Positions 1 to 64,000 of a stretch of DNA of 64,000 nucleotides are shown in pieces (the stretch's first letter is position 1; every line of letters starts with the position of its first letter). The notes under the pieces are model-generated. The model did not search any database and was not told the origin of the DNA. It saw nothing but the letters and a program-made list of their open reading frames with translations. Location: contig NC_091977.1 in NCBI RefSeq assembly GCF_044704955.1, positions 992,001-1,056,000 of the forward strand, in the 5' to 3' direction. The translations under genes were made by a program, and so were the position numbers. Source of the stretch: Pristiophorus japonicus. Lineage: Eukaryota.

Positions 1-2082
1 GCGGTGGTGTGAATACCATCCCATGATCTTCCTCAGGTTCCTCAGTGTCCACGCTGAACCTTTTTTTTAAGTTGGTCCAGATGCTTGCGGCATACCTGCC
101 CATTGTTAAGTTTAACCACGATGACCCTATTGCCCTCTTTCTCTATTACAGTACCCTCGAGCTATTTGGGCCCCACGGCGTGATTGAGAACAAATACGGG
201 GTCATCAATTTCTATACATCTCCCCCTTGAGTTTCACGGTACTCGTTTTGGAACTGCCGCTTGCCCTCAACAATGTCGGACAGGACTGGATGAATGAGGG
301 ACAGCCGAGTTTTGAGTGTTCGTTTCATGAGTAGCTCCGCGGGCGGGACCCCCGTGAGCGAGTGCGGTCGGGACCGATAGGCCAGCAGGAGGCGCGATAG
401 GCGGCATTGAAGGGAGGGTCCTTGAATCCGGAGCATGCCTTGTTTTATGAGTTCGACCGCATGTTCCGCCTGGCCATTGGAGGCCGGCTTGAACGGTGCT
501 ATCCTGACATGGTTAATGCCATTACCCGGCATGAACTCCCGGAATTCGTAGCTTGTGAAACATGGGCCATTATTGCTAACAAGGATGTCCAGCAAGCCGT
601 GGGTTGCAAAGACCGTGGGCAGACTCTCCGCGGTGGTGGATGTCGTGCACAAATTCAAAATGATGCACTCGATTCACTTCGAGTACGCATCAACCACAAT
701 GAGAAACAGTTTTCTCATGAACGGGCCCGCGTAGTCTACGTGAATACGTGACCATGGCCTGGTGGGCCAGGGCCACGGGCTGAGCGGGGCCTCCCTGGGG
801 GCATTACCCAGCTGGACACACGTCGTGCACCTGCGAACACAGTGTTCCAGGTCTGAATCAATTCCCGGCCACCAAACATGTGACCGGGCAATGGCCTTCA
901 TCAGCACAATGCCTGGATGCTCACTGTGGAGTTCCCTGATGAATGCTTCCCTGTCCCTCTGGGGCATGACTACCCGGCTGCCCCATAGTAGGCAGTCGGC
1001 TTGGATGGAGAGCTCATCCATCCGTCTGTGAAACGGTCTGACCTCCTCAGGAGCATGCTCCGTGTGCGGGCGCCCAATCCCCAGTCAGGACACATTTCTT
1101 AATCAGAGATAGGAGGGGATGTCTGTCCAGATTTTGATCTGGCGGGCTGTGATGGGGGAGCCTGCGCTGTCAAAGGCATCGACAGCCATGGCCATCTCAG
1201 CGCTTTGCTCCGCTGCCCCCTCAGTGGTGGCCAGTGGAAGCCTGCTGAGCACGTCAGCGCAGTTTTCAGTGCCGGGCTGGTGCCAGATGGTGTCGTCGTA
1301 TGCAGCCAGCGTGAGAGCCCATCGCTGTATGCGGGTTGACACGTTGGCATTGACGGCCTTGCTGTCTGACAGCAGGGATGTTAATGGCTTGTGGTCCGTT
1401 TCTAATTCGAACCTCCTGCCAAAAAGATACTGATGCATCTTTTTCACCCCATAGACACATGCAAGTGCTTTCTTGTCAAGCATCCCATATCCCCATTCAG
1501 CTTGAGAGAGCGACCTGGAAGCATAAGCCACAGGTTGTAGCTGCCCTCAGCGTTATCCTGCTGCAACAAGCACCCAACCCCATAGGACGATGCATCATAT
1601 GTCAGAACCAATTTCTTACGGGGGTCGTACAACTTATTTGAACAAAGTAGGTTCCGCGCCCGATTGAAAGCCCATTCCTGACAGTCCCCCCAAAACCAAT
1701 CACAACCCTTACGCAGGAGCATGTGTAGCGGCTCCAACAATGTGCTTAAGTTCGGCAGAAAGTTCCCAAAATAGTTCAAGAGTCCCAGAAATGAACGCAA
1801 CTCCGACGTGTTGCAGGGTCTGGGCTCTCGTCGAATCACCTCCATGTTGGATTCGGTAGGCCGAATACCGTCTGCAGCAACCCCCCTGCCCAGAAACTTG
1901 ACCTCGGGAGCTAAAAACACACACTTAGACTTCTTGAGTCGCTGGCCTACCCGGTCCAGTCGGCATAGCACCTCCTCCAGGTTGTGGAGGTGTTCCTCAG
2001 TGTCACGACCGGTGATGAGGATGTCGTCCTAAAATACGATTGTTCATGAATGGATTTGAGCAGGCTTTCCACGTTTCTTTGA

Positions 2083-3528
2083 ACATAAGAACATTAGAAC
2101 ATAAGAATTAGAAACAGGAGTAGGCCATCCAGCCCCTCGAGCCTGCTCCGCCATTCAACAAGATCATGGCTGATCTGGCCGTGGACTCAGCTCCACTTAC
2201 CCGCCTGCTCCTCATAACCCTTAATTCCCTTATTGTTAAAAATCTATCTATCTGTGATTTGAATACATTCAATGAGCTAGCCTCAACTGCTTCCTTGGGC
2301 AGAGAATTCCACAGATTCACAACCCTCTGGGAGAAGAAATTCCTTCTCAACTCGGTTTTAAATTGGCTCCCCCGTATTTTGAGGCTGTGCCCTCGAGTTC
2401 TAGTCTCCCCGACCAGTGGAAACAACCGCTCTGCCTCGATCTTGTCTATCCCTTTCATTATTTTAAATGTTTCCATATGATCACCCCTCATCCTTCTGAA
2501 CTCCGACGAGTAAAGACCCAGTCTACTCAATCTATCATCATAAGGTAACCCCCTCATCTCCGGAATCAGCCTAGTGAATCGTCTCTGTACCCCCTCCAAA
2601 GCCAGTATATCCTTCCTGAAGTAAGGTGACCAAAACTGCACGCAGTACTCCAGGTGCGGCCTCACCAATACCCTGTACAGTTGCAGCAGGACCTCCCTGC
2701 TTTTGTACTCCATCCCTCTCGCAATGAAGGCCAACATTCCATTCGCCTTCCTGATTACCTGCTGCACCTGCAAACTAACTTTTTGGGATTCATGCACAAG
2801 GACCCCCAGGTCCCTCTGCACCGCAGCATGTTGTAATTTCTCCCCATTCAAATAATATTCCCTTTTACTGTTTTTTTTTCTAAGGTGGATGACCTCACAT
2901 TTTCCGACATTGTATTCCATCTGCCAAATCCTAGCTCATTCGCTTAACCTATCTAAATCTCTTTACAGCCTCTCTGTATCCTCTACACAACCCGCTTTCC
3001 CACTCATCTTTGTGTCATCTGCAAATTTTGTAACACTACACTCTGTCCCCTCTTCCAGGTCATCTATGCATATTGTAAACAGTTGTGGTCCCAGCACCGA
3101 TCCCTGTGGCACACCACTAACCACCGATTTCCAACCCGAAAAGGACCCATTTATCCCGACTCTCTGCTTTCTGTTTGCCAGCCAATTCTTATCCATGCTA
3201 ATACATTTCCTCTGACTTCGCGTACCTTTATCTTCTGCAGTAACCTTTTGTGTGGCAGCTTATCGAATGCTTTTTGGAAATCTAAACACACCACATCCAT
3301 CGGTACACCTCTATCCACCATGCTCGTTATATCCTCAAAGAATTTCAGTAAATTAGTTAAACATGATTTCCCCTTCATGAATCCATGTTGCGTCTGCTTG
3401 ATTGCACTATTCCTATCTAGATGTCCCGCTATTTCTTCCTTAATAATAGCTTCAAGCATTTTCCCCACGACAGATGTTAAACTAACTGACTTATACTTAC
3501 CTGCCTTTTGTCTGCCCCCTTTTTTAAA
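2083..3528 (-). mobile_element. 5'-truncated CR1-type LINE inserted into the Gypsy RT
   Basis: ORF2 motifs [40 protein letters not shown]; 3' tail of AACATAAG-type repeats at 2083-2110. Confidence 0.93.
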
Positions 3529-5487
3529 CATCGCAGCCGCTGATCGAATGCCAAACGGACATCTGTTGTAAACAAACAGTCCCTTGTGCGTAGTGATGGT
3601 GGTCAGTAGTTTAGATTCGTTGGCCAGTTCTTGGGTCATGTAGGCTGAAGTGAGATCCAACTTGGGAAACAGCTTGCCACCTGCCATGGGGCAAAAAGGT
3701 CCTCCGCTCTCGGGAGCGGGTATTGGTCTTGTAGGGCCACCTGGTTGATAGTGGCCTTGTAGTCGCCACAGATCCTGACCGAGCCATCCGTTTTTAGGAT
3801 GGGAACGATGGGGGTCGCCCAGTCGCTGAATTCAATGGGTGAGATGATGCCCTCTCTCAGCAACCGGACCAACTCACTCTCAATTTTCTCCCGTATCACA
3901 TACGGCACAGCTCTGGCTTTGTGGTGCACTGATCTGGCATCTGGAGTGATGCGTATCACTACTTTGGTACCTTTGAACATCCCGACGCCAGGTTGACTCA
4001 AATTGCTGTAGGACCTGTGAGCATGAACTTCACTCCACAGATGATATGGCGTGCACGTCCCATCATTTCCAGTTCATCTCAACTAACCAGCTCCTCCCCA
4101 ACAGTGTGGGACCATTGCCCGGGACAATCCAGAGCAGCAGCCGGTTCACCGATCCATTGTGTGTGACCGCCAACATTGCACTGCCTAGCACTGGAATGAT
4201 TTCTTTGGTGTACATCCGTAATTGCGTCTCAATGCGTTCTAGTTGAGTCTGCTGGCTTTGAGTGGCCACAGCTTTTCGAATTCTTGAACACTCATGAGTG
4301 ACTGGCTGGCCCCCGTGTCTAGCTCCATGCATACAGGGATGCCGTTTAATAGGACTTTCATCATCATAGGTGGCGTTTTGGTATATGAGCTGTGAATGTT
4401 TGCCACATGAACCCGCTGAACTTCAGCATCCAGTGATTTGCCCCAAGCGTCATCCTGCCTCACAGACCCCTCATCTGGTTCATCCGCCTCGTATATTGGC
4501 CTGGTTACAGGCTTTCTGCACATTCTGGCTCAATAGCCACCGAAGTTACAATTTCTGCAGACGAACTGTTGAAACCTGCAAGTCCTGGCAGTATGTCTGC
4601 CCCCACACCTCCAGCATGAACTGAGATTCCCATTGTTGTGAACAAAAGAGCTGTTACAAGGCATTCCTCGCTGATTGTCCCTTTGACTGCTCTTGAGCAC
4701 CCTGTTAGTGGGTGTCAATGGCCCCATCCCGGGCCGCATTGTCCACTGGGGGGACCGTAAATGTCCGTTCAGCCTGCCATTGTCTCTGTTAGAGACTTAC
4801 TCTTGGGTCTATTGCTGCCTGGGGTGTGTCGAACTGCCCTTGCCTGCCTGCGGGGCTCTGTGTCGCGTTTATGATATTGACTCTCTGATCCATCGCCACG
4901 TTGGAGGCAGAATTGTGCGCGTATATTATCTTGTTTTCCTCCTCCCCCGCCATAAATGTCTGAGCCATCAACGCCGCCGCTTCCAAGGTCAAGTCCCTGG
5001 TCTCAATTAGCTTTCTGATGATCCCAGCATGACCAATGCCCTCAATAAAGAAATCCCTTAGCATCTCCCCCCTGCAGGCATCTGTGAACTTACAGAGGCT
5101 GGCCAATCGCCGGAGCTCCGCAACGAAATCCGGTATGCTCTGTCCTTCCCGATATCGGTGTGTATAGAATCTGTGTCGGGCCATATGTACACTGCTCGCC
5201 GGTTTAAGGTGCTCACCGATTAGTTTGCTGAGCTCTTCAAAGGTTTTGTCCGCCGGCTTCTCGGTTGCTAGCAGGTCTTTCATGAGCGCGTAAGTCTTAG
5301 GTCCACAGCTGGTCAGTAGATGAACCCTTCGCTTGTCAGCTGCTGCGTCTCCCAGCCAGTCCTTCGTGACAAAACTCTGCTGGAGCCTCTCAATGAAATC
5401 ATCCCAGTCCTCACCAACACAATACCGTTCCTCTGTGCTACCCGTGGCCATTCTCGTGGGTCGTTGATTCCCGTTTCTCGTCGCCAA

Positions 5488-5732
5488 TGTAAAGTCCTTA
5501 CACAATACCACAAATCCACACGAGGCACATTCTATGGACAAGGTCACTCCATGACCTGAACCTTTATCCACAGGACCAAGCAGTGATGGCCTTGCGTGGG
5601 ACCTCCCTTTATATACCTGGATGACCAGGTGAGGAGTGTCTCCCACAAGTTCACCCCCTGTGGTCAAGGTGTGCATTTCTTATGTACATTACAGTATTGC
5701 AGTGTTGTTACAAAAAGGTTACATACATGACA
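5488..5732 (-). repeat. 5' LTR of the Gypsy element (TG...CA, ~245 bp)
   Basis: On the - strand it starts TGTCATGTATG and ends TTTACA, followed by PBS TGGCGACGAG. Confidence 0.8.
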
Positions 5733-6399
5733 ATTCCCACCTACCGCCCTCTCTCAGCTGATGAATCAGTTCTCCTCTATGTTCACCACCACTTGGAAGA
5801 AGCATTGAAGGTCGCAGGGAGATAGATAGATTTCTAGAAACAAAAGACATCAAGGGGTATGGGGAAACGCGGGAATATGGTGTTGAGATAGAGGATCAGC
5901 CATGATCATACTGAATGGCGGTACAGATTCGAAAGGCGGATAACCGGACCAGGTGAGTTCAGGTGCGTGCTTCTCCTGGGTCCGTGCAAGGTCAGGGGTG
6001 CACATCTTCCAGTGCCGGCCTGTCTTTTAAGCTGCACAAGGGCTCGCTGCATTGAAGGCGCTCAGTACATTGTAATCTGAACGTGTCCGTGGTTTCAGAG
6101 CCACTCTTGTATCATTCACAGTGCAAGTTATTTGGTACTGTCGATAAGTGTCTGTTTGCACAGGTTTCACACCATGTTTAAAATGCACTTCTTCAAACAG
6201 AAGAGATGTTTGCTGTCGCAACACCTTCCCACTGAAAGAGGGCAGCAGTGCGCTGAAAAAGCTAAATTCATCCCAAGTCTGCAGCACATGGTGAATGAAC
6301 CCTTCGCTCCAGGACACTCGAAAGGCTATGAATGAAAAAGTAAGGGGTAAAAAATAGCACAGGAGTACCATCAGGTACATCCTGACACAGACAACCTGC

Positions 6400-7097
6400 A
6401 ACATAGAAACATAGAAACATAGAAACATAGAAAATAGGTGCAGGAGTAGGCCATTCGGCCCTTCTAGCCTGCACCGCCATTCAATGAGTTCATGGCTGAA
6501 CATACAACTTCAGTATCCCATTCCTGCTTTCTCGCCATACCCCTTGATCCCCCTAGTAGTAAGGACTACATCTAACTCCTTTTTGAATATATTTAGTGAA
6601 TTGGCCTCAACAACTTTCTGTGGTAGAGAATTCCGCAGGTTCACCACTCTCTGGGTGAAGAAGTTTCTCCTCATCTCGGTCCTAAATGGCTTACCCCTTA
6701 TCCTTAGACTGTGGCACCTGGTTCTGGACTTCCCCAACATTGGGAACATTCTTCCTGCATCTAACCTGTCTAAACCCGTCAGAATTTTAAACGTTTCTAT
6801 GAGATCCCCTCTCATTCTTCTGAACTCCAGTGAATACAAGCCCAGTTGATCCAATCTTTCTTGATATGTCAGTCCCGCCATCCCGGGAATCAGTCTGGTG
6901 AACCTTCGCTGCACTCCCTCAATAGCAAGAATGTCCTTCCTCAAGTTAGGAGACCAAAACTGTACACAATACTCCAGGTGTGGCCTCACCAAGGCCCTGT
7001 ACAACTGTAGTAACACCTCCCTGCCCCTGTACTCAAATCCCCTCGCTATGAAGGCCAACATGCCATTTGCTTTCTTAACCGCCTGCTGTACCTGCAG
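6400..7097 (-). mobile_element. CR1-type LINE 3' fragment
   Basis: ORF 6510..7118 ([30 protein letters not shown]); (ACATAGAA)n tail at 6400-6432. Confidence 0.9.
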
Positions 7098-8079
7098 GCG
7101 GTTAAGAAAATCCTTCACTTGTGTCGAGGGCGGGGTTGAAATGGTCGCACCATCTGGCTATCAGAATACAATACCACACGACACAAACCCCAGGGTGGAA
7201 CCCAGGATTATCCCCCTATTACTATCCCAGTCTTTATCAGGATAGCTGAAGTCCCCCATTATTATACTACTCTATAGTTCTTGGTGCTCTCTATAATTTC
7301 TCTGTAAATTTGCTCCTCCATATCTTTCCCACTATTTGGTGTCTATAGAATACACCGAGTGGTGTAATGGTACCTCGACTATTCCTTAACTCTAGCTATA
7401 TAGATTCTGTCCTTGACCCCTCCAGGACCCTCCCTCTCCAGCACTGTAACATTCTCCTTAACCAATACTGCCACACCACCTCCTAACTTTCCCTCCCTAT
7501 CTTTCCTGAACAGCTTATAACCAGGAATATTTCATACCCAATCCTGCCCTTTCCTGAGCCAGGTCTCAGTTAATGCCACAACATCCTATTCCCCTGCGGC
7601 TCTTTGTGCCTGTAGCTCACTGACCTTGTTTACTACGCTTCATGCGTTCACATACATACGCTGGAAGGCCAGCTTAGACCATCCTGTGTTCTCTCTGAGG
7701 TGGCCCCCATCTCCCCATCCCCTGATCCACAAGGGCACCGTCTGATTTGGGAGATGTTTGACTGTCCGTGTGGCCTCAAGACACACTGCTTGTGATTACT
7801 CCACGATCAACTCGACCTTCCTCATCGTTGCGATTGAGTTTACTTCAGTGTCCAGGACACATCGAACCCGCCATTGCTTGCTGCTGGGCTTGTCCCAGTA
7901 TCTGAGACACATTGAACCTCCTCATGGCTGGGGCTATTTCACCACACACTTTCTCTTTACCTCTTTATTACAATCCCTACTTGTTTCCTCTGCCCCGGCG
8001 AACGGAGGCGAGGATTCCAGTCTCCAAATCCTGGGTTGATGTCCAGCGAGGTCCTGTTGCCCGATGGGAGCGGACTGTC

Positions 8080-10420
8080 AACCAACATTCCCTGGATTCT
8101 GGGGCGGTCCCAGCAGATTGGAAAACCACAAATGTAACGCCCCTATTTGAAAAAGGAGGCAGACAAAAAGCAGGAAACTATAGACCAGTTAGCCTAACGT
8201 CTGTCGTTGGGAAAATGCTGCTGCTTCATCCAACTTCTTCCCAGCATCGTTGGACCATCGTTGGCAACAATCCACAGTGGGAGCTTGTTCATCACGCCGC
8301 CCTGGGAGACCTGGACACCCACGCTGCCAACGACTGGGATGGTGCCTTTGGTGTAGGTGAGCAGTTTTGCCTGGACAGGAGACAGTTTTGGTCGTTTGAC
8401 GGGATTGAACCAAAGTTTTTCAAATGTCATCTAGCTCATCAAAGACTGGCTCATCCCTGTGTCGATCTCCATCAAAATTGGAACTCCGTTGATGTCCACT
8501 TCCATCTTCCACGGGGAACTCTCGGTGGAGCAGGTATAAATTCCATATTCTTCTTCCAGAGGTTGAACAGCTTCACCTTCATCAATGTCGGAGCCCAGGT
8601 GATCAGCCAACTCTTCAGCGGTGAGTAAAGCTTTTTCTGCACATTCTCTGAAGGTGACCTTTCACGTTGCAGCCTTTCACTTTGTAGCGGCACTGATGGG
8701 CCCTGTGATTTCCTCCACAGCGCAGCATGGGGCTAGCCGGCTGGCCCCATGTGACAGACTCAGGGTTGCGGGACTCGGGGCAACATTTCTGCCTTTGAAA
8801 TTTGCCACTCTATTCACTGCGCTCGTCGGTTTAGACTCCTGGGTGTGGGTCATCATTCGTTTGGAGTCGCCGACCGAAATCATGTCGGCCTGGCTCACTT
8901 TAATTGCCTTCTGCAAGGTGACTGTGATGTCTGCAGAGAGCAGTTTGTGGAGGAGGCCCTCGTGGCCGATTCCAATAACAAATATGTCCCTTAGCGCTTC
9001 AGTCAACTGGTCGCCAAAATCACACGGTGCAGCCAACCTTCTTAAATCTGCAGAGTACTTAGCAAATGTTTGGCCTTCGGGTCGCCGGTGAGTGTCAAAC
9101 CAGTGCCTGGCTATGAGGGTGGTCTCTTTGGGTTTCAGTTGCTCTTGCATTAGGGTTACGAGCTCGCCATAGCTCTTGGTTGTTGTCTTCGCTGGGGCTA
9201 GTAGGTCACTGATGAGGCCTTGGATAGTGGGCCCACAACTGCTAAATAGGATGGCCCTGCGGTTCGCCAGTGTGGCCGGTGAGTCCCCATCCAGGTCGTT
9301 GGCAATGAAGAAGCATTCTAACCTTGCCACGAAGGCGTCCCAATCTTCCCCATCGGTGAATTGTTGAACGTTGCTGAGATTCGACATGTTGTGCCCTCAT
9401 CGTCAGTTATTGTGTATGTAGGCACTCTGTTAATGACTCCACGAGGCAAGGGTATGGCACTTGAACTGTACAGACTGCAGTCCTTTATTGCAGCTGCTAA
9501 AGTGAGGACACCAAGAGGTGAGCTCCCTTTTATACTGGGTTACCTGCAGTGTACAGGTGACCCTTGGGTCTGCAGCAGCAGCACCCTCTGGTGTACAGGT
9601 GTGGTATATACAGGGTGAAGGTACATTCAGATCTAGTGTTACAGTACATCATTACATCATTGGCATGCATACATAACAGTAACGAGCAGGGTGGATACGG
9701 GGGAACCAGTGGATGTGGTGTATTTGGATTTCCAGAAAGACATTCGATAAGGTGCCACATAAAAGGTTACTACACAAGATAAAAGCTCACAGGTTTGGGG
9801 GTAATATATCAGCATGGATAGAGGATTGGCTAACTAACAAAAAACAGAGGGTCGGGGTAAATGGATCATTTTCCAGTTGACAAACAGTGACTAGTGGGGT
9901 GCCGCAGGGATCGGTGCTGGGGCCTCAACTATTTACAATCTATATTAATGACTTGGATGAAGGGACCGAGTGTAATGTAGCCAAGTTTCCTGATGATGCA
10001 AAGATGGGTGGGAAAGCAAATTGTGAGAAGGACACAAAATTTCTGCAAAGGGATATAGACAGGCTAAGTGAGTGGGAAAAAATTTGGCAAATGGAGTATA
10101 ATGTGCGAAAATGTAAGGTTATCCACTTTGGCAGAAATAATAGAAAAGAAAATTATAATATAAATGGACAAAAATTGCAAAGTGCTTCAGTACAGAGAGA
10201 CCTGGGGTCCTTGTGCATGAAACACAAAAACGTTAGTATGTAGGTACAGCAAGTAATCAGGAAGGCAAATGGAATGTTGGCCTTTATTGCAAGGGGATAG
10301 AGTATAAAAGCAGAGAAGTCCTGCTACAACTGAACAGGGTATAGGTGAGGCCACACCTGGAGTACTGCGTGCAGTTTTGGTCTCCGTATTAAAGGAAAGA
10401 TATACTTGCATTGGAGGCTA
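8080..10420 (+). mobile_element. CR1-type LINE fragment split by a Gypsy insertion (pieces ~8080-8220 and 9679-10420)
   Basis: VPADWKTTNVTPLFEKGGRQKAGNYRPVSLTSVVGKML on the left; VDVVYLDFQK and [11 protein letters not shown] on the right. Confidence 0.85.
8221..9678 (-). mobile_element. Truncated Gypsy element: 5' LTR (~9407-9678), degenerate PBS, gag and protease
   Basis: ORF 8677..9387 is gag (EDWDAFVARL, LRDIFVIGI); protease (GPTMLGRSW); the LTR starts TGTTATGTATG on the - strand. Confidence 0.85.
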
Positions 10421-10651
10421 CAGCTATATTATATTGATCAGTTATGGATAAACAAAACCTGATGAGATTTAATGTGAAATCATTGCTCGATGTTGTGTTG
10501 TGTAGAAAAAACTGAATTTCGCCCATCGCAGATAAGGCCGTGTATGAGCACTTCCTCGTATCACTCTCCACCACATCCCCCTACCGCGCCCTGTCCCCCC
10601 AACCCTACTTTCTCCTGTATCTGCCCTTGGAAAAAACTCACTCCTGGCTCT

Positions 10652-12115
10652 CATATCATCATAGGCAGTCCCTCAGAATCGAGGAAGTCTTGCTTCCACT
10701 CCTGAAGTGAGTTCTTCGGTGGCTGAACAGTCCAATACGAGAGCCACAGACTTTGTCACAGGTGGGACAGACAGATGTTGTGGGAAGGGGTGGGTGGGAC
10801 AGGTTTGCCGCATGCTCCTTCCGCTGCCTGCACTTGATTTCTGCATGCTCTCGGCGTTGAGACTCCAGGTGATCAGCGCCCTCCCGGATGCACTTCTTCC
10901 ACTTAGGGTGATCTTTGGTCAGGTGTCAGTGGGAACGTCGCACTTTATCAGGGAGGCTTTGAGGGTGTCCTTGCAACATTTCCGCTGCCCACCTTTGGCT
11001 CGTTTGCCATGAAGGAGCTCAGAGTAGAGCGCTTGCTTTGGGAGTCTCGTGTCTGGCATGCAAACTATGTGGCCTGCCCAGCGGAGCTGATCAAGTGTGG
11101 TCAGTGCTTCAATGCTGGGGATGTTAGCCAGGATAAGGACACTGATGTTGGTGCGTCTGTCCTCCCAGGGGATTTGTAGGATCTTGCGGAGACATCGTTG
11201 GTGATATTTTTCCAGCGACTTGAGGTGTCTACTGTACATGGTCCATGTCTCTGAGTCATACAGGAGGGCGGGTATTACTACAGCCCCTGTAGACCATGAG
11301 CTTGGTGGCAGTTTTGAGAGCCTGGTCTTCAAACACTCTTTTCCTCAGGCGGCTGAAGGCTGCACTAGCGCACTGGAGGCAGTGTTGGATCTCGCCATCA
11401 ATGCCTGCTCTTCTTGATAGGAGGCTCCCGAGATATGGGAAGTGGTCCACGGTGTCCAGGGCTGTGCCGTGGATCTTGATGACTGGGGGGCAGTGCTGTG
11501 CCGTGAGGGCAGGCTGGTGGAGGACCTTTGTCTTACGGTTGTTTAGCGTAAGGCCCATGCTTTCGTACGCCTCGGTAAATACGTCAACTATGTCCTGGAG
11601 TTCAGTCTCTGTATGTGCGTCCTGTTGCTCGACGACAGAGGTTGGGGTGGTCTTGGACCTGGGCCGGATTCTGGTTCTGTAGTTTAGTTCCACTCCAGCG
11701 AGGAGCTTGTTGACTGTGAGGTGGAGCATGGCAATGAGAAAGATTGAGAAGAGGGGTCGATGATGCAGCCCTGTTTGACCCCGGTCCGGACGTGGATTGG
11801 GTCTGTGATGGATCCGTTGGTAAGGATCACGGCCTGCATGTCGTCGTGAAGCAGGCGGAGGATGGTGACAAACTTTTGGGGGCATCTAAAACGGAGGAGG
11901 ACGCTCCATAGACCCTCGTGGTTGACAGTGCCAAAGGCCTTTGTAAGGTTGAAGCAGGCCATGTATAAGGGCTGGCGCTGTGCCCTGCATTTTCCCTGTA
12001 GCTGTCGCGCTGCAAAAATCATATCCATCGTGTCCTGTAGGGGACGAAATCCGCTCTGTGATTCCAGGAGGAGTTCCTCGGCTACGGGAAGAAGACGGTT
12101 GAGGAGGACTCCAGT
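10652..12115 (-). mobile_element. RTE-clade LINE fragment
   Basis: ESQSGFRP, GVKQGC, FPYLGS, LYDSETWT, RLPKQALYSEL; (ATC)n-type tail near 10654. Confidence 0.88.
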
Positions 12116-12599
12116 AACTGCGCTTATGAATCTGAGCAGTCTTTGGACCTCCATTCGCCATGACATTTCTACAGCTAGCAATCTGTTCAATCACATCCTA
12201 ACAATACCTTTGCTCGAGTCCCGATTAAAACTATTACTCTCTCTCACCCTGGCCGTTCCCCCTGCTACAGCCCTCATCTTCATTCCCATAAGCCCAAGGG
12301 TCGCAGACTTGAACAGATATGGCGGAGAACTGGTTTAGCCATTCATCGCCAGATCTGGCTGGAGCACGTAAAGCATTATCGGGTCCTGCTCTCGTCTGCC
12401 AAGAACTGCTCACTATTCCAGAATCATTCTTGAATGCAAAGATAAACCCCGGTTACTATTCTCCACTGCTAACCGTCTTCTTAAACCCCTCTCCCCTGTC
12501 TCCACCACACTCACCTCCAACAAGTGTGAGGAGCTCATGGACTTCTTTGTCTCAGAGATTGACACCATTTGATCAGCTGCCTCTGTGAGTTCTCTTCCT

Positions 12600-14670
12600 T
12601 CCCCTAGCCCACCGGGCCAAACTACCTCTGAGGCTCCCCCCTCCCCTAACCCACTGGGCCAAACTTCTTCTGAGGCTCCCCCCTCCCCTAACCCTCTGGG
12701 TCAAACTACCTCTGAGGCTCCCCCCTCCCCTAACCCACTGGGTCAAACTACCTCTGAGGCTCCCCCCTCCCCTAACCCACCGGGTCAAACTACCTCTGAG
12801 GCTCCCCCCTCCCCTAGCCCACTGGGCCAAACTTCTTCTGAGGCTCCCCCCTCCCCTAACCCACTGGGCCAAACTTCCTCTGAGGCTCCCCCATCCCCTA
12901 ACCCACCGGGTCAAACTTCCTCTGAGGCTCCCCCCTCCCCGAACCCACTGGGTCAAACTACCTCTGAGGATCCCCCCTCCCCTAACCCACTGGGCCAAAC
13001 TACCTCTGAGGCTCCCCCCTCCCCTAGCCCACTGGGCCAAACTTCCTCTGAGGCTCCCCCCTCCCCTAGCCCACTGGGCCAAACTACCTCTGCGGCTCCC
13101 TCCTCCCCTAACCCACTGGGCCAAAATTCTTCTGAGGCTGCCCCCTCCCCTAGCCCACTGGGTGAAACTTCCTCTGAGGCTCCCCACTCCCCTAACCCAC
13201 TGGGTGAAAATACCTCTGAGGCTCCCCCCTCCCCTAACCCACTGGGTGAAAATACCTCTGAGGCTCCCCCCTCCCCTAACCCACTGGGCCAAGCTTTCTC
13301 TGAGGCTCCTCCCTCCCATAACCCACTGTGTCAAACTACCTCTGAGGCTCCCCCCTCCCCTAACCCACTGGGCCAAACTTCCTCTGAGGCTCCCTCCTCC
13401 CCTAACCCACCGGGCCAAACTTTCTCTGAGGCTCCCCCCTCCCCTAACCCACTGGGTGAAACTACCTCTGAGGCTCCCCCCTCCCCTAGCCCACTGGGCC
13501 AAACTACCTCTGAGGCTCCCCCCTCCCCTAACCCACTGGGTGAAACTACCTCTGAGGCTCCCCCTCCCCTAACCCACTGGGTCAAACTACCTCTGAGGCT
13601 CCCCCCTCCGCTAACCCACTGGGTCAAACTACCTCTGAGGCTCCCCCCTCCCCTAACCCACTGGGTGAAACTACCTCTGAGGCTCCCCCCTCCCCTAACC
13701 CACTGGGTGAAACTACCTCTGAGGCTCCCCCCTCCCCTAACCCACTGGGCCAAGCTACCTCTGAGGCTCCCCCCTCCCCTAACCCACTGGGTGAAACTAC
13801 CTCTGAGGCTCCCCCCTCCCCTAACCCACTGGGTCAAACTACCTCTGAGGCTCCCCCCTCCCCTAACCCACTGGGTCAAACTACCTCTGAGGCTCCCCCC
13901 TCCCCTAGCCCACTGGGTCAAACTACCTCTGAGGCTCCCCCCTCCCCTAACCCACTGGGTGAAACTTCCTCTGAGGCTCCCCCCTCCCCTAGCCCACTGG
14001 GTCAAACTACCTCTGAGGCTCCCCTCTCCCCTAGCCCACTGGGCCAAGCTACCTCTGAGGCTCCCCTCTCCCCTAACCCACTGGGTCAAACTACCTCTGA
14101 GGCTCCCCCCTCCCCTAGCCCACTGGGTCAAACTACCTCTGAGGCTCCCCTCTCCCCTAACCCACTGGGTCAAACTACCTCTGAGGCTCCCCCCTCCCCT
14201 AGCCCACTGGGTCAAACTTCCTCTGAGGCTCCCCCCTCCCCTAACCCACTGGGTGAAACTTCCTCTGAGGCTCCCCCCTCCCCTAGCCCACTGGGTCAAA
14301 CTACCTCTGAGGCTCCCTCCTCCCCTAACCCACTGGGTCAAACTACCTCTGAGGCTCCCCCCTCCCCTAGCCCACTGGGCCAAACTTCCTCTGAGGCTCC
14401 CCCCTCCCCTAACCCACTGGGTCAAACTACCTCTGAGGCTCCCCCCTCCCCTAACCCACTGGGTCAAACTACCTCTGAGGCTCCCCCCTCCCCTAGCCCA
14501 CTGGGTCAAACTACCTCTGAGGCTCCCCCCTCCCCTAACCCACTGGGCCAAACCTCCTCTGAGGCTCCCCCCTCCCCTAACCCACTGGGTGAAACTACCT
14601 CTGAGGCTCCCCCACTCCCCTAGCCCACTGGGCCAAGCTTTCTCTGAGGCTCTCCCCTTCCCCTAGCCCT
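12600..14670. repeat. 42-bp minisatellite, ~49 copies
   Basis: Unit CCCTAACCCACTGGGTCAAACTACCTCTGAGGCTCCCCCCTC; produces 14-aa periodic ORFs. Confidence 0.97.
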
Positions 14671-17600
14671 GAACTTGCATCTTTCTCCAGTTTCTCTCCG
14701 ATCTCCCCTCATGATCTTTCCGAGCTCATCCTGCCCATGAGACCCACTTCCTGCTCACTTGACCCTATTCCCACCAAAATGCTCACCACCCAACTTCCAT
14801 TTCTGGCTCCCATGTTAGCTGATATTGTTGTCAGTTCACTCTCCTCAGGTACTGTCTCCCTCTCGCTCATATCTGCTGTCATCAATCACCCCTCCTCAAA
14901 GAACTAAACCTTTCCCCCTCTGTCCTTGCAAGCTACTGCCGACCTCCCTTTCCTTTCCAAAGTCCTTGAATGTGTTGTCACCTCCCAAATACATGCCCAT
15001 CTTTCCTGCAACTCCATGTTCGAATCCCTCCAATCAGATATCCGCCCCTGTCACAGTACTGAAACCGCTGTCATCAAAGTCACAAATGACATCCTGTGTG
15101 ACTGTGACTGTGGTAAACTCTCCCTCCTCGTCCTTCTCGACCTGTCTGCAGCCTTTGACACAGCTGACCACTCCACCCTCCTCCAACGCCTCTCCACCAT
15201 CGTCCAGCTGGGTGGGACTGCACTCGCCTGGTTCCATTCTTATCCATCTAATCATAGCCAGAGAATCTCCTGCAATGGCTTCTCTTCCCACTCCCACATC
15301 GTTACCTCTGGTGCCCCCCCGCCAAGGATCTATCCTTGGCCCCCTCCTATTTCTCATCTACATGCTGCCCCTTGGCAACATCATCCGAAAACACGGAGTC
15401 AGTTTCCACATGTACGCTGATCACACCCAGCTCTACCTCACCACCACTTCTCTCGATCCCTCCTCGGTCTCTAAATTGTCAGACTGTTTGTCCGACATCC
15501 AGTACTGGATGAGCAGAAATGTTCTCCAATTAAATATTGGGAAGACCGAAGCCGTTGTTTTTGGTCCCCGCCACAAACTCTGTTCCCTGGCCACTGACTC
15601 CATCCCACTCCCCAACCTTTGTCTGAGGCTGAAACAGACTGTTCGCAACCTTGGTGTCATATTTGACCCTAAAATGAGCTTCTGACCACAAATCCGCAGC
15701 ATAACTAAGACGATCTATTACCACCTCCATGAAATCTCCTGTCTCCACCCCTGCCAAGCTCATCCGCTACTTAAACCCTCAGCCATGCCTACACTAGACT
15801 TGACTCTTCCAATGCACTCCTGGCTGGCTGGTTCTCATGACTCAACATAACCTTAAGTCATCCAAAACTCGGTTGCCCGTGTCTTAACTCGCACGTAGTC
15901 CAGTTCAGCCATCACCCTTGTGCTCACTGACCTACATTCGGTTAAGCAACGCCTCTATTTCAAAATTCTCATCCTTGTTTACAAATCCCTCTATGGCCCT
16001 CGCCCCTCCCTATCTCTGTAATCTCCTCCAGCCCCACAACCCCCCGAGATATCTGCACTCCTCAAATTCTGCCCTCTTGGGCATCCCTGATTATAATCGC
16101 TCAACCATCGGTGGCCGTGCCTTCTGTTGCCTGGGCCCCAAGCTCTGGAAGTCCCTGCCGAAACCTCTCCGCCTCTCTACCTCTCTTTCCTCCTTCAAGA
16201 CGCCCATTAAAACCTATCTCTTTGACCAAGCTTTTAGTCACCTGTGCTAATTTCTACTTATGTGGCTCGGTGTCAGTTTTTAATCGCATAAAACTCCTGT
16301 GAAGCTACGTTAAAGGCGCTATATAAATACAAGTTGTTGTTAATCTGAAATCATTGTTTGATGTTGTATTGTGTAGAACAAACTTTGAATTTCATCCATA
16401 AAAACAGATTGCTATTGTTCCCGTTTCACTTCACTTATTTTAGATAGCAGTTCTCACTCTGTGATCCTGACCCACTCCCTAGCAGTAGGCTGTGTCACCA
16501 CTATCTGGGAGCTATCTCTTTACTGTAGCCTGCATTTACAGAGCAGCATGGACTGCAAGGTTAACAATGACCCAATGTGTAATAAGCTGCAGACTGAATG
16601 AGCTGTAGTCTCCCAGTGCAACACTGCTTCAGAAATGGCAGAATATTGAACTGAGGAAAAGGTTTTTAAAAAGATGCTGAATTGACTAAAATATATTTAC
16701 AGGTATTTATAATTTATTAAAACCATGAAGCAGAAAATATTTATCTAAAAACTAGAGATACAACACAACACAGAAATATAATGAGCAAGGTTCATAATGA
16801 ATGAAATGATCCTTTAGAGCACAGCCTCTGGGAAATGAAGTCCCTGCCTTGGCAACATTTGCCTGCCTGTGTCCTTTTAGTGTTGGTGTGAAATGGAACA
16901 GAATTCTGATGTACGGAACACAAGCCGCACATTATTACACATTGACGGGCAGGAAAAGACCAGCCGGTCCATCAAGCCTGGCCCACACCATGATGGCCAG
17001 AGCATCAATGACTGACCACTCCTTCCGTCCCTCACCCCCACTCCACCACCATGTAATCTCCTGGGGACCATCATTTGTTTCAAAGGCTCCAGGCTAAGTG
17101 CTTCCTGCCCAATGCTGTGGGGCAAGGATATAAAATTGAACAATGACAAGTCCTGCCAGTCCCACAATATTGTTCTCTGGATTTGGGATAAGTTTGAAAT
17201 GATAAAATAAACAAAAATGCATTGCTGACTTGGCCCAAGTTGGGAATGAACTCTTATGTTTTACAGGTTGATGATAATATTGTGTTGGACAGTAAAGTTC
17301 CTCCAGAGCTCAGGAATGAGACAAAATGGTAATTAATGGATTGAGTAAAATGGTGTGAGAGGCAGTGATTGAAGGTGTGTGATGGAAGCAGAGAAAGTGC
17401 CCCACCAAATGGGGTCTCGGGGCATTGTCCTCGGTGACGGACAGACGTGTGAGAGCACCTACGGGTACATTATAGTGAGAGGCAGGAAAGTGCAGGAGAG
17501 AATTGTTAATTGGCAGCTTTCTCTTGGAGATGTTTGTGTCCTTGCCTGTACTGAACAATGAGAACAACGCATTAGAGAGCCTGGTCACTACTGGAGATAT

Positions 17601-17964
17601 CGGGACCACACAGGAGGACATAAGCACAGACTTGCAGAAACCCCCCGATCTTCCCAGATAACCTGGAGAGATAAAACCTTTCAATCAATACACAACAATA
17701 ATAACTTGCATTTATAAAGCGCGTTTAACGTAGCAAAATGCCCCACTGTACTCTTGGGAACCATGCATGGTGGGAGATGGTTTACAACACAGCTCAGCAT
17801 CCAGAGCTAGAATAATATCAGTGAGTTTTGTCACAGCCCAGATAATTATCCTCATCATTCGAATTGGTGCAGGGTGTCTGTTCAAACCGTTCATTCAGAG
17901 ACTTTTACAGAAAAGCTAGAACCTGGAATTGGCTGCTTTGATTAAATGATGAGGGAGACTTCGA

Positions 17965-18697
17965 ACATTCATAAGACATAAGAACATAAGAAACTGGACC
18001 AGGAGTGGGCCATCTGGCCCCTCGAACCTGCTCCACCATTCAATAAGATCATGGCTGATCTGATCATGGACTCAGCTCCACTTACCTGCCCTCTGCCCAT
18101 AACCCTTGACTCCCTCATCAGTCAGACATCTGTCTATCTCCACCTTAAATATATTCAATAACCCAGCCTGCACAGCTCCCTGGGGTAGAGAATTCCAAAG
18201 ATTCACAACTCTCTGAGAGCAGAAATTCTTCCTCATTTACATTTTAAATGGGCGACCTCTTATTCTGAAACTATACCCCCTAGTTCTAGATTCCCCCTCG
18301 AGGGGAAACATCCTCTCTGCATCTACCCTGTTGAGCCTCCTCATAATCTTATATGTTTCAATAAGATCACCTGTCAGTCTTCTAAACTCCAATAGGTATA
18401 GGCCCAACCTGCTTAACCTTTCTTCATATGACAACTCCGATATCTCAGGAGTCAACCTCGTGAACCTTCTCTGAATTGCCTCCAATGCAAGTGTATCTCT
18501 ACTTAAATTAGATCAAAACTGTACGCAGTACTCCAGCTGTAGTCTCACTAGTGCCCTAAACAGTTGTTGCAGGACTTCTCTGCTTTTATACTCCATCCCC
18601 CTTGCAATAAAGGCCAACATTCCATTTGCCTTCTTGATTACTTGCTGAACCTGCAAACTCACTTTTTGTGTTTCATGTACAAGGACCCCCAGATCCT
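17965..18697 (-). mobile_element. CR1-type LINE 3' fragment
   Basis: ORFs 18237..18485 and 18513..18791 (KANGMLAFIARG, EYCVQF); ACATAAG tail. Confidence 0.88.
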
Positions 18698-18699
18698 TC

Positions 18700-18792
18700 G
18701 GAGACAGAGACAGAGAGACAGAGAGAGAGCCAGAGAGAGAGACATTCACAGAGACAGAGAACGAGAGATACTCACACACACACACACACACA
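18700..18792. repeat. GA/GACA and (CA)n microsatellite
   Basis: Seen directly in the sequence. Confidence 0.9.
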
Positions 18793-18972
18793 GACTGTCT
18801 CCCTGAGAGGAAGAAGACACGGATAAGAGCCTTTGATCGATGCAGCGAATCTTATTTCTGAGCAATGGCCGTTATTCGGACAGCAGTTTTACAGGGTCGG
18901 GGGTTGCGGGGCCTACACAATCAAACGGAGCCTGAATTAAAGTTAGCTTTTGTGGGGAACCTCTGTCACTTC

Positions 18973-21900
18973 TATTGTGTTCCTAACACAGATGAGACTG
19001 CACACAGGGAGGTTAAAGTAACAGTGACCTCAGTCTTTAATAAGACACTCTAGAGTGAGGAACAGGCCTTAGGGGACGGCTTATTTACAGTGCTCTCAAG
19101 TGATGCTGGGATCCCTTGGGACTTCAGGGGATGAGCTCCCTAGTGACGGAACATGGGAGTGCATGCATATAGATACACAACATCACCCGCACCCCCCAAA
19201 GTCAAAGTGAAAACTATTTACAAGGTGAGGCGGTCGGGAGCCTTTCTTTCCCTGGTGGACCGCCTCGGTACAAATGTTTGTTCTGGTGTGTTGGCTGTGC
19301 CCTCGCTGGGCTGGCGTGTTGTTGGCCCTGCAGGGCTGCTGGGTGAGCCTGGCCTTGCTGGGCTGTTGGGCGTGATGGATTCGATTTCCTGGTCCGTGGT
19401 GGTGTCGTTGATTCTTTGGGTGTGTGTTGTGGGCTCGAAAAAGGTGGTGTCTGCTGTGGGTTGTTCAGGGCAGTCTGTGAACCGCAGCCTCGTTTGGTCC
19501 AGGTGCTTTCTGCAAATTTGTCCATTGTCTAGTTTGACTACAAACACCCTACTCACTTCTTTAGCTATCACCGTGCCCGTGATCCACTTGGGACCATGTC
19601 CATAGTTTAGCACATACGCAGGGTCATTCAGATCAATTTCCAGTGACACAGTGGCGCGACCATCGTTTACATTTTGTTGCTGCCGCCTGCTCTCTACCTG
19701 ATCATGCAGGTTGGGGTGAACCAGCGAGAGTCTGGTTTTAAGTGTCCTTTTTATGAGTAGCTCAGCCGGGGGCACCTTTGTGAGTGAGTGGGTTCTCGTG
19801 CGGTAGCTGAGCAGTACTCGGGACAGGCGGGTTTGGAGTGAGCCTTCTGTGACTCGTTTGAGGCTCTGTTTGATTGTTTGTACTGCCCGCTCTGCCTGCC
19901 CATTGGAGGCTGGTTTAAACGGGGCCGAGGTGACATATTTGATCCCATTGCGAGTCATGAATTCTTTAAATTCAGCACTGGTGAAACATGGCCCGTTGTC
20001 ACTGACCAGTATGTCAGGCAGGCCGTGGGTGGCAAACATGGCCCTCAGGCTTTCAATGGTGGTGGTGGCAGTGCTTCCCGACATTATTTCACATTCAATC
20101 CATTTTGAAAAAGCATCCACCACCATCAGGAATATTTTACCGCGAAACGGACCCACATAGTCGACATGGATCCTCGACCATGGTCTGGAGGGCCAGGACC
20201 ACAAACTTAGTCGTGCCTCTCTGGGCGCGTTGCTCAACTGAGCACATACGCTGCATTGCCGTACACAGGACTCTAAGTTAGAGTCGATACCGGGCCACCA
20301 CACGTGGGATCTGGCTATCGCTTTCATCATTACAATACCCAGGTGTGTGCTGTGAGATCCGAGACGAACGTCTCCCTGCCCTTTTTGGGTAGCACTACGC
20401 AGTTACCCCACAACAGGCAGTCTGCCTGAATGGACAGCTCGTCCTTTCGCCGCTGGAACGGCTTGATTGGCTTTTGCATTTCAACGGGAATGCTGGCCCA
20501 GCTCCCATGCAGTACACAGTTTTTTACTCGGGACAGCAGAGGATCTTGGATGGTCCAAGTCCTAATCTGGCCGGCCGTGACAGGTGATTTATCATTTTCA
20601 AACGCTTCCATGACCATCAACAAGTCTGCGGGCTGCGCCACCATCAACAAGTTTGCAGGCTGCACCATTTCCACCCCCGTGGTGGGCAATGGTAGCCGAC
20701 TGAGAGCATCTACACAGTTCTCGGTGCCTGGCCTGTGGCGGATGGTATAGTTATACGCTGATAGTGTGAGTGCCCACCTTTGTATGCGAGCTGAGGCATT
20801 AGTATTTATCCCCTTGTTTTCAGCGAACAGGGATGTGAGGGGCTTGTAATCGGTTTCCAGCTCAAATTTGATGCCAAACAGGTTCTGATGCATTTTCTTT
20901 ACCCCGAACATACACGCTAATGCCTCTTTCTCAATCATGCTGGAGGCCCTCTCGGCCTTAGACAAGCTCCTGGAGGCATAGGCGACAGGTTGCAACTTCC
21001 CCGCAACGTTAGCTTGTTGTAATACACACCCGACTCCGTACGACGATGCATCACATGCAAGCACAAGTCTTTTACACGGGTTATACAACACAAGCAGCTT
21101 GTTGGAGCATAAAATGTTTCCTGTTTTCTCAAAAGCAATTACTTGGTTTTTTCCCCATACCCAGTTCTCACCTTTGCGCAATAACACATGTAAGGGCTCT
21201 AAAAGGGTGCTTAACCCCGGTAAGAAGTTACCAAAATAGTTGAGGAATCCCAGGAACGATCGCAGCTCCGTGATGTTCTGTGGCCCAGACGCATTCCTGA
21301 CAGCCTCTGTCTTGGCGTCTGTGGGCTGAATGCCTTCCGCCACGATCTTTCTCCCCAAAAACTCCACTTCTGTTGCCATGAAGGCGCATTTCGACCTCTT
21401 CAGCCGCAGCCCTACATGATCCAGTTGCTGGAGGACCTCCTCCAGGTTTTGTAGGTGCTTGGCGGTGTCCCGACCCGTGACCAATATGTCGTCCTGAAAG
21501 ACCACCGTGTGTGGTACCGACTTGAGTCGGCTCTCCATGTTTCTCTGGAAGATCGCTACAGCCGACCCAATTCCAAACGGGCATCTGTTGCAGATGAACA
21601 GTCCCTTGTGAGTGTTGATGCAGGTGAGGCCCTTCGAAGACTCCTCCAGCTCCTGCGTCATGTAGGCCGAAGTCAGGTCGAGCTTGGTGAACGTCTTGCC
21701 TCCTGCCAGCGTCGCAAATAGGTCGTCTGTCTTAGGTATTGGTCCTGTAGCGAGAAACGATTAATAGTTACTTTATAATCGCCGCAAATCCTGACCGTGC
21801 CATCACTTTTGAGTACTGGAACAATCGGGCTGGCCCACTCGCTGAATTCCACTGGGGAGATGATGCCCTCGCGTTGCAGCCTGTCCAGCTCGATTTCCAC

Positions 21901-23558
21901 TCTCTCCCTCATCATGTGAGGTACCGCTCGAGCCTTGTGGTGAATGGGTCATGCCTCTGGGACCAAGTGGATCCGCACCTTCGCCCCAGAAAAGTTTCCA
22001 ATGCCTGGCTAAAAAAGTGAAGGAAATTTGTGAAGAACCTCGGTACATGAGGCCTCATTGACATGTGATAGTGCTTGGATGTCATCCCAGTTCCAGCAGA
22101 TTTTGCCCAGCCAGCTCCTTCCAAGCAGTGTGGGGCCATCGCCCGGGACAATTCAGAGTGGCAGTTCGTGCACAGTGCCCTCGTAGGTGACCTTGACCAT
22201 GGCGCTGCCCAGGACAGTGATAAACTCTTTGGTGTACATTCTCAGTTTCGTGTGGATGGGGCTCAGGGCTGGTCTGAATGCCTTGTTGCACCACAGTCTC
22301 CCAAACATCTTTTTACTCGAATGGATTGGCTAGCGCCAGTGTCCAGTTCCATGGCTACGGGTAAGCATTCAATTTTACGTTTAACATTATAGGTGGACAT
22401 TTCATCGAAAATGTGTGCACTCCATGTACTTCAGCATCTGTCTCCTCTCTCTGAGGCTCGAAATTGCTTTGATCCACCATGGACTGATTTTCCTCTGCCA
22501 TGTGGTGGTTAGCAGGTTTTGCAGAACTTGCAGCTCGTTTGCAAGCTCATTGGAGGTGCCCCATTGTTCCACAGCTCTTGCAAACATACCCTTTGAAGTG
22601 GCATGAATAGGCTGAATGGAAGCCTCCACAATGCCAACAAGGTGTGAATTGCCTTGCATTCATCCTTTGTTGCGGACTCTGAGTCATCTGGGTCACCTGA
22701 GGCCTGCTGGCAGTTGCAGACCCGTGGGTTCTGCTCTGTACATTTCTGCTCGCAAACACAGTTCCAGTTAATTTATGAACATTGCTAGCACTTGTGTGCT
22801 GAGAGATTTGTTTGGTGTTAACACTGATGGACATAAACGCCTGTGCTATCGCAATGGCCTTACTGAGGGTCGGTGTCTCTATAGTCAAAAGTTTTCATCG
22901 GATGGTCTCGTGGCCAATGCCCAGTACAAAAAAGTCTCTGAGCATTTGCTCCAGGTAGCCATCAAACTCACATTGCCCTGCAAGTCGCCTTAGCTCGGCG
23001 ACATAGCTCGCCACTTCCTGACCTTCAGATCGCTGGCACGTGTAGAACTGATACCTCGCCATCAGCACGCTCTCCCTCGGGTTAAGATGCTCCTGAACCA
23101 GTGTACACAGCTCCTCATACGACTTATCTGTGGGTTTCACTGGAGCCAGAAGATTCTTCATGAGGCTGTAGGTCGGTGCCCCGCAGACTGTGAGGAGGAC
23201 CGCTCTCCTTTTTGCAGCGCTTCCTTCTCCATCCAGCTCGTTGGCTACAAAATATATAGGCTTTCCAGTCCTCACCCTCCGAGAACTTCTCCAAGATGCC
23301 CACAGTTTGCTGCGTCTTTGCGTTGGATTCGTATACTCATCGCCAGTTGTTGTGTTCCTAACACAGATGAGGCTGCACACAGGGAGGTTAAAGTAACAGT
23401 GACCTCAGTCTTTAATGAGACACTCCAGAGTGAGGAACAGGCCTTAGGGGCCGGCTTATATACAGTGCTCCCAAGGGATGCTGGGATCCCTTGGGACATC
23501 AGGGGATGAGCTCCCTAGTGGCGGAAAATGGGAGTGCATGTTTTACAGATACACAACA
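18973..23558 (-). mobile_element. Near full-length Ty3/Gypsy retrotransposon with both LTRs; frameshifted
   Basis: LTRs at 18973-19182 and 23348-23558; PBS TGGCGATGAG (23336-23345); G-rich PPT-like tract next to 19183; gag, protease, RT (VFQDDILV), RNase H and integrase (ORF 19218..20330). Confidence 0.96.
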
Positions 23559-23834
23559 GGTTCCAGCAGAGGGATTAATGGCTGACCATTCATTTCCTTT
23601 CACTCTGGGATGCAGCAGCTGAAAGCCCAGGGACACAGGCCCCTTACATCTCTCTCAGTCGGCTTACAAAAAATGCTGCTGCTGCACACATCTCCAGCCT
23701 GAAATCCAGAAAGGATGAATTGATTAATCCATAGGTCTGTGGGGGGAAAGAGGGAGAAGAGCAGAAAACATGCCAAGCCGAGTCTGTCAGTGTTGCACTC
23801 ACAGCGGGAGTGTTACAGACTGCTCCAGAGAAGT

Positions 23835-25215
23835 AACACAGGAACAGGAGGAGACCATTCAGCCCCTCGAGCCTGCTCCGCCATTCACTGAGGTTATGGC
23901 TGATCTGCGACCTAACTCCATCGACCCGCCTTTGGCCCATATCCCTCAGTATCTTTGATTAACAGAAAGCTATCAATCTCCGATTTAAAATTAACAATTG
24001 AACTGGCACCAATTGCATTTTGCGGAAGAAAGTTATAAACTTTTACCACCCTTTGTGGGTAGAAGTGTTTCCGAACTTCACTCCGGAAAGGTTTGGCTCT
24101 AATTTTTAGACACCCCCGCCCCAACCAGCAGAACAGTTTCTCTCTATCTACTCTGTCTGTTCCCCTTAATGGGCTGAAGTTTTGGACCCCCGCTAGAACA
24201 GCGCACATCGGAGCGGCTCGCCTAATTTGTAGAACAGAAATTGCGCCGAATACTGACCTCGCGATCCTCCGATAGCTGTCGGCCCGTTTCCAGCCCGGCG
24301 CGGCACAGCAGGAGCTGCTGGGGACAGTGCTACAGCCCTGCGCCAAAAACAGTGCCGGCAACTGTGCGCGTGCGCGGTAGCTCCCGGCCCTCCCAGCGCG
24401 TCCTGTCTCCAGCCGATGGTCTTATCCCTGGCCGAAGGGACGTCACCCCTATCCCCGGCCGAGTACTTACCTCATCGGCGGCGGGACCCGCCCACCCGGC
24501 ATCTCGCTGGGGGCGGGCCCCGCCCGAAAAGTCGGTGGTGACGGTGGCCCGGCAGCTGCCTGAAGTCTTCGGCGGGTTCGGCTTCTTCGTTTCTTCTCCT
24601 CCTCCTCCCCCCAACCCCCGCCCATCTCTCCATCCCTTCGCCTGATTTCTAAGTGTAGGCAAGGTTTTTCTGAGCGTACAAAAATCTACACTTACTCCAT
24701 TCTAAGTTAGTTTGGAGTAAGTTTTCACTGCCTAAACTTGCAACACAGGCGTAAGTGGCTGGACACGCCCCCTTTTGAAAAAAAAATCTGTTCTGAAATG
24801 GAACGATTCTAACTCACTAGAACTGGAGCAAACTAAATACCGAGAATTGCAATTTCTAAACTAGTTGCTCCAAAAAAATAGGAGCAACTCAGGCCGAAAC
24901 ATGAGCCCAATATCCCGAAAACTATGATCAGATTCCCCCCTTAACCTTTTGAATTCCAGGGGATACAACCCTAAGTTGTCTAATCTCTCCTCGTAACTTA
25001 ACCCTTGAAGTCCAGGTATCATTCTGGTGAGCCTACGCTGCGCTCCCTCCAAGGCCAATATATCCTCCCGAAGGTGTGGTGCAGGGTTTGTACAGCTGCA
25101 GCATAACTTCATGTACTCAAGTTCTCCAGATATAAAGGCCCGCATTCCATTAGCCTTTTTGATTATTTTCCATACCTGTTCATGACATTTTAATAATCTC
25201 TGTACCTGAACCCTC
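23835..25215 (-). mobile_element. CR1-type LINE 3' fragment split by a non-autonomous DNA transposon
   Basis: KANGMRAFI, LEGAQRRLTRMIPG on the right; FRSEVRKHFYPQRVV on the left. Confidence 0.8.
24171..24908. mobile_element. Non-autonomous PIF/Harbinger-like element (MITE)
   Basis: Termini GGGCTGAAGTTTGG / CGAAACATGAGCCC form an imperfect inverted repeat; 3-bp AAT duplication on both sides; removing it restores the CR1. Confidence 0.75.
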
Positions 25216-25239
25216 AGACAGAGAGAGAGAGACCGAGAG

Positions 25240-26515
25240 GGCAGGTACATCACAGTGTTAGATACAGAGTAAAGCTCCCTGTAACTGCCCCATCAAACAC
25301 TCCCCGGGCAGGTACAGCACGGGGTTAGATACAGAGTAAAGCTCCCTGTAACTGTTCCATCAAACACTCCCCGGGCAGGTACAGCATGGGGTTAGATACA
25401 AAGTAAAGCTCCCTGTAACTGTTCCATCAAACACTCCCTGGGCAGGTACAGCACGGGATTAGATACAGAGTAAAGCTCCCTGTAACTGCCCCATCAAACA
25501 CTCCCTGGGCAGGTACAGCACGGGGTTAGATACAGAGTAAAGCTCCGTGTAACTGCCCCATCAAACACTCCCAGGGCAGGTACAGCACGGGGTTAGATAC
25601 AGAGTAAAGCTCCCTGTAACTGTCCCATCAAACACTCCCAGGGCAGGTACAGCACGGGGTTAGATACAGAGTAAAGCTCCCTGTAACTGCCCCATCAAAC
25701 ACTCCCAGGGCAGGTACAGCACGGGGTTAGATACAGAGTAAAGCTCCCTGTAACTGCCCCATCAAACACTCCCAGGGCAAGTACAGCACGGGGTTAGATA
25801 CAGAGTAAAGCTCCCTGTAACTGCCCCATCAAACACTCCCAGGGCAAGTACAGCATGGGGTTAGATACAGAGTAAAGCTCCCTCTGCACTGCCCCATCAA
25901 ACACTCCCAGGGCAGGTACAGCATGGGATAAGATACAGAGTAAAGCTCCCTCTGCACTGCCCCATCAAACACTCCCAGGGCAGGTACAGGGGGTTAGATA
26001 CAGAGTAAAGCTCCCTCTGCACTGCCCCATCAAACACTCCCAGGGCAGGTACAGGGGGTTAGATACAGAGTAAAGCTCCCTCTGCACTGTCCCATCAAAC
26101 ACTCCCAGGGCAGGTACAGCACGGATTAGATACAGAGTAAAGCTCCCTCTACACTGTCCCATCAAACACTCCCAGGGCAGGTACAGCACGGGGTTAGATA
26201 CAGAGTAAAGCTCCCTGTAACTGCCCCATCAAACACTCCCAGGGCAGGTACAGGGGGTTAGATACAGAGTAAAGCTCCCTCTGCACTGCCCCATCAAACA
26301 CTCCCAGGGCAGGTACAGCACGGGTTAGATACAGAGTAAAGCTCCCTGTAACTGCCCCATCAAACACTCCCAGGGCAGGTACAGCACGGGGTTAGATACA
26401 GAGTAAAGCTCCCTCTACACTATCCCATCAAACACTCCCAGGGCAGGTACAGGGGGTTAGATACAGAGTAAAGCTCCCTCTGCACTGCCCCATCAAACAC
26501 TCCCAGGGCAGGTAT
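25240..26515. repeat. ~67-bp tandem repeat, ~19 copies
   Basis: Unit GGGGTTAGATACAGAGTAAAGCTCCCTGTAACTGCCCCATCAAACACTCCCAGGGCAGGTACAGCAC. Confidence 0.96.
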
Positions 26516-26857
26516 CGCACCAAGTGCCCATTCTGAGGAAAATGGTGAGCTTGAACCATTTAATGTGATGATATAGTTTTGCAAGTACAAATACAAATGG
26601 ATCATACAAGCTCTTGTTGTTGAAACGGAAAGATAGTTTAGTTTTTAAACCCCAGATTGAGTTGTTATTTTGTAAATATTCACCTGGAAAAATTGGTTGA
26701 ATGGTGTGAGAATGAAAGAGTGTGGCTGTGATGTAGCGAGAATGGGAAGTGTTTACAGTAAAGAAGCTGGGACAATTAAATTGTGAAGCAATGTCTGCCA
26801 GTGTGCCCTGGGGGTGTTGATAGTCCTGAAAGACAAGAGGGAGATGGGAAAAGATAG

Positions 26858-27273
26858 ATCCATCATCATCATCCTAGGCAGTCTCTTGGAATCGAGGAAG
26901 ACTCTTAAAAATGAGTCCCTAGGTAACTGAACAGTCCAATACGAGAGCCACAGTCCTTGTCACAGGTGGGACAGATATTGGTTGAGGGAAGGGGAGGGTG
27001 GGACAGGTTTGCCGCACGCTCCTTCCGCTGCCTGCGCTTGATTTCTGCATGCTCTCGGCGATGAGACTTGAGGTGCTCAGCGCCCTCCCGGATGCTCTTC
27101 CTCCACTGAGGGCGGTCTTTGGCCAGGGACTCCCAGGTGTCGGTGGGGATGTTGCATTTTATCAGGGAGGCTTTGAGGGTGTCCTTGTAACGTTTCCTCT
27201 GCCCACCTTTGGCTCGTTTGCCATGAAGGAGTTCCGAGTAGAGCGCTTGCTTTGGGAGTCTCGTGTCCAGCAT
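26858..27273 (-). mobile_element. RTE-clade LINE 3' fragment
   Basis: RLPKQALYSELLHGKR...CPTCDKDC...; (CAT)n tail; same family as 10652-12115. Confidence 0.88.
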
Positions 27274-27534
27274 GCGTGTTTGTGCATCTCTTGGGTATGT
27301 TTATTGACATCCCAGACTGTATCAGATGTGTTGGTGTTGTGGTGATGTTACCAGAGGTGTGATCAACCTGCATTAGTTATGTGAAGTTCAAATCCCAGCT
27401 TGGGCTCTTGTAAAGCTGAATTTTTTTAAATACTAAATAAATCTGGTATTAAAAAAACAAAGCAATTTCCCCTCTCGGTCTTTCTCTCTATCCCTCTCTC
27501 TGGGCTGGAAATTCCATAGCTGTACCTGGCCTGG

Positions 27535-27997
27535 GAGATATCTGTACACTGTTTGGTGTACCCTCTCTCGGAGAAATGTCTGTACACTGACTGGTGTCTC
27601 TCAGTCCCTATCCCTCAGGAATATCTGTACACTGACTGCTGTCTCTCAATACCCTCTCTCTCGGGGAGATATCTGTACACTGACTCAATACCCCCTCAGT
27701 CCCTCTTCCTCAGGGATATCTGTACACTGACTGGTGTCTCTCAGTCCCTCTCCCTCAGGGATATCTGTACACTGACTGGTGTCTCTCAGTCCCTCTCCCT
27801 CAGGGATATCTGTACACTGACTGGGGTCTCTCAGTCCCTCTCCCTCAGGGATATCTGTACACTGACTGGGGTCTCTCAGTCCCTCTCCCTCAGGGATATC
27901 TGTACACTGACTGGTGTCTCTCAGTCCTCTCTCTCGGGAACATGTCTGTACACTGACTGGTGTCTCTCAGTCCCTCTCCCTCGGGGAGATATCTGTG
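27535..27997. repeat. 45-bp minisatellite
   Basis: Unit GATATCTGTACACTGACTGGTGTCTCTCAGTCCCTCTCCCTCAGG. Confidence 0.93.
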
Positions 27998-28004
27998 AAG
28001 CGAC

Positions 28005-28675
28005 AGAGGGCTATCGGGAGAGAGTGGGGCAGTAGGATTAGTTTGAGATTGATACAGGGCTATGCGGAGAGAGCGGGGCAGTGGACTTAGGTTTTGGCAG
28101 ACACTGGTATATGGGGAGAGTATGGGGCAGTGGGATTAGTTTGGGATTGATACAGGGCTATGGGGAGAGAGCGGGGCAGTGGGATTAGTTTGGAATTGAT
28201 ACAGGGCCATGGGGAGAGAGCGGGACAGCAGGATTAGTTTGGGATTGATACAGGGCTATGGGGAGAGAGCGGGGCAGTGGGATTAGTTTGGGATTGATAC
28301 AGGGCTATGGGGAGAGACCGGGGCAGTGGGATTAGTTTGGGATTGATACAAGGCTATGGGCAGAGAGTGGGATAGCGGGATTAGTTTGGGATTGATACAA
28401 GGCTATGGGCAGAGAGTGGGATAGCGGGATTAGTTTGGGATTGACATAGGGCCATGGGGAGAGAGCGGGACAGCGGGATTAGTTTGGAATTGATACAGGG
28501 CTATGGGGAGAGACCGGGGCAGTGGGATTAGTTTGGGATTGATACAAGGCTATGGGGAGAGACCGGGGCAGTGGGATTAGTTTGGGATTGATACAAGGCT
28601 ATGGGCAGAGAGTGGGATAGCGGGATTAGTTTGGGATTGACATAGGGCTATGTGAAGAGAGCGGGTCAGTGGGAT
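28005..28675. repeat. 49-bp minisatellite, ~13 copies
   Basis: Unit GGGATTAGTTTGGGATTGATACAGGGCTATGGGGAGAGAGCGGGGCAGT. Confidence 0.93.
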
Positions 28676-29799
28676 GAGGGTTGTACCAGGGGTAACGGAG
28701 AGCGTATTATTTTTAATAGGGACTAGGGAATCAAAGGTGGTGGTGGTGGTGTGGTTGAGCAGATCGGTGGCTGCAGAAATGCCATTGTTAAAAGAGGGCC
28801 AAAGATTGGACCGTTTTGAGTTGATAAGTGCAGTTGTAAGAGAGTTTGGAGAGAGTTTTTTTTCCAGGGACTGATGCAGAAGGAAGTAGGTTTGTCTTGG
28901 GGAAGGTAGGTGTGGGTCTAGAGCGATACAAGGAAATGGTCAGAGATGGCCTCATCTATAATTGACACTGTTGGAGTAACAAGGCAAGGAGAGATTGCAA
29001 GGTCAAGGAGGTTTCCGTGAATATGGGTTGAGGAATTTACATGGAGGGAGTGATTGAGGGAGGACAGGAGGGTCATGAACTCAGAGTGAGTGTGAGATCA
29101 TATGGTGAGTGTGGGCTCACTACAGACCTTTAAAAGGGGAAGTTGAAAAGTTTCTGAGAGGACATTGCCAGTTACAGGGGGTAAGTGGACACTTTAGATT
29201 GTGATGTTACCGGAGCAACAGTGCTCTCCCTGGAGCCTCAGAAAGTTGGAGAGCAATTGCCCGGAGGCTTTTCCTGAATTGGCCACGTTTCTTTGTATGT
29301 TCTGAGAGATAGTGTTACTGGAAGGTGGGACAGGAACATGCGAGGTTATTCTGTCAGAGTCTTTCTCTACTGATAGTCTTTTTGTACATTTGTATGTACA
29401 GACTGGGAATTGTCTCTGGGACCTGCCTGGTGTGTGGCTCAGAGAGTTCACCCAGTCAATAACTGAGCCCAAGGACAATCCCCAGTCAGAAGCTGGCAAG
29501 ATGGTGCAGTTTATTGATTGGATCTGGCGCTGGCTCCCATGGAATACACTCATTTTGATCAATTTGTCCTGGGGGCCAGAGATTCTGTTCCCTTGCAGGG
29601 TCTGCCCTTCTCACCCTAAATTCCAGTTGGACAATGGACAAAATGTTGGAATGAAAAATAAAGATTGCCTAAAAAATGTAGGCTCGTCTTTAATCTTCAA
29701 ATGACTCCTGTGAGCTTCTGAAGTCGGACCGATGACCTCCCCCCCCACCCCCCACACACCCTTTTTACCCCCCCCTCCTTTCTGTCTTGGCTAAAAATC

Positions 29800-31990
29800 C
29801 TATATCCTGTAACCAGGAATCTTGATCTGCCAAACCTGCCCCTCTTTCAGCCATGTTTCTGTAATGGCTATAATGTCATACTCCCAAGGGTCTACCTGTG
29901 CTCTTATCTCATCTGCCTTAATCGCTATACTCCTTGTATTAAAGTATATACCATTTAGCACAGGAAGACCTACTTGATTATTACTTAGTAACCCTTGTTT
30001 CCTCTGCCTTACAGATTCGCTTTCTAAATTCTTGCTATCCAATTTCTGCTTTACTTCCTTCCCTATTGAATGTGTTCTCAGGTTCCCAACCCCCTGCCAA
30101 GCTAGTTTAAACTCGTAAAGTGGAAAAACTCTATCTGCATCCGGTCTATCAAAACCTTTCATAATTTTAAAGACCTCTATCAGGTTACTCCACAGCCTTT
30201 TATCAAGCAAAAAGAGACCCAGCCTGTTCATCCTTTCCTAATAGGTATACCCTCACATTTCTCGTATCATCCTTGTAAATCTTCTCTGAACCCTCTCCAG
30301 TGCCTCTAAATCTTTCTATAATAAGGTGGCCAGAATTGTATGCAGTATTCCAAGTGTGTTCTAACTAAGCTTCGATACAAGTTTAGCATAACTTCAATAC
30401 TTTTAAATTCTATCCCTCTGGAAATAAACCCTAGTGCTTGGTTTGCTTTTTTTTAATGGCCTTGTTAACTTGTGTTGCTACTGTTAGCAGTTTGTGTATG
30501 TGTACTCCAAGATCCCTTTGTTCCTCTACCCCACCCAGACTCCAAGTAATAAGTGGCCTCCCTATTCTTCTTACCAAAATGTAATACCTCACATTTAACT
30601 GTGTTGAAATTCATTTGCCAATTCGATGCCCATTCTACAAGTTTATTAATGCTTTCCTGTAATTTGTTGTAGTCCTCCTCAGAATTGACTACCCTGCCAA
30701 TTTGGTGTCATCGGCAAATTTAGAAATTGTGTTTTTGATTCCAATGTCTAAATGGTTAATATAAATTGTGACCAGCAGTGGTGCTAGTACCGATCCTTGT
30801 GGAACACCATTACCCTCCTTCTGACACTCTCTGTTTTCTGTCTTGAAGCCAGCTAGCTATCCATTCTGCTACTTGTCGCCTGACCGCATTCTCTGACCTT
30901 GTTCATCAGTCTATTTTGTGGTACCTTATCGAAGGCCTTTTGATAATCTAGAATCATAGAATCATAGAAGTTTACAGCACGGAAGGAGGCCATTTCAGCC
31001 CATCGTGTCCGCGCCGGCCAACAAAGGGGCTATCCAGCCGAATCCCACTTTCCAGCTTTTGGTCCATAGCCCTGCAGGTTACGGCACTTCAGGTGCACAT
31101 CCAAATACTTTTCAAATGTGGTGAGGGTTTCTGCCTCTACCACCCTTTCAGGCTGTGAGTTCCAGACCCCACAACCCTCTGTGAAGACATTTCCCCTCAA
31201 ATCCTCTCTAAACCTTCTACCAATTACTTTAATTTTATGGTCCTGGTTGTTGACCCCTTTGCTAAGGGAAGTAGGCCCTTTCTATCCACTCTATCTAGGC
31301 CCCTCATAATTTTATACACCTCAATGACCTGATTGAGGATTGTGAATCATTAGCTCTTGCATTCCTGTTGGGATGAAACTGAATTGTTCCTCAGCGAACT
31401 TCTGTAGTATTTCTTGTTGCTTCACTATCAATGCGCTTTCCAATTTTTTCTTCTGTGCAAGTGCAATCATACCCTCAACCTCCTCTGTTCCAAGGAAAAC
31501 AGACCCCAGCCTATCCAATCTGTCCTCATAGCTAAGACTCTCCAGTCCCGGCAACATCCTCGACAATCTCCTCTGTACCCTCTCCAGTGCAATCACGTCC
31601 TTCCTGTAATGTGTTGACCAGAACTGCACGCAGTACTCCAGCTGTGGCCTAACCAGTGTTTTATACAATTCAAGCATAACCCACCTGCTCTTATATTCTA
31701 TGCCTCAGCTAATAAAGGTAAGCATTCTGTATGCCTTCTTAACCACCTTGGTCCCGATATGGACCATCTCTCCCCAGAATGCCCTGCAGCCGCTCAGTGA
31801 TATCCTTGACACCGGCACCAGGGAGGTGGCATCACGCCTGCGGCCGCAGAAACACCTGTCTGCTCCCCTGACTATCGAATCCCCTAACACTATAGTTCTT
31901 CCATTCTTCTTCCTTCCCGCCCTGTGCAGCTGAGCCACCCATGGTGCCGTGGACTTAGCTCTGGCTGCACTCCACAGAGACACCACCGGT
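29800..31990 (-). mobile_element. Cluster of CR1-type LINE fragments (endonuclease, RT and ORF1 esterase pieces)
   Basis: IIAITETWL; [13 protein letters not shown]; IVLGDSIVRG (SGNH esterase-like ORF1); (ATCATAGA)n tail near 30950. Confidence 0.8.
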
Positions 31991-33169
31991 ACTCAGATGG
32001 TCCCGGTGGTGTGGACTGGAATGGCAGAGACTGGCTGGCTGGTGGCCTTAACCAACCTGTCCCACTCTACACCATCGGGGCAACAACCAGAGCGTCCACT
32101 CATGAGACTTTCCTGTTTAGTCCCAAGGTGGACCTCTGGCCAGCATTGCTTGGAGATGACTGCACAGACTGGGCTTTGCCCAGTGCCAGTGCTGTTAACT
32201 CAAAGCAGTGCCGAACTGAGCCTGGAGTTGGAGCAGGGTTGGTGCTTGATGCCGATGCAGGGACATGAGGGCTAGATGGGTCTGTGGAGGTGGTGGGGGG
32301 GGGTGAAAGGGTGGGGGCGCATATTGGTTATTGGTCAAATTAAAAACAAATGATCGGATGTAGAGTTGGCACTGAGAAATGGATGGGACACAGAGGGATG
32401 GTGTGAGGAGAATTTCAGTTGCATTGTTCCCCTTTTGGACTGTACAGCCACCTAAGAACTCATGCTAAGAGTGGAAGCAAGTTTTCCTCGATTCCGAAGG
32501 ACTGCCTATGATGATGATGTTCCCCTTTTGTGGTATCTCTGCTGGCTTTGATTTGATTTCTGTCACAATGTGCTCTCTCTTGTGTATCTGATCCACTTGT
32601 CTTTGTGATTTCATTACTCACAACTTTTGACTGTAAGTACTTTGATAAAACCATCTATTTCCGCTCTCTCATTCTGACGCCAACCGTGTACCTCTAGCAG
32701 AAGAAGAAATTACAGATTTAAAAAACCTCTCAACATTGCAAAAAACAACTACAGGTACTCTAGAGCTACCCTTGTATAGTAAACCATTTAAACTGTAAAT
32801 GCTTACAAGAGATTCTGGGTGCAAAAGCCCAACTTGTTTCTTTTCATGTAATGTTACTGGTCACACATTCTGATGCCATCTGAGTATTAAAGGTTCTGGA
32901 GTTGGGCAATGTTCACCTTCAGAATCCGCGAGATGGTCCAGAATGGGTGCAATGCCATCAGGTGAACCAGCATGACTGCCACAACGAGCTTCTCTGACAC
33001 CATTGGAGGGATTTTGGTGGCAGTACCTGAGCCAGCTGACCTAGGAGGAGGTCCTTGGCAAGGATCCAGGGATTGGCAAGATCAGAGGACACCAGTCACA
33101 CCTGGGATAAGACTTCCTCATTGAGTCCTTGTCCCACAGATTATCCCAGGGTCTGGGACCAGCTGATCA

Positions 33170-33530
33170 GATGCACCGTCTACAAGATGCACTGCAGCAA
33201 CTCGCCAAGGCTTCTTCGGCAGCACCTCTCAAACCCGCGGCCTCTACCACCTAGAAGGACAAGGGCAGCAGGCACATGGGAACACCATCAGCTCCACGTT
33301 CCCCTCCTAGTCACATACCATCCTGATATGGAAGCATATCGCTGTTCATTCATCGTCGCTGGATCAAAATCCTGGAACCCCCTCCCTAACAGCACTGTGG
33401 GATAACCTTCACCACACGGACTGCAGCGGTTCAAGAAGGTGGCTCACCATCACCTTCTCAAGGGGCAATTAGGGATGGGCAATAAATGCTGATTTTGCCA
33501 GCGACGCCCACATCCAATGAACGAATTTAA
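33170..33530 (+). mobile_element. LINE 3'-end fragment; other copies at 38290-38495(-), 49040-49350(+) and 59300-59770(-)
   Basis: Shared sequence such as CACAGCACTGTGGG...CACCACACGGACTGCAGCGGTTCAAGAAGG recurs across the copies. Confidence 0.75.
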
Positions 33531-34980
33531 AAAAAAATCAAAACAATGAACGTGCACTGATCTGGTTTTAGTTTGCAGGATTTGAGCATTGATGTCTGCA
33601 CGGTCACTGCAGTGGACTATGCTGTTACATACTCTGACTTTAATGGGGAATTATACAAGCTGGAATAAACAAACTTTCTATACCAACAGCCTTCTGACTG
33701 TCAGCTGGTTGGCCATGATTCCATTGTTCACGCTCCCTTCACCAGGTCTTCTAGCCGGCCACATTCACTCCTAGAGAGATCACAGTCAGTGCAGCTCGCT
33801 CTCCTTCACTTAAACTGGTGGTGCCTCAAGTTACCGCTTTTAACAAACCTATTGTGAGGTCTGATCTCACTGTGATGCACAGTGTAGGGTCAGGCTTACC
33901 CTGTGATGTACAGATTGACCCATCCAGTTAAAGGGGCCCCACCTTGATGCAACTGTGTTTGGCAAAAACCCTTTGGCTTTAGGTTACAATGATTGGATGG
34001 GCTAGATTGCAATAACAGGTTTGCATACGGTTACGACCCAGAGAAGAGGGTGCAGGGCGATGGGCAGGGATGGCATTGTTTGCCTTCTCCGTGTCCCCAT
34101 CTCTGGGTGGAGGATGATTCCAGCGCTCCAATCTCCTTCTGAAGCAGCGTTTGTGTTTCTTGGGTTTGGAGCGCTGTAGAGCTGGACGCTCAAATCAAGA
34201 GTGGTGCAGCACAGCATTGATCAGGACACACTGATGCTGTGTCGGTGCCAGGGAGATGGAGGAGCTGGGGGGGGGGAAGCTTTATATGGAGCTGAGACCA
34301 ATTCTTGCTGGACTCTGTGTTGCTGGAGCCAGGGCTTTTCAATTAGACTTGCCCGAGAGAAAGGTCACGGGGGATGAACCAGTTCCTTTAATCTCTGTTG
34401 TGTAGTTGCAGGTAGCTGAGAGTGAATGTCTGTCTGGGACTTTAGAGTGGGTCCCAGTAAGGATTTGTGACTATTGCCCATCTGCCAGACTATGCTGAGC
34501 AATGCCATGGGAGATGGACCAATGATAAGTGGTTGTCTACATTTTCAGAGCAGAGAGAGAGAGCACGCAGTGATGGATCTGAGAGTGGGGCTCAGTAACC
34601 AGGCTGCAGGCCCCAGACTACCTATGAGCAATGCCAGGGATAATCTGCCAACAACAAAATGAACTATTCCATCCTACTGTGCATCAGTATTACTGTATCT
34701 GTTAAACTGTTCATATTGCTCATTCTGACTTTCACAAAACATGATAGAAGATCAATAGGTTAATACCAACCTTTCAAAGCTCACAACCTTCTCTCTAATC
34801 TGCTGGTTGATGTTTTCATTGTTTGTGTTCCCTTCACAAAGCAAAGATGTTGAGATATTGCAGCCGGCCACATTCACTCCGAGATAGATCAGCCAGTTAG
34901 TCACAGTGCAGCTCACTTTCCTTCACTTAAACTGATGGTGGAGCGCCTGGCACCTCAACTTACCCCTGTTTACAAACCTG

Positions 34981-35815
34981 CTGACAACAGTCTGAGCCTC
35001 CAATGACCACAAGCTGAGATTGCCTGACAACAGTCTGAGGATCCAATGACCACAAGCTGAGATTACCTGACAACAGTCTGAGGATCCAATGACCACAAGC
35101 TGAGATTACCTGACAACAGTCTGAGGATCCAATGACCACAAGCTGAGATTACCTGACAACAGTCTGAGGATCCAATGACCACAAGCTGAGATTACCTGAC
35201 AACAGTCTGAGGATCCAATGACCACAAGCTGAGATTGCCTGACAACAGTCTGAGCCTCCAATGACCACAAGCTGAGATTACCTGACAACAGTCTGAGGAT
35301 CCAATGACCACAAGCTGAGATTGCCTGACAACAGTCTGAGGATCCAATGACCACACGCTGAGATTACCTGACAACAGTCTGAGGATCCAATGACCACAAG
35401 CTGAGATTGCCTGACAACAGTCTGAGGATCCAATGACCACAAGCTGAGATTACCTGACAACAGTCTGAGGATCCAATGACCACAAGCTGAGATTACCTGA
35501 CAACAGCCTGAGGATCCACTGACCACACGCTGAGATTGCCTGACAACAGTCTGAGGATCCAATCACCACAAGCTGAGATTGCCTGACAACAGTCTGAGCC
35601 TCCAATGATCACAAGCTGAGATTACCTGACAACAGTCTGAGCTGCCAATGACCACAAGCTGAGATTGCCTGACAACAGTCTGAGGATCCAATGACCACAA
35701 GCTGAGATTGCCTGACAACAGTCTGAGGATCCAATGACCACAAGCTGAGATTGCCTGACAACAGTCTGAGGATCCAATGACCACAAGCTGAGATTGCCTG
35801 ACAACAGTCTGAGCT
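34981..35815. repeat. 43-bp minisatellite, ~19 copies
   Basis: Unit CTGACAACAGTCTGAGGATCCAATGACCACAAGCTGAGATTAC. Confidence 0.96.
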
Positions 35816-36850
35816 TCCTCTGCAACACTCAGACTTTGGGTGGGTGCTGCTTGTGTTGCAATGGATGCTGGGACATTGGCCATCAGACGCTGTGTCCTGG
35901 TTGGTTTCACAGGTGTGCTGCTGGAGGTAGCCACCCGTTCCATGTTGGAAATGATGGGCTCCAAGCTCTGCACAAAGCCCTGTGCCAAGTTAGTGCCTGA
36001 GTTGTCCATGCTCCTTAACATTGAAGGTAGGCTTCTGGCAGGCTTTCCGGTGTGTCCACCCAGCAGCCTCTGGTGTAGCCTGGCCCATCGAAGTCATTAG
36101 CTGAGTCCTCTGTATCAGAACTAGTGCGTGACCACAACCTGCGGCGAGCTGCTACCTGAGCTGTCATTTCCCCCTGCCCTGGCTGCAGCGCACTTGTGCC
36201 CAGTGTCTCACCGTGTGCAGATCCCACCTCTTTCCTCTCGCAATTACACACAATGTCAGTATGTGAGCTGGTGGCTGCGACTGTGAAACCCAGTGACGGT
36301 GTGTCTTCCTGCTCTGCCTCCACTGTCTGGGCAGCTTGTCGTTCCTGGCTATTTCAAATGAAAAGTGACACGTGAAGGGTTGTGGTGAGGGGCGAGGAGA
36401 AAGTAAGAAGTGCTTGTTTACACCATCTGCAGCTTCTCAGTCAGAAGAGATTGTGGGATGGGACAGAGGTGGGATGAGAGAAGGAGGATTAGGAATGTGG
36501 ATACCCTTATCTTCAATGGTCTCAGCCCCGCTGGTGGCCACGGCCTCAACAATGGCCCTTCCCAAAATGGCCAGCATCGTATCTCCATAGAGGTTCCAAC
36601 ATGCAGGCACGCCTCACCCTCTCCGGTTAGTCCCTGCTTCATCCGGTTCTGCATTACCTTCTCCACCGAGAAAGATGGAAGTGTGTCAGTGAGTATTGTG
36701 CAATCTGTCCGGGTGATGTGACTGACATGGTTGAATAGCTGCCTGTGTGTGCAAGCTGTGAGATGTAGGTTGGAGGATTGCAAAAGTGCTAAGTGTGTGA
36801 GGGTGAGGTGAAACACATGAATGTTTGGGTTGAGTCCTGATTGATAGAGA
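35815..36850 (-). mobile_element. Probable decayed Harbinger Myb/SANT-type accessory gene fragment
   Basis: Broken ORFs with exon-like pieces, resembling in composition the accessory gene at 39177-41000; no diagnostic motif. Confidence 0.35.
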
Positions 36851-38667
36851 TTAGAACGCTCTATCACGTTCTCAGGGGTTATTCAATTTAACCCCTACTG
36901 CCTTTCAAGAATTCTGTTTGGAAATATTTAAACGGAAGGATTACTTCCCATTTACAGTTACCTGGGCCTTGACAGTTCAGTGAAGGATGTAAATGTGGTT
37001 AATGCGAAACAGTGACACTAAGATAACTATCTACTGCTTTGGGTCTCTCACATGACCAAAGTCAGGACCAATTAAACAAGCCCACCACCATTTCATTATT
37101 GTCCGACATTTCAAAGATTTATAAGAAAACATTTTAGCTCGTGTTTCGGAGTTGGTATTCTACGTTTTATTTGTAACACTAAATATAAAAATGATTAGTT
37201 TCACCTAACTTTCAGACACAAGACTCTGTATATAAGGTGTCAGCCGTGGCTCAGTGGAACACTCTCACAGATACGTTTGTGTATCTTTAAGGGAAAATTG
37301 GATAAATATTTGAAGCGGGGTAAGATTTCGGGCTGTGAGAGAGAGTGGGGCAGTGGGATTAGTTTTTGGATTGTTCGAGCAAAGTGTTGGCACAGACACA
37401 ACGGGACAACTTGCTCTGATGTAATCTTCAATGTCTCTATAGAAAGGAGTGACGCCATTGAAGAATTTAGTGAGCAATTATCTTTGTATCCATCAGAGAG
37501 AACCGAATCCTGGAGCGAATCAGTTACTTGTATAGATTCTGCCTGAGATGTAGAGAACAAGAAATGCTGCTGAGAGAATAAGCACAAAGTGGGGGATCTT
37601 GTACAAGGAATGGTGTCTCTTCAGCTTCACTCCAACCCAGTTCCACACACGCACACACGTGTATGTGCATGCACACACGCATTGGAGAGAAAGAACTGGT
37701 ACTTATATACTGTGCTTGAAATCAAGACAGCATTTAACCAAGTGAGGCAGTAAGGAGCCCCTGTAAAACTGGTATCAGTGGGAATGAGCGACGACGATGG
37801 TTGTGACAATTTCAAGCCAATCATCTCAACCCTATGACATCGCTGCCCACCATATTGGAAGATTAGGGATCCAGCTTGTGCCCAAAAAATGGGCGCTGCC
37901 CCATTGAGTTTCTTGGCCTATGAGTCTCAGCCTCAAGATAGCTTGCAACTCCAGGCTGCTGATTTGATACAACCTCATTTACAAAGAGTTTCATTGGTCA
38001 CTACAGAGAGCACCAATCTGAGGGAAGGCTGCCAAATAGATCACACAACTGAGGTGCAAAATGGAGCGGTGGTCAGGTGTGATGGAACTAAGTTAACTCT
38101 GATTTGGCTCAGTGTTAGTGATAGTCACACCAAGACTTTCCTTTTGCTAACTAGTTCTTTTAACCCCAATCTCGACCAGTAGTTTATGTTTTTACATCAG
38201 TTTGTGAGATGGTATCCTGTAATACCTTTTTGCCGGGGTGCATAACGGCCTGGTAAAGGTCTTTCAAATATATTTCATTAATAATTCTTCTCGGGATATG
38301 GGCGTCGCTGGTAAGGCTGGCATTTTTGCCCATCTCTAGTTGCCCTTGAGAAGCTGGTGATGGGCCGCCTTCTTGAACCGCTGCAGTCCGTGTGGCAAAG
38401 ATATTCCTACAATGCCCTTAGGGAGGGAGTTCAAGAATATAGACAGGGTGACATGTGACTTGGAGGGGAACTTGGAGGCGATGGTGTTCCCATGCGTGAG
38501 GAAATCATTTGGTAAGCTGTTTTATCTGTTTTATTTTTCTTCACAGTCCGAAGTGTTAAACATATTGAAGAAATGTGCCTCAGTTTTACGTCTGGTGGTT
38601 TTCTGGTACAATATATATCTGTATCTATGTGTGTATTTCTTACAGGGAAAGAGAGTGAATCTGTGAA

Positions 38668-38755
38668 ATGAGTCGACGATTTGTCTGCAGCAAAATGCCA
38701 GCTGGTTTGATGTTCAGTTTCTGTGTGTTTCTCCTTCCGTCTGTTCTCACACACA
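38668..38755 (+). CDS. Ig-superfamily receptor, signal-peptide exon
   Basis: MSRRFVCSKMPAGLMFSFCVFLLPSVLTH has a hydrophobic core; acceptor TTTCTTACAG ends at 38645; donor GTAAGT at 38756 is phase 1 and matches the next exon. Confidence 0.7.
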
Positions 38756-39176
38756 GTAAGTGTCTTATTTTCACCAATCACAGTTTTACTGTATCACTGT
38801 TTAATGAATTCATTCAGCGGGTATTCAGGAAGTACGTAAGGTCTATAGCCTCAAATTTCCCCAATGCCGTTTTTTAGCGTATTGCCAGAGTTACGCCTCA
38901 ACTCCAAAAAAATAAGTAGCAAGTTTCCCCGTTCTATTGTTTGAAATTGGGGCCACGCAGCCTGCCCTGTATCTTCAGGAGGTGGAGCCTAATGTCTCCA
39001 CCGAAAAAACAATGCCCCCCTTCTGCGCATGCGTGAAAAAAATGGACGTTTTTGACGTGATTGCTATGGGCGCGCATGTACAGGACAGCTCTCGGTCTGC
39101 TTTCGGCCATTTGTAAAGGACCAGTTGGGTGTGAGAACTTTAATTCTCATTGGAAAAATCCGAGCTGCAATACAAG

Positions 39177-41000
39177 ATGCAACGCGGCACAAGGACCTAG
39201 AATTCCTTACAGGGTGAAGTGGACGCACTAGTTACTGTGATTGAGGCCAGATGGCACGAGCTGGACACCAGCAGAGGTCACATAAAAGTTTCACCAAAAG
39301 AAATGAAGAAACGCTGGAACCAACTTGCAGAAGATTACGGTGCAATGCTGACCACCCCGAGGTCTGGAGGTCGGTGCAGAGAGAAGTGGCAGGACCTTGG
39401 TCAAGTAGTCAGTGTAAGGAATATTTTCATTTATTCAATGGAATTGCAATTGTAAATGTGACCAGCTGCATGTCCCACCCAGCAGAAAGACACCCTCCCT
39501 CAAAAGTTATGTTTTCATCTTTGCAGAGGAAGCTGGCACACAACAAAAGGGAAAGAACTCGAACAGGAGGAGCCTGGTAAACCTGCACCCACTGACACCC
39601 TTGGAAGAGAGGCTCACTGCTTTGATGGTCCTGCCTGGAGAAAAGCAATCACCACGACACAAGCTGGGCCCACACTCGAGGGAGAGGGTAAGTCCTGCAA
39701 ATTCCACAGTCTGCCTTTGCTAAATGTTAAGTACCGCGCGGGCTAGCCACGCTTCGGTTCATGGGGATGTCTCCATCAGCTACACTTCAGTTGATGCAAT
39801 GTGCTATCATTCATCGTGGTCCTTCAAATCAGCCTGCTGCCTGCACTGTGTGAGCCTACTCCTACCATCCACCCTGGCCCCTCCTCTGCTGCTAACCATT
39901 TGTCTGTTCTGTTATATTTTGCAGAACTTGAGGCCAACCTTGACGATGCAGAAGATTGAGACGCGGACGAGACAATCCCACCTTCCAGACCAAGAGCATG
40001 AGGGTGAGGGGGAGGGGTTGTACTCACTCTGGAGGAGGTGCAGGTGTCCCCCATTGAGGTGCCAACCCTTTTCCTGAGTGGTACGAGTGTTGCTGGGACA
40101 TTCCATGGGTTCCCACAGTCCGAGGCTGCGGGTCCCAGTGGGATGTAGTGAGCCACACCCAGGGTCCCACTGTCCGAGGCTGTGGGTCCCAGTGGGATGT
40201 AGTGAGCCACACCCAGGGTGAGGAGGGGAAGGAGAGCTCGACAGCGCTCTCCTCAGCTGCAGGATCTAACAGATGTGGTTCAGATGATGACAATGAGTGC
40301 GGAGAGCATTGACCTTACACGATCACTCCTGGACACCAATAGTGGGGTGGGTGATGAGGTATCAGGACTGTCGGGAGAAGTAACAACACTCTCAGTAGAA
40401 ATGGAAACACTGCGGGAACATGAGGGAGGGAGTTTCGCAGGTGGCTGATACATTGTCGGTGAACATGAGGGAGGGAATGTCACAGGTAGGTGACACACTG
40501 TTAGTGAACATGAGGGAGGGAATGTCACAGGTAGGTGACACACTGTTAGTGAACATGAGGGAGGGAATGTTGCAGGTAGGTGACACACTGTTAGTGAACA
40601 TGAGGGAGGGAATGTTGCAGGTAGGTGAGACGCAGTCGGGGCACATGAGGGAGGGAATGTCGGAGTTAGCTGCTGCAATAGGGGAACGCGCTCAGTCCCT
40701 GCGCCCATTGACAGAATCAGTTGCCACTCCCACTCCAATCCCCAGACCAGCCTCTGAAGGGGCCCAAGTCGGGCCTTCTACATTACCGCCCCTCCCCCCA
40801 CCCCCCGACCCCCCCATCAAGAAGTGCGCAATATCCGAGATGTTCGAAAGAATAAGCTTGGTACCAACCCAAGAAACGATGCGTGTCACCAACACCAAGT
40901 GCAGCGGGCGGTCTGAGAATAAGGTGGAGGAGAGATGGGTGCTGCCTTTCTTTGCTGCTGCTGTTCTTTTTATTATTGCTGTTACTGTTGTCACTGTTCT
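39177..41000 (+). pseudogene. Harbinger Myb/SANT-like DNA-binding gene, three exons (39177-39413, 39527-39687, 39925-~41000)
   Basis: KKRWNQLA...RSGGRCREKWQDL | RKLAHNKRERTRTGG; GT-AG introns; in-frame TAG at codon 8 and later disruptions; 45-bp internal repeat at 40418-40660. Confidence 0.8.
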
Positions 41001-41328
41001 CAAATTAAACATTTTTGTAAGTTATATAAATTTACAAGTTTCAAAGTTTCAAAGTGATCTTAAAGTTTTTAATGATCTTAGAGTTTGAAGTGATCTTAGA
41101 TTTGTCAGCATTGTTAAAGTTTGTAAGTGATCTTAACTGAAAACTTTAAAGTTTGATACAAGAATATTTTTATTAAAGGTAAGTACAAACAAATGTTTCT
41201 TAAACTTTTGAATAAAATATATTTTAAATTATAACTGAATCATTGCCATTATTTGTTCCATTACTAACACAAGATTTTGAAGTAAACAAGAATCATTTCC
41301 ATGATTTGTTCCATTAACACAATTAACA

Positions 41329-42670
41329 TTACGGAATAGTTGCCGCTGATCCCTCGGCAGCAAAGTGTTCATGGATGAGCTGCTGGTGCAAGGCTCGAGC
41401 AATCGTTAAAGGAGCACGAAGGCCCGCTCTCCTCCGCCATCGTACTCTGGGTTCANNNNNNNNNNNNNNNNNNNNNNNNNNNNNNNNNNNNNNNNNNNNN
41501 NNNNNNNNNNNNNNNNNNNNNNNNNNNNNNNNNNNNNNNNNNNNNNNNNNNNNNNNNNNNNNNNNNNNNNNNNNNNNNNNNNNNNNNNNNNNNNNNNNNN
41601 NNNNNNNNNNNNNNNNNNNNNNNNNNNNNNNNNCATCATCATCAGCCACTCTCACCTCAGGTGGGTCTTCGCTACCAGCTGCTGCTGCCTCATGACTAAG
41701 TTATGCAGCATGCAGCACACAACAGTGAACTGACCGACAATCTCAGGGGAGTATAGCAAGTAGCCTCCAGAATGGTCCAGGCATCGGAAACACTGTTTCA
41801 AGATGCCAATGGTCCTCTCTATTATGCTGTGCGTCGCAATGTGCGGCATGTTGTATTCCCGGTCAGCTTCCGTCCGGGTTATACACAAGGGCATTATGAG
41901 CCAGGTGGCAGGCCGTACCCTTTGTCTCCCAGTAGTCAGTTCTGCCCTTCTGGCTGCTGCTGAAACATGGTAGATATAGCGCTCTTGCATAGGATGAATG
42001 CATCATGGGTGCTCCCAGGGTATCTTGCATCAACTGACATGATGCGATTCATATCGTCACACACGAGTTGCACATTAATGGAGCGGAAGCCTTTTCTGTT
42101 CCTTTCCAACTCGCATTCCTCCCAAGATGCACGCAAGGCGATGTGGGTACAATCAATATTGCCCTGTACTTTTGGGAAGCCAGCAATCCTGGAGAAGCCC
42201 ACAGCCCTTTCACGCATTGCCTGGGTGGACATGTAGTCATTCCTCCGGGCATATACTGCAGCAGTCACCTGTCGAATGCAGACATGTGTTGCATGTTGAG
42301 AAATGGCGCACACATCCCCAGTTGTAGCTGGAAACGATCCAGATACATAGAATGAAAGTGCAGCTGGAACCTTCACTTCAACTGACAAAGCAATCCTCCT
42401 GACGCTTCCAGGTTGCAGGTCTGCTTTCACTAACTCACAGATCTCAGTTACAACTTTTTTGTGGAAACGCAGCCTTCTGACACAGTCTGCATCACTCAGG
42501 TGCAGGTACTAACACCTGTCTCAATATACCCGAGGTGGGTAAGGCCTCCTGCCCATCATCCTACATGTTCTGAGGTTCCTCACACGATGGTGTCTAATCA
42601 ATTGTCTCCTCCGCAGCACCATCATGCAGAAGGCTTGCACGTAGTATGACATTGTCACTATTGCCCCCAT
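41329..42670 (-). pseudogene. Harbinger (HARBI1-like, DDE_Tnp_4) transposase, frameshifted
   Basis: GFPKVQGNIDCTHIALR, SINVQLVCD, YPGSTHDAFIL, IERTIGILKQCFRCLD. Confidence 0.92.
41456..41633. other. Assembly gap (178 N)
   Basis: Run of N. Confidence 1.
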
Positions 42671-43604
42671 GATTAAATTGTATCTTTGCAAGAAGCTCAA
42701 AATGACAGGCAGGACAAGTTTCTTTGTTGTCTCGCTCCCCAAGGTCAATGTCCCAGTATGGACCACACCCAGGTCTGAGCATGTGCAATGGGTTTGCATA
42801 GATCGGGAACCTCCCCCCGCTGGATTTATTTGATGCAGAGTGACATAGTGTAAGGGTTCTCATCCCTTCAGTTCAGATTCCACACCCCCCGCCACCCCCC
42901 AGCCCACCCCGCTGGGCTTTTCGAGCCGAGCCCCGAGCCCCTGTGTGCGGGCGAGGGACTGATTCTGCCGGTTGACGCTCCGACCCTCGAGCCCGGTTTG
43001 GAGATGTCCGGTGGGGGCGTGGCACTTTAAAAATTATCCAAACTTAAAGAATTGCACGAAAGCTCCATTCTCTGTATCTTCAGTTGGACAAATGAAGCCC
43101 GATGATGTGTATTTATGTGTTCGTGACTCCCTCCAAAACTTCACCGAAACACAACGGTGCTTTTCTGCGTTGATTTTTTGACGTGCGCTGGTTTTTTGTA
43201 AGTGACCAGAAGGTTTTTTAGGAGTGGCCACATTCGCTGTCCTCGGAGAAATGGAAGTTGGCCAAACTTGCATAATTGTGTAAAAATGACACAGACATCA
43301 GGTTACTATGTCTCAAACAAACCGTAACTAACTGAGTTACGCTGGCACACAATCTTTAAAATTTAGGCCAAAAAAACGGCACAAATCACTGGGGAAAATT
43401 GAGACCCATAATTTTCATGTCCCTGCTCCTTTAGAATCAGAGACTCATCGGGGCTGAAATTGGGGAGCACCACGTGTGGGCTGTTAACTTTTAAAAGTTT
43501 AAAAAATTAGTTCCAAACGCGAATGATTTCAAACTTTTACAACATTTTCCGTTTGCCCAGTGGGCAGTAAGGTTCCACTTCCTTCCTGGAGCGCGATGGG
43601 CAGT

Positions 43605-44630
43605 GGGCAGGGGGAGGGGGCACTGGGGGGCACACTGGGCACTGGGCTGGGGGGCACACTGGGCACTGGGCTGGGGGGCACTGGGGGCACACTGGGCACT
43701 GGGCTGGGGGGCACTGGGCACTGGGGGGCACACTGGGCACTGGGCTGGAAGGCACACTGGGCACTGGGGGGCATACTGGGCACTGGGGGCACACTGGGCA
43801 CTGGGCTGGGGGGCACTGGGGGGCACACTGGGCACTGGGCTGGGGGTACACTGGGCACTGGGCTGGGGGGCACTGGGGGGCACACTGGGCACTGGGCTGG
43901 GGGGTACACTGGGCAATGGGCTGGGGGGCACACTGGGCACTGGGCTGGGGGGCACACTGGGCACTGGGCTGGGGGGCACACTGGGCACTGGGCTGGGGGG
44001 CAGACTGCGCACTGGGCTGGGGGCACACTGGGCACTGGGCTGGGGGGCACACTGGGAAATGTGCTGGGGGGCACACTGGGCACTGGGCTGGGGGGCACAC
44101 TGGGCACTGGGCTGGGGGGCAGACTGCGCACTGGGCTGGGGGCACACTGGGCACTGGGCTGGGGGGCACACTGGGCAATGGGCTGGGGGCACACTGGGCA
44201 CTGGGCTGGGGGGCACACTGGGCAATGTGCTGGGGGCACACTGGGCACACTGGGCACTGGGCTGGGGGGCACACTGGGCACACTGGGCACTGGGCTGGGG
44301 GGCAGACTGCGCACTGGGCTGGGGGCACACTGGGCACTGGGCTGGGGGGCACACTGGGCACTGGGCTGGGGGCACACTGGGCACTGGGCTGGGGGGCACA
44401 CTGGGCAATGTGCTGGGGGCACACTGGGCACACTGGGCACACTGGGCACTGGGCTGGGGGGCACACTGGGCACACTGGGCACTGGGCTGGGGGCCACACT
44501 GGGCCGGGGGGGTAGCGGGGGGGGTCACTGATCTGGTGGGGGGTGCACACTGTGCCGGGGGGGTAGCGGGGGGGGGTCACTGATCTGGTGGGGGGTGCAC
44601 ACTGGGCCGGGGGGTAGGGGGGGGTCACTG
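43605..44630. repeat. G-rich low-complexity tandem array
   Basis: Built from GGGCACT, GGGCT and GGGGGGCACACT units. Confidence 0.95.
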
Positions 44631-44674
44631 AGTAGAGCCGTGGAGCAGAGACTTTGCAGAAAGCAGCGGTCCCA

Positions 44675-45538
44675 GTACCGACCCTGGGGAACACCACTGT
44701 GTACCGATCCTGGGGTACACCACTGTGTACCGACCCTGGGGAACACCACTGTGTACCGACCCTGGGGAACGACACTGTGTACCGACCCTGGGGAACACCA
44801 CTGTGTACCGACCCTGGGGAACGACACTGTGTACCGACTCTGGGGAACACCACTGTGTACCGACCCTGGGGAACACCACTGTGTACCGACCCTGGGGAAC
44901 ACCACTGTGTACCGACTCTGGGGAACACCACTGTGAATCGACCCTGGGGTACACCACTGTGTACCGACCCTGGGGAACACCACTGTGTACCGACGTTGGG
45001 GAACACCACTGTGTATCGACCCTGGGGTACACCACTGTGTACCGACCCTGGGGTACACCACTGTGTACCGACTCTGGGGAACACCACTGTGAATCGACCC
45101 TGGGGTACACCACTGTGTACCGACCCTGGGGAACACCACTGTGTACCGACGTTGGGGAACACCACTGTGTATCGACCCTGGGGAACACCACTGTGTACCG
45201 ACGTTGGGGAACACCACTGTGTACCGACCCTGGGGAACACCACTGTGTACCGACCCTGGGGAACACCACTGTGTACCGACCCTGGGGTACACCACTGTGT
45301 ACCGATCCTGGGGAACACCACTGTGTCCCGACACTGGGGAACACCACTGTGTACCGACCCTGGGGTACACCACTGTGTACCGATCCTGGGGAACACCACT
45401 GTGTACCGATCCTGGGGTACACCACTGTGTACCGATCCTGGGGAACGACACTGTGTACCGATCCTGGGGTACACCACTTTGTACCGACCCTGGGGAACAC
45501 CACTGTATACCGATCCTGGGGTACACCACTGTGTACCT
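44675..45538. repeat. 26-bp minisatellite, ~33 copies
   Basis: Unit ACCACTGTGTACCGACCCTGGGGAAC. Confidence 0.96.
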
Positions 45539-46059
45539 CCCTCCAGTGCGATAAACAACTGTTGAGTTGATCTTCTCGCTGCAGATGGTCAGTAAATGTT
45601 TAGGGACCAGTATCGCCCCCCAGAGGTAACAACGGGAGGTGCTCAGGAGGCCAATTCCTCGACCTCTGTGTTTAAACTTCACTGTGTATACATTGAGCAT
45701 GGAACACTTTTATTTTTGGTAACTGTGATGTGAATTGCTATTTAATCTAGAGTCACAGATACTTGGAATTTATCGCTTCAGCTAAGTTCATTTATGAACA
45801 AGTAAATTTAAAAATTGTTACAATGGGGATTGTACTGTTACCCTTGAGTATCCAATAATATTTGTTTACTGCTGTGCTTAGAGTGAAGGCACCTCATGAA
45901 TCAAAGGAGAAAGTGCAGTTCTGTTATTGGTAGTGATGGACTATTGACTGAATGATGTGACCACTGTCACCAGAGGCCACCTGGAAGTATCGGAATATAT
46001 TAACCTGAAGTACATTTGTCACTGTCACAGCCACAGTTGACCAGGAGTTGTAACAGTAA

Positions 46060-46713
46060 CATGGGGGTACTGGTGCATGAAACACAAAAGGATAGTAGGT
46101 AGGTACAGCAAGTGATCAGGAAGGCCAATGGTATCTTGGCCTTTATTACAAAGGGGATGGAGTGTAAAAGCAGGGAAGTCTTGCTACAGTTATACAGAGT
46201 ATTGGTGAGGTCACACCTGGAATACTGCGTGCAGTTTTGGTTTCCATATTTTTACGAAAGGATATACTTGCTTTGGAGGCAGTTCAGAGAAGGTTCACTG
46301 GGTTGATGAGGGGGTTGACTTATGAGGAAAGGTTGAGTCGATTGGGCCTCTACTCATTGGAATTCAGAAGAATGACAGGTGATCTTATCGAAACATGTAT
46401 AAGATTATGAGGGGGCTTGACAAGGTGGATGCAGAGAGGATGTTTCCACTGATAGGGGAAACTAGAACTAGGGGGCATAATCTTAGAATAAGGGGCCGCC
46501 CATTTAAAACTGAGATGAGGAGAAATTTCTTCTCTCAGAGGGTTGTAAATCTGTGGAATTCGCTGCCTCAGAGAGCTGTGGAAGCTGGGACATTGAATAA
46601 ATTTAAGACAGAGATAGACAGTTTCTTAACTGATAAGGGAATAAGAGATTATGGGGAGCAGGCTCGAGGGGCCGTATGGCCTACTCCTGCTCCTATTTCT
46701 TATGTTCTTATGT
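46060..46713 (+). mobile_element. CR1-type LINE 3' fragment
   Basis: ORFs 46112..46306 and 46395..46742; CTTATGTT tail. Confidence 0.88.
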
Positions 46714-46716
46714 TCA

Positions 46717-47075
46717 TAGTGGTTATGTTATTGGGCCAGTAATCCAGAGGCCTGGACAAATGATCCAGAGGCCAGAGTTCAAATCCCACCACGGCAACTG
46801 GGGAATAAAATATTCAGTGAGTTAAAATCTGGAATGAAAAGCTATTATCAGTAATGGTGACCATGAAACTATCTGATTGTTATAATCCCCATCTGGTTCA
46901 CTAATGCCCTACCCGGTCTGGCCTACATGTGACTCCAGACCCACAGCAATGTGATTGACTTTGAACTGCCCTCTGCGGTTCAGGAAGGCGACTTACCATC
47001 AGCTTCTCACGGGCAATTAGGGAGGGCCCATAAAGGGTGACCTTGGCAGTGATGCTCATATCACAAGAATTAATT
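46717..47075 (+). mobile_element. tRNA-derived SINE-like element
   Basis: A-box-like TAGTGGTTA, B-box-like AGTTCAAATCCC, and a 3' end shared with the LINE tail family. Confidence 0.55.
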
Positions 47076-47384
47076 CAAAAAAACATTTTTACAATTGCTG
47101 AAGTACAGAGAAAAGGAATAATCACTGGCCACAATGATCTAACAATACTTTGGGGGAAAGCTTGCCCTGTGCCCTGATTGGGGCAGTAAGTTTCTGGGGC
47201 CAGGACTTTGAGCGCCCGGAATTGCCCCACACAGGAAGTGGAACACAATCTCACGCGCTGCACTTCCTTTGGGGGTGGGACCCGGAGCACTATTGGGGAA
47301 CTGAAGGAAGCTCTATGTGGATGCTCCACACAGTGTGCTGACACACTTCAACGCCTCTCCCCTTGCTCTCTGCAAGGCCTCAGA

Positions 47385-49350
47385 TGTGGTTGACCCTTAA
47401 CTGCCCTCTGCAATCACATAGCAAGCCACTCAGTTGTAACAAACCGCAATGAAAAACAATAATAAGAATAAAACCGGACGGACCACCCGACATCGACCTT
47501 GGCACTGGCTTCGGGCACGATAACGGCCCACCCAGCCCAGCCCACCCGGCAAAGTCCTCCTCACCAATGTCTGGGGACTTGTGGTAAAATTGGGAGAGCT
47601 GTCCCACTGACCAGTCAAGCAACAGCCTGACATAGTCATACTCACACAATCATACCTTTCAACCAATGTCCCAGACTCCTCCATCACCATCCCAGCGGCA
47701 GGACAGACCCACCCGAGGTGGTGGCTCAGTGGTATACAGTGTGGAGGGAGTGGCCCTGGGAGTCCTCAACATTGACTCCGGACCCCATGAGGTCTCATGG
47801 CTTCAGGTCAAACATGGACACGGAAACCTCCTGCTGATTCCCACCGACCGCCCTCCCTCAGCTGATGAATCAGTTCTCCTCCATGTTCAACACCACTTGG
47901 TAGAAGCACTGAGGGTAGCAAGGGCACAGAATGTACTCTGGGTGGGGGACTTCAATGTCCATCACCAGGAGCGGCTCGGTAGCACCACTACTGACCGAAC
48001 TGGCCGAGTCCTGAAGGACATAGCTGGCAGACTGGGCCTGCGGCAGGTGGTGAGAGAACCAACACGAGAGAGCAACCTACTTGACCTTGTCCTCACCAAT
48101 CTACCTGTCACAGATGCATCTGTCCATGACAGCATTGGTAGCAGTGACCACCACACAGTCATTGTGGAGACAAAGTCCCATCTTCACACTGAGGACACCC
48201 TCCATCGTGTTGTGTGGAACTACCACCGTACTCAATGGGATAGATTCAGAACAGACCTAGAAGATCAAATCTGGTCATCCCTGAGGTCCTGTGGGCCATC
48301 AGCAGCAGCAGAATTGTATTCCACCACAATCTGTAACCTCATGGCCCGACATATCCCTCACTCTACCATTACCATCGAGCCAGGAGACCAACCCTGGTTC
48401 AATGAGGAGTGGAGAAACAGCATGCCAGGAGCAGCACCAGGCGTACTTGAAAATGAGGTGCCAACCTGGAGAATCTGCAACACAAGACTACATACATGCT
48501 ACACAGCGGAAGCAGCATGCTATAGACAGAGCTAAGCGATCCCACAATCAACGGATCAGATCAAAGCTCTGCAGTTCTGCCACATCCAGTCATGAATGTA
48601 ACAACTGGAGGAGGAGTCTCCATGAATATCCCCATCCTCAACGATGGCGGAACCCAGCACGTGAGTGCAAAAGACAAGGCTGAAGCGTTTACAACCATCT
48701 TCAGCCAGAAGTGCCAAGTGGGTGATCCATATTGGCCTCCACCTGAGGTCCCCACCATCACAGAAGCCAGACTTCAGCCAAGTCGATTCACTCCACGTGA
48801 TACCAAGAAACGGCTGAGCGCACTGGATACAGCAAAGGCTATAGGTCCCGACAGCATCCTGACTGTTGTGCTGAAGACTTGTGCTCCAGAACTAGCCTCG
48901 TCTCTAGCCAAGCTGTTCCAGTACAGCTACAACACTGGCATCGACCTGACAATGTGGGAAACTGCCCAGGTAAGTCCTGTCCACAAATGGAGGACAAATC
49001 CAATCTGGCCAATTACAGCCCGATCAGACTACTCTCAAGGTTTCTTCGGCAGCAACTCGCAAACCCGCGACCTCTACCACCTCGATAGACAAGTGCAGGA
49101 GGCACATGGGAACACCACCACCTCCACGTTCCCCTCCGAGTCACACACCATCCTGACTTGAAATATATCGGCGTTCATTCATCGTCGCTGGATCACAATC
49201 CTGGAACTCCCTCCCGAACAGCACTGTGGGAGCACCTTCACCACACGGACTGCAGCGGTTCAAGAAGGCGGCTCACCACCACCTTCTCAAGGGGCAGTTA
49301 GCGATGGACAATAAATGTCGGGCTTGGCAGTGACGATCACATCCCATGAA
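47385..49350 (+). mobile_element. Non-LTR retrotransposon (APE endonuclease plus start of RT), internally deleted
   Basis: RGGG, WVGDFNVHH, PTRESNLLDLVLT, SDHHTV, KAIGPD, NYSPIRLLS. Confidence 0.88.
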
Positions 49351-49652
49351 TACATTTTTTTAAAGATATTTGGAGCCTTTATATCCTGTAACCTGGAATG
49401 AACTATTTCCTCTCTTTTTATGTTGATAATTGTAGTAATGCTGTATGTTTTATCACTCTAGTAATGGATACACTGAATGTATAATGGAATTGTTCTGTTT
49501 TTCTCTGTAATAGTGACTGCAGTGAAGGTAACATGATCAGTTAAATATACAAATATGACTGTAAATAAATGAACTATATAAATAATTACTAACATGGATT
49601 AAGGAATTGTGATTTGATATCAAAGTGCTGACATTGTTTCTCTTTCCAACAG

Positions 49653-49994
49653 GAAACACCAATCATATTTATTTTTTAGATGAGAGAGCTGAAATTCCAT
49701 TAAAAGGACCAGACAATCCTGGGGATGGCCCTGTTGTCTGGGAATGGAAAGCACACTCAGGGCAAGTAATGCAGCGGCTGGTTACTTTTCACAAGAGGAG
49801 TTCGGGCTGGTGGGACGCACAATGGAATGATCAGACTGGAGATCAGGACTTGTACAGTAAAGCACGGCAGGATCCTGGTACCATCAATCTGAGAATTTAC
49901 AATCTCACATTTAAACTTGCGGGATCGTTCATCTTAACTCAAACACAGCCGAGTAATAAAACCCTGAAACTGTACGAACTATTTGGGATCAAAG
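49653..49994 (+). CDS. Ig-superfamily receptor exon, D1 (V-like, no cysteines)
   Basis: Acceptor TTTCTCTTTCCAACAG, donor GTGAGT, 342 nt, phase 1/1; C-strand VVWEW, E-strand NLRIYNL, F-strand LAGSF. Confidence 0.8.
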
Positions 49995-51244
49995 GTGAGT
50001 GGGACAAAGAGCAGAAAAAGGTCAACAAAACGATTCTCGGTAAATAATTTCACATGTAATGATGAGAGATTGCCAGGACCACGTGAGATTGATATCACCC
50101 AGTGCAGAGAGCAGCTCTCATTAAACAGGGGAAAGATTTTGTTCGTTGTTTCTCCTGAAATAGTCAACATGAGTAAAAATGTGTTGATAATTTCACCAGA
50201 AATAGCAAACGGAGGAATCTAGCCCACAGAGAGTATTATGGTCTGTACACTGACGCACTCCCTGTAAGATGCAGTGAACACTGTTACCACAACAGTAGGT
50301 CACTGTAGTAATAGGCCTCAGCACTGTGGGACAGGTATACGATGGGCCAGTATCACTGCTCCTGATTGGTGCCCACTGAACCGTTAGATGTGGCACTTGG
50401 TTCAGGTCCCAGAGGATGTGGGGTGTCTGTGGAACTTGTGCTCTGCCAAAGAGTTAACGCCTTCAGGAAAGCGGGAAGGAACATGACGGAGAAAAATAGG
50501 TATATTGTGTCAATTCAATAATATTTAAAATCTTTAGTGTAAATAAATCAAAATCTTTAAATGGTGCCAACAAAAGATGTTGCTGAACAGCTTCACATCC
50601 TGGTTGATTGATGGGTGGAACATCTAAATGAGGCGAAGGTCACCGTCAAATGAACTTGATACAAAATATCATCCTATCCTGAAATATCATCATGGACAAA
50701 ATATGATCGTGACGGTACTGTCCCTGGACCATTACATAGGAATACATCGGATATCATCATCATAGGCGGTCCTCGAAACGCCAAAAAAAGGACGAGTTCA
50801 CAGGTGTTTCAATGAAGGACCTAATATTCCCGATCCCGAACTCCATGTTGAAGGGTGGAAGATGTCAGTGCGTGGATTTTTTAACGTGGGGTGACCGTTG
50901 CACACCAGCCACCACACGGACTTGACAGAGCTAGGTCTTGGTCCAGTGGCAAGGATTACCCAAGACAACTGGAGACCTGCTCTGCTGCACGGACCTAGTG
51001 CGCACACATATCGCAGTGTGGGCTGGACCATGCTGCCCCTGGGCCCCTGGCCCTGAACTCATGCCTCCCCTGGGCCCCGATCACCTCCCTCCACAGTCTC
51101 TCACAGCTCCTTCGCCCCGACCTCGCTGCTCCTGCTGTATCTGCCCACGCTCCAATCACTGACCTGGACCTTGATGACTTCACTCTTGGTTGCCGTCGCC
51201 CTCCTGCACCAGCTCGCGCAGTACCTTGTCGTGGTATGCAGCCA

Positions 51245-51760
51245 CACTGTCCATGGCCATCGCTTGCTGCTACTTTTATGGCCTGACCTGCCGCTGATGT
51301 TCCCTCGCAGGTCGGGGTCTCCACACTGCCCATGGCCATCGCTCACTGCTCCTTTTATGGCCCGACCTGCCGCTGATGTTCCCTCGCAGGTCGGGGTCTC
51401 CACACTGTCCATGGCCATCGCTCACTGCTCCTTTTATGGCCCGACCTGTCGCTGATGTTCCCTCGCAGGTCGGGGTCTCCACACTGCCCATGGCCATCGC
51501 TCACTGCTCCTTTTATGGCCCGACCTGCCGCTGATGTTCCCTCGCAGGTCGGGGTCTCCACACTGCCCATGGCCATCGCTCACTGCTCCTTTTATGGCCC
51601 GACCTGCCGCTGATGTTCCCTCGCAGGTCGGGGTCTCCACACTGCCCATGGCCATCGCTCACTGCTCCTTTTATGGCCCTGACCTGCCGCTGATGTTCCC
51701 TCGCAGGTCGGGGTCTCCACACTGCCCATGGCCATCGCTCACTGCTCCTTTTATGGCCCC
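51245..51760. repeat. 79-bp minisatellite, ~6 copies
   Basis: Near-identical ORFs offset by 79 nt; unit CCATGGCCATCGCTCACTGCTCC...CCACACTGC. Confidence 0.93.
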
Positions 51761-51899
51761 GAGGGGTCACTAAGGGGTTTCGGAAACATAGAATGAGCCA
51801 TTGATCTCCAACCACTAAATTGATTGTTAATATCAAACATCCATCTGCCGCCTGTGGTTGTATGGTGGCTATATATCAGTTACAGATAGAGTATCCCTT

Positions 51900-52715
51900 C
51901 CACTTCTGCAACACCGCCCGACTCTTCCCCTACTCCAGCCTATCTGCCGCTAAAACTCTCATTCGTGTATTTGTCACCTCCAGACTTGACTATTGCAATG
52001 TTTTCCTGGCCGGCATCACACCCTCTACCCTCTGTAAACTTCAGCTTGTTCAAAACTCTGATGTCCAATTTCTATCCAACACCAAGTTCCACTCATCCAT
52101 CACCCTTGTTCTTGAGGACCTACATTGGTTCTGGATCCCACAATTAATCTAATTGAAGATTATCATCCCTGTGTTTAAATCCTTTCATGGCTTCACCCTT
52201 AGGTCACTGTAACCTCCACTAACCATGCAACCCATCCCTTCCATGCCCCATAACTGCATTCCTCTAACTCTCGCCTCTTGTAAATCCCCTCCTTCATCTC
52301 ACCATCGGTGACCACGCCTTCAGCTATCGGATATACAGAACATAAACAGGCCATTCGGCCCAACCAGTCCAGTTTATGCTCCACTGGATCCTCCTCCCGT
52401 CTTACCTCATCTAAATCTATCAGCATAACCCTCCATTCCCTTCTCCCTCATATGCTTATCCAGCCTCCCCTTAAATACATCGATACTATTCACTTCAACC
52501 CCTCCCTGTGGTAGTGAGTTCCACATTCTCACCACTCTCTGGGTAAAGAAGTTTCTTCTGAATTCCCCATTGGATTTCTTGGGTGACTATCTTATATTGG
52601 TGGCCTCTAGTTCTGCTCTTCCCCACAAGTGGAAACTCTCTCTCTGTATCTACTCGATCAACACCCTTCATCATTTTAAAGACCATTATCAGGTCACCCC
52701 TCAGCCTACTCTATT
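51900..52715. mobile_element. L2 3' fragment (+, ~51900-52330) and CR1 3' fragment (-, ~52335-52715)
   Basis: FVTSRLDYCN, LQLVQN, LHW; FKMMKGVDRVD...SRTRGH. Confidence 0.8.
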
Positions 52716-53579
52716 CAATAGACAAGAGAAAAGAAAATTGTTCCTGAGGTGTTGGCCCAAACTGCACCAGCACGAGTTGACCATGATAGAAAGTCCACCC
52801 ATTTACACGTGTTAGTGGCACTCATGGTACATCGTGCGTGGTACATGGGGAATGCCACATGGGTCGGGCACCAGTGTGTTGGGTGCCAGCACCTAATGGA
52901 TGCCACCATTGTATTGCCTGGCATTGGAAATAAAGTCCCTTTTGAAGATTTGATTTTTACTTGTTATGTTGTTGGTGGGACTGAACGTCAGGGTGAACAT
53001 TTTTAGAACAAGTGTCTCCTGAAGTTCCATTCCTCGTGGAGGCTCAATGATTGGAGCTCTGCTCAGGAGCATTCTGGGAGCACACTCATTTAAATAATGT
53101 CTGGGACTGTAATGACCTTTGAGGTGGGTTTTGTGAACAGGCTCCCAGTGCATGTGTTGGCTGGTCTTACTGCAGTGTGCTCGGCCCATAGAGAACTGAG
53201 TAGGACTGGAGCCCTCTCCATGTCTGATAATATGGTGCTACATTTCTAGCACACCCTCCTCTGGTGAGTTTCTTCACCTGACCATCCCCAAATACCATCC
53301 ATACAGTGTAACCTTGACCTGACCCCGGATACTCCAGCAGGGTCAGGGGTAAAGTTCATCGACCCCACTCTGCCTCACTTACATTGGTGGAGCAGGACCG
53401 AGAGATTTCGGGCCCAATATTTTACTGATTAAAATGCACTGTGTGTAACCTGGCCTGACTCTTTAATGCAGCAAGTTACAAGTATTGATAATGGGCACAT
53501 TCTACTGTCAGTTAGAACCTAATCATTGGATTGTACATGTCACGACGTACACTAAATCTTATTGATCTGTTTTTCACAG

Positions 53580-53849
53580 TTGAGAGAAGTCCACAGAGAG
53601 CTGTGGTGGGCAGTGACGTTACACTCAGCTGTACCATCTCCAAACTCTCAGATACAGTCAGTCTTCAATGGAAACACAGAGACTCATCTCAGCAGGACAG
53701 GAGGAACACTGATCAGATCCGACTAAATAACACAGTCTATCTGATAGTCAGACACGTTGCAGTAGAGGATCAGGAGTTGTACACGTGTGAAGTGCAGGAA
53801 AATGGATCCAGTATTCTCACAGGAAAAGCACATTTCTCTGTGTACCCCA
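53580..53849 (+). CDS. Ig-superfamily receptor exon, D2 (C2/I-like)
   Basis: Acceptor TTTTTCACAG, donor GTAAGT, 270 nt, phase 1/1; GSDVTLSC...LQW...EDQELYTCEV. Confidence 0.92.
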
Positions 53850-55332
53850 GTAAGTGCAGTTACCTCACAGTGGATATTAAAGAGTTACTAATATAAAACT
53901 GTTACATATAAAGTGGAACCATACATTACAACCATCAGCACCATGCCCACAGTCAGCATGTGGGGGCCTGGTGCACATATCAGCATTGAACACAAACTGG
54001 CCTCTCTCCCCTCAATGTCACTTCTAACCCAGTTCTGCTGCTATTGGAAGTGATTCCAGGCGCTGCATACTCTCAGCTTCAAATAAGCACTGAGCCGGGA
54101 GCAGGACGAAGGGAAGAGGGAAGGGCAGGGAATCAGTGGCCATGAACGGGAGAGGGAAGGATGGAAATGTTGGGAATGTAGAGGAGAGATGGTGGGCAGG
54201 GGGAAACGACAAAGGCTGGGAGTGGGGCTTTGGGGGAGGGAGAGAGGAAAAGCTGGGAGTGGGGCTTTGGAACAGAAGATAAGAATGTGTATTTGTGTGA
54301 AGTGTAGAAAAAATACTCTTATTAAAATAGCATCAAAACTATTGATGTGGATCTGGGTAAGCCCAGAACTACCTTACAGTAGATATTAAAGAGTTACTGA
54401 AATAACACTGTTCCACACAATGTCCAGGGAGCACAGAGACATCAGATGCTTTTACTACAGACTGGGCTGTATTTTCTCTTTGGAACATTGGTGTAAATAT
54501 AACATTGCAATACACTGGGCAAATATCAACAACCAGATCTTGATGGATTGGATAATAAATAGCTAAAGGGTTAAAGGTGAACAGAAACATTCTCACACAA
54601 CTCATCAATGACCATAACACAGAGACAATTATTTTCTAAATATGGTTCACTTTATTCACTGCAAGGGCACAGAATTACAGTCCAGCCCTGACTGACTACT
54701 CAGTGCTCTCCCAATACACACACATAGGGGACAATACTGAGTGACTTTGGTTGAACATCATTGGTCGTACCAGAAGTGTACAAACAGTTATGGTGCTGTG
54801 TGGTCGTTAGCATCTGATATCAATAGATTGGGAGTGGAGGGAGGGTGGGTGGTTATAATGTGGCCGGTTCTGTACAGGTAACTGAATGGGGAACCACTTC
54901 ACCAGCTGTTGAGAGGCAAGTGGAGGAGAGTGACAAGGCTGCAGTCAATGTTGGTTTATCTTGTCTAGAATTGTTAAAGTAAATGAAGCAGTTCAACACT
55001 GGAAGGTAGAAAATCTGAATTGCAGCGTTTTTTTAATAAATGGTACCGGAGATAAAACAAAAACAGAAAATGCTTTCAGTAACAGCACCTTGAAGAAAGA
55101 AATAAAACGATGCTTCACTGAGGAAGAATGAAGTGGACATCGGTATTAGTGAGAAAGAGAGGTGACTGAAAGCTTGGTCAGAGATAGGTTTTCAGTGTGT
55201 GTGTAGACAAAGTAGGAGGTTTTAGTGTGGGAGAGAATGTGGATGGGTCATTTTGACTTTGTGCAATAGTAAGTTATCTTTGTGAGATGTAAAATGTGTT
55301 TCCAATTCACTACCAGCTGTTTTACACTATCA

Positions 55333-58300
55333 CATAATAGAGCTCAACCTGGTGGACTACTGATCCACCTAGTGGACTACTGTGGTAATGTAACTACTCA
55401 CGTATATACAATAAAAGCATCATGTGACAAGGTCACCTGACAAGTTCCAGTACAGCCATCTTGTGTATGTGTGTGTTTGTGATGTTGTGAGGAAGATATC
55501 ACATTGGCGATGTAGGATGGGATTTCTGGATTCCCGAGCTGAAATTTTTTTGGTGGCTGTTCCAGCCAACCAGCAGAGAGACTTTGAGAGGTTCTTTGTT
55601 TTGCAACACAACTAAAAATCCAAGGTAAATTTCAAGCACACTGTTGACATTGCCAGAGTCCAGATGGCCACACCTATGGGAATAATAGGGTGCTTGGGTG
55701 AGTTCCAGCCTGACTGAGAGACTTTCGGAGCATACATGGAGTGGCTAGAAATGTTTTTCACCGCAAATAGTATCATCAAAGTCCCTGATGATGAAAACCG
55801 TAACCGGGTGGTGTTAGAAAGAAAACGGGCTATTTTCCTGACTTAATCAGGCCTGGAGGTGGATGAAACCCTGAAAAATGTGCTTGTTCCTGACAAGACA
55901 AAGGGCCCGCCACTGACGGAGATTGTTAGCACGACAGTCCTGAGCCCCTGGAAGTTGCTGAAAGTTAATGTTTTGGAATATGAAATCAATTCATTGACGA
56001 GAGTATCAGTGAGTACATTGTAGCTTTAAAAAAGCTTTCCATTCACTGTCATTTCGTAAACTTTCAGGACCAAGCATTGCGTGACCACATTGTCTGTGGG
56101 ATGAAAAATAAAGCAATCAGAAGAAAGTTGTTGACAACCCCTAACTTGACTTTTGATTTAGCTTGCAAGACAGCTATGTCGATGGGTATGGCAGACCAAT
56201 ATTCCTGAGAATTTCACGCCATTTCCAGTCTTCAGACAACCGAAGTGAATCGGCTTCAGGCTAGAAGTAAAAAGCAGTTGGGCCCCAAGGCCTCCGCAAC
56301 TGACCAAGGTAACAGTGCATTGAAGTCATGCTATCGGTGATTGGGACAACACATCGCTCAAAATTGTACGTATGTGAAGGCAGAATGTTTCTTCTGCAAG
56401 AAAACTGGATATCTTGCGAAGGCATGCCGACTGAAGGGTAAACTATCAGTAGAAATCACCAGAGACTATGTAGCATTGAACAGAAGCAACAGGATGAGGA
56501 GGTTCTGAAGACACACGTCATCAGGAGCACAACGGTACCTAACAACGATTCATGAAGTATCGTCATCCAAGTAGACGTTGCAGGAACCAGGATACCCATG
56601 GAAATCAACACTGGTGCATCCGTGAGCGTAGTACTGGAATTGTTATATCTCGACAAGTTGAGTGATTTTTCACTGGAAAAGTCAAACATAGAACTGCGAG
56701 GCTACTCAGGAGAGCAAATCCCTGTGGTAGGATGTATTACCGTACTGGTAAAATACAAGGATCAGTTTCAGAGCTTACCTCTCTTATTCATGGCAGGAGA
56801 CAAGCCTTAATAGGTAGAAATAGGTGGGGATCATTGAAACTGGATTGGAGTGAGATTTTTTGAGTTGAAACGAGATTTGCATCGAAGGATGATGTCATCA
56901 AACAGTATCCAAAGGTGTCCGTGAAACAGGCAGTGCAATCCTAGGTTTCAAGGTGAGTGTCAGGGTACAGAAGAATGCTAGACCAGTTTACTGCAAGCCA
57001 TATCCCATGCCATACGAACTCAAAGAGAAAGTTGATCAAGTACTCAAAAGACTAGAAACTGAGAACATTATCTCTAAAGTAGACCTAAGTATTGGGCTAT
57101 ACCCATTGTTGTTGTACCTAAGTCAGATGGTAATGCTGATGCTATGTCCAGGTTGCCATCCCCATCACAAGTTACACCCAATGAGGAAGAAGTGTTCTAT
57201 TTTTCATACATTGATCACTTGCCTGTCACAGCTGAAGAACTTGGTAGAGCAACTAAGCATGACTCAGTTATGTCAAAGGTGTATGATTGTATAGCAAATG
57301 GCTGGCCAAACCAGATATCAGAGAAAGATATTCATCCATACTTTGTCCATAGGAATGAATTATCAGTCGATAAAGATTTATCATGTGGGTGCAAGAGTAG
57401 TTATCCCAAATAAGTTCAGGTCCAAGTTGTTAGGAGATCTTCATGACCAGCACCTGGGAATGTGCCTGACCAAGAGTTTTGCACTCAGTTACTTATGGTG
57501 GCCAGGTCTAGGTAAAGATACAGAGTGCATCATCAGTCAGTGTACAATATGTCAATCGGTAAGCACGATATCACCATCAGTACCATTACAGCCATGGAAA
57601 TGGCCTCCCAGGGTGTGGCAAAAGTTACATGTAGATTTTGCTGAGCTAGAAGGACAACAATTGTTCATTGTGATTGATAATCATTCGAAATGGGTAGAAG
57701 TATTTCCGATGCAGAAAATAACAACAAATAAAACAATAGACAATTTGCAAATATTGTTTTCTTCATATGGTCTCCCAGAAGAAATTGTTTCTGATAATGG
57801 GCCGCAATTTTGTTCAGAAGAATTTTCACAGTTCATGAGCAGGAACAGTGTGAAACATACCAAGGTTCCACCTTACCACCCTGCTTCAAATGGTGCACCG
57901 AGTGCACAGTACAAATTGTAAAACCCTGTCCTCAACAAGCAAATATTGGATCCAAATCCAAAGAAATGGCAGTTGTCATTGGATCACAAACTAGCAAATG
58001 TTCTGATTATGTATCGTAATACTCCTCATACAACTACTGGTAGAACACCAGCAGAATTGTTTCTCAAACGACAACCACGAATCAGGTTCTCGTTGTTGAA
58101 GCCAAACTTGGCACAGTTAGTAGAAGGGAAACAACTAAGACAGAAAGAGAATCATGATAGAGGTAAAATAAGAGAGAGAAGTGTGAAATTAAATCAGAAG
58201 GTGAGAGTGAAGAACCATCACCATAATTGGTTAAAATGGTTACCAGGAAGCGTAGTGAGGATATGCGACTCTCGAACATATTTGGACAAGATGTTTGATC

Positions 58301-59952
58301 ATGGAAAGGTTAGGTTTGTTCACATTGATCATATTTTACCGACAGATGTGGAAGGAGTTGAAAGTTGGAATGATTCGATTATTTCTGATGAGACAGATAG
58401 TCTTATTACAAGTAGAGTACCAGTAGCAAATCCTACATCAGATGTACTAGAAACAAGTACAAGAGAAAGTCAGAATTTAAGTCTGAGTCTGAGTCAGGCA
58501 GACAGACAGTCTGAAGTTGTAGAGAGTCAAAATGTAGATCAAGGGTTGCCCTTGAAGAAAAACTCTCCTCAGGCTCAGCCTAGAATGAGTTTAAGTTCGA
58601 CACCAAGTTTGGAAAGATCTGTTCGAGAGTGAAGGTATCCTCTTCGAAACAGAAAACAAGTGGTAAAGTTTGATTTGTAAAAATGGAAAAATAAGTCTAT
58701 ATTTGTTGTGTTTAACCATGCAAATTATGTATGGTGATTGTTTAGAAACATAGGAAATAGGTGCAGGAGTAGGCCATTCGGCCCTTCGAGCCTGCACCAC
58801 CATTCAATATGATCATGGCTGATCATACAACTTCAGTACCCCATCCTGCTTTCTCTCCATACCCCTTGATCCCTTTAGTCGTAAGGGCCACACCTAACTC
58901 CCTTTTGAATATATCTAACGAACTGGCCTCAACAACTCTCTGCGGTAGAGAATTCCACAGGTTCACAATTCTCTGAGTGAAGAAGTTTCTCCTCATCTCG
59001 GTCCTAAATGGTTGCCCCTTATCCTTAGACTGTGACCCCTGGTTCTGGACTTCCCCAACATCAGGAACATTCTTCCTGCATCTAACCTGTCCAGTCCTGT
59101 CAGAATTTTATATGTTTCTATGAGATCCCCCTCATTCTTTTAAATTCCAGTGAATATAAGCCTAGTCGATCCGATAAGATTACTGCACAAGAGATTACTC
59201 GAGAAGATTAAGGGGCATGGAATTTGGAGGAGGATAGAAAACTGGATTAAAAGGAAGGTGAATAAAAAAGTAGGGGTTAAAGGCAGTTTATTTTTATTTG
59301 TTCCCAATGATGTGGGCATCGCTGGCAAGGCCGGCATTTATTGCCCATTCCTAATTGCCCTCAAAGGTGGTGGTGAGCCGCCTTCTTGAACCGCTGCAGT
59401 CCGTGTGGTGAAGGTGTTCCCACAGTGCTGTTGGGGAGGGAGTTCCAGGATTTTGACCCAGCGATGATGAAGGAACGGCCAATATATTCCCATGTCGGGA
59501 TGGTGTGTGACTGGGAGGGGAACGTTGAGGTGGTGGTGTTCCCTTGCACCTGCTGCCCTTATCCTTCTGGGAAGTAGAGGTCGCGGGTTTGGGAGGTGAT
59601 TTTGGAGAAGCCTTGGCGAGTTTCTGCAGTGCATCTTGTAGATGGTACACACTGCAGCCACGGTGCGCCGGTGGTGGAGGGAGTGAATGTTTAACGTGGT
59701 GTATGGGGTGCCAATCAAATGGGTGCTTTGTCCTAGATGGTGTCGAGCTTCTTGAGTGTTGTTGGAGCTGCATTGTTATGATTACTTCTTCATTAAGGGA
59801 GAAGTGTAATAGAGCTCCACTTAGTGGACTACTGTGGTAATGCAACTTCTCATGCAAATTCAATGCAAGCATCATGTGACAAGACATAACAAGTTCCTGT
59901 CGAGCCATCTTGTGCATGTGTGTGTCTGTGATGTGGTAAGGCAGATATCACA
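55333..59952 (+). mobile_element. Ty3/Gypsy element with both LTRs (55333-55503, 59805-59952); RT/RNase H deleted; nested LINE pieces at 58744-59772
   Basis: PBS TGGCGATGTAGGATGGG at 55505; PPT AAGGGAGAAG before 59805; gag, protease (EINTGASVS) and integrase (HVDFAE, VSDNGPQF, PPYHPASNG). Confidence 0.9.
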
Positions 59953-60309
59953 TTCACTATCACCTCTTTTACACTATCGCACAAGGCCAAATTACCCCCA
60001 TGTTTTTGAAAGAAAGTATCGTGATTGCCCCTTGGACAATAAGGAAAGGTTTTCCAATTTTCCAATCTTGTCAACTGCCAAGTTGTATTGCAAAAGCAAT
60101 TAAAATGACTCTGGGTTAGTCTTGCTGAGAAAATGTGAAGGCTTTAGTGGAAATAGTGAAAGAAATATCAGGAGAAAGAAAGAAAGTAACAAAGAAAGAA
60201 TAGAAAAGGCACAGGTATAAAGTCTGTGCAGAATGTTCAATACAGAAGGAGACAGATGCTCACTGTGAATGAACCACTCCACTGAATACAAACTGAGTAT
60301 CGTGAGCAG

Positions 60310-60522
60310 GTTATTGGTGAGTAAGGGCTGCTTGATAGCTCTGTTGACGACACCTTCCATCACTTTGCTGAAGATTGAGAGTAGACTGAAGGGGCGGTAA
60401 TTGGCTGGATTGGATTTGTCCTGCTTTTTGATTGTAGGACATACCTGGGCAGTTTTCCACATTGTCGGGTAGATCCCAGTGTTGTAGCTGTACTGGGACA
60501 GCTTGGCGAGAGGCGTGGCTAG
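60310..60522 (-). mobile_element. LINE RT fragment
   Basis: WKTAQVCP...NPANYRPFSLLS; same family as 47385-49350. Confidence 0.8.
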
Positions 60523-60642
60523 TTATGATAATCAAAACACAAAATAGTTTTATATAATTTTTGCCAATAATTATTCTGGCTTTTCTCTCTACCTTAGAAA
60601 CTGTTAAATTCTAACACGTTGTTCTCTGTCTCTCTATCACAG

Positions 60643-60984
60643 ATTTATATCAAGAGAGTTACACACTTTATCGGTCAGGCACAGATCGCAGTGAACTCGA
60701 CCTGATTTGCTATTCTGTTGCCTCTACTTACAATGCTGCTGCATGGACCTGGAGCTCACATCATCTTCCAAATCAGGAGAAAAAAATAGCAACTGCTTCG
60801 AAATCTCAGCCTATCGATGTGAACAGGACTGACTTTGGGAGTCGACTGGTGCCCACAGTGGGACATTTTAATGGTTATATCTTCAGTGTGAGGATTGTCC
60901 CTGTACTGTTTGACGATGCAGGAGTTTACACATGTTCTCTGGGATCACGTAAATTTGTGACCATTAAACTAATCACAGTTAAAG
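60643..60984 (+). CDS. Ig-superfamily receptor exon, D3 (V-set)
   Basis: Acceptor TCTCTATCACAG, donor GTAGGA, 342 nt, phase 1/1; LDLIC...AAWTW...FGSRL...DDAGVYTCS. Confidence 0.92.
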
Positions 60985-61062
60985 GTAGGACACAGAATGT
61001 TGCTGGTGTTTTCGATGATAAAGTCATTGTGTAAAAGCTGAATGATTTTCCTGTTTCCACAG

Positions 61063-61332
61063 TCACAGCTGAACCATCTGATGCAGAGACTGAGGGAGAC
61101 ACCGTTACCCCGACCTGCTCTGTGTCTGATGTCACTGAACCAATGAGACTGGTTTGGATCAATAGTGACGGCAGAACTGTTGGAGAGAAAACATTGAATG
61201 GACGGAATGGGGAAGAGAAATCATTGCAACTGATTATTCAGAAAGCTGACAGAGGCAGAGGGAACTGGATATGTGCTGTGTTTTATCAAAACCGGCCCCA
61301 GGTTTTAGTCCCGTACTATCTGGAGCCCAGTG
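61063..61332 (+). CDS. Ig-superfamily receptor exon, D4 (C2 with W-x-C); the gene probably continues past the window
   Basis: 78-nt upstream intron, acceptor TTTCCACAG, donor GTAAGT, 270 nt; EGDTVTPTC...LVW...GNWICAV. Confidence 0.92.
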
Positions 61333-61696
61333 GTAAGTGACTCAGGGTTTGCTCTTTAATCTTATAATCTCCACAGGAAATTCTTGTCACTTATTGTTCT
61401 TGTTGCCTGGAGTAACCCCTCCTTTATATCCTGTGTGTGAAGCTGTACAGTGTTTCAGAGCCTCAGGAAATCTACCCTGAGATAACTCAGCACAGCCTGG
61501 GATCGAGCGAGGAACTTTCCTGGTCTGTGTGCCTCAACTACGCTCTTGGTAAACTCACTGAGACAGGACAAGCATTTAAGTTTGACAATCCAGTGGTACA
61601 GAAGTCATTTCTGTTGGTTTTCTGACACAGAATCAATCAGAATGCTCCGAAAAATCAGAGCAAATAATTCCCAGCTGCAAATATTGCAATTGAAAG

Positions 61697-64000
61697 TCTC
61701 CCCAAATTCCATCTTGGAGAGCACGTCCATCAGGTACGTGTGCGATATCCTGTCAAAGGCCTTCTCCTGGTCCAAGCTGATTAAACAGGTGTCCACCCTC
61801 CTGTCCCACACGTAGGCGATCGTATCCCTGAGTAGCGCGAGGCTATCAGAGATCTTCCTGCCGGGGACAGCGCAGGTCTGGTCCGGGTGGATCACCAGCT
61901 CCAGAGCAGACTTGACCCTGTTGGCGATGACCTTTGACAGGATCTTGTAGTCCACATTGAGCAGCGAGATGGGCCGCCAGTTTTTGATTTCCTCCCTATC
62001 CCCCTTCTGCTTGTAGATGAGGGTGATGATGCCTTTCCTCATTGATTCTGACATACTGCCAGCCAGAAGCATACCCCCGTACACTTCCAGCAGGTCTGGG
62101 CCCATCCAGTCCCACAGAGCCCAATACAACTCGACCGGTAAGCCGTCGCTTCCGGGAGTTTTACTTGTCGCCAGGGACCAGACGGCCTTTGTCAGATCGT
62201 CCAGAGTTAGTGGGTGGTCCAGACTCTACCACTCGCTGTCATCTAAGATCTCTGAGATAGACGACAGGAAAGACTGAGAGGCCACACGGTCTGTGGGCTT
62301 GACGTCGTACAGCCCGGCATAGAAGGATTTGCTGGACCTCAGCATGTCGGGCTGCGAAGACGTCACAGAACCGTCTTCTTCCTTTAGGCTGGTGATCACA
62401 GAGCTCCCCCTGTGTACTTTTTGGAAGAAGAAACGCGAACACGTCTCATCCTGCTCGACGGAGCGGACTCTGGAGCGGAAGATGATTTTGGAGGACTCTG
62501 AGGCAAAGAGCGAGACTTGCTGGCCCTTCACCTCTTGGAGTTCCTCCGCGACATCAACCCCCATCGACTGCAGCAGGAACAGGTTTTGCATACTCTTCTG
62601 GAGTTGGGACAATTCCCTCTGTCTCCCTCTTGCCTGCTGAACACCTTTGAGGATGAAGAACCTCTTGATGTTTGTCTTGATTGTTTCCCACCAGTGCATC
62701 GGGGAATCACAGAGGGGTTTTACAGTTCTCCAACCTTTGTAATCCCTCTTGAGTTCCTCAATGTTTTCCGGGGTCAACAGTTTCATGTTGAGCTTCCATA
62801 TCCCCCTGCCAACTTTCTGGCTTTCCTGTGGGAGGCAGTCGGCCAGTAGGAGGCAGTGGTCAGAGAAGAACACCGGCGTGACGTATGTGGATCAACCTTG
62901 AGCGTGTGGGACACAAACAGGAAGTCTATTCTGGAATGGACGGACCCGTCTGGTCTCGACCAGGTGTATCTGCGCGGTGCTCCGTCTGCAGGGTTGCTGA
63001 AGATGTCGCACAGCTTGGCATCTTTTACCGCGTCCATCAGGAGTCTGGACGTGGCGTCCAGTTTGCTGTCGGCTCTGCTGGATCGTCCAGCCACATCGAT
63101 GATACAGTTGAAATCACCGCCCAGAACGACCGGTCTGGATGTCGCCAGCAGCAGTGGGAGCTGCTGGAGGAGGGCCAGTCGCTGGCTTCTGAGAGGTGAG
63201 GCATACACGTTAATTAGCCTTAGAGGAACATTTTTATACAATACATCTGCTACGAGGAGGCGGCCGCCCACCACCTCCTTAACTTCGGTGATGGTGAAGT
63301 GACCTCCCCGCAGCAGAATGCCCAGGCCGGAGGCCCGGCAATCGTTGCCTCCTGACCAGACGGATGGTCCATTGCGACCACTGCCGGTAACTGCTGAAGT
63401 GCGGCAGGCCACACTCCGGCAAGAACAGCAGGTCTGCCTTGACCTTGGCGAGGTACCCCAAGGTGGAAACACATCGCGTAGATGACTTAATGCTACGCAC
63501 GTTAATGGATGCTATCTTTAAACCCATTTTTAAATTGGTGATTACAATCCAAACATTACATTTCAAACACGCAGTCCTTTGGCCCTGTGGCCTGTTCCCG
63601 TATACATAGGTTAACTTTAAACTTTTCTACTGCACCTTGGCTGAGATATGGGTTGTCCTCTGCCTTGGGGATGGTTTGACCAGAGGACACCAGCAGTGTG
63701 GACGGGAGACCTCCATGTTAACTGGGCTGCCCTTGCCTGGTGTTGGTTGTTCCTTGTGTGCATCCCCTGTGGTGTCGTCGCTCCCAGAGATCCGGAGCGG
63801 GGGGGCATCTGTCACTTCGTCGCTCCCAGAGATCCGGAGCGGGGGGCATCTGTCACTTCATCGCTCTCAGAGATCCGGAGCGGGGGGTGCATCTGTCACT
63901 TCATCGCTCCCAGAGATCCGGAGCGGGGGGGCATCTGTCACGTCGTCGCTCCCAGAGATCCGGAGCGGGGGGGCATGTGTCACTTCATCGTTCCCAGAGA
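61697..64000 (-). mobile_element. Tx1/L1-clade LINE: ORF2 (start codon at 63527) broken off within RT, plus upstream sequence
   Basis: KIASINVRSIK, LGGDFNCI, SRIDF, FSDH, WRPISLLNVDYKILSK, LDQEKAFDRISH. Confidence 0.92.
63770..64000. repeat. 41-42-bp tandem repeat running to the window edge
   Basis: Unit GTCACTTCRTCGCTCCCAGAGATCCGGAGCGGGGGGCATCT. Confidence 0.92.

Follow-up and report, generated by a model that had tools for sequence, protein, structure and literature searches.

A sawshark gene with a CD4/LAG-3-like four-Ig ectodomain, probably an activating partner within a family of paired receptors

To which receptor family does a four-Ig-domain gene, dispersed among transposon-rich introns of the sawshark Pristiophorus japonicus, belong, and how might its product signal? 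The window, i.e. the whole 64,000-nt stretch of contig NC_091977.1 that was analyzed, holds the first five exons of this gene, all on the forward strand. The initial annotation had proposed that they are joined at GT-AG, phase-1 junctions, and this was borne out: the exons splice into 1312 nt, all four introns between them are GT-AG and phase 1, and the translation runs for 437 aa without a stop. Exon-by-exon comparison showed that the sawshark gene has seven exons in all and encodes the 511-aa database protein P0056, with which the product of exons 1-5 is identical (437/437 aa). P0056 is labeled "uncharacterized" and the gene is thus already annotated, without a functional name. The introns are indeed filled with transposon remnants: intron 1 contains fragments of a DDE transposase (DDE_Tnp_4; PF13359, 1.5e-9; 41939..42508, reverse strand) and of a LINE endonuclease (PF14529, 7e-10; 47636..48532, forward strand), and intron 3 a fragment of an LTR retroelement integrase (PF00665, 1.9e-14; 57295..57918, forward strand), none of which is part of the receptor.

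Exon 1 (38668..38755) supplies the start codon and a hydrophobic leader, probably a signal peptide (helix 12-22 in the structure model of P0056); its product forms the N-terminus of P0056 and is similar to that of nurse shark AGQ17915.1. Judging from the accession numbers, AGQ17915.1 was presumably deposited alongside the CD4-like KC707916. The supplement of PMC3964593 yielded no match for this link. Four Ig domains follow, namely D1 (exon 2, 49653..49994; V-type), D2 (exon 3, 53580..53849; C2/I-type, C161-C213, Pfam Ig_3 4.6e-9), D3 (exon 4, 60643..60984; V-type by Pfam V-set, 2.6e-4, and the structure model, C256-C331) and D4 (exon 5, 61063..61332; C2-type, C366-C418, Pfam ig 8.5e-5). The canonical pair provides the only cysteines of D2, D3 and D4. 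D1 lacks the canonical disulfide, with zero cysteines in its translation, and gave no match in a Pfam search; its V type comes from the structure model, which aligns with the NITR11 V domain over 105 residues (VIA-align; Z 13.7, rmsd 2.2 A). The proposed V-C2-V-C2 order is supported by Pfam for D2-D4 and by the structure model for D1. All five predicted N-glycosylation sequons were found (NLT113, NKT131, NNT193, NGS218 and NRT294), while the W-x-C F-strand motif ascribed to the C2 domains was overstated: it is present in D4, and D2 has Y-x-C.

Intron 5 begins at 61333 and occupies the rest of the window on the forward strand (61333..64000), continuing past its end; the gene extends ~21.6 kb beyond position 61332. 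When the exon 5 donor is read through, the reading frame ends in Gly-Lys-stop. Such read-through forms are also present in the paralog gene models P0052, P0054, P0058 and P0062, and the product may be a soluble form.

The extension toward membrane and cytoplasmic exons suggested in the initial annotation located both. Exon 6 (G000:C1:1069479-1069588, forward strand) encodes a membrane helix with Lys458 (helix 445-478 in the structure model), and exon 7 (G000:C1:1074798-1074911, forward strand) a short tyrosine-free tail and the stop codon. A lysine within the membrane helix is a hallmark of adaptor-coupled activating receptors. The tail of 43 aa has no LCK clasp, and a motif search of this tail found no Cx(C/H), (F/Y)xxL(D/E), ITAM or YxN. 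The ITIM paralogs P0057 and P0065 share 96-97% identity with the window gene over 437 aa and combine a neutral helix with two ITIMs; the tail of P0057 contains neither Cx(C/H) nor (F/Y)xxL(D/E). Similar ectodomains, a charged helix with a short tail versus an ITIM tail, and clustering of the genes are features of paired receptors, and all of them are present here. We consider it likely that the window gene supplies an activating partner in such a receptor system, whose ectodomain is of CD4/LAG-3-like design.

The kinship to CD4 and LAG-3 was approached in several ways. Profile comparison produced a colinear four-domain match to CD4/LAG-3 (378 columns, probability 99.95, E 1.9e-37), and six of the top seven rows of a Foldseek search with the structure model were LAG-3 or CD4. 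In VIA-align, D3-D4 of rat CD4 matched the structure model over 170/177 residues (2.5 A, Z 13.2); many single V domains were tied at Z 13-14, and CD4 was not ranked first. A PDB search with a 56-sequence profile placed titin at the top and LAG-3 next, with no CD4 chain among the 60 matches listed, and with a shallow 10-sequence profile PD-L1 and CD276 stood above LAG-3, all of them weak. When the entire ectodomain was the query, the Atlas initially returned generic Ig clusters only; among the Atlas features, the CD4 cluster scored 0.97 and the g6f-like cluster 0.94. In the tree, a branch with 100/100 support separated 32 family rows from five CD4, seven LAG-3 and two ITAM rows, where 4/12 CD4/LAG-3 rows are database-named and the others were assigned by tail motif, the tree having neither a shark CD4 nor an outgroup. 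Taken together, the profile, PDB search, Foldseek, Atlas features and tree support CD4 and LAG-3 as the nearest named kin of a family on its own branch, in agreement with the earlier proposal of a non-canonical sister family in a cartilaginous fish. P0192 and P0198 are ITAM proteins.

The family shares with CD4/LAG-3 the V-C2-V-C2 order, W-x-C in D4 and, in the structure model of P0056, strands that run uninterrupted across D1-D2 and D3-D4, a feature of CD4/LAG-3 in the accessible text of PMC10768021. It differs in having no W-x-C in D2, no D1 disulfide, no LCK clasp and no FxxL, in carrying a lysine helix or two ITIMs instead, and in forming multigene clusters and its own clade. At the W-x-C position, W occurs in 0/56 family rows in D2 and in 53/56 in D4, whereas 12 of the 13 CD4/LAG-3 rows have at least two W-x-C motifs. 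MLF and TPI are markers of the CD4/LAG-3 locus in human and teleost maps. In the sawshark they were found on contigs C2543, C6, C10 (stop-bearing) and C4026, two of which may be unplaced, and not on C1, the contig of the window gene, or C4. A query of the sawshark genome with coelacanth CD4 hit two weak generic Ig exons, neither of them CD4, and did not locate the CD4 gene.

These data bear on whether the gene encodes a divergent CD4-/LAG-3-type co-receptor or a G6F-like thrombocyte receptor that signals by its own tail. The colinear match and the CD4 and g6f-like Atlas clusters speak for it, and teleost G6F-like is likewise a four-Ig, single-pass protein. However, G6F-like signals via its own ITAM and YxN (PMC3528668), whereas the window protein has no tail tyrosine; this separation rests on the description of G6F-like and on Atlas clusters rather than on a named G6F-like sequence. 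The family also forms a separate clade with dozens of copies, where the default for CD4 and for LAG-3 is a single gene each in a genome; both have already been identified in sharks, according to the portion of PMC10768021 available. Because of the tail, the co-receptor or G6F-like reading is largely refuted and we regard it as highly improbable; the membrane and tail exons indicate a paired activating/inhibitory multigene family.

Of the membrane exons in the sawshark genome, 16 are of the lysine type and 12 of the neutral type, a stop interrupting one neutral-type exon; another contig carries a larger family cluster. Ten of the 12 closest copies are arranged as five tail-to-tail activating/inhibitory pairs, the labels resting on automatic gene models, which may fuse neighbors. 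A match to AF-4 in the flank on C4 was rejected as low-complexity sequence. Coding DNA of the 12 copies is 97.7-100% identical. Between the activating and inhibitory types there were no fixed and 17 shared variable sites in 1224 nt, and 237/435 site pairs were incompatible by the four-gamete test, corresponding to at least 10 exchanges. These patterns point to homogenization of the ectodomains between the two receptor types. Since introns and flanks are also ~98% identical, the ectodomain similarity is due in part to recent segmental duplication alone. D1 is the most variable domain (17/113 aa variable), and a pN/pS test among the 12 copies gave no sign of positive selection on it (D1 1.03; ~1 overall).

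Support for splicing came from contigs assembled from three public runs of one study (run type not on record), which covered the joins of exons 3-4 and 4-5. The 78-nt intron between exons 4 and 5 was spliced out at GT..AG in contigs of all three runs, and the exon 3-exon 4 join was present in contigs of two of them, with paralog alleles. The exon 6-7 join of the activating type was found at GT..AG in one contig of run X11. No RNA data set is recorded as containing the D3-D4 stretch, which is uninformative on expression. The spliced contigs could not be tied to the window copy: they are not assignable among near-identical paralogs, and the window copy's own exon 3-4 allele was absent among the 15 joints listed. 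Its private variants are Y312, I313 and Q403.

The near-identity of the copies, a pN/pS near 1, stop-bearing D3-like fragments in the same cluster and reads that cannot be tied to the window copy would all suit a redundant product of segmental duplication, a decoy or a non-functional copy within a functional family. Against this, all seven exons of the window copy are intact together with their splice sites, each of the 12 close copies retains an unbroken set of D1-D4 exons and their splice sites, with no stop in any of the 48 Ig exons, and the activating exon 6-7 join is spliced in a contig; we consider redundancy of this copy unlikely.

The encoded receptor crosses the membrane once and has four Ig domains, a lysine helix and a short tyrosine-free tail. 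KIR2DS, SIRP-beta and TREM are models for this lysine/ITIM logic. By analogy, the membrane lysine may dock a DAP12-type, acidic ITAM adaptor; ligand binding at D1 would then lead to cell activation, while the ITIM twins would recruit SHP-1/2 and cause inhibition. Exchange between facing genes would keep the activating and inhibitory binding ends alike. The most likely reason would be a self ligand, recognized by the inhibitory twin, that pathogens mimic or bind, with the activating twin as counter-receptor. The adaptor proposal is weakened by PMC4016189, in the accessible part of which no FcR-gamma homolog was found in sharks. A DAP10 family search of the sawshark genome gave no match and was uninformative.

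Homogenized, oppositely oriented receptor pairs have precedent. As far as the available sections of PMC5112662 and PMC3210942 go, CEACAM (PMC5112662), KLRC, Ly49 and PIR (PMC3210942) also combine near-identical binding ends with opposite signaling ends, opposite gene orientation and signs of exchange. The sawshark family differs from them in its scaffold, and in that the shared block comprises all four domains with introns and not only the ligand-binding exon.

Might the genes instead be a cartilaginous-fish branch of the bony-fish DICP receptors, i.e. a known family in a new lineage? The consulted part of bioRxiv 2021.06.11.448072 describes DICPs as clustered, MHC-linked receptors of D1-D2 or D1a-D2a-D1b-D2b architecture with inhibitory (ITIM), activating (charged-helix) and secreted forms, a likeness that favors this view. 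In the same account, however, every DICP Ig domain keeps C23 and C104, most members have DICP-specific cysteines, and activating DICPs of bowfin use arginine, whereas here D1 has no cysteines and the membrane helix has lysine. The suggested check of MHC synteny found no linkage: 0/41 MHC class I matches lay on C1 or C4, compared to 22/41 on C19. The DICP name was carried by 0/20 relatives looked up and by none of the ten Atlas clusters listed. With DICPs represented by their descriptions, we hold this origin to be improbable and retain the paired family of CD4/LAG-3 kin. A genome search for MHC class II beta gave no match and was uninformative. MDIRs are modular domain immune-type receptors of skate with CD300/PIGR-like Ig domains; their name appeared on none of the matches in the relative searches.

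Little is known about natural-killer-type and myeloid paired receptors of sharks, and homologs of LRC-type and Fc receptors were not found there by a 2014 survey, in its accessible part (PMC4016189). The sawshark genes represent a large intact paired family. Among named proteins, CD4 and LAG-3 are closest to it, and its activating membrane motif is common to sharks, rays, sturgeon and bowfin; the CD4/LAG-3 scaffold is thus predicted to be also in use for innate-style on/off signaling. The family bears on the origin of CD4 and LAG-3. A tentative and rather doubtful extension is that it constitutes an ancient third branch of CD4/LAG-3 kin, in existence since the jawed-vertebrate ancestor and surviving in bony fishes and frogs, and that its diversified, paired receptors read MHC molecules for "missing self", a shark equivalent of KIR/Ly49 on a CD4 scaffold. 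If true, CD4 and LAG-3 would be single-copy specializations beside it. With the twin genes defined, binding of MHC or of pathogens can be put to a direct test.

Family members were identified in sharks, rays, bony fishes and one frog, and the family is apparently without a name; a literature search found no published description. The names "obscurin-like", "VCAM1-like", "kita-like" and "CD276 homolog" given to members in databases were treated as automatic labels. Of 22 sampled cartilaginous-fish species, 15 have both membrane types, and the G-Y-L-x-V-K lysine helix was found again in bowfin and sturgeon. Across an ectodomain tree of 49 rows the type label switches 13 times, much as it does in shuffles (mean 12.2-12.3), which adds to the evidence for homogenization between the types; against it, two catshark activating genes cluster with each other and not with ITIM genes. 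Individual family proteins comprise one to four tandem four-domain units.

The gene spread across the window (G000:C1:992001-1056000 in the 5.9-Gb sawshark genome) is a real, intact activating-type member of what is apparently an unnamed paired-receptor family, related to CD4 and LAG-3 but not a member of either. Its exons agree with those proposed in the initial annotation for a divergent four-Ig receptor: a leader exon (window 38668-38755) is followed by exons 2 to 5, encoding D1 (49653-49994), D2 (53580-53849), D3 (60643-60984) and D4 (61063-61332). Together they comprise 1312 nt, every intron is GT-AG and in phase 1, and the 437-aa translation is free of stop codons and contains all five predicted N-glycosylation sequons. 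The assignment of four Ig domains held in Pfam for D2-D4 but not for D1, which gave no match; the translation of exon 2 lacks any cysteine. The W-x-C motif, attributed to the C2 domains in the plural, was found only in D4. Two variants were noted at exon 5: an alternative acceptor 6 nt downstream (window 61063-61068) yields isoforms two residues shorter, and read-through of the donor (61333-61340) adds Gly-Lys-stop, as in paralog models of 437/439 aa without a membrane helix. The read-through form is a possible soluble decoy.

The window-gene protein is represented in the databases by an "uncharacterized" 511-aa P. japonicus record (UniRef100_UPI00398E7C45), identical over 437/437 aa. It is completed exactly by two exons outside the window, exon 6 (G000:C1:1069479-1069588), encoding a membrane helix with Lys458, and exon 7 (G000:C1:1074798-1074911). 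This record may derive from the same assembly and so gives no independent support for expression. The 43-aa tail contains no tyrosine, Cx(C/H) or (F/Y)xxL(D/E) motif. In contigs from public sequencing runs, the 78-nt intron between exons 4 and 5 was skipped at GT..AG in three runs of one study (run type unrecorded; copy of origin unassignable), exons 3 and 4 were joined with paralog alleles in two of these runs, and exons 6 and 7 were joined at the predicted sites in one contig, neither of the latter joins being assignable to the window copy.

Transposon domains were found within the introns of the gene, as the initial annotation had described; a LINE carrying both endonuclease and RT domains occupies the minus strand of intron 5 (61608-63511). 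By eye, the long ORFs in window 1-38000 resemble pieces of LTR retroelements or LINEs, or tandem repeats. The largest tandem array (12600-14669) has 49 copies of a 42-bp unit.

A genome search with the D3 exon gave 67 matches among 75 candidates scored. Twelve of these, at 96-100% identity, form a close set, with ten on contig C1 (0.6-3.0 Mb) and two on C1893, possibly an unplaced duplicate or haplotype; many more lie on C4 (24.4-26.8 Mb). Sixteen membrane exons are of the lysine type (seven in the close set, nine on C4) and twelve of the neutral type (five and seven, respectively; one bears a stop), the latter leading into a tail that carries the ITIMs IHYGSI and VIYAQI. Among the 12 close genes, ten are arranged tail to tail as five pairs, in each of which an activating-type gene faces an ITIM-type gene; the two unpaired genes are both activating-type. 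The partner facing the window gene is of the ITIM type, with its final tail exon at a distance of ∼60 kb. In the close copies, all 48 Ig exons are open, with AG/GT borders. Five stop-bearing D3-like remnants (63-65% identity) were also located on C1, at 380118, 825214, 1232501, 1919101 and 3105005; spaced through the cluster, they are likely part of the duplicated block. More D1/D3 matches, many with stop codons, lie outside both clusters (C470, C925, C2201, C2931, C7, C2494 and others).

Over 1224 nt of the 12 close copies, the activating and ITIM types had 17 variable sites in common and no fixed difference, and at least 10 exchange events were indicated. Introns and flanks are likewise ∼98% identical, so the likeness of the ectodomains is partly explained by recent duplication. 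Amino acid variation drops from D1 (17/113 aa) to D4 (3/89). The pN/pS ratios are near 1 (D1, 1.03; D2, 1.53; D3, 1.32) and do not show positive selection.

All 120 matches listed in a profile search came from sharks, rays or chimaera. Among 151 proteins, both membrane types occurred in 15 of 22 species, the neutral class here including models without ITIMs; the number of four-domain units per family protein ranges from one to four. When 1.84 billion representatives were searched in full with HMMER, 303 matches were obtained at E 0.001, of which 150 were listed. The 20 checked comprised four CD4 or LAG-3 proteins and 16 further family members: 13 from bichir, sturgeons, bowfin, eels, tarpon, a mormyrid, cyprinids, a characin and one frog, two cartilaginous and one unnamed. 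None of the 20 was an amniote member, and none of the 16 had a representative with a functional name. Bowfin and sturgeon also have the G-Y-L-x-V-K helix; tails bearing ITIMs were found again in teleosts and in the frog. After exclusion of eight near-duplicate isoforms and of rows lacking a type or complete unit, a tree of 49 N-terminal units (35 neutral-type, 14 lysine-type) required 13 type changes, no fewer than in shuffles, with some type labels possibly wrong owing to automatic gene models. These changes and the recurrent membrane and tail types therefore indicate that the signalling ends are old and that the binding ends track species lineages. A third type, with an arginine helix and a short ITIM-free tail, was observed in rays (P0006, P0067, P0068 and P0069 from Mobula; P0125 from Hemitrygon) and in unnamed proteins P0222, P0235 and P0239. 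The ray helix resembles the inhibitory type, which suggests a second origin of an activating form.

A 56-sequence family profile was colinear with a 13-sequence CD4/LAG-3 profile over 378 columns (probability 99.95, E 1.9e-37). The latter set was taken from our own matches, and the unbiased checks therefore carry more weight. In a PDB sequence search, LAG-3 was the best match after titin (7.3e-17). The AlphaFold model (pLDDT 87, pTM 0.79) has four Ig sandwiches, with predicted strands that pass unbroken between D1 and D2 and between D3 and D4, a rare CD4/LAG-3 trait according to PMC10768021. LAG-3 or CD4 filled six of the seven top Foldseek rows, at low whole-chain TM-scores (0.25-0.32). In VIA-align, single V domains tied in large number (D1 matched one at Z 13.7), and rat CD4 D3-D4 was the sole two-domain match below 3 Å among the best 50 rows (170 residues, 2.5 Å, Z 13.2). 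Atlas, queried from D3 to the end, gave CD4 0.97, g6f-like 0.94 and LAG-3 0.93. A 46-row tree placed the family apart from CD4, LAG-3 and two unnamed ITAM proteins at 100/100; as it contains neither an outgroup nor shark CD4, sisterhood to CD4/LAG-3 is unproven. Unnamed proteins P0192 and P0198 have repeated V-C2 units, with W-x-C present in several of the C2 domains, and an ITAM-like tail, and score better against the CD4/LAG-3 profile than against the family; they are possibly G6F-like relatives with additional units. No earlier description of the family was found in the literature searched, which largely excluded subscription journals.

A mechanism is proposed from what was observed: the gene structure, the lysine in the membrane helix, the ITIM twins, the pairs of facing genes and the ectodomain variation that both types share. 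Adaptor-coupled activating receptors have precedents in KIR2DS, SIRP-beta and TREM. By analogy with established biology, the membrane lysine would bind an ITAM adaptor and cause activation, while the ITIM twins would recruit SH2 phosphatases and inhibit. The charged-residue rule for the membrane helix is stated in bioRxiv 2021.06.11.448072. A DAP10 family search of the sawshark genome gave no match, which is uninformative on adaptor presence; FcR-gamma is reported as not found in sharks in PMC4016189. Oppositely oriented pairs would exchange sequence, as PMC5112662 describes for Xenopus CEACAMs. Our best guess for the ligand is a self ligand exploited by pathogens, MHC being the boldest candidate.

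The MLF and TPI genes are markers of the CD4 locus, and both were found on contigs other than C1 and C4. Of 148 candidate exons within 200 kb of either end of the C4 cluster, 136 were scanned. One flank contains an ArfGAP and a PH exon (L052:3733-3915 and L055:6777-7016; G000:C4 24.24-24.28 Mb), presumably of an ARAP-like gene, which offer a handy synteny anchor. On the opposite flank, a MAG/sialoadhesin (Siglec)-like V-set exon (L034:9400-9753, ∼26.829 Mb; E 6.9e-17 to MAG) directly adjoins the cluster, and a fragment of an MLV-type integrase C-terminal domain (PF18697, 1.3e-7) lies at L039:8731-8985 (∼26.88 Mb). None of 41 MHC class I matches fell on C1 or C4, and 22 were on C19. Nine class I matches at G000:C3:316.6-319.3 Mb each span the entire alpha1-alpha2 region within a single open frame (419-777 aa) and form an array of class I genes that appear intronless, separate from the C19 cluster.
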